DNA of 60,884 bases, counting the filler, from Catajapyx aquilonaris (taxonomy: Eukaryota), in assembly GCA_000934665.2 (NCBI GenBank). It is 2 parts of 2 records of this genome, joined end to end, with 100 filler letters (N's around TTAATTAATTAA, not from the genome) between each part and the next. Parts side by side here need not be neighbours in the genome. Positions count along the whole stretch, not along the records: positions 1 to 30,450 come from JYFJ02004647.1; 1 more part is not named here. One strand, given 5' to 3'. This document shows, in pieces, positions 1-60,884 of this stretch; positions within the stretch are counted from its first letter, which is position 1, and the number at the start of each line of letters is the position of its first letter. The notes below the pieces were generated by a model. It made no database searches. It was not told where the DNA came from and saw only the letters and a program-made list of their open reading frames with translations. The position numbers and the translations under genes were made by a program.

Positions 1-8
1 CCTTCCTC

Positions 9-624
9 AAAGGAGGGGGGAATGCCTCAGGACTCGTACATGCTGATGACGTACTCGGCCTTTTTCCCATGTATACTTAACGTGTTAATGTTGGTGCCGC
101 GAGTTGGCCGAGCCCGTCTGGTGAGTCGCCAGTTCCGCGGAGGCCGGAGAGGTTCGGGAACCAAGCAATACGGCAGAGATAGGGCACTCGAGGCTCTCAG
201 TTATTAGCTCTTGGTCCTATTTATCAGCAAATTTGCTGTAGGTTGCTACTATTACTGTACTACTAAAGTTTGGCACGACTGTTTTCTGCCAAACTCAAAT
301 TGCAACCGAACATATTGATATCTGTGTTCGGAGCCTCTATATTTACGAATATTTTAACGAGCGTTGCATTTAATTTCCTCTACATAGAAATGCATACCTT
401 TTTTTGTGTGAGTCAATGTACGGTATTATTTTTTCCTGGTATTTGACACAGTCATGAATTTATCTGATTTACTTAAGTGATTTTTTTTAATAACTTGCAA
501 TTTCTCGTCGTTTACTGCAGTTTCTAGCTTTTGCCTACTAGCTGACCATGAATAAAAATTAACTGCCAAATTAACTAGATTGCATATTGCCTAATAAATA
601 TTAATGTGAAGTTGAGTGCGGGCA
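9..624 (+). mobile_element. Candidate polypurine tract plus 3' LTR of an LTR retrotransposon
   Basis: AAAGGAGGGGGGAA (9-22) directly precedes TGCC at 23. An AT-rich body with AATAAA (551) ends in a possible inverted terminus GGCA (621-624). The right boundary is ambiguous because it overlaps the next hairpin. Confidence 0.4.
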
Positions 625-754
625 CCTTCCAAGGTCATGTCCACATCCGGTCTGTGATGGTCAATTCCCCTCCTCGATCCTCATAATTATGGCCCCCATA
701 ATTATGAGGATTGACCATCAGAGACTGGATGTGGACATGACCTTGGAAGGATGC
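622..754. repeat. Short imperfect palindrome (MITE-like hairpin)
   Basis: CCTTCCAAGGTCATGTCCACATCCGGTCTGTGATGGTCAAT pairs with ATTGACCATCAGAGACTGGATGTGGACATGACCTTGGAAGG. There is also an inner stem ATCCTCATAATTAT/ATAATTATGAGGAT. Confidence 0.8.
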
Positions 755-2032
755 AACACCGCACCAAAAGTGGCAATACTGCATGATGACCCATCACCTC
801 TGGAATGCAGAGGGTGGAACCTGTTGTTGACAATTTAAAACTGAAAATGATAATTTCGAAACTGAAAAATTGAGCAGCATCCACATGAATTTACACCTAG
901 AGTTATTTTGACATTCATTTTTTTTTTTTTCATCAATTGACCCCCTGTGACGAGGCTAGCAAAGGCATTTTGCTATGTGCTATGATGATTTTCGTCCCCT
1001 TCTCTGCCAGCCACAGGTTAGAGAGGTGAGAGGTTAGAGGCTACTTTTTCTCCCCGATCCTTCCCTCCCTGTCCACCTCATTCCCTCAGGACCCCTGTTG
1101 CCAAGAGTACCCTTTGGGAAGGGAAGAGTCCCTGTGGGAAGGAGAGGGGATGGTTGGGAGGGATTGCAACGCTACTGGGTTGGGTTGGGGGGAAGGAAAG
1201 CCATTGTGGGTGGCCCCAAACTGGTGCAAGTGGAGCTGAAGAATGGACGTTGAAGGAAGCAGGGGCAGGACCAGGGGCAGGCCACAGGTTGGTGCACGCA
1301 CTGGGGGCAAGTGTAGGGTGGGGCTCGGGAGGTTGTTTTAGCGCAAGTTGGGGCATGCTTTTCTTGCCCTGTGCATGGTTTGAAGGCGTGTGGGCCTGTC
1401 TGCTGGGATTGTAACGTTGTGGCTTTGTTTTGCAGCATGGAAGTGACTTATTCAGCCACCACACCGAAACTGAGGGGTTGGACGTGGCCAGGCTGACTGT
1501 GGCCTACATCGGCATAGCTTCCAGATGCGGCCGGTGTGTACTGCTAAAGGGCCAGTTGGTAAGTACGGTGCTAATTCCACTTGTTTTCAGGATTCAGTTG
1601 ATGCCAGAAATTTACGTACCGGTAATTTTTTAAGTAACTGCAGATTTCGATGAGGGCCTCGTAGCATTAGCACTTGAACCGATTAATTGTTAGCCAAACA
1701 ATTTTGTTTTGCTCTTAAAAATCGCAAATGCCACCAATTGTAGGTTTTGCGAGAGGAAAGTAGTGCTCGATGAACATTCCACATGTGATTTATCGTCACT
1801 CTTTGTGGCCGCACTAGGGCAGGGTTTGTCCATTAGCGGGATAATTTTATTTAATTGCTGAGATATGGGCACTTATGCGGGTTATGTACCTTTTAATATT
1901 TCTGTATGGTTGTGGTGCAGCAGGCCAATGAACATGATTGCGACTTTGCCATCGCAGGCATCACGTGCATTCAGTTGTGCTGTCGAAAGGCCCGTCGAAA
2001 CGAGTGTGTTCACGTGCACAAGGCCGCCCCAG

Positions 2033-2216
2033 TTTCCCCCCTCTTCTTTCCAACCGCCCAGACCAAGTGTGACACAATAGGACGGAAGCCCGCAAATACA
2101 TTATAAATGTTGGACCAGTTCAACTTTTCTCGTGGACTTGTAGACTCCCAGCCAATCGCGTCACACTTGGTCTGGAGGGTTGGGAGTTGGAAGGAAAGGG
2201 GGGGGGGGGGGGGAAA
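2033..2216. repeat. Imperfect inverted repeat, probably the core of a degraded MITE
   Basis: TTTCCCCCC...CCAGACCAAGTGTGAC (2033-2073) pairs with GTCACACTTGGTCTGG...GGGGGAAA (2160-2216). Confidence 0.65.
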
Positions 2217-2951
2217 TAGATGGGGATTAGTCTCAGATATATTNAAGCCGTACACATGTAGCGAGTTACTCGGCCGAGTAGGGGATTACGATTGCGCAGC
2301 AGCCTACTCACCCTCCAACTAGCCCTGTGAATCGGCCTGAAACCTATTTGGGAGGCGAATGAGCATGCACAGTACACAGTAGGCTCTTGCCGCCCGCTCA
2401 GCCTTCCGCCGAATTTGTGTAGCGGCCTTAAGACTGTATTTTGTGTCGATACGGACTGTACAGGGTGTATCAGAGTCACAGGTCAAGTGTGCGCGAGGGG
2501 GTGGGGAGAAATCTTAGGTGGCGATAACCCTGGTCGGTTTTATAAAACAATTAGAAATAAAAGAGTGATCGATTTTTTATTACGGTGTGACGTCTCATCC
2601 TTTCCGTTCGAATTGAAAGGCGCAGAAAGGCGAGTACGGTGCGTACAGCGGCTCTCTAGCTGTGCCCGTTGCACTGAACAAGGCGCTCTCATGCTCTTCC
2701 GCCTTCCCATGCAAAGCATGGGGCCGTGGTTGGACCTCGGCAACCCCTCATGACGACCTGCCCATGCAATGGTGCACCAGGAAATGGCGGAGGATGTCGA
2801 GCACCGATGTCTCTGTGCAAGTGTACAGGCAGGAATGACAGTACGCATACTGTGTAGGCGGCGCCCTCATAGAAAAATCGCGAATAATGTTTCTTGCGGT
2901 GGACAGACAGCTGGGTCAGGCCGGTACATTGCGAGGCAGGCGAGGTACGTA

Positions 2952-3547
2952 CAGTAGTACAATGTGTTGTACCTGCTGTCCAACAAGAATTGTCGCAGCG
3001 GCAGCGCACGAACTACAGTCTCTCGTGTCCCTGTACTCGTAGATTGTAGTTCGTGCGCTGCCGCTGCGACAATTCTTGTCGGACTGATGGTACACCTGTA
3101 CTGTAGCACAGCACTGCACTGGCTGGATAATGGCTGTGTACAGTAGTGCGGTACTGTAACAGTACTGTATCGCACAATGCACCTCTGACCGCACATACCA
3201 TGGTAATGGAGGAAGACATTCTGGACATGGTAGCCATGGACCCATCGATCAGCACCCGTGAAGTCGGTATGCGTACTGTCATTATGCATACTGTGACTAC
3301 AACAAATGCTGGAACTGGCGCCCATTCGCTTGGATGCTGTCATGGATGATCCTTCACACATTGGAATGAATGCTGTGCACTCAACGACCGACTTCACGGG
3401 TGCTGATCGATGGGTCCATGGCCAGAACGTCTGACTCCATTGCCATGGTACGTGTGGTCCGAGGTGCATTGTGCGATACAGTACTGTTACAGTATCGTAC
3501 ACTACTGTACACAGGCATTATCCGGCCAGTGCAGTGCTGTACTACTG
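2952..3547. mobile_element. Nested MITE 1 (CAGTAGTACA termini, TA TSD) made of two tandem hairpins
   Basis: Termini are TA|CAGTAGTACA ... TGTACTACTG|TA. Internal palindromes span ~2977-3084 and ~3100-3547. One arm encodes MEEDILDMVAMDPSISTREVG, resembling the Tc1/mariner N-terminal HTH region. Confidence 0.8.
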
Positions 3548-3551
3548 TATA

Positions 3552-4131
3552 CAGGGTGGTCGGTAAATGGCGGACAAGCTTCATTTAGCGAGATTCCTCG
3601 TGAAAAATCAGTATATGGAAGTGAAGGTCATATTGCTCTATGATGCCTGGTTAGGGCTCACGAGGCCTCCAAAGTTTGGGCCAAATCATGACGTCACATC
3701 CGCCCGCGAAATTCAAACAGTACCGTATCGCTTCTGTCTGTGGTGCGTTGCCAGGGGTTGCCATGTTGACATCCCCCACATTTCCCCACAACAATGAAAC
3801 CGTATAAACTGGCTGGGACGTTGCCAGGCATTGCAATACCGTCGTCGCCGCGTGCCTGGCAACGTCCCCGACAGTTTATACGGTTTCATTGTTGTGTGGA
3901 AATGTGGGGGATGTCAACATGGCAACGCCTGGAAACACGGCGCGTACGGCAGCGATACGGTAGTGTTTGAATTTCGCGGGCGGATGTGACGTCATGATTT
4001 GGCCCAAACTTTGGAAGCCTCGTGAGCCCTAACCAGGCATCGTAGAGCAATATGACCTTCACTTCCATATACTGATTTTTCACAAGGAATCTCGCTACCT
4101 GAAGCTTGTCCGCCATTTACCGACCACCCTG
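3552..4131. mobile_element. Nested MITE 2, a near-perfect 580-bp palindrome (CAGGGTGG termini, TA TSD)
   Basis: Termini are TA|CAGGGTGGTCGGTAAATGGCGGACAAGCTTCA ... TGAAGCTTGTCCGCCATTTACCGACCACCCTG|TA. The ORF track shows mirror ORFs 3567-3797(+) and 3886-4116(-). Confidence 0.92.
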
Positions 4132-4849
4132 TATACCTGACGTATCTCGCCTGCCTCGCAATGTACTGGCCGGTACCGGCCTCACGCAGCAGTCTGTTTA
4201 CCGCAAGAAACATTTTCGCGATTTTTCGAAGAGGATGACGTCTACGTGGTATGCGTGCTCTCATTCCTGCCGGTACAGAGACATCGGTGCTCGACATCCT
4301 CCGCCATTTCTCGGTGCACTGTTGCATGAGCAGGTCCTGAAGAGGGGTTGCCGAGGTCCAAGCCCGGCCCCATGCTTTGAGTGGGAAGGCGGGAGAGCAT
4401 GAGAGCGCCTTGTTCAGTGCAACTGGCACGGCTAGAGAGCAGCTGTACGCACCGTACTCGCCTTTCCACGCCTCTCAATTCGAACAGAAAAGACGTGACA
4501 TCACGCCGTAATCAAAAATCGATTACTCCCTTATTTCTAATTGTTTTATGAAACCAACTGGGGTTATCGCCACCTACGATTTCTCCCCACCTCCTCGCTT
4601 GCGCTTGGCCCAAGACTCTGATACACCCTGTATATTCTAACTATACAGTTCCGTAGATTCCACTTACCTTATTGCGGGTTGGGTGAGTACAAAGAGGCAG
4701 CTGCTTGCAAGAAATGATGCATCCGCTCACGATGATCTGGATAGGCAAGTTGAAACATAAATTCGGCTAAATAGCCTACAAAATGATGGGTCCTTGGGCC
4801 ATATCTGTGTAATAAGATGTAAAATTGGCGTAAGGGTGGTATCACGTAT

Positions 4850-5200
4850 CACCAGGTGCCACCATTGGTTTAAATAAAGATATGGCCGCCGCGAGGAGCG
4901 ATGGAATGAATGTGTATACTTCGTGTTAATTTGTCTGCAACTTCAATTCTACACGGTTGTTTGCGCTCAAATTGCTTTTCCGCCACTTGGGAAAGTCAGC
5001 ACTACGTCCCTATGCACTTAGTTGAACAGTAAGTACCACGATAACGCTGTACGTCGCGCCCACCTAAACTTGATAATTACTCCACAAGATTCCCGTGGGG
5101 CCGCGCCAGCCGCAAATTCCAGGCTGGGGGAGACTTTTATATTAAGCAACCGTCACCATACTGCTAGATAGAGAGTTGCGGGGGGCTGGCGCACACCATC
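4850..5200 (+). promoter_or_regulatory. Candidate CpG-rich promoter / first exon
   Basis: Local CpG enrichment (ATGGCCGCCGCG, CGTCGCGCC, CCGCGCCAGCCGC) is followed by CpG-poor sequence. A GTAAGT donor lies at 5029. Confidence 0.3.
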
Positions 5201-8200
5201 TAGGATTGGCTGTGCTGGCGTGCTCAGTATGCATGTGCAGACTCTCACCTGTCCATTTAGAACATTTTGGTACAGTGCTGGACAGTAATTCGTTAATACT
5301 GCTAGGGACATTTTCGGATTTGGGAGAAGTGCACATTGAAGTTATCAGAGTGCGAGCCGGGTGAGTAAGAAATGATGGGGCTTGGGTGATGTCACCTGCT
5401 GGGCCTTTTCCCCCATTGCCCCCATTTTCCTTATTACACTGACATTTCACTGAGCTGACCCACATTTTTTTCCTCATGAGAAGGAACTTATTGCACTGCA
5501 TGGGAATCAGAGTGAGAATGAAGCTTGCCACATAAAGTTGCACAGATGTTGGCATTGACATTTTAAATATGAACCTACGACCTGTAATTTGGCGAAATAA
5601 TTCATTGTGATGAGCAGAGTAAATAACCTTACAGCAATCTTCTAATGCAACATTGTTTTCAGGTCATCCCATTATTGCTATGACCAGCTTAAGGGAAGAA
5701 ATCTGCTGCTGCCTACTGCTGTCATGAGCCAAGGTTATGCTGGGTAGGACCACTCATGAGGCACTTGCTGCACCTCTTGCAACATGTTTCGGTGGACATT
5801 CACTCCATTGTGTGCAGGTGAGAATTATTGGTTTAACCTCTGCATTTCTATTTCAGCTTATGATTTTCAGTCTTGAATGAAAACTCGGGCTACTCTGAAA
5901 CAAAGCATTTAATCTTCAGCTGGCAAGTGATTTCATAATTTTGCCACCAAAATCCAATATGCATTATGCACATGAGAATGTCAATAATAGTGACAGTATG
6001 ACATTTTTGGATGTGGGGGGAAAAAACGGAAATATGCACATGAACATATTTGGTGGCTTGACTCTGGGATTTGTTGCTGGAATGATTATAGCTTTTTACT
6101 TGGATGCATGTCAAAAACAAGCATCGGGTTTATTCCCATAATATCAGAGTAAGATGTGCACGAGTTTTTTTGGTTTTTTTTTTTACTTGTGCTTGCTTTG
6201 CGCATGTTCAGTAGTAGTAAGAAATACAAGGTCGGATTTAAAAGTTTTGCCTCCTAGGAAATTTTTTTTATGCATGATGTAAAAAACATTTTAAAGCAAG
6301 CTAATGCCAGTAAAAGCTCACTAGCAGTCTTGGTGTCCAAACAAACCGGATGTTTCAAATTAGCAACAGTGCTTTCCCTGACCCCAAATACCCATGGCAA
6401 ATTCATGATTGGCAGTTTTGCCTTTTTGCGCCTTCAGCTAGGAATCTTTTGAGGCTGCGATAGCTAATTTTTACAGAATTATACAGTAATGTACTGTATT
6501 TGTTTTGATTGACTTGCACATGCAATGTGGAAATATGGGTAGAGAACTAGAGTGTGATCAGTGCCTCTCATGAGTCGACCAATCGTCACAGGAGGTGGAA
6601 TTTTTTCTCTCTCTATGTGCCTCTTATAATACTGACCGAATTAAAGAGGCATAAAATATTTTACTTCAGCTGTTGATGTACATTTATAATACAAAAATGA
6701 TGCGAGGTTCTGTGGGAAGCCACGTTTCAAGTTAGGCATGGCTAAATAAGGTTTCAAACTGAGGGCTAGATTAGAAGTGGGATTTCATTGTTCTAAATTT
6801 TACTGCATTTTTTATACATTGCAAATTATGTTTGAATTTTCAGTGTGACCATGAGCTTTTTATTTTAATGAGATTTTGCCACCAAGTGATGAGACATTTA
6901 CACTGGTTGCCATTAGAGAGCCTCGACAAAGAGCGTCGCCACCTTCTGACTTCACATTGTCTGAATGGCTGCAGTAATTATGGACTGTTTACGTGTCCTG
7001 TGGAGGCTGCCATCTTGAGTTTATATGGAAATAGTGGCCTGCTCTGATGTCACGGCCCATTCCGATTTGACTCAGCCAGTACTACAGCCGATCGGAGTAT
7101 GCAGTGACATCAGAGCCGGCCACTATTTCCATATAAACGCAAGATGGCGGCCTCCATAGGACACGTAAACAGTTCACAATTACACCTGCCAATCAGAGAT
7201 GGTGTGAAGTCAGGAGTTGGCGACTCTCTTCGTAGAGCCTCTCCAGTTACCATGACCTCACCATAATTACGTTGTGTAATGGACACAACTGCTCTTATAA
7301 CCGTCATGCAAATCTCAAACTCTTTGCAAATTCCGAATATTGTAAAATTAGCCTAATATTGCAGTGAAAGTATCGCTCACTTCTGTAGTCTCAACCAGAC
7401 ATTACCAGCTCACATGTTGCGGGAAAGTGCCATGTTAGTAAAAGTCTGTTTATTGGGTAATTGCCCGACACTGAATGCTAATGTCGTCCTCTTTCTCTTT
7501 GACAGGTTGTATGGATGTGCCGCCAAAGCCCCAGTCGATGCTACCAGTATGCCAGCAAGCAGACCAACTGATAACCTTGGTTTGGGTCACCACACTTGAA
7601 GCTTATTGCCTGAATGTCACAAAACTGGATACTACAGGGTGGTTCTCGAATTGACATTTTCATGTGCAAACATCCAGTGGCAGCGATGGGCATCGTTTGG
7701 TCAAGTTGCCTTCCAGAGTTCTACCTGAATGCACCTACCCATTGGTGCAGCCAACAAGCTGTGCTCCAGTGCCGTTTTCTGCCAAAGTACGCCCGCATTC
7801 AACAACTTCAAGCACCAAGCGTGTGCCAGATTCTGATGCAATTCCAGTGCACTGGTCTGTTAGCCTCCGTGCTTGCTAAGTTAACTCAACAACAAAGAAG
7901 ACACATTCTGGGAGCTGGTTACGTTTTATATAACCAATGGATTTGGTTTTCAATTATCTGCCCATGTGCTGGAGGACTGAGTGAAACAACTAGGAGGAGC
8001 AACGTGGAGAAGAGGCCTCTGGGACAATGGGGAAGGGAAGGGCTTCAATCCCCCAACCATCAAGAGATCCCTTGCGGGATGCTGGCGGGGACAACGTGAA
8101 GATGGCAGTTGGGAAGAAGACCGAGGGGCCTAATCCGCGCCTTCTCCTCGTTCAAGAATAGATGCGACAGACAGAGTTAGACGACCACCTGTAAATCTGC

Positions 8201-8400
8201 ACCTACATCAACTGCCACACAGCAGCTCATGGATCATCCACCAGTCCTCAAAGGGACAATGGACAAGTCATGCGTCGCCATTCCGCAGTACCCTGTTGGC
8301 TGGCAATACCTCTCGGCTGTGGTACTGCATCCGCCTTTTGTGATACTGGGCTGACTTGTTGCCAAGTTGATCAAATCCACTGACCCTTCAGCATTTACAA
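4900..8400 (+). ncRNA. Candidate spliced non-coding 5' leader (lncRNA or piRNA precursor)
   Basis: Donors: GTAAGT 5029, G|GTGAGT 5361, CAG|GTGAGA 5818. Acceptors with a CTAAT branch point and pyrimidine tract end at 5662 (TGTTTTCAG) and 7505 (CTCTTTCTCTTTGACAG). Exon 5663-5817 has stops in all three frames. Confidence 0.35.
6914..7245. mobile_element. hAT-type palindromic MITE
   Basis: Termini are TAGAGAG ... CTCTCCA with ~150-bp inverted arms. The 8-bp TSD is GTTGCCAT (6906-6913) / GTTACCAT (7246-7253), one mismatch. Confidence 0.8.
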
Positions 8401-8479
8401 AGTCACACCCAAATATGATATTTATTTATTTTGTTTGCCCCGTGATAGAGCAGTGCTCTCTTGGGGGACAGCAGAAAAT

Positions 8480-9300
8480 TCTATACTCTTAACAACATTC
8501 AGAAAAAAATTATGGACACTCCCAAATGTGATATTGTGTTGATGGAGTCAGTCCATGCATCAGCAGACAAAGAAAAAAAAAACTCGCATGATTTCACATT
8601 TGCCAGGAGCTTTCATTACGTAACAGGTTTCATCCACACTGTCGGAGTTTCTTTCTTCCAGGCACCTGACGTTTTCTGGCTAGAAATTTCACAAAGTTGT
8701 GAAAAGCCACTCTTATCAATGCCAAATGGTAAACAGTGTCCTCAAATTATAATTATTTGCAGATGTAAAAATTTCTGTGTGTCTGTCTTATAGTGCAGAG
8801 GCAGGAAAAATGAGTGCGCCACTGGGGTTAACAATAACAAGTTACAATGTGGTTGTTTATGTAGGCTAGCTTAAAGCTCAGGGAATGTCTTCATGATGCC
8901 TGTATGTGATTGTGCACAGTTGCATTGCATCAGTGAATAATTCGGCATGGTAACTTAGCAATCTTTGAAATGTTGGTTTCAAATGGAATATCTACCCTAC
9001 AGGTTGCGAAACCTTAATTATTATTGAATCGATGCATTTCAGAAGCCATTTTCATATCATATGTGACATAAATTATTGACCAGGAATTTCGCTGGTTCGG
9101 CCATTGCTTGCATGATTCAGGGCAGTTTGGTGTTGGATGGAATTTTGAGCAAGGCTGTATAACTCTTGGAATGCACGAGAGGCAATGGAAGTGGTTCTTG
9201 GCCAGTCGGGGTCTCGCTTTCTCCACGAGGTACCCAAATATCTGATGGCCCTCCTCTTTCCCCGGACAACCTCCCTAGGGAGCCATTCCTTTTGTCATGC
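8480..9300 (-). pseudogene. Possible KDZ (Zisupton-like) transposase N-terminal relic
   Basis: Frameshifted pieces HFHCLSC, NNYNLRTLFT and CLLMHGLTPS..NITFG resemble the CxC and first-Asp region of KDZ transposases. Confidence 0.3.
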
Positions 9301-9667
9301 CTCTTCTTGGGGACCAACACAGAAATGCTGCATCAGTTCTCGTTGCACTCCCGTCATGTTGCGGTAGGTGGACATTTGTGCAGGAGTGATGACGGCTGTT
9401 GATCTGGCAGGAATGGCCTCTCTTTCCTGTAGTTCAGGCGGCATAAAGTTGACGGGTGGTCCTGCGTCGATGAAGGCCCAAAAGTTAGTACAGGGGGTAC
9501 AAGGAGATGATGAAGCACAATGCAATCACGTCCATTGTTCCGTGATTATATTACACAGGTATCTCTCAGAAACTGTAAGAACTCAACTTAAAGTGGTGAC
9601 TTCTTTGACAGCCAAAGCAGAAATGCCATCAAATGTTTGTGTAGACTGTAGAGCAATGTTTCCTCCC

Positions 9668-10047
9668 TTATGCTTTTAGGAACACATTGACAGAATAATT
9701 GCCACCTCCAAAAAGCTCTCTACACATTGGCTGGGTTAGTGTGACAGTATTATTTACTGTGGTTTCGAGTAACCTCTTAAGGCTGTAAGCGATATTCTTC
9801 GTTGTACGTGTGTGATTCAATATTTTTCCAAGCCATACAATTAGGCCACCAGACTGGCTTATTTGCTTCCTGGTTTCCTCCCAGTGATTTTTTAATATGA
9901 TTTTACTCGCTGAGCAGATGCTGCATTTGAAGTCATCAGCATCCATGCACCTTTCGTGAAACACCCTGTGACAGGTGTTGCAGTCGACCACGTGGTTTCC
10001 TCCCAGTGCTATCATGTCTGGAATAAATGACAGCAGCTCCTTCTGCG
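9668..10047 (-). pseudogene. PHD-finger-containing ORF fragment, copy 1
   Basis: GGNHVVDCNTCHRVFHERCMDADDFKCSICS fits the C-terminal three-quarters of a Cys4-His-Cys3 PHD finger. Confidence 0.7.
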
Positions 10048-11100
10048 TCATCCTGTGTCATCCAGTAGTAAAAGGATGTCTTTTTGCAGATCCTTGTTCC
10101 TACTTTTTCTCCGGAATTCTATTGAACTTAGCTTTGGATCCGAACTAAGAAGTAGCCTGCAGAAAAGTTCTTCGTTGGTTTTCATATGCGAATGTTTTAA
10201 GAGTGTGGTGTCCACAAAACGCCGCATGTCGTTATTTTTTTGCTGCTTGAGTCTCTTCTGATAGTTCTCTAATTGGAATGACTGCGTCCTTAACTCATTT
10301 GGAATGGAGTGATGTTTGTGGATACATCCTGCGTAAATTCTTGGCACAGGTTATCTTCAACGTATTATCCTGGTAAAACTCCAGCACCTTTTTATCCCAC
10401 ACTTTTGTAACAACTATCATAGCAACCTTAGAGTTGTATGTGCTGATTATATTACCCTTGTCACTAACTCAAGAAAACTCAAGAGTGTTGTGCCTGAGTA
10501 CTGATATTAATGACTTAAAGTCGAATAAAATTCTGTAAAATCAAATGTGCCTGAGACAGCTGAAGACAAGCCAAAGTTGATAGGACCTGACCGGGGAGGC
10601 AAATCTTCTTTGTGAAATGCACTGCGCCACCCGTGCGACCATATCGAAAATCGTCGGCTGCACATAACACTGGCCTGTAGGGTTAAAGGGCCAGAAGGAA
10701 TGTTATACGATAAATAACAATCGCAATGCAACAGTAGTTTGCTGTATGTACATTTGCAATCCCCTGTAAGTTGAATGTCAGCAGTAACTTGCGACAAGCC
10801 ACCCTAGATATCCAATCATTGGGGTCGCGACGACCGCATGGACTTGGCCAATATCCACCAATTCGTCCTGCAGCCATTGGCAGCTGCTGGCTCTTCTGCT
10901 GGCCTGTTATCCAATGCGGAATGTTTGGAGGCTCTTGTGGCAAACTGCCCGTCCTTACAACGGATTTGACTTGAATAGGTCCTCCAGTTTTGCTGTGCTG
11001 CGGCTAGCATTGTCTTGTTCTGCTGCCATCACAAAATCTTCAACCCAACGAATGCAGCCAATACGTTAAAAATAACCCCTAAAAGTAACTACTTGAAGCA
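10048..11100 (-). pseudogene. Transib transposase relic (copy Y)
   Basis: Motifs in the expected order: FCDGS (11022-11036), VTADIQLT, NFGLSS (~10570), IPIRELSEETQ (~10250-10280), TNEELFCRLLLSSDPKLSS. These match Transib CDGS / LTMxDGK / FGLS / PIGQLSEEAQE / RLLxSSDP. Many frameshifts. Confidence 0.8.
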
Positions 11101-11399
11101 ATCAATCAATTGAATTTCAGTATTTCCTAGTTCAATTGATACTTTCAGGTACTCTGGTTTGGTGCTAACATAATTCTCCAGTTAGTCAGGTGCAGGTAGT
11201 CTGACTTATTATTCTGCCTGTGAGCCTGGAACCATGCGTCAAGCAGCCATGCTGAATAATATTAAGTTCCTTATACATGGGGGTCATTTTCGAGATTGTG
11301 CTCGCTAGATTTTCTTTTGCATTATGGCTTGGGACGGAGCATCATTGAAGTTTCCGATCAAGAACTCTCTTCTCCTTAGTCGCTGGGCAGCATATTATC

Positions 11400-11800
11400 T
11401 GGTTGAGTTACTCGACTCCCTTGATGAATCGCCGTGCCTTCTCATCACCAGTGTGGGTGAAGTTTCCGAAAGTTGTGACGTGAACAGTCGGGTCACCTTT
11501 ACGGACATTTTGCTGCTTGATAATAAGAGCGATGGGCAATATTAGAGATGATCCCTCATCAGCTGTCCACGCTTGCATTGTAATCGTAACATTTTTCTTC
11601 TGCATGTATCCAGCAAGGCTTGCAGCTCCTTTGGTGAAAGGAAGGAAGGAAATTGACATGCCAAAGGTTCATTGGTTCAGGTGTGTGTATCACATGCGTC
11701 GGGTCGGTCACTGATATATAAATGCTGGAATAACTGAAAAGTTCGGGTATATTTGGTGGACGCATGCAATAATAATTATTTAAAAAATCCAAGCCATTTC
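11400..11800 (-). pseudogene. Possible PWWP-like chromatin-reader fragment
   Basis: QAW..LILPIALII...VHVTTFGNFTH loosely matches the PWWP pattern W-x-PA-x-V-x-FFG. The match is weak. Confidence 0.2.
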
Positions 11801-11949
11801 ATGTGCATCTAGTGGACTGATACACAGGTGCTCCCCAGACGTGTTATTCCCGGTTGGTTTCCACTGGCACAGACCATTCTGTCTTCTCCTAATGTGTATA
11901 TGACCTGCATCTCATAATGCCATCATGCGTCGTTCTTTCCTCCTGTAGC

Positions 11950-13500
11950 CCTTTCCTCTCTCTTTCCCAATCAGCTTACATAAGAAATTAATCAATACTG
12001 ATGCGATTAGCAAATCAGTTGCATGGGTTTAGCGAGGCAGGTTTGAGTGACTATGGATGACAGGTTCCTGGAACAATCGGTGACTTCTCTCATCGTGATT
12101 ATTTCGGTATTACCACCGTTACAGAATCGTCTCTGACCATTTTGGTCCATCCACAGCTTGCTGTTGTGAACACTTGCGTATCAATCTGAGTGACACGGGC
12201 AAGAATAAGTGAAAAGGAAGGATGAGCTGGCATGTGATTGTCATCATCTTCCTCTACTTCGTCACTTGATGAGTACATCTCTTCGTCGTCTTTTTGCCTC
12301 TTTCTTCATTGTCCATTCCCAGACCCGACTACTGTTCAGCTTTTCGATTAGGATATTCCAATTATGGAATCCAGTACCTACGTACCGAGAAGCGATATTG
12401 ATGGCCAGCCCCTAAAAGTGTAACAGCGATTCCAAAGGTGATGGCAGTCACCGGCACCTTAGCTTCCATTCTGGACATGACTTCTGCGCTGCTGGCCACT
12501 AGTACACTCAAGTAACTTAACATTGGAGACATCCATGTCATTTGTCGCATCATTGGTCTTCTCCTAGCTGGCGCGGCGGGCATCAGCAGTCGCATGTTTA
12601 TGATGATGTCACTATTCGGTGATTAGATGTTGATGGAGCCGGGGGCTGTAGATGGCTATGCCGGGTAAGCCCCCTTATATACATATCTAATACTAAAGTC
12701 GCATCTCCTGTTCAAGTTATAACAGCAGATTATAATTTCTTGAAGACCCAGGCGATATTTTCTGTTGTGGCGGTCGTGAAACACTCTGTGACAGGTGTTG
12801 CAGTCGACTACGTCGTTTCGCCCCAGTGCTGCGCATTATCATGTCTGGAATAAAGGACATCAGCTCCTGCGTCATTCTGTAAAGGGGCTTGTCAAATTGA
12901 CGCAGCAACATCGGCGAACTGGGTTTTTTTATTCCGGCCCATGACAGCTGCAGAGATATGCGAAGGACAATGTAAGCTAAAAAGACACGAGTATTAATAT
13001 TGTGAAATTTTGGTGCACACATAATGTCTTCCAACAATCACGATTATGTGTGCTGCTGTTCGCAGGTAAATTTTTTCTGCGCTGGTATCTGTCAGAAACT
13101 GCACCTCCGTCGCAGGATGGATTCCAATAGCAGACCGGAGACAGGATGATCGCCCCACAAGTCGGAAAAACATTGGGTGTGGAACTCTCGTTAATGATGG
13201 CAGGCACCGGAAGATTCATTTCAACTTTTTGAGTTGTTGGGAATGAGTACACTGGTAACTCAACATTGGAGCCACCCATACTATTTGGGTTACTATCCAA
13301 GCAGGCAGCAGAGGACTGTCTGAACTGCTGAAAAGTTGGGGGGCATGGACGTTATTGTCACTGTCGAGGTGTGGTAAATCAGATAGGCCAGTGATCTAGG
13401 TATGTTCGTGTCGTCGGGTATTTTACAGACAATGTGATGATTGGGTCTGTAATCATCTGTAACTGCCAGTACAGCAGTGGCGTATCGATTCTTCTATTGT
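11950..13500 (-). pseudogene. Transib transposase relic (copy X), interrupted by a PHD fragment
   Basis: Motifs in the expected order: SCDGGAVSDRYQ (CDG at ~13105-13115), NMRLLM..TNDATN, AITFGIA, AVDGPK, GGNT..RLFQEP. Confidence 0.65.
12720..12957 (-). repeat. PHD-ORF fragment, copy 2 (partial)
   Basis: Near-identical DNA to 14330-14512 and homologous to 9955-10050 (LLRQFDKPLYRMTQELMSFIPDMI). Confidence 0.8.
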
Positions 13501-14077
13501 TCCTGTGTAATGACCCCTAAATATTCACTTTCCGGAAATATGCTTTCCAACTCGTTTAATACGGTAGCTACGTTTTATTGTTGCAGCGTCGGCCTCAGGG
13601 CAAGAGGGATTCCCCGGCCCTTGATATTTCATCCACAATTGCCGATATGCCATTAGGTCTGGCACCCCAGACCCTGCAGTAGTGGGATGAGAGTAACATT
13701 CTTCGCAGGAAGGGAGGACACCAATGGGACAAGGGAGAAGACAGCAGAGACCAAGGCCCTTCTTCGTCTTGTCCTTCATCCCGGGAACTGTCGTCTTGGA
13801 CACGAAGACGAGTTCCTCTTCTTGTCTATTGGGGACACCGTCTTGCCTATTGCATATAATGAGCTAGTAATATTCATTCACGGAGATGCAATGTGCTGCT
13901 GGTGTGCTCGGTGTTGCATCATACCCATTATGAAGCACTTGATCGAATAGACCTAAGTGTATAACCTCCAATGATGACAATGATCCTCCCGAGAGACACA
14001 TAATGGGTATATGCACGGGGATGGCCTTCTATTCCCACATTGACATGGCTCGTATATGCACTTTGTAACCTTCATGG

Positions 14078-14142
14078 TTAGGATATTCCAATTATGGAAT
14101 CCAGTACCTACGTACCGAGAAGCGATATTGATGGCCAGCCCC
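14078..14142. repeat. Exact 65-bp duplicate of 12348-12412
   Basis: TTAGGATATTCCAATTATGGAATCCAGTACCTACGTACCGAGAAGCGATATTGATGGCCAGCCCC occurs at both positions. Confidence 0.95.
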
Positions 14143-14512
14143 AGCTGTAGGCGATATTCTCTGTTGTACGCGTGTGTGATTCAATATTTTTCCACGCCAT
14201 ACAATTAGGACACCTGACTGCCTTATTTGCATCCTGGGTTCCTCCCAGTGATTTTTAAATATGATTTTACTAGCTGAGCAGATGCTGCATTTGAAGTCAT
14301 CAGCATCCACAGGCGTTTCGGTGCACCGGTTCGTGAAACACTGTGACAGGTGTTGCAGTCCACTATGTCGTTTCCTCCCAGTGCTGCGCAATATCATGTC
14401 TGGAATAAAGGACATCAGCTCCTGCGTCATTCTGTAAAGGGGCTTGTCAAATTGACGCAGCAACATCGGCGAACTGGGTTTTATTATTCCGACCCATGAC
14501 AGCTGCAGAGAT
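14143..14512 (-). pseudogene. PHD-finger-containing ORF fragment, copy 3
   Basis: YCAALGGNDIVDCNTCH(fs)..RCTETPVDADDFKCSICSASKIIFKNHWEE. Homologous to 9780-10050. Confidence 0.75.
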
Positions 14513-14547
14513 CTCTGGCTACGTGGTCTTTCATCATCATCATGTGG

Positions 14548-14800
14548 TCAATGGCTGTTATGTAGGACAGCACAGGCTACAATAATTATGAGGCTCGTCT
14601 CCAGCTTTGTCCTCAACTTCATGCTCAGGCACGCGAACCCCATTTTCCACATTCCAAATGCGCATTCCACTCCCATTCTGGTGCTGGATAAAGTATCATT
14701 GTAGCGGTGCTCAGCTCTGGTGGTGGGGTTTCTCACTGTGGTGAGTAGGTATGGCAGACTAGTATACCCAGCATCTCCAATGAGGTGGCCTTGTAGTGCG
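14548..14800 (-). pseudogene. PIF/Harbinger DDE transposase C-terminal fragment (HARBI1-like)
   Basis: GHLIGDAGY..LPYLLT.VRNP...EHRYN...STRMGVECAFGMWK..FACL...IIVACAVLHN. Confidence 0.93.
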
Positions 14801-15480
14801 CCTGAATGAAGCTGCGATTCTTGTGCCCTCAATTCAAACATCAGCCTATGGGGACTGCTTAGTGTCCTTTCCATTGTTGCACTGTTTACAAATCGAACGA
14901 CACTTATTTGCTCAACACGCTGTAGTAGTAGCAGACTGTAACAGACTGCAACAGACTGCTTTTCCACAGTACCGTTATATGTGTGGTTGACCAGTAACAG
15001 GAGTCACGATAAGAACACGTCTGTCAACTCCGAAGTCCCAAAACAGAGTGGCTGGGGCCTGGGGGGCCTCAGTCGGGCCCGTGACAGCTTAAAATACCAT
15101 ATGGGTAGCTTTCTCAAGTCAAGGACGTTCAAAATACTTTGGGGTTGTTTGTGAAGAAAATTGGCAAAAATACATCTCTCCCAACCCCACTACCTTCAAA
15201 TTGAGCCGCATTCCTACCGAGCGTAATCCCCAAAAGGATCCGCATGGTCAGAAACCGGTGCGGTGTTGCCTAGTTCGGACGCCGATACACGACCAATGCG
15301 GTCTGTGCCATTCCTGCAGTGAGCAGGATGATGGCTTGTGTTCCGCAAGTAATTATACACTGCAAAAAGGAGGTTAAAAGCAAAAACCGATAACTCCAGT
15401 TTTGGTTGTTGTTTATCAGTGGTGCCAATAACTCCATGGACTTTTTATGAACAAAGTAAAATAATTTCGGTTTTTTTAAA
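14800..15480 (-). pseudogene. SWIM / YqaJ (lambda-exonuclease-like) accessory ORF relic of ISL2EU-type elements
   Basis: LLFAV..KPSSCSLQEWHRP (post-SWIM SCTxxxQxWHxP motif) is followed by MERT..FELRAQ(fs)RIAASF (YqaJ WxxxRxxRITAS motif). Confidence 0.5.
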
Positions 15481-16899
15481 CGAGGTCCTTACTGCTGCCG
15501 TCAGATATGAGAAGACCGTAACTCAATGTCCACTTCCCCTTGCGCCCTAGGAAAATGCGAGCGGAGCGAGGATTTTACTAGTGCACATGGTTAAATCCAT
15601 GAGCTCTTCAGCCCGAGACGTGTTTCCGTCACTCTTCTTGTGCTCTTGTTGCATCCATCTGTAACAAAATAGTGAAGTTTGTAATTCTAATAGTGCACAT
15701 TTAAAAAGGAGCAAATGCAGATGTAACTGCCTGAATACATTATATGTCTCTTCAAAGACATCTCATCTTCTCCTTCAGGCATTTTCCTGCTGGTGGTGGT
15801 ATCCACATGGAGAGTGGCTTGGGAGGCCGTTTTTTTTTTTTCATTGACGTTATTTCTGAACCCGGAAAATGCCGTTTTCTCTCATTTTTAAATTTGTCAA
15901 CAAGCATCTGCTTCCACGGCTCCTATATATGTGAAACAGAAACATTAAAAAGATTGCTAACAGGGAGATTATTGTTATGAAATTCAGTACTTAATAAATG
16001 AAAAAAAACACGTAGAGAATTACTGCATTTTATAAATTACCAACCCATTCATTCCCGCCAGGATTTTTCATTCCCCAATGCCCATGTTTTTTGATCAATT
16101 ATTTTGCCACTTCCGTGTACTGGGCTGACGTGGGGTAGCTGTAATGACGTATACACAATGACGGTATTTCATTAGGATTAAAGGTCATTTTCTGCAGGCT
16201 AGTCTATATTTAAAAAGGGGAAGAAACACTTCTTTTAATTGAAGTGGGTGTGCACTGTAAATATGGTAGTCGTCAACCAAAATCTTGAACTTTTAACGCA
16301 CTATGGGCAAGATACAGTGTCGATGCTTAGGTGTAAAAGTAAATGTTTGTAATGTCCGGTTGTCTTTCTTCTCACCTTACCTTGGCATACAGCCAAAGGA
16401 CACACTTGGTCAGTTCCCTCCACAGTCTTTTTGTTGCGGACTGGGTCAGGTAGTGTATTTAATTTGTAAGTTAACAAACCTCAGAGGAGCAGCAAAGTCC
16501 TGTTACATATGCATAAATTCACAGTAGAATTGATTGCTATTAACAAACCTAAAAAAAATCCAGTTTGCCTATTCGTTGACCAAAGGGAAGATCCATTAGC
16601 AGTAGTTAACAAAAAATTGCTTTTGAAATTTGACCAAAAGCTTAGAGTCACGCTGTATTAAGGGACGTTCTTTGCTACCATAAAACGGGGTTGGAACTAG
16701 TTTAGGTCTACAAAGTCCTAACTTTATGGTCATTTAATGCAAAATTAATGATATATTGGGAGTTCATGATTGTGTCATACCTGCTGCATTTTCTCCTTAA
16801 CATCTGCCAACCGAGACAGTTGCCAGTTGTGTCCAATCAGTGTCAACAATCAATCCAAAAATTGCCCCTTGGAACTTGTCAACAGCTTCTCCTGAAATA

Positions 16900-17350
16900 A
16901 GACACAGTAAAATNAAATGTTACCCAGGATAAGCAGCCAAATGTAAGGTTTTTTGGTCCTGGACGGTCCTTGCATCTCATAACCATGTAACTGTCGGAGT
17001 CAGTGCTGCATACGGTTATGGCCGCAATCAATCAAAGTATCCAACCCGGAAAGGATGGTTGTCATCATTGTAAATTGTGTCTAAAGTGTGGCTCCATGGG
17101 TTTATCGCAGCATCCCTAACAATAGCACACTATGGAGAACAGATTTTCCAGTGGATCTTGGATCAGCCGGGATATGGGCAGGTGACTCAACACTTTCCCG
17201 ATCGAAGTCATTCCCCCCAAAAATACGACCGCTCTGATGTTCAAAAAGTCCTATAACTTCACTGGGCAACGTCTTTATCTTTTTCCCTGGCTGTTGTCAG
17301 TTGGTAAAAGGAAGATTCGCATTTCTCGGGATGATTTATGAGTAATTTCC
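16900..17350 (-). pseudogene. P-element (THAP9-like) transposase C-terminal relic
   Basis: SRLIQDPLENLFSIV...GCCDKP (~17100-17175) matches the P-element motif RLxQDPLENxFSxIRxxGGxxDNP. Confidence 0.8.
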
Positions 17351-17799
17351 TCTGTACCGTGTTGTCTTTGTTCCCGATCGTGAATCCAATTCTTCTTGGT
17401 CTCGGTCGATCTACTGTGAGACCAAAACGTTTCTGAATATGCCGCTTATCCTCTTGAGTTAAGTGGCAAGCTCGTACTAAGGAAGGCCCAACTCAGAGAA
17501 GTTCGTGCGAATTTCTCCACATCACGAATGTCTTCCTCTTGTCATATTCATCCTCGTTTGATGGGTTGTCTTATCATTCCATGTCCACTTCTCTTGCAGT
17601 TTCTGATGATGATTGGTTGGAGGGATCTGCATCGGAATCCGATTCATTCCTCAAACAGCTGCAAATTCCGTGGACTTTGTCCGGATTTAGGTCGCTCTCG
17701 CCTAAATAACGCCCGTACATTGGCATGTTTCTCCGTGTTCGCCCCATTTTTCACTGGTTCTTCGTCAAATAGAAATCTAAATTAAGTTGTCACTGTCGG

Positions 17800-18260
17800 T
17801 TGTCTTCAATCTTGATTGGCATTGCAACACGCCAGATAATGTTGTTGGGCTTCTCTAGGAAAGACACTGATTTGGTGACATTCTTGTATGGAGGCCATCA
17901 GGAAGTAGACGATCCACCTTTTACTAGTGCAGTCCAAGTGCTTGGCACAGCATCAACTTTACTGCTCTCGATGTGAAAAGTTTCAATGACACCTCAACTG
18001 GCAGGCAATACTAACATAAAATACTAAAGAAGAGTACCTGCTTAAAGGACTTCAGTGACCGCATATGTCGTCACAAGGGTTTTTTCCCGTGGCTAGTAGC
18101 GAAAAAATTTCACTCCGCCCTGAATTGAAAGTGTCCAATGGAAGCCGAGATTTCTCAGATTTCTTTCTGTTCTTGTATTGTGAGGTGGCCCCATCACTGA
18201 AAATCATTAATGGTGCAAAATAATTCATTGTGCTGGGCCAGGGCATCTGGGCGTCAGTCG
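17800..18260 (-). pseudogene. Sola2-type transposase relic
   Basis: IFSDGATSQYKNR and ATGKNPCDDICG match SDGAxxQYKN ... SHGKGPCDGIGG. Confidence 0.75.
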
Positions 18261-18700
18261 ATCCCACAATTGGGGAGGTGTGGTGGTGACTTGAAGCAGT
18301 CGACCACGACTTGTTCGTTTCTTGAGGTTCAGGATTGGAAACGGTGAGTTTGGCTCCAGGTTTTCCTTGTACCGGATGGCGTGAGGATTGGCCTTGTAGC
18401 TATTATGGTCCTCTTGTCTTGGTCTGTGTCGCGCAAAAGGAAGTGATATTGCATTAGTACTGCCAGTCTCACTCTGAAGTGCGGTAACACCGTAAACAGC
18501 ATTGGCTGAGAGGGCAAGCAGAAATAAATTTTTGCTGTGCACGATACTGTATTTCTTGTGAAGAGAGACATCCGCAAGCCGTCCATATCGATATGGTTGG
18601 CGCGTCCAAAATAGATGAGTTGGGAAGAAGACCTTGCAAGTGCGTCTGTCAAGGTGTCCTGTGGACGGAAGATGACAGTTTGCCGGTTTTGATGCACATA
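18260..18700 (-). pseudogene. CACTA/EnSpm-like transposase relic
   Basis: HIDMDGLRMS, FLLRD.. and SHHHTSPIV resemble the NxDGL / CDxPAR / HHxxSPL motifs of animal CMC-EnSpm transposases. Confidence 0.4.
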
Positions 18701-19549
18701 CTTAAAAATTTATCCGCATATATACATATGTAACGAGGGAACCATGTAATGACTATTATTCGGTTGGCCTTGAATTGTGTTTGCATAGTTTTAAATACTC
18801 AAAATGGCATTTTTATCAGTCTGTTTTATTATTTACACAGTAAGATTGATGTGAACTTATTTTTAATGGCATTCAAAATTGTATCATGGATCTGAGCAAC
18901 GTAACTGGTATTATGTGGTCTTTTATGACCCCACGCTTACGAGAATTGAGAGTGTGAAGTTACTGATTAATTAAAACCCAAATGCCTTTGTGTATATTCT
19001 TTAAACATATCTTTGCCTATGTCTGTTAATGTCTTTGAAATTATTATTTTTTTAAATGAGAGTCCTCAAATAAACATCTACAATCGCGGTGGGTGCATCT
19101 GGGATCAAAAAAGACCCCATGATACCAGATACGCAATGATGTTGATTCCAAGGCATCTGATGATCTGATGTTGCTGTAGTCGGTGCTCACATGCTGGAGC
19201 AGGCTTTCACCAGCTTCTTCCGTTAAAATTAAAGACTCAATTTTATGTCGCGTACATTGGTCATCTCCAGCAGGGTATTGTGATACCCGGTGTAAACAGT
19301 CATCTGTCATGTGCAAAATAAAAACATGCGAAATTGTGTATCACATACTGAATTGTACACTGTAGGGTGGAGCGAGGAACATGAAAGTTGTCCAATTAAA
19401 TAGCACGGGGTGTCAAAAGTTGTGCATGGACTAGTATAACACTGGTGATTTTTTTATAATTTTCGTACTTCATTGTCATTCTTCGCAAGAGCCTTCAAGT
19501 TTCGCAATTTTTGCGAGAACAGCACATATTACGTTGTGCAGCACGATTT

Positions 19550-20100
19550 TTGTCCATAGGAATTCGTCGCAATTTCCACGGCTCAGAGGTCAAAAATGGC
19601 AAGGTCCACTTGGAAAACCTGGTCGTAAAATGAGCAAACACCGATGATGAACTTTCAGTGGTACAATCTTGAACCTTTTTATGTCCATATTTTTCCGCAG
19701 TTAAGCGACATACGGAAATGTGCAAATAATATCCAATGATATTAAAATGAATAATTGTTGCACGTATTTGTGTTCCACCCTCCAAAAGTGGACTTTGCCG
19801 TTTTCGATCTCAGAGCCCTCAATTATTAAACAATTGCGTGGTAGGTAAATTGTTATGTTTTCAAAAGTTTTGTCATCAAATCACTTTTATCTGCCACACA
19901 CTCTATTATACAATCTGTATCAAGACTTTGAAGTATTTCTTTCTCGACTACCATAAGCATGAATGCTTCCAGGTGGTCTTCAGTGAGAGTACTTCGAAGT
20001 CTGTTTTTTTACAAACTTTAATACAGAAAAACTTCTTTCGTAGGCTACTTGCGTGAAAGAAAGTGTTAGCATGGATTTGTACGCAACGCCTATCTTACAA
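19550..20100 (-). pseudogene. Possible Ulp1-like cysteine protease relic (transposon cargo)
   Basis: YHWIL and (C)xVFAxF pieces are in the right order but heavily frameshifted. Confidence 0.3.
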
Positions 20101-20334
20101 TATGCCCCAGTCAGTAGATTGTATCACTTCAGAAGTCTGTAGCAGCAAAGTGAACAATTTTGACACGGTGTACAATTCTTTCTCTTCAACTTTGGCTTTT
20201 TTGGACGTGACTTTTCTCTTGGTTTTGCTATGTCTGCCTCCTCCTCCTAGGATGGATCTTACTTCCGCTTCCGCTTACTTCACCTCGTCAACATTCACCC
20301 CGCCGCCAATATGACAGCCACGCGCCTTAGCTGG

Positions 20335-20545
20335 TTGCTGTTTGTGATGTACTTGAAAAGATACTTCACAGCCCTTCGGCGAGAGGCAATTTCCGTGTTG
20401 ATGTGCTCTTCATACTTGAGCATCTTGGCTGCGTTGTAGGGAACGACCCGAGCGTCGTTAATTTCGACATCCTTTCCAGCATAGCGAATCTTAGCCTTGT
20501 TTTTTACATTCCTCTTATAGTGGACGAAATATGTAAGGATGGGAT
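20335..20545 (-). pseudogene. Helitron Rep (HUH) domain fragment
   Basis: INDARVVPYNAAKMLKYEEHINTEIASRRRAVKYLFKYIT matches the Helitron motif VVPYNPxLxxxxxxHINVE...KYLFKY. Confidence 0.9.
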
Positions 20546-20589
20546 GTCAGGATATTATTGATTCAAATGTACTCTTACTTCCATATTTT

Positions 20590-21960
20590 TAAAATAATCA
20601 CCACTTCACTGGGTATGCTCCCCACCCAATTGACCCTGAGCCCAAACTGGACCAGCCGATTTACTTTGGCGCGCCGTCCCAATCCACCCGTCTTAGTCGC
20701 TTCCGGAGCCAAAGCGGTATGTCGCCGGGACCTGCAGGCCCCCGACAACGCGGGCTGCAACAGCACAGGCCCAGCTCAACCCCCTGGACATCCTTCCCCG
20801 CCGTACGGCGTTCAGGACCCTACCAGGAAACAAAGAATCCCCGGTAAGGTGGTCCTCTCACCGCGAACAGGAACCCATATCGAGGGGCAAGGCCCTCCAG
20901 AAGGGTGTCCCTCTCCATGGTTCGCTCCTTTTTTGCGGAACCAGTGTGCTGATGGTTATCACATTTACCAATGCCGGAACCACTCAGGGCTGCGCATTCC
21001 AAGACCCTGGCATGCATGGTCTCATAATCCTTGGCGATGTTAGTCCTTCTTGACCTCCATTTCTCCTGGTGCTGTGAGTCATCGCGGTGGCGCCTGCAGA
21101 GCAGCCTGACCACCAGCTCGACGATTCTGCTGCAGCCCGGGTTTTTATCCGGTAAAAAAGCAGTCTCGGTCCGTGTACAGGACGGATGGAGCATGGAGGC
21201 TCCTCTCCGGCCTCCCGGAACCTCCGCACCAGGCCGCTGGCCAGCACCTCTCCACACTCATTCCCCACGGAGGTCATCCAGGAAGCGGTCCCCGCCATCT
21301 CCTCCTGCAGCTTCCGGCAGATCTTCTTGGTGGAGTCGACCTTGATGATCCTACCGAAGGTGGAGGTGATCCCAGCCTTCACCTCCACCAAACGGCTGAA
21401 CACATCTCGGACGTACGCCCCCAGGAACCACTTGGCGGTGGGCAGGGGCACCATGATGGGGACAGGCCGCGCAGAGGGCACGCCTGCCCCGAGGAACTTG
21501 GCCCTGACCCCCGACCAGTACCGCTCCACCTGGCCCAGGTAGGCCACCTGCTTCCGGGCCCACTCCTCCTGGTGCAGCCTGTCCAGCTGCCTGCAGAGGG
21601 CCGTGGGGCTGTTGCCCAGGGTCCGCTGCTGGAGCAGGCTGACCACCGCCCGGTCGCAGGCGTACCGGTATGTCAGGACCGCCGGTAAGCGCACCCCCCG
21701 GCACCTGGGCCATGACCCTGTCGTCCCAGGCCCTCAGTGTCAGGTTGCACTGCCTACAACGGCAGTAGTCCCCGAGTGGCAATCATGGAGAGACATTGGT
21801 CACCTACTCCTTGGGTTCTGTCCAAGGCAACCCTTTCGAGTTTTCGAACCGCTTTCTGTAGAGAGGAGCGAGTCCCAGCGCATGCCAGGATTTCCATTCG
21901 ACTGCATATACGCTGCATTCAGATCCAGCCGGCGGAGGTTACTCTGGCGAATGTGAAACC
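20590..21960 (-). pseudogene. Dada-like (DUF6729-type) transposase relic, copy 1
   Basis: CRQC..LRAWD..PAVLTYRYACDRAVVSLLQQRTLGNSPT...ITSTFGRIIKVDSTKKICRKL..TASWMTSVGNE. Internally deleted and GC-rich. Confidence 0.75.
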
Positions 21961-21999
21961 ATCCTCTGACTCATGGTTGCAAATATTCATGAAATTTTG

Positions 22000-23100
22000 T
22001 TTCTTCTTATACTGCGCGGCACAACCGTCAGTGAAGTTCATGGAGTGTCCCGTGCCTCGGTGCTGTTCTGGGTACTATAAAGAAAAGGGAGGACATTTCA
22101 TGCTACTCACAGCACTTAACCTGGGCTGCCTGGATATTTTTGAGGGGTGTTTACCTTGAGGGACTCAGATACTCCCTTGTCCATGATGATCTTCCCACTC
22201 ACCAGGAGAGCACTTTTTGGCATGAATACTTTACGGGCTCCGTCCCTTGAGTAAGCAGATCCTCTGCGTACTTTCCTAGACCACTTGTCTGTGGCGTGGG
22301 GAATGTCGTCCTTGTTTGAAGTACGCTTCTGATACTTTTTTTGAAATCCACATTGAATTCAGCATGTGTCAGTCGCTTGTCTATCTAAGGAAATCATGAC
22401 CCGTAGAATTCTTGCTGGACTCCTGTGCAGTTTTTTCATTAGTGAATTGTTCTTGGAAATGTTGAATACGCTAGATGCAAAGGCTCCAGTACATATATTT
22501 TGTGATGTCACTTTCATACTTCAAATCTTCGCTCAAGTTTTTGCGTCGCGTCCGTTGCAAATCTGAATGGAAGTCTTATCTGTCAGAGTGTTGCATGTGA
22601 GCTCATGACGAGCAGTCACACTCATTTCTGAGTGTGGGACGGATATGGCGTACTTTGTTGCCTGTGTTAAGCTGTTTGATTTGTTTCTGGACGCACTCTT
22701 TATGAGTTACAGTGACGACACATGCCCCCTTTGCAAAATTGCATGGGACGACATATTCGCATGGATGAGGGACGGTTATTTTGCCAAATTACTATTTTCT
22801 TCTCATTTGGTCAATTTTAGGAATCAATAAACCTAAATGTGAAATTTGTCCTCTCGCTCGCAGCCGCATGCTGGCCGCATCTTTCTTGTACGTTGAGGAT
22901 GTCGCTCAACCTGGTTTGCATATGCCGTGCTTCTCTCCGTCCTACTGTTGTAATGCCACATTGGATAAAACATTCCCGAAATTGGGTTTCGGGAATCTCA
23001 TTCCTTGCCTCTTGCACACAGTGAGCTACTGCTTTAGGTATGTCCTCAACATTTTCATGCCAACCTCATTTACCATGTGTGTATATTGTGCCTGCCTTCA
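22000..23100 (-). pseudogene. Transib transposase relic (copy Z)
   Basis: KIVIWQNNRPSSMRICRPMQF (~22738-22800) matches the Transib motif IWxNxxPSSTRYCRPI. Confidence 0.8.
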
Positions 23101-23789
23101 TGTAAAGTCCAGATCACAATGTTGGGCTTCTCCGAAGAATTCACTGCTTTTGTGACATTCTTGTAGGGTGGCCACAAGCAAGTAGCTGCAGGATCGTCTC
23201 CCAAGTGTAGGGGACTCCCTCAATAATTTCATTTGCACAAATAATACACCGTAAGGGTGCAGGTTCTCTGGTTTATGATGTCCTTTCCCGGGCAAGCCGC
23301 ACATGATATGACTGCACAATGGTAGTAGGCCTACAATATATTGGCCTGTACTCCTGCAACCATCAACCTGCAACTTGCGCGCCATCTATTATTCATATTA
23401 TTATATATACTTGATAAACTTCCTCAGAAGGACACAGTTTTACAAGGCGCGCCACTTAGGACCGAGTCTACTTCCTGCTCAATTATTTCTCAGAACGACA
23501 ACCACGTATAAATATTATTCATATTATTAACTTCGGAAGACTTATCTGCCACCTATTATTGATAATTATAACTTACCATGCACCTGTATAGCATATATAG
23601 TATGTATTATATAGTCATAGAGCTGCCCTGCCATCTGTCAACATGTTTAAATTTTCAAATTTCCCACCTTACACTGTAGTAAACTGCGTCATTGGCTGTG
23701 CAATATTTTACATGTACAGTGGATGTGTTCCAGCTGGTTACTCCATAGTGTTACCGGTAACGAATTTTAGGAGTAAGCTGCTGATACTT

Positions 23790-23980
23790 TTAAGCAGTTT
23801 CTTTGCAACATATGCTTGCTTTCTAACTTCATGTCGGCCCCAATGCTGACCCACAACTGGTAAATGTACTGCCGGTTCTTGTGGTCCTTGTGTTGCGGGT
23901 TCCACAATGCAGGCTGCTGCTGGACAAGTGAAATGAGTTGTTCACATTCCGCGATGTAGATCTCTTTCCGCGAAGCCATG
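23790..23980 (-). pseudogene. MADF (Myb/SANT-like) domain fragment, typical of Harbinger ORF2
   Basis: EQLISLVQQQPALWNPQHKDHKNRQYIYQLWVSIG. Confidence 0.85.
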
Positions 23981-24229
23981 GTGGAAAGGGTGGGCAAAGG
24001 CACTGACACTTCTGGATATGACTGTGTCTGCAAGAGCAAGGAAAACATGAAATTATTAGAACATGAATTTACACGGGATTAAATGCTTTTTTACTGCAAT
24101 TGACTTACTTTTTCGGCTGTGGACGTAAGTAAGTGCTGAGGTTTCTTCCCCAATCTCGGTAAATGAAATAATTAACCACAAAGCATTCGCAAACAAAACG
24201 CATTACTTTGTGACGATCGTATTTCTTTA

Positions 24230-24520
24230 ATGCAGCTTACTCCATAAAGAGAAGTGCGTAAATTCAGCTAGTTGCATGAATAATGAAATGCCATCATTTA
24301 TGCACTAGAAGCATAAATATATGCACTTAACTGAAATCACACACTAAATGCATAATTTCATGCACAGTGCATATTACCCTCATGCAGTAAACTGCATAAA
24401 GAAAACTGCATAAATTCAGTTCGTTGTGTGAATAATGAAATGCATTACAAGAAAACTGCACCACGGTGCATATTTAAACGTTTTATGCAATTACATGCAT
24501 AAAATAATGCATTACATGTT
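24230..24520. repeat. TGCA(T/A)-rich region with a ~48-bp direct repeat (subterminal-repeat-like)
   Basis: CATAAAGAGAAGTGCGTAAATTCAG...AATAATGAAATG (24243-24290) recurs at 24395-24442. There are many TGCAT motifs. Confidence 0.6.
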
Positions 24521-24689
24521 CTCAGTGTTGTTTGGAGTGGATTTGGCGAGACCCGGGACCCTCGCACGCCTTATTCGCAGAAACCCTAATCTGCAAGACA
24601 TCGAAGTTTCCGACACGGCTCTTCGAACAGGTCGGATGGACATTCACCCACACATTCATGGCATATTCCTGCACCCAGAGCCGCATGTC

Positions 24690-25545
24690 TGCGGACAGCT
24701 TCTGCCTCTTGAAGAGTCGGTTTGGCATGGATCGGATTGGGTTTGCACAAAATCGATGCGACATGCCCTCCCAACGATGAAGTGCCTGCTGAAAGATGAC
24801 CTCTTCGTCTCCTCGTGCTGTCTCCCATCCCATGACCATTTCAGCACACAGGTTCTCTATACCGGTACTTCTATAGGATTAAGGTCTGATGACTTGGGCG
24901 GGAAGTCCACTACGAAGACGTCTGTCTTTGTCCTGGAACCATAGCTGAACTACCCGTGCCGTATGGATGGAGCAGTTATCTTGCACGACAACAATTTTCT
25001 ATTCATATGGGAACCTTTCCCTTACACTCGCCAATATTTTCATGCATTGGAACTTATCTAGATTACCATTTATGATTCAATGTGATGAAGACGCCCGGTC
25101 CCCAGAGAGGCACTGTCTTTCTGCCCCTATGTGCCTTCACTGCCACATTTTCTGGCAGATATCGGGTGCCCATTTCCCTCCAGCAATGGCGCACAACCTG
25201 CGAAAAAAAAAATAGCAAAATCCCTCAGAATATGGGACAGTGCAGTTGGTCCAATCCTTGTGAAGGTTCCGTCTTGAAAATAGAACACGTTTTTCTCTGT
25301 GCTTGTCCGTAAGGTTTTCCAGTAAAAGTCCGCCCAGGAACTGTCTTCTTGTTGAGAAGTTACTCTACTGGACTGCGCATGACAATATGAGGAAACCCTC
25401 CTATTGCACAAGCAAAGTCAGCTTGTTTTGCCCAATATGTGGCAAGACTAATACTCTTGGACTCATCAAGATAGGGGTTGCAAAACCCTACTGTAACACA
25501 AGTGAGCGAATTGAGAGATGCTTGGAATTGCATGCGCTACTTATC
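24690..25545 (-). pseudogene. Tc1-family (DDE) transposase relic
   Basis: KHREKRVLF, DWTN, IVVVQDNCSIHTARVVQLWFQ (~24930-24997), DFPPKSSDLNPIE (~24870-24908), CANPIRSMPNRL. Confidence 0.9.
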
Positions 25546-25559
25546 CTAATGTTGCCCCC

Positions 25560-26480
25560 AGTCTCACCTGCAGGCGCCTCCAGTCCTTGAAGAGAACTGC
25601 ATACTTCGACACTCCGTGGGGATTGCAGCAGTCCCGGTCTGTGTAGAGCGCTTGTGGAGGCTCCTGTCCAGCCTCCCGGAACCGCCGCACCTGGCCCCTG
25701 GGCAGCTCCTGCAGGGCGTCACTCGCCTCGGAGGAGGTGGTGAGGACGCTGGCCAGCACCTCTCCACGCTGATTCCCCACGGAGGTCAGCCATGCTGCAG
25801 TTCCCGCCATCTCCCCCTGCAGCTTCCGGCACGTCTTCTTTGTGGAATCCACTTTGATGATCCGGCCGTAGATGGAGGTGATGCCCGCCTTCACTTCCTC
25901 CAGGCGACCAAACACGTCCCTCACGTATGCCGCGAGGAACCACTTCGCAGTTGGTAGGGGACCATGACGGGGGGATGTGACGCAGCTTTCACACCTGCCC
26001 CAAAGTACCTCCTCGCCCCCGACCTGGCCCTCTCCAACTGCCCCAGGTAGGCCAGGTGTTTCCGTGCCCACTCCTCCTGGTGCAGCCTGTCCAGATGCTT
26101 GCCGAGGGCCGTGGGGCTGTTGCCCAAGGTCCGCTGCTGGAGCACGCTGACCACGGCACGGTCACAGGCTTATTTGTGTGTGAGGACTGCTGGGAACCGG
26201 ACCCTGAGGTCCTCGGGCACCTGGGCCATCACCCTGTCGTCCCAGGCCCTCAGCGTCAGGTTGCACTGCCTGCAACCGTAGTAGACCCGACCAGATGGTG
26301 TGTATCAGTGTCGTCGAGGACTACCCGGGCATGGTTGTACAGGCCCTTCTGCTGCAGGTCTCGCCGACACTGAGGGCACTTCAGCGCGAGGCCCCACATC
26401 CTCTTTGGTGCCCACAAGAACAGCCGCCGCCTAAAGTAGGCCGCTGGGATGGGAATGCCGACGACTCGGGGCTCTGGCGG
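25560..26480 (-). pseudogene. Dada-like (DUF6729-type) transposase relic, copy 2
   Basis: YFRRRLFLWAPKRMWGLALKCPQC..GLYNHARVVLD...RFPAVLT...IIKVDSTKK...LYTDRDCC...WRRLQVRL. Truncated just before the expected DxxH motif. Confidence 0.78.
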
Positions 26481-26599
26481 GTGGTACCAGTTGACAACAG
26501 TGATGTTTCATGGTTTTTCTCTGCCCCATGCAGCAATGTGCAAATTGTGCGTTGCACAGGCTACCCACAGGTCCTTTTGACGTGGATATGATGATTAAT

Positions 26600-27530
26600 A
26601 GGATCTCTTTTCTAAGACTGAAGTTGTCGGACATGAAGGATTGAAGCTTTTTTGATGAAGTCATGTCAGGCATCAGTGGAGGAGTCCAGCAGTTGTCTGA
26701 GCTGGTGACTCCTAATGTCCCCGTGAATGTTGTTATTCGAGTCCTGATCCATTGCTCGAAGCCCCGGGCACTGACGTTTTTGACCAAGGTCAGCAGTATG
26801 GGCCCCCAGATCGGGATCTGGAGACGGTAATTATCGAGTAGGTATCTCACATCTGACAGATTCTCGTCACATTTTAATCACAATATGGTGAAAGATATAC
26901 GAGTAGTATTATAATCCATGCTCGTAGTATCCTAAAAAATTATGGCTGTCCATTTATCGGACAAGAAATAATTGTCCTGTTATTTTCAATGATTCCAGCG
27001 AGCGCAGTTTGGGAACCGTGGACATAGCAGAAGAGAGATCCTGGTCCCAAAATAGTTTGCCCCAATTGTCTGGAAATGAAAGCGACCTACACTGCAGAAT
27101 GCCAAAGGAGTTGTCCTCATCGTATGAAATGTGTGATTATGGTTTGTTAGTCTGTTTATTCATTTGTGTAATGGTACAACAAGTCGGTTGTTAGGCAGTG
27201 AGTGGTAATTAGGATTGGGTTCAGTTTTTATGCAGTGCTTCTAGTGTACTTCTTAACCCGTGTTCTGTGAAGGAATTCCACTCGCAAGCAAAGCCAGACA
27301 GTGACTCATGGTTGCAAATGTTCACTAAATTGTGTTTCACCAAATGATGGGTTGACACAACAAGCGGTTTACTTCACACAACCAAATTGGCCTCAACTAA
27401 TTGTGGTTGGTTGTGTCAACCGACATAGTTTTTTCAGTGTACTTATCTTGCCAACTGGAGAGGTCCATGCGAATTTTTCCACTTCATCAATTTGTCTTTC
27501 TCTAATATTCCTTATCGTTTGATGTGTGAC
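26600..27530 (-). pseudogene. MULE (NOF/Foldback-like) transposase relic
   Basis: MSVDTT, EDNSFGILQ, LLCYVH and YLLDNY..IPIWGPIL appear in MULE order (D, D, CxxH, PLW). Confidence 0.45.
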
Positions 27531-27553
27531 CCAATTGGGAGCCGCTCTCAAGT

Positions 27554-27722
27554 TGGCCCCCGGAGTGAATGTGCTAGACGAGTAAAGGTATGTGCCGGAA
27601 TCGGCATGTGGGTCGGTGAATGTGCTCGATTTTTTTTTTGATTGAACTCTCATAGTTCCAGAGATATTCCAGTTTCAATATCCGGGGGCTAACTTGATGC
27701 TAGCCCCCGGAGTGAATGTGTT
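27554..27722. repeat. Short direct and inverted repeats
   Basis: GCCCCCGGAGTGAATGTG occurs at ~27555 and ~27703, GTGAATGTGCT at ~27616, plus the hairpin CCGGGGGCTA..TAGCCCCCGG (27682-27710). Confidence 0.6.
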
Positions 27723-28149
27723 CGGGTTCCAAAATGGGTGGAATAGATTCTGCGTTGGACGTGCTTAATGTGCTCGAGTAATGAAAATAAGTCATAATCA
27801 CACGCATACATAATAATATGCTGCAATAAGGCCTTACAGTTATACACGGCCAATCCCTTCTTTCTTTCGTCTGTACTTCGTCGATGTAAGTTGCGGAAAT
27901 TAGCCTCAATGATTCTTGCCCTCTCTTTCTAAGCTCTTCTTATGTCCATACTTCTGGCGTAGTTGGCTACCATCGATATGAATGGTGGTGTTCCGCCTGA
28001 CTCTTCAAAAATGTCGTCGTCTTTTCTGAGTGCCTCGCTGTCCAAATAAGCAGCGTAAGTCAGCGAGAGGAGGGTGTTCAAACTGCCGGAGTTTTTGATC
28101 CAAAGGGTTTTGTTTTTTAACCGTACTGGCTGCAGCAAACTTCCATTAC

Positions 28150-28900
28150 GAACGATTTTCAGACGTTTTTCACGTGCACAGGATATTGTATGTTCATCAC
28201 ATGAAAGTACTTGTATTCTAGGTACTGCCTTCACGAGGCTCGCCACTGCCACAGCGTCACACTCAAACACTATAAATACCTGATCTGGGTTGCACTTGCT
28301 TCCCATTGCCAAAATAAAAGGCTGCGTGATGCTGCCATCACTCATGGCCCATTCGTTTCCGACAAACACTATACTGCTTTAACTTACATAGCCAGTACCG
28401 CTGGAGCCTTTTTATCAGTTGGGAACGTCGCGTCGTCACATTGTCTTGGGCCAACTATAATTTGTGACATTTGCTGGGAAAGCACCCATGTCGTTCGGTC
28501 AGCACTTTCAAAAAAACATCCCTATTCTGCCCCATTTTTTTTAATTTTCATTGTAAGTGATTTGTCCCTTATCCGCCTTGAGCTTTTTGATTATGTCGGG
28601 GTAGGCTCGTTGTACCAGTGGTACTAGCTCGAACCCTCCTGCTGCCGTTGGATCATGTAGTGGCTCCTCCAAGCTGTCAGAAATTTCTAATATCTTCCCA
28701 CTTGAACTCTCGGACGCTCTAAGACATGTTGCCTGATTGGGCACACAAATTGCTCCTTCGCTTTGGCCGGCATGGGTAATTCGCATAATGTACTCAGCGA
28801 GCTTTTTATTTATTAATTTAAACTGTGTGCCCTTTCGAGGTATGAGGACTTCAAGAGTTCTCTCATCAATCAGGAGAAAACTCTTACCGTCTATCTTTTC
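28150..28900 (-). pseudogene. CACTA/EnSpm accessory ORF relic
   Basis: ITQPFILAMG..PDQVFIVFECDAVAVASLVKAV resembles the conserved C-terminus (QPFI..G...F.....S..KAVD..FK) of animal EnSpm second ORFs. Confidence 0.55.
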
Positions 28901-29550
28901 ACCTGCACAGATTTTATAAATATAAGAAATCGCTGTTGGAGGGGATGGTTCCCTTCTTCCGTATCACTCTCAGATCGTGATCGATCTCGCTTTGATAGCC
29001 TTGATGGGCCATCCATTGCTTCCGCTGGGGTTTCCAGCGTGAGCTCACAATCATTCCCATGCGCTGCTGCACCATTCTGGGCCGCCAATGGGTTACGATT
29101 CTGAGTTTCAAAGTTCGAACTGTCAGTGTCAAGCTGTCAACAATTATCCAACAACCAATCAGTGATAAACGTCCCCCTTAGCCCTACTTCCTACGCCAGG
29201 AGGGGTACGGTCAAAATCCCAACCAGGTCTCAGGTTGTGATGATCATGATCCGATCATCCGATCAAGGATGATGAGGCCTTCAGTCTAGAAGCGCGCCCC
29301 AATTTATAGGGGTTGGCGCGAAGTATGCTGGGAGATGATGCCAAGGTTAAAAAATAAACGGAGTTGATGGGGTAAGCATGCGGATAGGTCTCGAGTATAC
29401 TCGGAATTTACACATTTCTTGCTTCATTGCATTTGAAGCGATTTGAAATATTACTTACATTTATATTGAACTATTCTAGCCACTTGGTTAGGTTCTACAC
29501 CCTGTGCCACACTTAGTTCGTCAAAGTCAAGTAGACTCTGTGTGTGATCC

Positions 29551-29883
29551 TTATAGCGTGTATATTGTAGGTGGTGCAGAGGGCTTGACTGTTGCCAATT
29601 TGTCACTGATATCATCGTATTTTTCAAATGGTCCATCTATCCTCCTACAGTACGCTACGTAATGGCCCACCGTTTCATGGTATCCGCTATGGCTAATCCC
29701 TACGATGCCCCGCAGCTGGTAGTTCTTCTCTTCAATGCGTATCTTGCTTGGGCTGTCCTTCAATGCGAAGTAACGCACCAGTTCCGTGTTGACCCCTTCG
29801 CCATTTGAGGTGGTAGTGCATATAATATCCACCAATAAGTGATGCATAGTGGAAGTATTCACATACCTGGTTCCGGTGCACAT
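29551..29883 (-). pseudogene. USP/C19-like peptidase C-terminal fragment, as found in NOF-FB-type MULE proteins
   Basis: LKDSPSKIRIEEKNYQLRGIV...VGHYVAYCRRIDGPFEKYDD matches the His box YxLxGxx..GHYxAY...YDD. Confidence 0.75.
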
Positions 29884-30450
29884 AGAACTTTTTGATATGG
29901 TAGGATCCGCCCATCACGTTACATCACGGTATTATAAATAATAAATTGAATGAAGCTGTTACAGCAGCTTTCAAGTCGTAATATGCATAATTTTTCTGAC
30001 ACATTGCAATAAACGTTTGTGAAAGTTTAGTTGTGTTTTGAAGCTCGAAAGAGTCAGTGGAAGCCCTGACTTCAAATCCAACGATATAGTTCCAGGTTGC
30101 CCGTTCCAGGTTGAAGAAATCGCAGTGAGCCAGCACTGATCCCACTGTCGTGGAAGCTGGGATATGCCTTTCCCTGGGCTATGAGAGCAACCAGTTTGTC
30201 ACAAGGTTCTGCATCTCTGCGTCCGATGCAAACCTTTGCCATGCTTTGACCTTCCAGATATTTCTTGAGGGGGCCGATTAATTTATTATTACATGCAATT
30301 CACTTTGGATATTTCTGTGTGAATTCCATTTTAACCATTTATTTGTGTATACAGCTGTAGATACAGAATTGAGTTTGCTTGCTGAGCCATGGGAGCTTGA
30401 AAATTTGATCTCATAAAACCAGCACATGATTGGTGGGCATAGCACAACAA

Positions 30451-30550
30451 NNNNNNNNNNNNNNNNNNNNNNNNNNNNNNNNNNNNNNNNNNNNTTAATT
30501 AATTAANNNNNNNNNNNNNNNNNNNNNNNNNNNNNNNNNNNNNNNNNNNN
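30451..30550. other. Artificial 100-nt contig spacer
   Basis: 44 N + TTAATTAATTAA (30495-30506, stops in all six frames) + 44 N. Confidence 0.97.
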
Positions 30551-30911
30551 CAATAAACTGTAATAATTTTAGGGTTATTAAGTGTGTAATTAAATGCCAC
30601 TTAATATCGTAATTAAGTCCTTGTTATGCCGTAGGCGGCATGACAGATCCAACTCTCGCAGTAAATAGCATATATTCCCACACAAAACACAGCATACAGC
30701 TTACCAGTACCCCAAATAAATACCAACAATCTCCCTGGGTCTGAACCCGCACTAGATCACAACACAAGAAATAAATAAGAGGAGGGGACACAACCAACCC
30801 GGGGAGGAGAATGAATCCTCCCCTCCACTTTACTACCCTTCAAACCTCGCATTCCTCCCCCCAGTCAGCGGGCCACACCAACGAGGGAGCCAGCTCCATT
30901 TCCCCCCTCCT
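30551..30911 (-). mobile_element. Gypsy 3' LTR (truncated by the gap) with polypurine tract
   Basis: Minus-strand AGGAGGGGGGAAA (30899-30911) is followed by TG at 30898, downstream of the integrase. Confidence 0.7.
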
Positions 30912-31127
30912 TCAACCCCTTTTTACCTTAACACTACTGGGACCCAGATACAACCTTAAACAATTACTGTACATCCTAACCTAGTGATTCTCCTCCCCAA
31001 AAAAGAAAGTACAACAAAACAAAAGGGCATGATGACACAAGGTGACGAGTTGTGGGGAAAACAAAGCGTCACAAAATCCCCCTCCCACAACAGAATCGGG
31101 GCGCCGGAAAAGCAACGTGGGGGACCA

Positions 31128-31775
31128 TTACACCCGAAAATAAAAAGACTTTAACTGGCTTACATGCCATCTCCCAGCTGATACGCCATTTTCTGTCAAC
31201 AACCCATAAATGTTCCCCCTGACCTCTCCCACACGGAATGGTCCTACATACACAGGAGCCAACCTTTTCATAAACTTATCCGTGGCCTTGGACAAGACGT
31301 GATTCCGCCTCAAAACCCACTCCCCCCACCTGGAAAGTCACTCCTTCTATTTCGGTCATAATAAAAGGCCGACTTCTGTCTGCTCCTCTTGAGTTGTTCG
31401 ATCATAGCAACCTTGGCAATCTTAACCCTCTCTGTTAATTGCTTTACATACATTTCCAACGAACTCGCCTCGGGGGGGCCGCCGAGATCTCCACACAATT
31501 TTAATTCTCTCCCTAAATTGGCATAGGCGGGGACGATACCAGTCCAATCATGAACAGCAGTTCTTATAGCAAAAGCAAATTCCTCAAGATACTTGTCCCA
31601 CACTCTGTGATCGTCCTCTACATATGATGCAATCATGGTCTTTACCACACGGTTCACTCTTTCAGTGGGGTTTGCCTGGGGATGGTACAAAGCAGTGAAT
31701 TTTATCTTTATATTCCAATTGTCACATGCGGTACGGAAGGACTTACTACAAAATTGCGATCCATTGTCTACAATT
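31128..31775 (-). pseudogene. Ty3/Gypsy integrase (core plus GPY/F module), frameshifted and 5'-truncated
   Basis: IVDNGSQFCS..TALYHPQANPTERVNR..EFAFAIRTAVH, then RLAPVYVGPFRV..WHVSQLK. Confidence 0.95.
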
Positions 31776-32299
31776 GAGGGGGTGAAAATCAAAAACCGAC
31801 AGCTCCGTCATAAACGTAACGGAGAAAAACGAAAAAAAAACCTACAGTTTCGCCGTATGTCAACGTAGACACCTGAATGTAGCGGCTATAGATTCCTTTA
31901 CTAGCAACTCAACCATTGGTAAGTTATTATGAAATCATCCGCCATAACCTAATGAGCTGTGGACCGTCCATTCCACCACTGGCCGGTTTTTGATTTGCAA
32001 CAGGCTGGAGTTGGCGCTTTTTGATGCAAAATTGAGTGAGGGAAACATGAAACACAGGTTTATCCGGCGTGTAAATGTTTAAGTTTATTCCACGCTGCAC
32101 TTTTAATATGCATTTAATAAATAATGGGAACACAGAGTTGTGTGAGAGCAATTTTTCACATTACAAAATACCCAGGCTGTTTGAAATGTGTGGATATTGC
32201 TCATTCCAATAGCCTTTTTGTGATCAGAAGTTGGTTAATTGCATGTATTACTTCTGCAGAAACCAGCAGCCTTTTAATAAGTCGTGCAATAATGCTGTC

Positions 32300-35100
32300 T
32301 GAAGGTGTTCTTTTACGCTGAATTATTTTACTACCAGTATATTCACTTGTATCGTTGTAGAGCTGGTGAAATTGCTCCCATGTTCATGTCAAATATTCCT
32401 GTAGAGAGCGTACTTCACAAGCCACATGAATGTATACTACTCGCAGAGCATTGCACACAATTGGATCCTGCATGAGGGGAAACTATTTAGTTGTTACCAC
32501 ACATACTTTGCCACACTTACATATGGGTCTATAACTGAATCCAAGGAATGTGAATGGATTGGAAATTGGACATTTTTAATTTGCTCAGTTAGGCTCATAC
32601 TTTGCTTATTGTGATCTTCTGAGCATACCTGACATGCCCAATGACCACCACTCCCATATCCCATGTAAAAGCCCTCTGTGGGTGATATGTAAATGAGTGA
32701 TTGAGTGTTGACTATGATTTCAATCCCGTAAATAGCCTTTGCTTATAGTGTCAAAAGACGGCAGCATGCATGTTGCTCTGAGGCAATGTCTGAATGCCAA
32801 TCATTTATGAAGGTTTAAAAATGCACAAACTGCTGGTCAAATGAAGGGTTGCCCAAATTTTGTGAGGTGCGGTATATTAACACAAGTCTGCAAAATTTCG
32901 CTAATAAAAATATTCTAATTATGTGAATAGTCATATTCATTTGCAACCGATGAAAATTATGAAAAATGTAACTAGAAGTATGGTGCTCTGTATGAGGCCA
33001 CTAATAAGGATGGTAGACTCCTCATCTTGCTTACATCTTTGGAATGTGTGGATATTGCTCATGTTTAGTGTTGTCTCTTGTCACGGAGCCGTTTTGCTTC
33101 ATGACTCACAAAGATATCCTTGTCGGTCTTCGTCGCAGTCTTCATCCTGAGTCTGGTCGCAGCCTTATCTTCTTCGTGTTTACCAGCAGCAACCCTCATT
33201 TGCCTGCCTTCCCACACGAAATGTACTTTGGAAAGTGTACTTGGCTGCTTTGCCAAGGAGCATGGCAGGAGAGCCCACCATCACATTGTTACATAATTAT
33301 GTCAAAGACTTAAAACGGGCGAAGAATCCGAAATTTTGATATTGTTTATCATAGTCTGACACTTTTGACAAAATCTTCTAATTTATTAGGAGAAATATGG
33401 ATACCATGAAATATATGTTGTTCCTTACTCCGATCCTGAAATGCTCCTCAGTGCTTCAATGTTTTCAATTCCTGGAATTTTATTACCCCTTACAGGTTAT
33501 TGCTAAGTAGTAGTCTGTTGCCTTAACAACCCAGGTTTTTATTTTTTGCAAAAAATTTTACAGAACAACCTTACATTATGTCGTGCCGGAGGTGTTACTT
33601 AAGTGGTCATATTGGGATTCCCTCCACGTGGCTTTTCCCCTTAGGCCAGGGGGTGCCCAGGAGAGTCGGCAGGAAAATGACATAAACTGTTGGCGTACGA
33701 TTAATCAGAGGGGATTATTCACTCGATCATGTGGCTGAATTGGTAATTTTTTCGTGCGTATAGCTAAGTCACTTGTTAAAGTGCTGCTTCACTTTTTTTT
33801 TAATCAGGTGTAATGTCAGCCTTTGTCACTGGAACAATGATGGTAACATCGTCATTTATTGTGGCATGCTGCATTGAATAGGACGCGGACTGTATAATTA
33901 TTTGAACATTCTTTCATATCTTGATAATTACATGTGCATGACTTTTAATTTGATGTGATCGTCCACCCTGGTTTGCAATTTTTGTCTCCGACTACAATGT
34001 GACTTTCACCTGCTGCAGAATCTCTGGTCCATCATGCCCACGGAACAGTCTTGTGAAGCACATGACAAGTTGAATTTTTCAGCTCTGGCTGCATAATTTT
34101 TCAAATTCCTCCACAAATATTTGGTCAGATTCAATTCACGATCCGTGTGGAAAACCCAATGTGAACAGCAGTTCTTAGCATGCATCAAAATAGTTATTTT
34201 GATGTCCACTGCGGTTTAATATTGCTTAACTTGCACTTTTGATCCAAGTGTGTTCACTCACTGTCAGTGTTGACGTATCAGTCGCAGGAGTGTTCATCTG
34301 GTGTGCTTGCGTTGTTCTGGCAGTAAAGTTTGTCGTTCCAGCTCAATGTCTAGTCCTGTGGAGTAAGATTCCCAGCATAATTTCTATTATAGTTTGCGGT
34401 GTGACTTCAACAAGCACTGAAGCCAATCCTCCAACCCAATTGGTCGTCCATAGATTCATCTGGCCATTCGGTCATTCCTGACATCACTAAGCAAGTATAA
34501 GCATATTAAATCCTCTCGTCGGAGTTTGGTATTATTAAAGCATTATACATATGAAATTCTGTAGCACTCCGTCTTGATTGTAGTATACAATACCCAACAT
34601 TTATTTAGATCCTGGAAGTAATGTGCTCCTTTTTCCTGCCAATAGATCCGTGTGCATAAAATTGGTATGCATGCCAGATGGTACACTTGACCTTGGTACT
34701 TTAACAGTTTGGCATGAATTTCCTTTCCTGTACCATTTTGGAGCCAAATGATGTCATGCGAAATGCAGATTTGTGAAGGTGGTGTGGTGGTGGGGAGAAG
34801 TAAGGTTGATTGGTGTTAGTTCGTCTATTCACACCATGATAAAATGTACCAACGCATGTACAGCTATTTGATGGAAGTGAACTGTGTTTCCAGTTGGTGG
34901 TTCTGTCAAAATTTCCTCTATACTACTAGACAGGCTAACATTTTGTTCGACAAAAAGACTCATAGTTGTAATGATGAGATATTGATATGTGATTAAACAC
35001 TGATGAATATTACTGCGGCTTTGAATATGGTTTACCTTTGGTACTGGAATCTGGACTGAATTTTGTTCCGCAGCTTGCAGTTTGGCTTTGAAGTTTGGAC
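32300..35100 (-). pseudogene. Zisupton/KDZ-like transposon relic, copy A
   Basis: ASCGTKF (CxC), SWAP.GLRGKATWRES, HGI...KSVR(D)Y, then Ulp1-like pieces. DNA 33355-35100 is homologous to 36490-37940. Confidence 0.6.
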
Positions 35101-35109
35101 TGTTGCATT

Positions 35110-35700
35110 TGGATCTGTATGTCTCGCATGCTGTACAGGAGCACTGAAAATACCAATCCTACATACTGTGTATGTGATTTTGACCACAAAATACGGGAAA
35201 ACAAGCGGGAACAAACAAACGATATGTATGTTGCAGGAGCAGTGTCTGCTAGATATTCAGGACATTATTTTCATTCTGCGTCGTCTTCTTTAGGCTTTGG
35301 AGAAGACCTAAAGAAACATGATGTGTGTAATCAGTGTGTATCAGTGCAAATTTTGTCCCCACAAGGTACGATATCTTGTCTTTTACCCAGCATTTGAGAA
35401 CTCACACTGGAGAGACGCCACAAACTTGCAGTCATAGCAGTAAGAAATTCACATGCAAGCATCACTTGAATACTCATATCAATTTTGTTCACCTGGACAA
35501 GAAGCCACATGAATGTGAATTGTGCAGCCAGAAATTTGCCCAATCCTGTTATTTGAAACGTCACCTAAATTCGGTTCATTTGAAACTGAAATTGCACTCG
35601 TGTGACGTTTGTGGGGAGAAACTTTGAGCGCTTAGTCACCTTAGACCTTAGTGAATCAGAAGAGTGCACCTTACTCATGCTCATAATGTGGGAAGAAATT
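35110..35700 (+). pseudogene. ZAD (zf-AD) plus C2H2 zinc-finger gene remnant
   Basis: VCLAC...TIC...QCLLDI...LRR (ZAD-like) is followed by HLRTHTGE, CELCSQKFAQSCYLKRHLNSVH and CDVCG. The remnant has frameshifts and stops. Confidence 0.8.
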
Positions 35701-36059
35701 TAGCAACGTGGGAATGTGGGAATAATTTTGCACGTAGCCCTCCATCATGTGACAGGAGTGTAGGTTGTAGGTGTAGGTGTGCCTATCTATTCCTACGTGT
35801 ACTAGATGGAAGATGACTGTTGTGCTCAAAATGATAATGATTTCCTTTATTCAGGCCTTAACATTTTTTTTAAATGCATTTAAAATTTTAGGAGTATGGG
35901 TGTCTAATTTTGTGAGATCCCTTAGATGGTACACATTGTAATTTTTTTCCACCTTTGTTCGAAAATTTCTAATGCTGTATGGATCTGTAATGTTGCATTT
36001 AATGTAATTTGCAATTGGGTAGATGGCTCCGGTACTTGTGGTTTGAATTTTGGCAAACA

Positions 36060-36397
36060 TGTCATTGTCGCTCCGGCGATACTAGTGTAACTCTAGCTAT
36101 GAGTTGGGATAGGTATGGGTTATATAAGTGGAGAGTATATTTTAACGGGCGTTTTATATGGTTGTTTGTATATTTATATGTGTGTATTGCGCGTGTGTTT
36201 GTGTATCTGTATGTATTCATGTCATCCTTTTCATTATCATCCTATTCATTATATCCTCTGCGTGGCCTGACCAGTCACCAGAGGATTCATTATACTGGTC
36301 GTTCGAGATGGCCAGGTGGACTGTAAGGCCTACCTGGTCATCGCTGGTAACCCCATCTTTATGGGAATATGCCGTGAAATGTATGTATGTATGTATG
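36060..36397 (+). mobile_element. 3' end of a non-LTR retroposon with an (ATGT)n tail
   Basis: ...CCCCATCTTTATGGGAATATGCCGTGAA is followed by ATGT repeats (36379-36397). It abuts the truncation point of the Zisupton-like copy B. Confidence 0.45.
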
Positions 36398-36399
36398 TT

Positions 36400-38700
36400 A
36401 AGATGTGAGCATAAGGATGTGTTGTCACAGAAAAATCTCTGGACACAAACAGGCGCAGCGTCTGAAACATGGATATGATTTATCATGGTTTGACACTTTA
36501 TAACACAACCCTCTAATTTATTAGGAGGATTATGGATATACCATGAAATATATAGTATGTTCCCTATACTCCAATCCTGAAAAAGGATCCCCTTTTTCCC
36601 TTATAGTGCTGCAATGTTTTTCAATTCCTGGAATTTTATTACTCCTTCCAGGTTTTCAATTTGTCCCGAGCTAACTTATTGCTGAGTAGTAGTTTGTCGC
36701 CATGTTTATCAATTTGGGCATTCTGACAAACCACCCTTACATGAAGTCGTGCTGGGTGTTACTGCGGATGTGATAGTGCGTACAGCTAAGTCACTTGTGA
36801 AAATATTGCTTCGCTTTTCTACCAGGGGTAATGTCAGCCTTTGTCAATTGAACAATATGGGTCACATCGTCATTTATTGTTGCGTGCTGCAATTGAATAG
36901 GACGCGATGCACTTTATAATTGGAAGATTCTTTCTTCGTGACAATTACCTGGCTTTTAATGGTGTGACCGTCCGACATGGTTTGCAATTTTTGTATGTTT
37001 GTGGACTCGGCTGGACCCAAGACTCTCCTGCAAGAGAAAGTCTTACTTGTGAAGTATATCACAAGCTGATTTTTTTATATTTTTATTGGCACTGGCTTCA
37101 ATTTTTCAAATGCCTCCACAATATTTGGTCGGATTCAATTCACGTCCATGGAAAAACTCAATGTGAATTGCTGTTGCTTATGCTGCATGAAAATATTGTT
37201 CTTGTGATATCCACAGGTTTATTATTACATGAGTTTCAATTTCGATCAGTTTGACACTTATAGTAATGAGGAATCTGACTCTATATGAAACGGTGTATTC
37301 TGAGCCTGTTTTCTGGTAATAGGTTACGTCAGTCATATTACATTGTTGATGTATTAGTCACATGGGGAGATACCCATTCTGTCGTGAGTCATGATGCCAG
37401 TAAAGCTAGTCGTTCGAGCTCAATATCTAGTCCTGTGGATGGGCATGATTGCTGTTATAGTTTCCGGTGTGACGTCGACGAGCACTGGAGCCAATATGTA
37501 TACCATTTTGGAGCCAAATGATGTCATGTGAAATGCAGCGATTTGGAGGTGGTGTAGTGGTGGGGAGAAGTAATGTCGATTGGTTTTGGTTGGTCTTTTC
37601 ACACCTGCACAGCAGTTCATACGAGACTCAAATCATGATAAAATGTACCAACTCATCTACATTGATTTGGGGAGAAATCATAGGGACAGTGAACTATGTT
37701 TCTACGGGAGTTGGTGGTTCTGTCAAAAGAGTTTTTGTACTGGACAGGTTAACATTATGTGCGATAAAAAGAGACAAAGTTAGTTGTAATGATGACATGT
37801 TGATATGTAATTAAACATTCATTATTAATAATGCGGCTTTAAATGTGGTGTACCTCTGCTACTGACGTAGGGCCTGAATTTTGTTCCGCATCTTGCACAG
37901 ATTTTTCTATTGATGAAGTTTCGACTGTTGCATTTTGGACGTGGGTTACTGATGTCAGCAATGAAACTCCCGTCAGTAAATAAAGAATCTCTTTGTAGCC
38001 TATTACGTGTGGATCATCTGCTTGTCCCGTTATATTGCGATTGGATTAAGATAATATTTGGCGCAGGTGCACGATGTGTTTGGCACTTTTGCTATTGTGA
38101 TGTATCAAGCGTGGTACTGGTCATATGATCCTTGATGTGCTTTTAAAATGAAGCCTTCTCAGTGACGAATGTCAGTCGCAATCAGTTATTAATTGCCTTT
38201 GTGCCATTATTACGTACAGTTGACAGATACATAGGCCAATACTTGAGGATGCGAAGTGTGCAGGGGTTGACACATGACAGTATCTTCTGATGAGTCCATG
38301 TTGAAGAGCCTTCAAGAACATGCAATGGCATACTGCACTTTAAAGTCATACAACCGTCTTCCTGTTGTTGAACTGACTTCCTTAACATAGTGATGGTGAT
38401 GGCCATTGATATGGTGTACATGAAACAATCGAAACTGATTTGTACGTGGTTGGAGGAGAGACTGGGAGTGTCAGGCATACTCAGCCATTCACTTGTTCGG
38501 TGATGTCGGTAAATTCATCCTTGCTTGCATGAGGGCCTTCCCAAGACTTGAGACGGTCGAATTTGGTGATGAATTTCGTTTGCAGTCACAGGTTGGCTGG
38601 GACAGAAGGTTGTGGGGTTTTAATATAGGTGGGATGTGTGCCCTGGAGTCAAATATAGCGTAGTATTGTTGAAACAAGCTGCGAATCAGATATGTTTACA
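36400..38700 (-). pseudogene. Zisupton/KDZ-like relic, copy B
   Basis: RKICARCGTKFR..NNECLI (CxC5-like), EAFEKL..TFSC..GP...SDG, FFCDNTSLCSHLN. Confidence 0.6.
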
Positions 38701-39659
38701 ATTTACTTCTAAATTCAGTGCGTACTAGCAAAAAGGGACGGCAGGAATCGTGTTTGTCAGTATTATCATGGATCGGAAAGGAAACACTCACCAAAGGTCC
38801 CTTAGTTCCCGTCAACGGTTCAATGACAGTAAAATTTCCTACCGCCGAGAAAAATATACTTTATGGCAAAAATGACTCGTATCCAGGTTCAGCAATGACA
38901 TGTTGTTCTGTCATCGAAAAGGATACAATCATTGGACATAAAAACCTGTTGTCCCATGGTGAGTGCTTCATTAGTTCTGGTCCTAATTGGCTGGTGTAAT
39001 TGGCGTTGGAATCATCAGTCCCCTAACCTGAAATATGTTTTATATGGTTTATTGCCTTAAAAAGTGTTAAGCTTACACAGAGATGTTACACTGTATAGGT
39101 GTTGGGTGTGATACGAAGCTGCATCTTGTTATATTGTAAAAAGTTTCCGACTCCACGTGAAGAGTTAATGTAAAGATTGAACTAATTTCTATAGCAATGG
39201 GGCTACAACTTGCGATTTTTGTTTCAATCTTTTGAGGCTCATACTGGCATCTTGGAATTCCCATGCTTTGTGGGCCGCCCTGTGTGTCTGTGTGATTAAA
39301 GATGAATTTGCATGTAACTGGCCCATTTTTATTTGCTTTATGTATTGCCACCCGCAGTTCGATGCTAGTGCGTGTGCTCGGAAGTGAGTGCACGTCACTT
39401 ATTAGTCTTCCGATTGTTTTGTCAATTACTGTGGCGGCAATCTTGGAAGCTTTCATCGTGGGGATAATATATTGGCAGATGTGGATAGGGTGGAAATCTT
39501 TGATATTCCGAAATTAAGGGTACCGTTTTCATATTTGGCGTACGAAAATCACTTGATTCAGTTAGCCTTTTATCGATGGTCTTTGAGTCCATAGTCCATA
39601 TTTCAGGGAAAATAATACATTCACTTTTCTCCATATTTAATTTTTGGACAATTTGGGGC

Positions 39660-42550
39660 ATATCATCTGACTGAATAGGGCGGTTTCCACAACCAAATTC
39701 CTACGTGATTACATGTGATTAGATGATCAATTTGCGTCTCTCGGTTATCAGTACTGAAGCCTTCACTCAGTAGTGGACGGGATATAGACAGAGGATGGTT
39801 TGATGCCAATTGAAAAAGGTACTCACAGAAAATAATGACTGCAAACTGCATCTAAACACCCCACAGTTGCTATGTGGTCTTAGAGTTAGGCCGGACACCA
39901 TATTCACTCCACCACTAGTGGGACTTCATCTTTATTCCAAACATGCCAACCTTCCCATGTTTCAGCCTGTATTCGATGCGAGGATATTCGCATATGTTGC
40001 CGTCGGTCACTGGTCCTGCTGAGCATCGTCTTTGGATATTTACACAAGTCGATTACATGTAGGCATAAACTTGAATCATGGGACTGGCCCAGAAATTGGT
40101 AATATTTTAATGCGAGTAATCCGGCCAGTTAGGCCCATCGTTTCAGTGTCAATACGTTTTCTTCCATTATTGTTGAAAGTTGCTGGGTGTCCAGATCTGC
40201 GTGCCAATTTCCGAAGATTTCAAAACGCAGAGCCTGCTGGTCAAAGGAAGGGTCTCCCAAATTTTGAGAGACGACTCTCAAAACCACACTTTCATTCCCA
40301 TTGAAGTACGCAGAAGCTACGGCAATACACCTCACTAGACAAATACATTTTTGCGCGTACTGTCATTTCAGAAGTAGGCCCTTAACCATATCTGCATCTG
40401 CAAATCGAAAGAGTAGTGGTAATTCCGAAGTAATAGCTACTGTTCCCTTTGCGAGCCCCCACTTTCGTTATGGTATGCTCTGCAACTGGATGGTGTCGGC
40501 TGGTGTACTATTTAATAGGAAGTGCAAAGACGCTATGGGAGGGACACCCATTAGCTTACCCGAATGATAATGTTAAAATGAAGTGTTGCTGTTGGCATGC
40601 AGTATTATAATTTAATGATTGCGTTATACTTTGTATCGACATGTATTCTCACTCAGGGCGTACTTTGATAGCAGTGTCCAATCAGGAAAAGCAGTGCTGA
40701 GAAGCCCTGGTACTCCATTTCACTTGTCGCACGAGATAGGTTCAGCCATTGCATAATGGAATCCCACATCGTTTGCAGAATTAAATATGCATACCTGAAA
40801 AATTATTAGGTTGAGGTCGACTTTTACATGTGCTTTTTATTCCACCCAATGCAATAGCAGCGTTAGTACCAATAGATATGATCAGATTGATTATATGGGT
40901 CTAATCTCGAGATAATGTGTGTAGTTACTTCTCTGTAATGTGGTCGAGGTCTCCCTCGAACGTTACAACCAAAGGATGCTGCGGGCTAATTTGGGAGAAC
41001 ATATGTATATTGATTCGCTAAATATTGTCAAAAAATTTCTGGTTCATGGTTTACGCACATGGTCGAATTCAAGAATGAAACTTTTTTTTTTACAATGTGG
41101 GTGAACACAAAAAATGGAACTATGTTGTTGATCAAAAGCAATAACAATGAATATGGTTGGAAATTGCTCTTCAACATGTCTTCGTCTTACATGAACTCTA
41201 TTTTCGTGTCAGTCAGTGACCTGACAGTGATCTTCTAATAAATTTCAGTAGTCCAACAAGACCTAAAATAATGATTCCATGTGAATGAAGTCAGGCAGTA
41301 AATGTCAAGTTTTCAGATGATTGCAAATATTTGCATGGACAATTTCATTGTAGAGCAAATTAATGTTTTGCATATGAATTTCGCGAGACTTGTTTCGCTT
41401 GCCTTTCTTCTTGTTCCGGTCCGGTTGGTTGTTCACCCAAACTTCTCCACCGAGTCGCTATTCTCAATATCATTCGATTTTGTTAGGCCCCGTGCAACTG
41501 AAGCACTTTAATCTCTTGCATGCAACTGAAAAGTAGTTCATCACGGAGGAAGAAGAAGAAAAAATTGTCTCTGCAAAAGAAAATTAAACTGGCCAGACTG
41601 CAGTCGCAGTTGTCTGTGATGTACTATAGATGGTGATGAATTATGCCGCAATAGCCTCAGTCTCATGGAGACTATTTTCTTCTCCACTACACACGCATCT
41701 GGACGTAATATTTTGATCAGAGACCTGGAGTATATCGATAGTTGCAGTAACTTCATTTTGTCAGTTGATATTGGGCATTCTCCTAGTTACAGACACGGGC
41801 CTGAAAAAAGTGTTTTAAAATGTGTAACCTATATTGCAAAACATTGGGGGCGAGATGGCATATTTGATTGCAGCTGCCATGTGATAGGAATTCTGTATGA
41901 CCACACATTCTATGCTCGGTTGTATAGCTGTTGATCCAGTATTTGGATTTCGAAGGCTTATGATGCTTTCCATGCTCTTGGAAGTGTTAGTGGCAAGGGA
42001 TTTAAAAATGAGAGAAAATTAATGATATTTGCCTGACATGTCTGCTGAACCATCCTCATGCGGTTGATGCCCTCCAGAGTGTCCTTCTGTGTAGTACCAG
42101 AGGGACCTGATGACACTTCCATATCGACTTGCAGTTCATTTCTCAGTCTCTTCAAGATATGAGTTGCAATGTTCCACAGGAATACAAATGTCAAAGCCGA
42201 CACGCTCAATATGCAAAAGGTCCATCACTTGTTGTAAAATCGGCTCCTCACCAGATTTGGGTGTCCTTATGGCCTTCTACCGAGGCTTCTGGTCCTGGGA
42301 TAATATAGTCAACGTTGAAGGCACTTGAAATATCTCCTGCAGAGCTCCAATGGAGTGTTGCTGAGGGAGCGTTCGACATCTCCCCGTAAGAATGGAACCA
42401 TTCATCCTACTATACCAGCTTGTTTACGGTGCCCATTGTAATGGCGTGTGGGACCTGGAGGCGCACATGTTGAAGGACCACATCACTCCAGAGTTCAGGT
42501 ACCAGACACTGGCTATTTGTCAGTCAGGTACACATTTGTATTATGTTGAA
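39660..42550 (-). pseudogene. Zisupton/KDZ-like relic, copy C, with Ulp1 protease
   Basis: EGWHVW...SNCGVF (Ulp1 catalytic Cys region). 39690-40290 is homologous to 43320-44250 and 45515-45850. Confidence 0.5.
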
Positions 42551-43199
42551 TGATATTAAACGTATTTTCTAGGAGATTCAGACAGTTATCTGAATGACAC
42601 TCACTGTCAGTGGCCCTGATCTCATCAGATAGATTTGAAAGTGCGATTGAATGTCGCTGGTGGAATATTGGGTTTTCTCACTTACGAATAAGTGAAAAAT
42701 TACTGATCAATACTACTAGTAGGTTGCTGCATCAGCAATTATCTCTCGCTTTCTTCTTGAGTAATGGTGTTTTTGATATTCCTCTGATTGTCACTTTCCT
42801 TTTTTGGAATCCTGTCCCATGGAGCAGCTTTTGGTAGCGAGCGGACTTGTAAATTTGTTATCCGAGTTCATGGAGAGCTGCATTAGTTTTTACTACTGAA
42901 TTACTTGAGCCGTACATTTGAATACTAATATTACCTGATTAATTGGTACCGTTACTTTGAGATATGCAAATGCAACGACCAATGGAAATAAATACGCAGA
43001 TTTTTGTACAATCAAGTGCTAATAAATGGAAGCTTTCAATTGACATCAACTGGGAATTAAGGCAGAGCTTATTGCGAGGATGTAGGCTGTAGGCGCAGTA
43101 TCTTGTACTTAATCAGCGCAATTGAATCTGGCGAACAGTTCCTTGAGTGTCATGAGAAATCATACATGGCAGTCGTATTGGAACACTTTATTTAGGCTC

Positions 43200-45150
43200 C
43201 GATAATCCTTTACCTTGGGAGGTTTTCCGTAATGAATTTTTCCACTTCTTACGCTGCGTCCCATGTTTTAATGGAAAGGTTGATAATGATTAAATTTTAT
43301 CTTCATATAAGGTGATATCCTAATGCCTACGTGGTGACATGTGATGAGATGATAATTATTTGTTGTGTGGGTTGGCAGCTTTCACTCAGAAGTGGATGGG
43401 ATCTATACAGAGTTTACAGTTTCCTTGTGGCAGGTAAATGATGCCATTTGAAAAATGTACTCACAGAAAAGAATGACCCGACATACTGCATGATAAACAC
43501 CCCACAGTTGTTCTGTGGTCTTGTTATTGTGGGACTCTTGGTGTGTCCACCGTCGTCATCATTCTTCCAAATATGCCATCCCTTATGTGCCTTTAACCTG
43601 TATTCCGGGCTAGGATATTCATTTATTGACTTATGATGACATCGGTCACTGTCCCTGCTTTGGATAGTCTTACATTTACACTAGTCTCCCCCTTCATAAC
43701 AATTATTATTATTATTATTATGGTACGTCAGTGACACTCGAATAACAATATGGGTCGGACAAGCCAGGTCTCTGTCCCGGGGAGGTCACGAAGAAACTGC
43801 CACGTCTTCGATGTGATTGCGCTTACAATATACAGCATTTGCTGGTGATATATGACTCACAATAATTTTAATGTCATAAGTGTTCCTGTAGATAGCATAC
43901 TTCACATGCCATCTGAATGTACATGCCTCGATTGCATTGCAGACAATAATTGGATTCTGGATGCAAGGGAAAATATTTGGACACTGTCGCATATACCTCG
44001 ACACAATTTCATTTACGTATAGGACTGAAGTTGAATCCTGTGACTGGCGTAGAAATTGGTAATACTTGAGAGGTGTGGTAGTTAATACGAGTATTCGGCC
44101 CAGTTAGGCCCATCCTTTGCATATAGTGTCAATAGGTGTCATGAAAATATTGCTGGGTGTCAAATTTTCGAAATGTACAAACTGCTGTTCAAATGAAGGG
44201 TGTCCCAAATTTTGTGAGGTGACATTAACACAAGTCTGCAAATTTTTGCTCATAAATTTAATGACCACTAATGTGAGTATTCTTAATCATTGTTCCCTTC
44301 TCCATATGCAGCCTTTTTTTGCAGCGCACACACACAATCAGGTGTTTTTCATGCAAACGAAGCATATCAGTCAGCTAATCTGAACTTTCGGAAGTCATAG
44401 TCCTATTTGCTGGTTCGATGAAAGCTAGAGGAAGCTGACATTAAATTGCATCAGATGTTAATAAAGTGGCGGGATCGACCTCCATAATAATGTGTGACTT
44501 GGCTCTGAGGCGTCATTAGTCGATAATTTTCATTGAATGAATTGATGAATTTATTCATCTACAGAGGACTCAAATGTTTCAATTATGATGGTCTCCCTCC
44601 TTTGTTCCATGCAAGGGCAGAAAGGTCTGATTAGTGCTGCGTTTTTCTCTGTTGATTCGTGCGTGATTATTGTCCATATATAAGAGGGCAATAATCCCAG
44701 GCTTCTTGTGCTCATAATCTTCGTAGGTCTGGGATTTCATTACTCCTGCCTGATTTTCGGCATATTTCTGAGCTAAGTGAAGGCACGAGTTGGACTTGGT
44801 AGCCAAATAAATAACTGACAAATGAGACCATTTTGACGTATCATCTTTCATGATGTAATTTTATTCTATTTATGCATCATCCTGTGTATTATATCAAGTA
44901 GCTTACTCTTCTCAGGATCGTCCTTGCATCTGCCAGCCGCCTCACAGGCTCCTCGATCCAGGAGGGCTGGTCCAGCTCACCCCCTCTTCCTCCTTTCTTC
45001 TTAGACGATGCAGGGATTCTCTCCACGTAGCGTTTCCTCTTAGTTGACCGATTGTTGCCGGTTTTCTGTCCCAGCAGTACTGCGTCGCCAGCTTACTTAT
45101 TGTAATCTTCTGTCGACCTTCGTCCCACAATGAAATAAAATACGGCTGCA
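43200..45150 (-). pseudogene. Zisupton/KDZ-like relic, copy D, with Ulp1 protease
   Basis: GQLRGNATWRES, QLVPSL..YAENQ, GWHIW..PQNNCGVFIMQY. Confidence 0.6.
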
Positions 45151-45479
45151 AGAGGAAGTGAAAAATTCATGATTATTACATCTTCACATGAAGTCTCACT
45201 TTTCCGTGTAATTATGAGGTGCGACAAGGAAGATGTGCCTCATCTGAGCGTCTTTTAATGGCATAGCTCAAACTAATAGCCTGGGACACTTTCCTGGCAC
45301 CATATTATTTCGTAGCTGAACGGAATATATTGATTTCACTAGAATCTTCCTAACATTTCTATAGGCACAGCCTTTGGATGCATTCGTTTTATGATATATT
45401 AAGTGGGAGAAAACTTGAGAGATTTTCCATGGTGAATCTTTCCAAGTATTATGTGGCTTACCATGTTATAATGGAAACC

Positions 45480-47280
45480 TGGATCATTATTCAGTTTCAT
45501 CTTAATTAGGTGATTACCAAATTCCTACGTGGTGACATGTGATCATATTATCAGTTTTGGGTGTGTGGGTTGGCAGTACTGCAGCTTTCAGTCAGAAGTG
45601 GGTGGGATCTAGACAAAGTCCATTTTCCTTGTGGCTTGATGCAAATTGCGAAATGTACTCACAGGAAAGAATGACTCTGCAAACTGCACCATAAACACCC
45701 CAGTTTTTCTGGTCTTGTGAGACTCGCAGTGTGTCCTCATTCATGTCCGGTCCAAACATCCCATCCTTCCCAAGTTTCAGCCTGTATTCAATGCAAAGAT
45801 ATTCCCGTAGGATAACCCTCTGTCACTGCTTAGCATAGTCTTTATAGATTTATACGATTCTCATAATAAAAGTAATTATTATTTTGGTATGTCAGTGACA
45901 CTGTCGGGCAATCCAGGTCATGTCATGAAAAAATTTCCACGTCTTCGATATTATGGATCTTACAATATACAGTATTTGCTAGTGAAATAACTCTCAAAAC
46001 AGTTCTGCACACAGTAAGGCTTCAGTGGTTTTTTCTACAATGTAGGCTACGTTTACATGGACTTGCGTCTTGGAATAATTTATAGCTGCCCAATTATTGA
46101 CCTGTGCTCAGTCATAATATTTACATCAATTTACAGTCAATTTACCTTGCCTTGACTCCATTTGCCCCAGGGTTTGGACTTCTGCTGGACCTCCATTTTC
46201 TCCGGCTGCGCTGGTTTCATAATGTACCTAGTGTTTGTTCCCTTTCATGTCAAGCACAAACATATGCCGATACAGATAATCTATGGGGCTAGCTTTTGTA
46301 AGTTATGGCTGTACCAAATGTACGACCTATTTCAAAATAGAGCAAGAGATGATGTAATTTCTTTGGTCTTCTGCTGATCAAATACAGAGTTTCGTCTTTT
46401 AACATAAAGAGGATGAGTAATGTTGCTATACCCAACCATTGTTCCCTACTCCATATGAAGCCTTTTTTGCAGCACAATCAGGTGTTTATCATGTAATCTT
46501 AACTTTCGGAAGTCGTAGTCCTATTGGCTGGTTTTATGAAAGCAAGAGGAAGCTGACATTAAATTCTCTGAGGTGTCATTTGTCGATAAGTTTCAAAGTT
46601 CTGTGGGAATTGATTCATCTTCAGCTGACTCAACTATTTCAATTATTATGATGGTCTCCTCCATAGTTCCATGCAAGGGCAGGAAGGTCTGATTAGTGCT
46701 CTATTGTTTCTCTCTGCTGATGTATGCGTGATTTAAGACTAACAGTCCATATGTAAAAGGGGGAAAAAAAACATGTTTTTTGTGCTAATAGTCCCCTAGT
46801 GTAGACTGGGTCATTTTAAACTGCATAATTAGAGTGTAATAATTCAAACCTTTGTCTTCATGTACAGTACTTCATGCTGTGTTCTGTGGACTTCACTCCT
46901 ACTTCACGTGCGGTAGGGTCCAACCCAGTCATATGACATTTTGAAACATGGGATATCCAAGGTTTTGAAATTATGCTCTCTTGTCGCTGTGTCAAATATT
47001 AATATTTTAGCGCATATGCATTTGACACTTGATGGTACAGTACGTTCACTCTGGCAGGGGTCACTGCAGTGATGCAGGTCCATTATCTCTCAACGATTTC
47101 CTGGCTGATTATAATTCATTTGACTAGGCAGTGGTTTTCTATATTTTCTGGAAAAGACGGCATCGGCATAAACAACGTGGCCAGATAGAGTAGCCACATG
47201 GATAAACCGATGATGGGGACTCTCACTCTTTCTCCAATGAAGCCATCGAATCCCTCCGGCTACTACTGCATCAAACTGTT
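45480..47280 (-). pseudogene. Zisupton/KDZ-like relic, copy E
   Basis: GFIHVATLSGHVVYA, KSLRD, KILIFDTA, LRLHDKHL..EQWL. DNA 45515-46750 is homologous to copy D 43320-44690. Confidence 0.6.
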
Positions 47281-48399
47281 ACATGCAACCTGCAGCTTAG
47301 ACATTTCATTTTTCAGTTACAATAATAATAATAATTGTACCTGAGTAATGACTGGGCTAGACCAAGATGCGTGTCTCTCTCCTTAACGAATAAGGCCATC
47401 CAAGTGTTTTTAATCCTGTGCTGCCAACAGATTCGCTTCGTCGGGAAATTTGACATGACCGACAGTACTATTCACGTGATCTTTAAAATTACTATATGAT
47501 TGTAATGTCTCGCCAACTGTGTTCGGTATTTATCTGAGACTTACACCTATCACACTTCTCCAGTCGTGGAACATTTTCTTTTATAATTGGCACAAGAAAG
47601 AAGGCAGATATTTTCTGCCCCTCCTCTATGCTAACCACAATATTGCCTTCCTAGAAATGCGCTGAATCAAATAATAAATTCTAAGAGTCAATGTTGTAAA
47701 ATAGGTAAATAACAGAGCCATCAGTCTCACCAGCAATCTTTTTTGAGGTGTTACTCTCAAATGGTCTCTCTGAATCTGATGAGTAGTCTACAGTACAGAA
47801 ACACACACATAGTTTAAAGCACTTACTATGCTTACATAGTTACGAGCAATATTGAAAGTGTCCATCCCCAAGTCTCCAGACATTTATCTCTCTCATCAAT
47901 AGTGTTTAATAGGTCTTTCATGCCTATCATGTTTGAGCCTCAAAGTGAGCGATACTCATATACGTTAATGGCTTGATCTCTGCGTGATATACCGGCCGTG
48001 TGTGAAGTCCATGAGCTTCTCATCTTGAGCCGTGTTGTTTTGCTGGTGCCAGTCCAAATGAAAAGTGGACCGAGCACCATTCTGCCTATATTGCTGTCAT
48101 ACTGTTCAGATATATCTGTTTTATCCATTGTAGCAAATTCTGCTCCAACAGAGAGAGCTCGGGCTGTTTTGGAATATGTGCCTGTAATTAGGTGTAGTTT
48201 GCTTCTCCACTGTTTCTCCCAAAAGCATATGTGGCTGTGCTGGATGTGTTGTAATATTGGTCTCGAGTATTACCAGATGCCTTCACTTCTTTCAGGCGCA
48301 TCCTTGCCTCTTTTCATAGTCAACTTTGGGTAGTTACCTAGCTTCACTTTCTTGTGCTGATTTGGAGCCTTTTCTTTCAATGCAAAACATGTCTCTAGG

Positions 48400-49200
48400 T
48401 GAAATTCCTGTTGCTTTTGGGAGATAGCTGCGCTTGTGCTGCAATTGACTGATTAAATGCAAGGACATAATATAATGCTTACCCCTTGAGTGGGATATGG
48501 TTGTGTTCCAAAACCTGCATGGACATTAGTAGGTTTTTGAACACAACTTGGAGCATAATGATCAAGCAACCTCTGTTAATGGGTGAGAATTTATATTAAC
48601 AGATTTGATGCTGTATTATATGCCAATTTTTTTTAAATTATACAGGATACAAAAATTACCGTGCCGTCGCTTTGGGGGATTTGGTACGAGTGCTCGACTT
48701 TCAAGCCGCGAGACGGTCAAGATTTTGAGGATATCCATCGGGGGTCTCGGCAGTCGAGTTACATACGATAATAATAATTACAATTTATGTCTTACATCCC
48801 AGAACACTTTCCAGTGTAAAGTCGCTCTGTGTCGGAAAAACTGAAGACTGAGGCAATAATATTGACATTATTTTTACCTGCTACACGCAAGGGTTTCATG
48901 TTTTATCAGTCATAATTGCACTGCTCTTCTTGAAAGTGATTTGTTGTAATTATTCAATGTACTCCACTGCATTTATCCCACCAATATAAATAGTCGCAAA
49001 CACAGACGTTGTTACAGAGGAACATATATTGAATCTATCTTTAAAGATTACACATCATACACTCCCGTCATTACATCATGTGTATGTCAAGTAGCTTGCT
49101 CACCCCTTCTCTCAGCAACCTCTCCTAGAATTCGCCAGCCACCTCAAGGACTCCTCACACTTAATAGTTCTGAGCATATTGCTATTCACTTGATAGCAAT
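48400..49200 (-). pseudogene. Zisupton/KDZ-like relic, copy F (short)
   Basis: HPLT...DHYA. 49085-49156 resembles 44892-44955. Confidence 0.4.
48662..48780 (+). mobile_element. Degraded tRNA-derived SINE-like insertion
   Basis: GCCGTCGCTTTGGGGGATTTGGTACGAGTGCTCGACTTTCAAGCCGCGAGAC has an A-box-like, tRNA 5'-half shape and an (ATA)n tail. No intact B box. Confidence 0.3.
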
Positions 49201-50299
49201 AGACTGTTTCAGTAATAGCAATATATTGCAACTGACTGCATGCAAAATGCATTTTATAAATCCATTCTACAATGCATATTGTGCGGTCATCAATAATGTA
49301 CTTCTTTGAGTGGAGCCGTCTTCATGAATCCTACCTGGTCGTGTTCCATCACTTAGACGTCAACAGCTGCTCACCATTATTTTTGTTGACATTGCTGTGA
49401 AACAAATTCAATTCGAGGCATCTGTCAGCCTGGTCAAAGCACGTCGCAACTCGTGATGATGGGTATTCGTCTGGGTCGAGCCACATCATTGGAGTGCATT
49501 ACAGATAAACATTGTTGAATTAGATCTGATGAGAGTAAGTAATGTACACTGCACCGTATTGTTGGTGAGTCGTGGATATGTTTAATAATATTTACTTGCT
49601 TTTCTGGGTGAGTGCTCTGGTGTCGATATCTTATGATTGCATCCGTCAATTTGAAATTCAGGTTGAAGTCCTAGTGTTGTTTTATTCCAACATTAATTAT
49701 TATTAGGCAATACTGATACAACACCCCCAATACAAGTAAATTATTTCTGTGAAGTCAATTTCACCTTTGGTCAATGCCATTTATTATTTGGCCGTTATTA
49801 GGAGGAGGCATGTGCAGTAATTTGGTATTAATATTAGCACAACAACCTCATGCCAGTGCTAGAATACGCGTAATGTGAAATCTACTAATGACAGGAGTTA
49901 TGAAGATTTGTATTGAAGGGTTTTAGTTCTTAATTGATGTGAAATATAGCGCATGGGAAAATTCGCCTCAATCATTATTTTCGCAACCGTTACATACATA
50001 TTGCTGTCATCCTGTTCAATAATTTGATTGTTACTAATTCAACATGTGTGTGACGTATGTCGTCCTCATTCGGCGACCCTGACAGGTCGGGTTTTTAGCA
50101 TTTACTCAGTGGGAAAATGGCCACCGCATGGGGATGCCTGCATTCATTGCGACGGATGGTGTGGGATACCGTATGTGTATTACAAGACTTGCAACCCTGG
50201 GAACACAAATATTAAGCGAATTACTTCGAGTGTACTTGGCAGAAGTCAGCTGCTTAGCCCTGGGGCCCAGTTCCATTGACTGTAATGTCCTCTGATTTA

Positions 50300-50871
50300 A
50301 AATTGTACATGACAATCGTTTGATATAGTACAGTATTATACAGTAAATTTGGTATGAAGCAAAAGTGAGTGGGTCAAAGGGAGGTGGGCGTATTTCATTC
50401 AGTATTCTAAACTGCAGTTGATCACCCAAGACACTATACTGTCTCTTTTATCATTACGTAAAAGTTTATGCAAATTGTGGGGGAAATGCAAAAGGCTTTT
50501 AGTCCCATACATGGCAGCATGCTATAAGTCAATGTTGTTTATTATTGACGGATGGAATTAAAATTGATCTTCGTTTCAGATGAATCATCACGGTACATAA
50601 TAGGTATACAGTTTTATATGGTAATTTATTTCTGACTCAGTTTATTATGGGCAGGACCCTTTAAGACGTTGGTCTGACTACAGTCATGTGGTCTGCCAGC
50701 CAATTTGAACTGAGGTAGTTCTCCTGGATAAGCTGTGCGTGTACGTCGTTGGGAATCTGCACATTGTCGTAAGGATTCATTTTTTTCTGATATCATGATG
50801 GGTCCCAGCGACTTCACCATGTCCACGAGATACTCCGTTGGGCCATACCCACAGAGTTGGCGAACCCTCAT
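50300..50871 (-). pseudogene. Polinton/adintovirus-type phospholipase A2 (parvovirus VP1-like) relic
   Basis: AYPGE...N..GP..KL (50640-50735) then INNIDL*HAAMY (~50508-50545) resemble PGExH..N..GPxT.L / INxLDxAAxxHD. Confidence 0.55.
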
Positions 50872-50959
50872 CTTACCCCTCCAACCAATGTCTATGGCGC
50901 ATTAGTCCATAAACAACAGTCATTTTCAGTCCAATCCGTGTAACCGTGTGGTAAGTAAA

Positions 50960-51330
50960 AGGACTTTAAAATGAATTATTTACAATAATTGTACCATGTG
51001 GCAATCAACCCATGCGTAAATAAACGATAATTTGGCACAAGCTCTTACTAATGTTATAATCGCATGATTGATACCGGTCATTAATTCTTTGAAATGAATA
51101 CATGTTGCTTACCAAGTGTGTACCGCAAGTATTAGGCCAAGCTACAGTACATTTTAAAAATCTCACACGCACTTTAAGCACCATTGTTGCTCATGTTAAG
51201 TACTGGCTAAAAATAATGGATTTGTATTATTTGTCACGTTGCAACACGGGATTGATGGATGGAGTAGCATATCTTCTTTGTTCCCGTATAGCCAGCATCA
51301 CCGTCGTCTGTCATGGGGAGCAAAAATGTT
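50960..51330 (-). pseudogene. Polinton/adenain-type cysteine protease relic
   Basis: DML..PCCNVTNNTNP...QW and INDRYQS...LC..Y..MG resemble DxLP..IxNTD...HW / NxxxxQS...C..Y...G. It lies next to the PLA2-like piece. Confidence 0.45.
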
Positions 51331-51749
51331 TGAAGATGTTCTCATTCTCGCGAGAACAAGTAATTTGCTTGGTGCATACTTTTATTTGGACACGGCAATT
51401 TTGTGTGTCCATGAACTAATGTTGATAATCCCATTTCTCCACCGTCCCCATCCGTGATTCACCCTCTTCCCGACCAACCTCTTCTTCCACCTTCCGCCTC
51501 CTAATATGTCCCGAACTTTCAGACGGAGCGGTATCCTCATGTACCGGGGAGATTCCTGCTCTAAGAATGTCTTATTACGCACAATTCGTGCACACCTTAT
51601 CCGGACCAGACTCGTCGCGTCGTTGTCTTAATAATTGCACGTCGAACACTCCTGAAAAGCAGTGACTCGGTCGTAAGTGGGGTTTAATAAATGTTTAATT
51701 AATATACATACAATGGACAGTATAATGAAAAGCAACAGGTAATCCATTT

Positions 51750-52420
51750 AATTCAAAGGGACATCGATATGCGGAATGCATCTGTTGTTGTTGATCCAGC
51801 GAACACGATAGTTCCCTTTAGTTTTTGCTGGAGATTTTTCATGTTTTTCCGGCTCCGGAGGAAATAATGATCGGTGATATCACACCGTCCAGGGTGGATC
51901 AGGAATGTTATGTCCTGTGGCGCACACTTTGGTAAGAGGCTTCCGCTATTCTTTGGCGTAATGATGACCTCATAAGTGGTATATGACTATAGGTTTGGAG
52001 CATAATGATGAAGCATTGTACGTGGAAATTATCTGGATTGTGTTCAAACATTTCCTGAAAATAAACTGCTTGGTTATTGCATCAGAATCTTGCCTTGATC
52101 TTCCCAATTTATAGGAAGGAAAAGACGATGTTCAGACTTCTGGTGCTGACTCACGGGTCTATGTACTGTCCCATGGTCATTGGGTTTGGGTACTCGTCGG
52201 CAACAGCTAGACTCAGACTCCCGAGGTGCAAGCAAGTAGAACTTACTCTGCAGAAAAATGAGATCAAATCGAAGGTTTTTCTAGTTTCCTTTAAAAGTTC
52301 TGTTATCTCAACTATCTCATTCAGAGATATTGAACTGATCAGGCCAAATTATCGAATGGTGCCCAAGTAAGTACCTCCAGAAGCTTGATGACATAACCAA
52401 TACTCCTTTGCCATGTCATC
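51750..52420 (-). pseudogene. Zisupton/KDZ-like relic, copy G
   Basis: HQASGGTYLG, LLKETRKTFDL, HHYA, AE...TFL..HYFLR. The DNA TTGGAGCATAATGAT is shared with 48548-48562. Confidence 0.45.
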
Positions 52421-53264
52421 ACCAAAAAATTGACTGCTGTTGCCATTGCTCCATATTCTTCTACTTCGAGTGTCCGGTTGTGTAATGTATTACTGCTCTT
52501 AGAGATCCGGATGGTGACGATTCGTATTTTTCAGGCTTCCCAGTTTTAGGAAAGCCGTTGTTCATTACTCACATCTGGTCATGGTACCTCGGACAGATGG
52601 TGACGCTTGCTTTTGCCTTGACTCATTGCATTGATTATGTTGCGAATTTTGTTTTGTGTAATTATATGACTGATAGCAGTTTTGTGGACAATACTGACAC
52701 AGAAACTTGAGAAGGCACCAATTACGAAGGAATTCACGTGACAGTTGTAATGATAATAATTCTCTGGGAGAAATATGCTATGTAGCGAACAAAATTTACA
52801 AATGGTATTGTTGAGATGCCAGATGATTGTGTGGTATTATTAACTTAATTGTAATTGTTATACCCGTACTTGGATGGATTTTCAGATCTAACGCAATTCT
52901 ATAGGAGAGAAACATTTGGCCAACGAGTAGGGGGCGTCACATTGCAATAAGATGAAACATCAGATGTAGAGTAGCTGCATGCTATTCTGTCTGTCTCTCA
53001 CCACGGTGGTAATGTCACGAATAGCGGGGATCATGGAGGGAAAAAAATCAGCCAACAACGAAGGAGAGCGAGAAAATAATTGGGAAACGATCAATTTTCC
53101 AAGTACAAAAAAATGAGTATTATTCAGCTAAATTGTACCACGAATTGGAACGAGAGAACCATCTACAGTCATCCTCTAGGATGTGAGTATAACTAAAGGT
53201 CTCCACACGTTCTCTTGTGGTCGTCCAATTCTTCAATTCCGGCAGTACTTGTGCCGTCTGGTGG

Positions 53265-53500
53265 TGACCCATGCTACATGCACTACTTGGTCGTATGAAT
53301 CCTTTGGCGAGCAGTTCAGATAATTGCCTCTCAATTCTGCCAGTTCAGATATGATGTTGAAGGCTGTACAGTACACGGTACTGCAACATGGTTAGGCATC
53401 AGGAACCAATTGAATGTCGTTCTCCATGCTGCGAGATGGAGGAAGTCCAGGTGGTGATTCCTCAGAAATACATCGGCAAACTCCGTAGTGTTCTTGAAGC
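53265..53500 (-). pseudogene. Ty3/Gypsy pol fragment (start of reverse transcriptase)
   Basis: EFADV(F)SEESPPGLPPSRSMENDIQLVPDA ... ERQLSELLAKGFIRPSS. Confidence 0.88.
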
Positions 53501-54186
53501 AACCAAGTACATCACACGCCACTACCTTTTTCCTTGTCTCTTCTTGCTGCCACGCCGTGTAACTGCCTTGCCGTTACATGTTTATCTTTCATATTTTACT
53601 GTCGATTCAGGTGAGACGATATTTTGCCTCCTTACACATTCCGTTTTGTCTAGGTGCCTTTTGAACACTTAATTTCGTCGCAGTGATTCATTATACGGTA
53701 TACATACTCTATACACTTTGCGCGACTAATGTTCCAGCCAAGTACACCCAACGATACTTGACCTGACTGACCATCGCGTCTCTGCTGTAAGGCAGGGTGT
53801 GTGGGGTTTATTGTAGGCAATGTGTCGGTTACATTTTCTGTACATTGGCCTTCCTCTTCTTGTCTGATTTCTTGCCCTAATTAAATTTTAGGAGAATATA
53901 TAAGGTGGGGTAATTCGTAACAGTAGTCAATGTACTTGCCATGGCCTTCCTTACTGCGTCTACTACACTCATCTTACTAATTTAATGGCCAGTTAGAACA
54001 TCACAAAAGCGTGTAAATGGCCAATTTTTGTGCGGGTATTGACTACCTAATATTGTATATGATGGGATTAATGATTTAGGTGTCAGCAGCTTCTCCGCAT
54101 TCTTTTGTCTGTGTCTGTTATTGCAGGTTATTCGACACGTTAAAATTCCTGAGCCATAGAGAAGCTTCTTGTGCTGTCTGTTAGAG

Positions 54187-54412
54187 CAGTCCTTTCCAAC
54201 CTTTTTCTGGTCGCGATCCCCTTTTCTGATAGTCAACTAACCTGCGACCTCCCACCCTCCCTCCCCCGAGCGTTAGTAGGTGGTTAAAAAATCCTTCGCG
54301 ATGAAATTTCCAATAAAATTTATTTTAGTAATTTTTTAATTTATAAAAATTACCGCGGCCACACGCGACCCCCCCGGAAAAGGCTTCGCGATCCCCAGGT
54401 TGGGAACAACTG
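54187..54412. mobile_element. hAT-Charlie-type MITE
   Basis: TIRs are CAGTCCTTTCCAACCT / AGGTTGGGAACAACTG. The 8-bp TSD TGTTAGAG is perfect (54179-54186 and 54413-54420). Confidence 0.92.
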
Positions 54413-54429
54413 TGTTAGAGAGTTGAATA

Positions 54430-55350
54430 AAAGTTGATTCCTACTTTATTCCCTTGGCACTTCCTGTTAAGCCTTACAGGGGACTTGGGTGAAAGAATGC
54501 ACCGAGATCCTCACCCCAGTTAGTTTCTTTGAAGGAAAATGTCATATTGTCTCAATGGCTTGTGGCCGTCCACATTTCACAACATTGCAATGATGAAATG
54601 AAATCCAAACACCAAGATATTAATCAACCAGAATAGCGTTATAAACTCCAAATAAATAAGTCCATTCATGTTGCAACTAATTTCCAGAATAAGAACAAAA
54701 GCATAGGAATGAAATGTAGTTCTCCGGCAGCTTCTGATCTTCATTTATCATCAAGGGTGTTTGTACGTAGGCCACATTCTAATGTTATCAAGAAATACAT
54801 AATAATTCAGAAATGGAGTACAAGTATTAATTTCAGCCTTAAGTCCCGCGTGTATTTGTAATATACTTTAAAAGCTAATGATTTAGTGCTTGCTGAAAAT
54901 TTTTTGTTTTGGGAGCAGAGCAGCGCCGTCATTTCATGTCATTGCTTTCCAATACGCGGTTGAAATCTCTCTTGGGTGCGCCCTATAGCGGTGTATGTAA
55001 TCTCGGTATCTGTTTCGTGGCATTCTTTGAGTCTACACTGGCATAATGTATTGACAATCCAGAGGTTGGTCAATGTGATACGTTAGGTTTTCTGATCCAG
55101 AAGCTTGAGTAGGTATGACAGAGGCTTCCCTGCACAGTGCGTATGTTTTCTTGACGTGGGATAAGCAGTACTCGTCAGACATTGGTCACAATGATTATTT
55201 GATCTGCATCATTAGACTCTTTTTTTCACAATGGAGCTCGTCTTCCTCTTTTTGGAAATGGGTTCGCTTCATGTCTAGCGCACCAGGGAAGGTGGCCAAA
55301 GCCACATGACCTAAGAGAGCCCCACCTTGGGCAACGATTTCGTTCACAAT
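54430..55350 (-). pseudogene. Degraded retroelement integrase
   Basis: LGHVALAT..LHCEK (HHCC-like), MSD..LC..PTQASGSE (core), and a possible GPY/F-region piece, in order. Confidence 0.4.
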
Positions 55351-55826
55351 ATGAATCATAGCTTTGATTTTTGTTAACACACCGAAACATGTACGTCTTC
55401 ACTAATGTGCGAAAAAGGGAATGCTAACACTGGATCATATTTAGATAAGACTTGTCTTACTGTGCATGAACTCACTAGAAATCGTTGTACAATTTTCTAC
55501 TGGATATGAATGAAATTCACTGTATATGGGTCCCTCTCTGGTTGTTAAACACGGTTTCTTCATGTGAAAGACGAATGAGCTGGATATTTCGGGAATATTC
55601 GGAAATCTGGATGCTGAACGTACCCCTGCGTACTGTGCTGCTTCATGTGCAGAGGACTACCCTCAAAATGATGGAAATGAAGCGAGGAGACCCGTGTCCG
55701 CTCCAGGGCCACTTACCTGCTTCTGTCATGCTCATCGGAGGATGGGTTCATAATCATTAGCTAATGTTTTGTATGTGTTTCCTCATGAATGCCTCATGCT
55801 GCATCAATATTCCCTATGCCTTGTAA

Positions 55827-56060
55827 TTACGAAAATATAAGCACCCATTTTTTTGGTTGCCGGATGATGAGGTGTATGTCGTCCACTGCGCCACAGCACA
55901 TGGGAAACTGATACCTGGCTTTAAAAATCTTGTGATATTTTGATGAAATCGTCAGCAGTTGGATTCTGAGGAAGGCGCTTAAGGTGATAATGGAGTACCG
56001 TAGTTCATTCAATAACTGGTCAAATGTGTCGGGTGACAACCTAAGAATTTTCTGAAATAG
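55827..56060 (-). pseudogene. PIF/Harbinger transposase N-terminal fragment
   Basis: SPDTFDQLL and FKARYQFPMCCGAVDDIHLIIRQP match FPxCxGAxDGxHxxIxxP. Confidence 0.85.
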
Positions 56061-56624
56061 TCAACCCTTACCAGGGTTCTCACCTTCCTGAGTGGCTCTC
56101 TGTCTCATGACTTGAATCTGCTCAGGAAAATGGCCCTGATAATGCGAAAAATGGCCAGCAAACACGAGCTGGATATTTCATGAGATTGAAATGTGAAACG
56201 TTTTCATTAATCTCAAAGAATTAAATGTACGGCTTCCCATACTGCCAACGAAACCTTATGTACTGCACAGCGTCGTCAACAGACCCTACGCGCTTATCAA
56301 TTAATTAACGTGTTAGGGAGAGGCTGTTACATCTTTGGCGAATTTGTGTCTTGGTTTTTCATTATTATACACTATGCGTATGATGTATGCTGAACTTGTG
56401 TTTTGCGCTGTTACCTTACATTTCCCAGTGTTTTGTGAGGCCGTGTACCTGATCATCCAATGTGTCCATTTATAGTGAAAAATTGACTGTACTGCATGAT
56501 CAGCAAGAGTCTTGCGAACTTACTGGTCTTGAACACGGTTCATTTAGTATTTTAAATAAAACAATGCGATTAAATATATTTCCATGAGATACTGCTGTAA
56601 TTTTAAAATATTTCATAAATCTGC

Positions 56625-56712
56625 ATAATACTTGTGAAGTGTGTAATAATACTTGTGTGTAGTACTTGTGTGTAGTACTTGAAGTGTGTAATAATACTTG
56701 TGAAGTGTGTGA
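56625..56712. repeat. Minisatellite
   Basis: Variants of ATAATACTTGTGAAGTGTGT / AGTACTTGTGTGT in tandem. Confidence 0.85.
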
Positions 56713-57479
56713 AGATATGTTCTATACGAAAAGCTATTTTAAGGTGTAGCTATTATTACTACTTTCCAAAAAGCAGTGATTTGCACCCGTACACTTCGGA
56801 AGTAGAGATCAGTTGCAATTATTGGAATAATTCTGATTACTGATCGGTCGTCAGCGGGAGAATAGATGAGCTTCTTCATGCAGTTATATTTTTTTTGTAA
56901 GTCCCTGATTTGTGATTGCACAGAAAGCATGCTTTTTGTTATGTATTTTTTTCTTTCCCTCTCATAGAAGAAAATTTGTTCCGTGTTCGGCGTGTCCTCT
57001 GTAATGTTCTGTCATTTTTGGGAATTGAATAAATCCGGGTGCTGATGTTTGTCTGCCTCAGGAGCCTTTGACCTTGATTATTACAAATTAAGCGGCATAG
57101 GAATGAACTCGACGGCCGCAGAGTAACCTCTGGTGTGCCAGCCTTAGTCATTATGGTTATCAGTAATGCATTTTAATAAGAGAGGTGCTGTGTTTCTCGA
57201 GCAGTAGCCAGATTATTGATCGTGATTGTTGGCAATCGCCGCTCCGGAGTAGCAGTCTCATGATTATTTTAAACTCGAAAAGCGCAGGCAAGGGGCTGCA
57301 CACTCCTTGGAGTGGAGGTGATGTCTTGCTTGGTTTCTAAACAAAGTCATGAGTATAATACAGTGTTGGCTCTGTTGATAATAATTCGGACTTGTTTATC
57401 AAACGATGCACATATAATCATATGTTGAAGTAATAATTCTTTCCAATAGGCATTTGACGGTATAGTATATCCACGTGGA

Positions 57480-60300
57480 AAATTAGCTTCCTACGATGAT
57501 GTCGTCCTTAGTAGAAGTTGATAGTGTAGTTCAGGATATGACACATTTGCATTCTGCATCGCATGCAATATATTAATACAATCAGGGGCATGAGTATTCC
57601 TAATATGGTCGATGCGTATGGGATGTTAATTTCCTCTTCCTTCGCCAAGCGTTGCATTGGTCGTGCTTCGTCCTTCTTGACATGTGTAGGTGTGGATATG
57701 ATTCTTCGAGCTTCAGTCACGGATGACTTCATATAAAGTGTGATAAAATCAATATTCATCGCATTTTTTTTGGATCAATGTCCTCTAGGAAGTGGTCATT
57801 TTTCGCATCCCATGAGAAAATGGGGGACAGAATGTGTACTATTTTGCAGCACCAAGATGTCTTCGGATGTTTAAATTCATGAAATGGTATGTGTTCCAAT
57901 GCAGTGATGTGATATTCTGCCTCTTAACTAGACCACGAGAAGAGGAAGGAATAATCACCATTAGTTTTCGTTCTGCACGCGCTTTAAGAAGAGCGTTTCG
58001 GATTCGCACAATAATTCCAATATCTACTTGCAATGTCACTAATTTAATGCCTTGAACTGATTCAAGCAAAATAATTTCATAAGCACTTAAATGTGTCACG
58101 CATATTATGTGCCGAATTTTCAGTCGAACATTACGAATCTTCTCAGTAGCAAATATTGCATGCTCTCTTGTTGATTGTTGAACTCAGCTGTTCTCCTCAT
58201 TCATCTTGGAGCTGTACGATACACTCGATGTGATGAAAGTGTTACATCTCTTCGCTGCTCTCATGGCACCTGTTGGACAGCTCGGAAGTGAAGTGATGTG
58301 AAGTACTTCAACTAGTCTTCTGATTAGTCCGGTGTATTCACTACTGCCTAGCTGCATTTGCCACTGGGCAGTCGCGGAGGTAATGGCACCTGGATGCTCT
58401 CACTCGCGTTCAAAATAGTGCAGGTCATTCAGATTTGCATAAGAAAATACAGGTTGTGCATGGTGTGACTGAAGATTATGAGAACTTACGGATCACTGTA
58501 GCACTTACTATACGCTTACATACGTCTACAGGTGTATCAGCCACATTTTCAGGGTTTGCTGATGCATTTGAACGTGTCACCCACTCCTCATCATCTGCGT
58601 CGTTCCCAGCATCTTCGTATTGTCCTCCCTGCGCTCCTTGTTGGTTTCTCATCATTTGACATTTACATTGATGTGGGGGAGTTGAATATAAAATGTACAA
58701 CATAAAATAAAAGAATAAAATAAGTGCATCATGTACATTGCTGCGGCGCGACATACTTTCCATCATCTCCGTCTTGATTTAGTTTCCATTTTATCTGAAA
58801 TGCTGATCTCGAGTCGAAGACACCCATCCAGAAGCTAAGTCGCCCTTTCCTTATTAAGGATTTATTTCTCCATCAACTCATGTGATGTTGAGTGTGCATG
58901 TTTATTGGGATGTTTATTGTTAATCGTAACTGGATCATACCGTTGTGCAGTGTCTTGTGAAGTTCTCTGCGATCTACTGCAGTTGGTGATGAATCATGTT
59001 GTAGGTTCCCAAGTGTCATGAAGATTTGTTTTCTACTATTATGCACACGTGGCTGTTTTGGTCAGATAGCTGGAACAAGCCAAGTGATCTAACTTTTACC
59101 TTCAGGCTTTGTCTACACCACGGCCTGGTATAATATACCGTACAAGGTCATCCCGAGTGATGGTAGGTTCACCTTGATCAAACTGCAACTACTTCTGAAG
59201 CTTGTTCGCCTCATGTAGATTTTGGATCTGCTCTTCGTTGTTGGCTCGCAAGTCGGGAAGAATATCTGACCACTTTTACCTTTGGTTGTGGCCTGTGTAA
59301 TAATATGGAGTTTTGAGATTAATTAAAATCCGACCGGAACACCTTCCGTCGACCACAGACAAGAACCATGCCGGAGAGAATCAAATATTCAAGATTATTG
59401 ATCGCGTGAACTAGTAGTACTGCGATTTTCTAAGCATCTATGTCATTGACTCGATATTACAAGGGTTTGTCTTTTAAGATGTGCAACTCGGACCACTTTT
59501 TTTTTCTCAGCCCTCCCTTATCTTCGTGTCTGCTACGGGGTGACCAATATGACTTGGCTGGTACTTTATTGGAAAGGAAACGTCGTTCTTTTGGTCTGTC
59601 AACATTGGATGCGTTGTGCCCTTTTGGGTTATGTGCCTGCAAAGCTCTAATCCAAATGAGCCCCGTGCGTTTTAAATTGTCGGGCAAGTGCAATGGTCGC
59701 TGCTTCCGTTTTATTACATATACCATTAACTGGGCAGTTAACAACCAAATTCTAATATTTTCATCTGCTACGACCCAGTATCACTGTGCTTACTGGGACG
59801 CACAGAATGTAGTTTCCAGCAAGTTCATTTCTATCAGTTCCTGACCAGGCAAGGTCTGGATGACGAGCAAGTTACTTCCACATTATTTTAGTCAGTCACA
59901 AACGTGTGTTGAAAAAGAAAAGACCCAGACCCCATGTTCTGCTTCATCAGTCATTCATGGGGTTAAAAACCTGATGTTAAAAGTTGAGGGATGTGTGCGG
60001 ATACTAATCCTGGTGGACATAAGCGTGATGTATTTTTCCTACATTTATTTGATGATTAACAGAGCAAGTGTTGGTCATTGAAATATCACCCCATTTAAGT
60101 GCAAGTCAGCTCGTACTCAGCTTCACTCGAAATTTTCTTCTACTGTGATAATCATAACACACCGCAGCCAATGCCGCAATCAGTGATAAATATTCTTGAC
60201 AATAAAGTTGAAATGTGTCCTTTTTATCGGATTCAATAATTACATCTGTAAGAAATGAGGCACATGCGATTAAACTAGTGATAGTTCAATTCAATCACTG
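57480..60300 (-). mobile_element. Old Gypsy-like element: RT/RNase H relic followed by a possible env relic
   Basis: HP.FN.RF...TD..HG.W (RNase H start, ~59930-60000), KWSDILP (~59255-59278), and downstream a hydrophobic anchor-like STILGILMPLIVLIYCMRCR. Confidence 0.35.
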
Positions 60301-60522
60301 GTAAGAGAATGACGAGATTGTTTCCTTACATCTAAGATCCCTTACTTCCCTGGTTGTTATCCATTGGGAGATGCTACAATCATATAGCCGCAGAGGCTAA
60401 TATGATGTCATGCTTTATCCTTCATAAGTGTGGTATATGTTTCTTAGCTAAACAGAAGCTCCCAGACAGCTGGAGTACGTCGATAGTAACAGTAACTTCA
60501 ATTTATCGATTGATACTGGCTA

Positions 60523-60816
60523 CCCTTACCGAAATTTTCTCTACCTCGCGGCGAGGTCGTCAGACGAGCTTATGGCCACCCAACCGCATACTAGCGGTCG
60601 TTTCATTTCGCTATGTCGCGGGCGAAGTCGCGGCGAGGTGGCGGTCGGCGAGGTGGTCGCAAGGTGGCGGTGGCGAGGTGGCCACCTCGCCAGCCGAGGT
60701 AGTCGCGAGGTACCCACCTCGCGACCACCTTGCCAGCCGAGGTAGTCGCGAGGTACCCACCACGCGACCACCTCGCCACTATATTGTTATTATATATAAA
60801 TTAATTTCGGTAAGGG
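60523..60816. mobile_element. CCC...GGG-terminated MITE with GC-rich internal repeats
   Basis: Perfect 14-bp TIR CCCTTACCGAAATT / AATTTCGGTAAGGG. The interior is built of GCGAGGT / ACCTCGC motifs in both orientations plus a tandem ~42-bp duplication. Confidence 0.75.
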
Positions 60817-60884
60817 GACCTCGTCATGACGAGCTTGCCGCTACTTGGCGCCGAGCAAGTCACACTGGGGATGGGGAAGTGGCT

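Follow-up and report, generated by a model that had tools for sequence, protein, structure and literature searches.

Strand-polarized transposon relics in a long T>A-skewed domain of the Catajapyx aquilonaris genome

The window analyzed here is a 60,884-nt stretch of Catajapyx aquilonaris DNA (assembly GCA_000934665.2) composed of two records joined by 100 filler letters, with JYFJ02004647.1 at positions 1 to 30,450 and JYFJ02004648.1 at positions 30,551 to 60,884; the region under study is 8480..60460. It carries a small set of decayed transposon-type coding relics, spanning 9.7 to 31.8 kb (∼22 kb) and reading on the minus strand. They include a Harbinger DDE transposase, two DUF6729 copies, an MADF domain, a Gypsy integrase, and a weak Tc1-like DDE domain. 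The relics were sought with Pfam in 841 frames of at least 40 amino acids on both strands, of which 369 are stop-to-stop open reading frames (ORFs) of at least 60 amino acids (189 minus, 180 plus; E<=0.01) and 472 are ORFs of 40 to 59 amino acids (233 minus, 239 plus; E<=0.05). The interval from 8.4 to 60.5 kb was also translated through stop codons in all six frames and scanned (24 frames), although these long chunks are less sensitive, as illustrated by a zinc finger that falls from 42.8 to 26.2 bits. Rfam and tRNA scans gave no matches.

The Harbinger/PIF-type transposase relic (14095..15150, minus strand) retains the DDE domain's C-terminal half and, beyond one stop, a Cys-rich tail, with a DDE_Tnp_4 match at 5.7e-14 (ORF 14551-15003, minus) and at 5.6e-12 in the read-through frame. 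Inspection by eye suggests that a different frame upstream, to about 15150, holds the N-terminal half. Self-matches reveal two further partial copies of the tail, both on the minus strand. The second copy (12720..13037) stems either from a further insertion or from local duplication in the recent past (12774-12957 is 95% identical to 14331-14512, and 12348-12412 is 100% identical to 14078-14142, both direct), and the third (9671..10057) is older (9782-10056 is 84.5% identical to 14144-14435, direct). The string DADDFKCSIC is present at both 9914-9943 and 14278-14307 (minus), and there is a weak Nrf1_DNA-bind match (2.3e-4) at 9780-9902 (minus).

The DUF6729 transposase-like relics are both on the minus strand. 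Copy a (21160..21773) matches DUF6729 at 4.6e-25 (ORF 20987-21733) and spans residues 132-350 of a 657-residue relative by tblastn. Copy b (25559..26507) is distributed over three frames, with matches of 3.6e-13, 9.2e-22, and 1.7e-6 in three ORFs within 25924-26507 (minus), and spans residues 64-373 of the same relative at 48-54% identity (tblastn). The two copies are 80.5% identical over 550 bp in direct orientation and have no common flanking similarity, and they thus look like separate insertions. In the Atlas, the DUF6729 relative gives weak leads to Mutator-like transposases (scores 0.79-0.82), and a literature search for DUF6729 found no paper. These relics may correspond to what the earlier note on this DNA listed as Zisupton or MULE.

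Three further relics complete the set. An MADF (Myb/SANT-like) DNA-binding domain at 23770..24078 (minus; MADF_DNA_bdg 8.2e-9, and 1.1e-6 on read-through) may derive from a transposon, or it may be a host pseudogene. The interval 24770..25130 (minus) probably represents a DDE relic of Tc1/mariner type that a frameshift has divided. It has weak DDE_3 (E 0.005) and DDE_Tnp_ISAZ013 (E 0.18) matches, together with two minus-strand strings, VVQDNCSIHTA (24957-24989) and DFPPKSSDLNPIE (24869-24907), which we take to be Tc1/mariner motifs and which lie about 37 residues apart across the frameshift; the DDE_3-type catalytic domain of Tc1/mariner elements has DD(34-37)E spacing. No PDB match was found for this piece. 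The Gypsy-type integrase C-terminal relic (31131..31807, minus) has adjoining rve (5e-5, 31313-31807) and SH3_Tf2-1 (8.4e-4, 31131-31337) matches, and its upstream side is ended by a high-copy short repeat. It is accompanied by no detected Gypsy reverse transcriptase, RNase H, or LTR. The DNA contig spanning 31044-31799 is covered to a depth of about 26, and loose ends fall at 31774/31775.

Other coding fragments are more difficult to assign. A weak USP/UCH-like His-box fragment at 29554..29913 (minus; UCH 4e-4 and 1.6e-3), whose best PDB sequence match is USP8 (E 0.47), may be of transposon or host gene origin. A decayed C2H2 zinc-finger fragment at 35331..35624 (zf-H2C2_2 4.9e-11, and 8.7e-6 on read-through) is the only strong plus-strand protein match to Pfam. 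PDB searches with four minus-strand queries and two plus-strand ORFs gave nothing significant, and no homologous proteins were found for the minus-strand frames 27932-28378 and 18055-18399. The latter has no usable match in the Atlas, and its single match among protein representatives, to a repetitive light-harvesting-type polyprotein, was judged spurious. Candidate relics with a "DG...QYK" motif occur on the minus strand at 18.2 kb and at 22.0 kb and are outside the relic count.

All transposon-type coding relics detected among the 841 ORFs and 24 read-through frames are on the minus strand, with none on the plus strand, and they occupy six loci, or eight if the two extra Harbinger tails are included. 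In the plus frames of 8401-31802, six read-through proteins have no Pfam families, and the minus frames carry the transposon families; from 31.8 to 60.5 kb, 12 read-through frames have no transposon family on either strand. The earlier proposal that transposon fragments here are strand polarized is thus upheld by a profile-based strand tabulation, which identified no comparable plus-strand fragments. The polarity is real, but the underlying inventory is much smaller than was first stated. The earlier counts were about 20 relics to the left of the gap and over 10 to its right, whereas we find the six to eight loci in total and only the Gypsy integrase on the right. Of ∼13 superfamilies proposed, about five are supported; Transib, P, Helitron, Polinton, YqaJ/ISL2EU, and MULE proteins are all represented by Pfam models, but none of these families was matched at E<=0.01-0.1 in the 841 ORFs and 24 read-through frames. 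The description of the content as mainly DNA transposons holds for the Harbinger, DUF6729 transposase-like, and weak Tc1-like relics, but the scans did not recover the rare superfamilies. The probability of one shared orientation (2 x 0.5^n), previously given as 2 x 0.5^20, is far from that value when recomputed, at 0.06 (n=5), 0.03 (n=6), or 0.008 (n=8).

The relics are sparse and old. Recognizable relics, in a count of coding remains, make up at most 11% of the region, and they have 45-54% amino acid identity to their nearest relatives, with stops and frameshifts. Much of the remainder is anonymous, and 32380..46793 is mostly single-copy DNA with old direct duplications (64-81% by self-blastn, all direct) and no Pfam family except the zinc finger. 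The duplicated blocks pair 33.3-35.1 kb with 36.4-37.9 kb, 32.4-32.9 kb with 43.9-44.3 kb, and 39.7-40.3 kb with both 43.2-44.7 kb and 45.4-46.8 kb. Almost everywhere in 30.5-50.5 kb, and across the Gypsy piece too, word depth in X1 DNA reads is ∼37 (single copy, 31-letter words). Contigs from a second run (X5, of unknown kind) fall within 30551-50550 on two high-copy repeats only and have loose ends, and the uncovered parts are uninformative as to expression. A sequencing-run search with 12001-22000 returned four DNA runs from one study and no RNA run.

All 23 internal repeat pairs within the region are direct by self-blastn, which, like the base composition described below, lends independent support to polarity. 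It is conceivable, if doubtful in our judgment, that the one-way arrangement reflects chance and local duplication in ordinary untranscribed intergenic DNA with no strand-specific function, and that the compositional skew is a product of replication or of some other mutational bias acting regionally. Independent insertions are few, and four to six events would share an orientation with a probability of 0.03-0.125, in a window that is one of very many screened. Many of the repeat pairs form colinear blocks separated by a few kilobases, as expected from unequal crossing-over. Given the 95-100% identity between 12.3-13.0 kb and 14.1-14.5 kb, some "relics" arose by copying and do not represent insertions of their own. 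The two DUF6729 copies, however, do not fit this pattern, and the window has nine inverted repeat pairs (self-blastn), all of them outside the region, so local duplication here is not always direct.

Base composition weighs further on this question. The whole window (1..60884) is a domain of T>A asymmetry on the plus strand, with an AT skew of -0.081 overall and negative values in 55 of 60 1-kb bins, and the domain extends past 8480 and 60460 to include the flanks. The skew is the same inside relics (-0.087) as outside (-0.086), which indicates a regional cause and not the makeup of single elements. A one-sign skew over 60.9 kb similarly calls for a regional cause beyond chance insertion, and its direction matches the relic orientation, a coincidence expected only half the time if the two were unconnected. 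Poly(A) signals are depleted on neither strand (AATAAA, 44 observed and 44.2 expected on the plus strand; TTTATT, 51 observed and 55.3 expected), as would be anticipated for untranscribed DNA. Polarized substitutions in three-copy repeats lean weakly to T (of 234 changes, 73 are to T and 55 to A). This spectrum is unlike the transcription-associated substitution pattern of mammals, and because of this and the small counts we do not use it as support. Transcription is reported to be associated with an excess of T over A on coding strands (PMC5786239).

We favor, tentatively and with somewhat less than even confidence, the explanation that the window lies within a long Pol II transcription unit on the plus strand, for example in an intron. 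The relic orientation, direct repeats, skew, and single-copy state are observed; that the DNA is transcribed, in which direction, and that orientation has been under selection is what we infer. The window would then be old, mostly single-copy noncoding DNA within a long plus-polarized domain that received a few transposon insertions in the distant past, which have since decayed in situ. Insertions whose splice or termination signals are antisense to the host transcript would be better tolerated, leaving survivors that point one way; later local duplication would have copied pieces head to tail, and a strand-asymmetric process, probably transcription-associated mutation, would have generated the T excess everywhere on the plus strand. 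The complete minus-strand orientation of the relics (6-8 of 6-8) and a skew that is negative in nearly all bins and indifferent to relic boundaries are consistent with this, and sparse, old relics are as expected of intronic or intergenic debris. Antisense transposon bias in introns is documented in two reports (PMC3088655, PMC3517506). In the first of these, the bias is mainly of LINE and LTR elements and DNA transposons were excluded from the analysis, so the bias here exceeds what the literature predicts. Several observations fit a transcribed intron less comfortably. Pfam identified no plus-strand exon, although short exons would escape such a search and the scaffold ends at 60.9 kb; the skew, at 8%, is several times the 0.8-1.8% reported for Drosophila introns, although it agrees in direction; plus-strand AATAAA is not depleted; and the lean of the polarized substitutions is only weak.

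The relic orientation, direct repeats, and T excess would be equally well accounted for by the plus-strand precursor of a piRNA cluster as by a giant plus-strand intron. A uni-strand (flamenco-like) cluster, in which a long plus-strand precursor would yield antisense piRNAs and silencing insertions would be retained, is to our minds unlikely. It is favored by the uniform orientation of at least five unrelated families, by the exclusively direct repeat pairs, and by the agreement of the skew with sense transcription of the plus strand. There are also precedents in three reports: Aedes unidirectional clusters hold transposons in (nearly) one direction (PMC3259105), ∼55% of Anopheles clusters are unidirectional (PMC4662822), and flam-like loci in Drosophila were found by strand bias alone and then validated (PMC10643416). 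We note, however, that the relic-bearing part is only ∼22 kb, with little of the region recognizable, and that 31.8-60.5 kb is without a transposon relic. With 30.5-50.5 kb nearly all single copy, any piRNAs from there would be without close genomic targets. Age and damage set the relics apart from the recent insertions that make flamenco effective, and a single Gypsy fragment contrasts with the Gypsy-rich loci described in PMC10643416. The undepleted plus-strand AATAAA counts against a long precursor as well, and introns probably cover far more of the genome than clusters do, although this is a rough guess and not a measurement. Judged from the sequence, the more specific proposal that the scaffold is part of a large, non-dipteran uni-strand piRNA cluster of mainly DNA-transposon content (Harbinger, DUF6729, and Tc1-like relics in place of Gypsy elements), with its 8% T>A skew imprinted on the sense strand of the precursor by heavy and long-lasting germline transcription, is quite improbable.

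The two transcription-based explanations have different implications. If small RNAs were to confirm a cluster, it would be a uni-strand cluster beyond flies and mosquitoes, composed mostly of DNA transposons, and strand bias together with compositional skew could flag such loci from sequence in unstudied arthropods. A giant intron would instead reflect the ordinary antisense survival of insertions, and would be a caution that one-way arrays in genomes with huge introns are no evidence of piRNA clusters.

The locus resembles flamenco and the flam-like Drosophila clusters (PMC10643416) in having one-way fragments over tens of kilobases, oriented opposite to the inferred transcription. The flam-like loci extend over 227-1085 kb, with a high density of LTR/Gypsy elements and small-RNA validation, whereas the locus here has ∼22 kb of relic-bearing DNA, relics in at most 11% of the region, and one Gypsy fragment among mostly DNA-transposon types, and is known from sequence alone. 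It shares with uni-strand clusters a single orientation, in small numbers (6-8 of 6-8, all within 9.7-31.8 kb). Such clusters are also typified by 24-32 nt small RNAs with a 1U bias from predominantly one strand, by one long precursor with a discrete promoter, and by close copies of transposons that exist elsewhere in the genome, whereas word depth here indicates single-copy DNA over nearly all of 30.5-50.5 kb. The mosquito unidirectional clusters (PMC3259105, PMC4662822) were defined by mapped piRNAs, and PMC3259105 reports no clearly raised transposon density in them, so sparse relics would not by themselves disqualify the present locus. The likeness to the antisense bias of long introns (PMC3088655, PMC3517506) lies in one-way survival and a sense-strand T excess, but flanking exons are not seen, the elements are of DNA-transposon types, and the bias is total, not a statistical excess. 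The skew is ∼8%, compared with about 1-2% for Drosophila (PMC5786239), and a T>A skew this pervasive would merit genome-wide attention under either reading.

All of the recognizable transposon relics (decayed coding remnants) in the window lie on the minus strand, so the strand polarity described in the earlier note is real, but the inventory behind it was overstated. Every stop-to-stop frame on both strands of the 60,884 bases (43% G+C, with two 44-base N runs in 30451-30550) was compared with Pfam, giving 841 ORFs in total: 369 of at least 60 aa (189 minus, 180 plus; E≤0.01) and 472 of 40 to 59 aa (233 minus, 239 plus; E≤0.05). Transposon-type matches among these are confined to the minus strand. 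To the left of the gap (the filler between the two joined records), the minus-strand matches are DDE_Tnp_4 at 14551-15003 (5.7e-14), MADF at 23770-24078 (8.2e-9), and two copies of DUF6729, at 20987-21733 (4.6e-25) and, in three frames, at 25924-26507 (3.6e-13, 9.2e-22, and 1.7e-6), together with weak matches to Nrf1_DNA-bind at 9780-9902 (2.3e-4) and UCH at 29554-29913 (4e-4). To the right are the rve match of a Gypsy integrase at 31313-31807 (5e-5) and the adjoining SH3_Tf2-1 at 31131-31337 (8.4e-4), both also minus. On the plus strand, the only strong match is to a C2H2 zinc-finger fragment, decayed and with three fingers, at 35331-35624 (4.9e-11). A test of 841 ORFs should by chance yield Pfam matches of ~1e-3 or worse, and unrelated ones of that strength are scattered over both strands.

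Because stops break up old relics, we also used read-through translation, in which 8401-31802 and 31801-60512 were each translated in all frames, with stops as X, yielding 24 proteins and treating both strands symmetrically. The minus frames of the left part match DDE_Tnp_4 (5.6e-12), MADF (1e-6), rve (1.7e-3), and, in three frames, DUF6729 (3e-24, 5e-26, and 2e-20), and the six plus-frame proteins of 8401-31802 match no Pfam family. In the right part (31801-60512), the zinc finger is the only family in the plus frames, and the six minus-frame proteins match none. Long read-through chunks are less sensitive, with the zinc finger dropping from 42.8 to 26.2 bits, and gain little over the ORF scan. 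The 841 ORFs and 24 read-through proteins include no transposon match on the plus strand. Right of the gap, where more than 10 relics had been claimed, the Gypsy integrase alone is found, and recognizable relics, including weak and motif-only ones, occupy 5,798 bp, or 11% of the region (8480-60460) proposed as a piRNA cluster.

The Harbinger tail is present in three direct minus-strand copies (9671-10057, 12720-13037, and 14095-14547), and self-comparison shows the copy at 12.3 to 13.0 kb to be 95 to 100% identical to that at 14.1 to 14.5 kb, of which it is therefore probably a local duplicate. The Harbinger DDE domain is followed by one stop codon and then by this Cys/His-rich tail with a recurring ...CNTCHRVFH...DADDFKCSIC..., which resembles a PHD- or zinc-ribbon-like module in appearance and matches only C1_1 (E 0.008). 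The two DUF6729 copies look like separate old insertions, as they are 80.5% identical over 550 bp, have flanks without mutual similarity, and align to positions 132-350 and 64-373, respectively, of a relative of 657 aa, to which they are 45 to 54% identical; an Atlas search links this type weakly to Mutator-like transposases. The MADF relic could be a host pseudogene. A minus-strand motif pair spotted by eye, VVQDNCSIHTA (24957-24989) and DFPPKSSDLNPIE (24869-24907), ~37 residues apart with a frameshift between them, is what we take to be a Tc1/mariner mark. Short read-through pieces of this locus match DDE_3 (E 0.005) and another DDE family (0.18), a PDB sequence search returned no match, and the Tc1-like relic is counted as a sixth, weakly supported locus. 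A DG...QYK(N/K) motif occurs twice in minus frames (18169-18195 and 22003-22029), is absent from the plus strand, and may mark a profile-less transposase family; these relics are left out of the count, as homology searches found no relative. The UCH match at 29554-29913 (minus) includes a USP/UCH-type His-box-like string, YQLRGIV..H.G....GHYVAY, and is a candidate host-pseudogene or transposon piece.

The families supported number about five (Harbinger, DUF6729 type, MADF, Tc1-like, and Gypsy), the relics amount to four to six independent transposon insertions, or eight loci if each fragment counts, and the ~30 relics from ~13 superfamilies of the earlier note were not reproduced. We calculate a probability of 0.125 (4 insertions) to 0.008 (8 loci) that all share a strand, replacing the 2 x 0.5^20 previously given. 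It is possible that chance suffices for relic orientation alone, with the number small and very many windows scanned. All our weightings come from an approximate Bayesian calculation whose base rates are guesses; in it, chance combined with local duplication, in DNA that is not transcribed, is an unlikely reading, and it leaves unexplained a one-signed 60.9-kb skew that agrees in direction. Sensitive self-comparison finds 33 repeat pairs in the window: all 23 within 8480-60460 are direct, one further direct pair extends slightly beyond 60460, and the nine inverted pairs are all outside the region (seven in 625-7243, two in 60647-60777). Many of the direct pairs form colinear blocks separated by a few kb and so amount to perhaps 8 to 10 events, and tandem-type duplication yields direct repeats anyway.

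The G+C-rich left flank, preceding 8480, contains a large foldback whose inverted arms (2459-2950 and 4140-4632; 84% identity) enclose almost perfect palindromes (2968-3094, 3099-3549, and 3547-4136, this last at 91%); 625-750, 2050-2183, and 6916-7243 are noted along with it. Pfam gives no match to the foldback, which may represent either a foldback element or a locus for hairpin RNA. Just past the region, at the right end, 60621-60778 is rich in G+C and combines tandem units of 26 bp and 43 bp with palindromic structure, and the open frame entering it (60336-60884, plus) is low-complexity.

Plus-strand T outnumbers A all along the window. The AT skew is -0.081 for the window as a whole (left flank, -0.049; left part, -0.084; right part, -0.087), and 55 of the 60 1-kb bins have negative values. 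The skew is equal inside (-0.087) and outside (-0.086) the relics and is thus a regional property, not the make-up of particular elements; it runs past both 8480 and 60460, at odds with the boundaries first drawn. We tentatively favor, at somewhat short of an even chance, a long transcription unit on the plus strand, of which a giant intron is the simplest form and which would produce both the T>A skew and preferential survival of antisense insertions. Antisense orientation bias of intronic transposons is documented in accounts of such elements (PMC3088655, PMC3517506), although the bias analysis as described in PMC3088655 excludes DNA-transposon types, which are those concerned here. Counting against an intron are the totality of the relic orientation bias and the lack of AATAAA depletion in plus-strand sequence (44 copies against 44.2 expected), and plus-strand Pfam scans of ORFs and read-through frames detected no exon.

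A uni-strand piRNA cluster with a plus-strand precursor is a further reading, which we consider doubtful, giving it the same weight as chance with local duplication. Unidirectional clusters with transposons nearly all one way are described in Drosophila, Aedes, and Anopheles (PMC10643416, PMC3259105, PMC4662822), and those of Aedes are, as reported in PMC3259105, no richer in transposons than random DNA. The relics here, however, are sparse, old, and broken. Moreover, 31-letter word depth in X1, a DNA read run, is ~37 across nearly all of 30.5 to 50.5 kb, indicating single-copy DNA without close copies elsewhere, so that piRNAs from it would lack targets. Two short repeats (~31775-32096, which adjoins and truncates the Gypsy integrase relic, and ~36150-36375) have depths of ~1000 to 3800 against this baseline and hence tens of genomic copies, and they are all that contigs from X5, a second run, touch in this interval. 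Scans detected neither Rfam families nor tRNA genes, and the right part is anonymous DNA.

The T>A skew of this Catajapyx aquilonaris DNA, ~8%, is several times that reported for Drosophila introns in PMC5786239. Either way the locus is of a known kind, whether antisense transposon survival in a long transcription unit or a unidirectional arthropod piRNA cluster, and a flam-like locus dominated by DNA transposons outside Diptera would, if true, be a modest variant.

Follow-up and report, generated by a model that had tools for sequence, protein, structure and literature searches.

The window analysed here, a 60,884-nucleotide stretch of Catajapyx aquilonaris DNA, carries between 9.7 and 29.9 kb many transposon families in the form of densely packed short pieces. 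This patchwork of short transposon pieces in one orientation is real. Its 17 tabulated pieces have a median length of 205 bp (range 84-934), and tool-supported coding pieces make up 21% of the region, or 42% when by-eye labels are added. The pieces and repeats are the following:

9782..10056, minus strand: PHD-like finger copy A, non-catalytic, delimited by alignment to copies B and C (right break 10056/10057)
10057..10520, minus strand: Transib-like transposase C-terminus, frameshifted, by-eye likeness to Transib rows of PMC7204232 supplement file 7
11461..11646, minus strand: NOL4-type HTH-like piece (PF23079, E 8e-4, under the cut-off)
12348..12957, minus strand: composite duplicate of 14078-14512, with 65 identical bp, ~340 bp of other DNA and PHD-like copy B
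14078..14512, minus strand: 65-bp block and PHD-like copy C, by repeat and paralog alignment
14557..14793, minus strand: DDE domain of a Harbinger transposase, its C-terminal half (DDE_Tnp_4, PF13359, positions 75-158 of 158, E 6e-14)
14850..14926, no strand: short multi-copy repeat between Harbinger and the supposed YqaJ, limits approximate (summed depth ~1170 at 14879, joint at 14926)
15409..15582, no strand: very high-copy, MITE-like repeat (bin depth ~4000, many loose ends)
18025..18270, minus strand: Sola2 piece A, covering the region of the second catalytic D of the transposase (E 1e-6 to profile positions 504-555 of 751)
18900..19133, no strand: multi-copy MITE with 34-bp TIRs and an exact 3-bp flanking duplication (CAA)
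19580..19817, no strand: MITE with 32-bp TIRs and no exact flanking duplication
20328..20468, minus strand: Helitron Rep/HUH end (Helraiser 7lcc, aa 693-738 of 1496, E 5e-6; ~3% of the protein)
21159..21772, minus strand: DUF6729 (Dada-like) transposase piece 1 (Pfam match; aa 132-350 of 657 in P0001)
21956..22040, minus strand: Sola2 piece B (profile positions 506-530 of 751, E 5e-10)
23821..24108, minus strand: MADF gene piece (PF10545, positions 1-41 of 84, E 8e-9; domain part 23821-23937)
24720..25350, minus strand: frameshifted Tc1-like transposase, supported by tools over 24918-25076 and delimited by eye beyond that
25352..25495, no strand: multi-copy repeat that separates the Tc1 and Dada pieces (loose ends at 25366 and 25456, depth 1000-1400)
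25559..26492, minus strand: Dada-like transposase piece 2 (DUF6729; matches aa 64-373 of 657 in P0001, stopping just before the DxxH motif)
27291..27376, minus strand: Sola2 piece C (70% identity to piece B over 86 nt, no profile match at 6 bits or more)
28541..29350, no strand: variant segment of ~800 bp framed by two TTAA and missing in a second version, which is an allele or a close paralog; it holds a SAM-like ORF
29608..29736, minus strand: UCH-like protease piece (PF00443, E 4e-4; Atlas lead 0.85)

These labels differ in their support. The PHD-like label follows a Cys/His pattern seen by eye; copy A matched C1_1 alone in Pfam (E 0.008), and copy B lacks ~170 bp. The Harbinger piece also matched the IS5 family (E 0.002), and the Tc1/IS630 part gave weaker matches (PF13358, E 0.0045; IS630, E 0.004). 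Profile, homolog and solved-structure searches returned no match for the Transib-like piece; solved structures likewise gave nothing for the Tc1 frames or for a Sola2 relative, and viral contigs nothing for UCH, Transib or Dada. Another UCH-like piece is situated near 27932-28200. The Sola2 transposase motif is present at 18.0-18.3 and 21.96-22.04 kb, that of piece A occurring in the Sola2 rows of PMC3627910 supplement file 2. Intact Sola2 relatives have TIRs and a 4-bp TSD, whereas the pieces in the window, which amount to 2-7% of a 3.5-kb element, are without such ends. The DUF6729 pieces are putatively Dada; the DUF6729 domain itself is matched, and a motif look-up in the Dada supplements gave no match. 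Piece 1 carries a 51-bp deletion relative to piece 2. The CACTA, MULE and YqaJ labels are putative, assigned by motif, and PHROGs gave no support for YqaJ among 22 ORFs. Homolog searches returned none for 15007-15921, and none among 1.84 billion representatives for 17401-18700. Summed contig depth, which is no copy number, is ~35 over 9.6-12.3, 16.3-18.3 and 22.3-22.9 kb and suggests few close relatives of these stretches. Outside the region, the window holds a minus-strand Gypsy integrase remnant (31131-31807), its sole LTR-element match, and a decayed zinc-finger piece on the plus strand (35331-35624).

The first-pass annotation had described the region as catalytic cores fused end to end at seven named junctions. 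Its catalytic-core part is about half true, the MADF, UCH-like, SAM-like, HTH and three PHD-like pieces being non-catalytic. Selective retention of cores by pruning is a conjecture, since only conserved cores are recognisable without a family library and about half of the region is unassigned; conserved cores are probably conspicuous mainly as the recognisable part of elements. The recurrence of the same motif in all three Sola2 pieces was considered as a sign of core selection and rejected, because that motif had served to retrieve the relatives, no other stretch is as conserved, and two of the pieces are paralogous. As for the junctions, direct contact stands at three of the seven at most (PHD|Transib, Sola2|CACTA and Dada|MULE), and the first of these has to be moved from 10047/10048 to 10056/10057 according to the paralog alignment. 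Short multi-copy repeats, with summed depths of ~1170 at 14879 and ~1400 at 25423 against a background of ~35, separate Harbinger from YqaJ and Tc1 from Dada. Between Helitron and Dada lie ~600 bp (20547-21158) without an assignment to Dada; extension of Dada piece 1 into 20540-21165 or 21740-22000 was no better than in shuffles. The supposed Transib at 21980 is Sola2, and the stretch 21773-21955 is unassigned.

It is most improbable that the junctions are assembly chimaeras. Those near 10047, 18260, 20560 and 21980 each lie inside single short-read contigs of 1.3-3.3 kb that match the window perfectly in two or all of the three DNA runs, which refutes this explanation for these four; the three runs come from one sample, which may be the source of the assembly. 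The N-padded gap at 30451-30550 speaks for chimaerism, as do the junctions at 14800, 25555 and 26550, for which no bridging record was found among the 32 matches listed. The absence of element ends noticed at first pass is borne out insofar as none of the 25 longest inverted repeats, out of 64, is a TIR pair framing a coding piece. Solo TIR-like ends were about as numerous on one strand as on the other, and this result was set aside. Helitron elements naturally lack TIRs. The same holds for Dada elements (PMC3706591), so the missing TIRs are of little information for one partner at four of the seven junctions. The MITEs, described at first pass as keeping intact TIRs and TSDs, do so at 18900-19133; they are not all intact, as an exact flanking duplication was found for just one of three TIR pairs checked inside the region.

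The orientation of the pieces is strikingly uniform. Every tool-identified transposon piece lies on the minus strand, including all Sola2, Helitron, Tc1 and Gypsy matches, and the Pfam cut-off was passed by five of 135 minus-strand ORFs versus none of 112 on the plus strand. Orientation is direct in 26 of 27 non-overlapping repeat pairs, the exception being an upstream hairpin. Such a strong one-strand bias of transposon remains is a property of unistrand piRNA clusters. The stricter flam-like property, an enrichment of antisense Gypsy LTR elements, is absent: apart from the single Gypsy remnant, all identified pieces are DNA transposons. The alternative of a neutral transposon graveyard, or of a very long intron of a plus-strand gene where purging of sense-strand splice and polyadenylation signals biased orientation with no small-RNA role, seems to us rather improbable. 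It would fit the plus-strand zinc-finger remnant and putative plus-strand splice sites at ~5360, ~5660, ~5818 and ~7504. The same sites bear on the discrete promoter and spliced precursor expected of a unistrand cluster; plus-strand sites show no excess over 1-9 kb. However, the strand lock is complete for all identified transposon families, and no intact plus-strand coding exon turned up among the ORFs scanned (112 + 118, and 28 of the 94 upstream).

Ahead of its ATG (~23979), the MADF piece still has a canonical intron of 81 bp (24108-24028). Over 9-30.4 kb, minus-strand acceptors are in excess (47 versus 30.1 +/- 5.5 in shuffles) and donors are not (29 versus 36.8), and donor-acceptor pairs number nine versus 4.4, a count reached in 10 of 200 shuffles; 5-mer tests make the excess weak in 9-30 kb. 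Over 30.5-60.9 kb, minus-strand donors reach 76 versus 46.5 +/- 6.8 and pairs 15 versus 5.2, a count that none of 200 shuffles attained. Processed capture predicts loss of donor introns, and the retained intron and acceptor excess thus disfavour the cDNA route raised in the first-pass annotation. Insertion of reverse-transcribed transposon mRNA fragments by retro-element enzymes, a route proposed for the viral pieces of mosquito clusters, accordingly appears very unlikely. Coding pieces without element ends would suit it, as would the intronless 930-bp Dada piece, since Dada elements usually have introns (PMC3706591); yet two protein relatives both align across this same stretch with no large gap, so that it shows no intron loss, splice sites are in excess on the coding strand, and the sole LTR-element match lies outside the region.

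Deletion is directly visible. The joint 28541-29355 of the shorter version of the 800-bp variant occurs in three runs at a depth of 32-45, with TTAA at 28541 and 29347. Judged by its motif, an ORF probably runs across the left TTAA, which favours a deletion; the TTAA could instead be a target duplication. The lead for the SAM-like ORF scored only 0.83, and a homolog search with 28100-28963 returned none. Besides, the downstream duplicates contain many gaps of at least 10 bp. The pruning idea is therefore upheld for its deletion part, by the TTAA-flanked ~800 bp, the internal deletions of paralogs and the local duplications, and not for selective core retention. Recognised pieces hold three stops in 882 codons, or ~2.6% decay (0.5-7.7%), a count biased low because most pieces were found as stop-free ORFs. 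Despite so few stops, most pieces are less than 10% of an element. Gradual loss through small deletions is insufficient to explain this, and large deletions have to be taken as frequent. Because the pieces look young yet very short, DNA-templated repair capture is an alternative, if an unlikely one, whereby breaks would be filled with 0.1-1 kb copied from a transposon elsewhere through template switching or gap filling, and antisense fillers kept, in a growth resembling that of a spacer library but from DNA templates. Retained introns agree with a DNA template, the 800-bp variant, which lacks TIRs and shows a microhomology of 4 bp, may be an insertion, and animal gap filling with short microhomology and a bias for nearby templates is described (PMC8277862). 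Against this stand direct contact at just three of seven junctions, the ORF across the left break as judged by its motif, evident ordinary MITE insertion, and microhomology at one of three mapped breaks only, another being blunt and the third having 1-2 extra bases. Cutting down in place, rather than capture from RNA, is most likely.

Taken together, a strand-selected locus, candidate one-strand piRNA cluster, shaped by DNA insertion followed by large deletions is the reading we favour, with slightly better than an even chance. This ~50-kb locus would hold transposon remains antisense to a predicted plus-strand transcript, a layout from which piRNA production may be expected. DNA transposons and MITEs would have inserted as genomic DNA, presumably whole, with introns that are in part still there; opposite-orientation copies would then have been purged or not kept, selection probably underlying the observed strand lock. 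Deletions, of which the 800-bp case and several smaller ones are seen, would have taken away from tens to hundreds of bases or more at a time, so that each element lost its ends, its TSDs and most of its length and unrelated remains came to be joined. Some of these deletions would have occurred at short microhomologies, and many were probably triggered by excision of neighbouring DNA transposons. Finally, composite pieces were copied by local duplication, as the 65-bp and PHD-like composite present twice attests, and would add to the patchwork. On present evidence, known processes suffice if large deletions are frequent. DNA-transposon excision nearly always deletes flanks or adds filler (PMC4423477).

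Flamenco and flam-like unistrand clusters of Drosophila (PMC10643416, PMC10495008) share dense one-strand transposon remains, gene-free sequence, segmental duplications and fragmented copies; they differ by Gypsy LTR dominance, many full-length copies and small-RNA proof, whereas the locus described here, known from its sequence, holds mostly short DNA-transposon pieces. piRNA clusters evolve by large insertions and smaller deletions in older elements (10.1101/2021.08.20.457083), but those deletions are few and short, while truncation runs far ahead of point decay here. Single-copy Pack-TIRs made by gap filling (PMC8277862) and excision footprints (PMC4423477) have in common TSD-less junctions, short microhomology, filler and local copying, but the fillers of Pack-TIRs are enclosed by a TIR element and show no strand lock, and we saw no framing TIRs. 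Endogenous viral elements of unidirectional Aedes clusters (10.1101/127498) are also short, co-oriented foreign coding pieces, likened to CRISPR; their proposed route is template switching during reverse transcription beside LTR elements, whereas introns survive here and the neighbours are DNA transposons. A literature search with thin coverage of subscription journals found nothing on piRNA clusters that capture pieces by templated repair, nor on unistrand clusters of sub-kb DNA-transposase pieces. It is doubtful, though conceivable, that DNA-templated break repair directly supplies a one-strand small-RNA locus with pieces of active DNA transposons, 0.1-1 kb long, of which the antisense ones are kept as a compact spacer-like library against cut-and-paste elements.

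To conclude, how piRNA source loci gain and lose content is an open question, addressed mainly in fly loci rich in LTR elements. DNA-transposon pieces that are young but tiny, together with a segregating or paralogous 800-bp variant, make this locus a tractable site to measure whether pieces arrive whole and then shrink or arrive short.

The picture of a transposon mosaic at 9668–29900 was borne out in part. Seventeen tool-supported pieces occupy 4342 of the 20,233 bp (21%), or 42% with 15 by-eye extents added; repeats make up 10% and the remaining 48% is without assignment, by-eye extents and repeat limits in these sums being our own estimates. The pieces discussed are as follows.

9782–10056: PHD-like finger piece, copy A (copies B and C lie within 12348–12957 and 14078–14512)
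10057–10520: Transib-like piece
18055–18210: Sola2 piece (profile positions 504–555 of 751)
20328–20468: Helitron piece, matching Helraiser aa 693–738 of 1496
21159–21772, minus strand: DUF6729 piece 1
21964–22038: second Sola2 piece (profile positions 506–530)
24108–24028, minus strand: 81-bp intron just upstream of the start of the MADF piece, with perfect donor and strong acceptor
25559–26492, minus strand: DUF6729 piece 2

The DUF6729 pieces, which we take to be Dada, correspond to aa 132–350 (piece 1) and 64–373 (piece 2) of a 657-aa relative (two relatives aligned), and the YqaJ, CACTA and MULE labels are presumed from motifs. For Sola2, a two-sequence alignment led to 54 metagenome loci, and the profile was built from 38 of their ORFs. 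Five intact relatives, 3.5 kb each, carry TIRs and 4-bp TSDs which, together with matching motif rows in PMC3627910 supplement file 2, identify the family as Sola2; the partner at 21980, previously called Transib, is actually Sola2. These five (loci L013, L014, L016, L018 and L020, contigs of one metagenome record set) are near-identical and represent a recently active family. No search matched the Transib-labelled piece at 10057–10520; compared visually, it fits rows in supplement file 7 of PMC7204232. Tc1, UCH-like and NOL4-type HTH matches all fell under the cut-off, and the description of the pieces as catalytic cores holds in part, many being non-catalytic.

Mismatch-free contigs span 9916–12377, 16915–18757, 20044–21387 and 21882–23402 in at least two of the three DNA runs, which come from a single sample and may be what the assembly was built from; four junctions are therefore not chimaeras, and an assembly artefact is extremely improbable. 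Direct abutment, claimed by the first-pass annotation for seven junctions, appears to hold for three (10056/7, ~18265 and ~26500–26550). Two others hold a short multi-copy repeat, with depth, summed over contigs and giving no copy number, of ~1170 at 14879 and 1000–1400 at 25423–25435 against a background of ~35. No assignment was obtained for the ~600 bp between Helitron and Dada or the ~180 bp between Dada and Sola2. Helitrons have neither TIRs nor TSDs. Dada elements lack TIRs (PMC3706591). MITEs were said to keep intact TIRs and TSDs; of the three TIR pairs examined here, a single one has an exact flanking duplication. At 26775–27577 two contig versions occur (each at depth ~50), the first matching the window exactly and the second differing from it by 10 letters and by gaps, reflecting either heterozygosity or a recent duplicate.

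Splice sites were counted with a consensus rule against 200 block-wise dinucleotide shuffles. On the minus strand of 9001–30450, acceptors were in excess (47 versus 30.1 ± 5.5), donors lay below expectation (29 versus 36.8), and paired donors (9 versus 4.4) were equalled by 10 of 200 shuffles; the plus strand gave 62 acceptors versus 53.9 and 38 donors versus 34.5. At 30551–60884, minus-strand donors (76 versus 46.5 ± 6.8) and paired donors (15 versus 5.2, reached by 0 of 200 shuffles) were enriched, and plus-strand acceptors numbered 83 versus 65.6. Five-mer tests were weak for the former interval and supportive for the latter. The minus-strand counts and the retained MADF intron indicate that at least some pieces are unspliced DNA. 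Capture from cDNA is thus very unlikely: the 930-bp Dada piece without an intron would fit it, but its relatives also align across this stretch with no large gap.

Thirteen homology-supported segments hold 3 stops in 882 codons, equivalent to ~2.6% neutral decay (0.5–7.7%), an estimate biased downwards, because most segments came to light as open frames; in the Dada segments, which tblastn reads through, there is 1 stop in 482 codons. Yet each Sola2 piece amounts to 2–7% of a full element, the Helitron one represents 3% of its protein, and we infer that erosion by small deletions cannot yield such short pieces in that time. One possibility is that deletions of hundreds to thousands of bases occur often here; the other is that some pieces were already short on arrival, through gap filling, a route described in PMC8277862. 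DNA-templated capture of this kind would explain pieces that are few in stops and so short, but we hold it doubtful as the general account; a neutral graveyard or long intron seems less probable still. Frequent large deletions are suggested by rice excision footprints (PMC4423477) and by a variant at this locus. One contig in each of the three runs (depth 32–45) joins 28541 to 29355, and TTAA occurs in the window at both 28541 and 29347; two near-identical versions, candidate alleles or paralogs, thus differ by ~800 bp at a 4-bp microhomology. Judged by its motif, a presumed SAM-type ORF goes on, frameshifted, beyond the left break, and this favours deletion over insertion; a search with 28100–28963 found no homolog, and the ORF has an Atlas lead. 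Dada piece 1 lacks 51 bp present in piece 2 (blunt break), PHD copy B lacks ~170 bp present in copy C, a composite of 65 identical bp and a PHD piece occurs twice, and downstream duplicates of 62–80% identity show many gaps of at least 10 bp. The interpretation first proposed is thus supported in part: pruning is borne out as to deletions, and local copying accompanies it.

Around the region, an inverted-repeat nest of 2.2 kb (2454–4637; arms of 363 and 284 nt, 88–93% complementarity, smaller hairpins within) lies upstream of the one-way array. On the plus strand of 5340–7520, strong-looking donors (~5360, ~5818) and acceptors (~5660, ~7504) flank a middle exon holding a stop; a plus-strand precursor may have its leader here, spliced and non-coding. 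The interval 30451–30550 (44 N, a 12-base palindrome, 44 N) is an assembly placeholder. Beyond it, 30551–60884 is more decayed (GC 0.40–0.42 versus 0.43–0.48; fewer long minus-strand ORFs) and carries chains of local duplications (62–80% identity); an age gradient running away from the left end, across the gap, is possible. This part holds a Gypsy-type integrase and SH3-like remnant (31131–31807, minus strand, both under the Pfam cut-off) and a decayed C2H2 zinc-finger array (35331–35700), the sole identified plus-strand coding piece.

On the plus strand of the window, which is animal-like DNA, T exceeds A in 55 of 60 one-kb bins. The strand layout is one-sided: 26 of 27 non-overlapping repeat pairs are in direct orientation, and the Pfam cut-off was passed by 5 of 135 minus-strand ORFs (Harbinger DDE_Tnp_4, three DUF6729 and MADF; stop-free, at least 45 aa, four containing N excluded) versus 0 of 112 on the plus strand. 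This layout matches unistrand piRNA clusters as described in PMC10643416 and PMC10495008, and also the turnover of such clusters by insertion and deletion (10.1101/2021.08.20.457083). In contrast, the Gypsy enrichment of strict flam-like clusters was not found here, and reverse transcription, the route proposed for Aedes viral pieces in 10.1101/127498, differs.

To conclude, we somewhat favour a combined account in which elements would insert as DNA, inserted copies would be selected for strand, and large deletions and local duplication would follow. The locus would be a candidate unistrand piRNA cluster, as its one-strand layout suggests.
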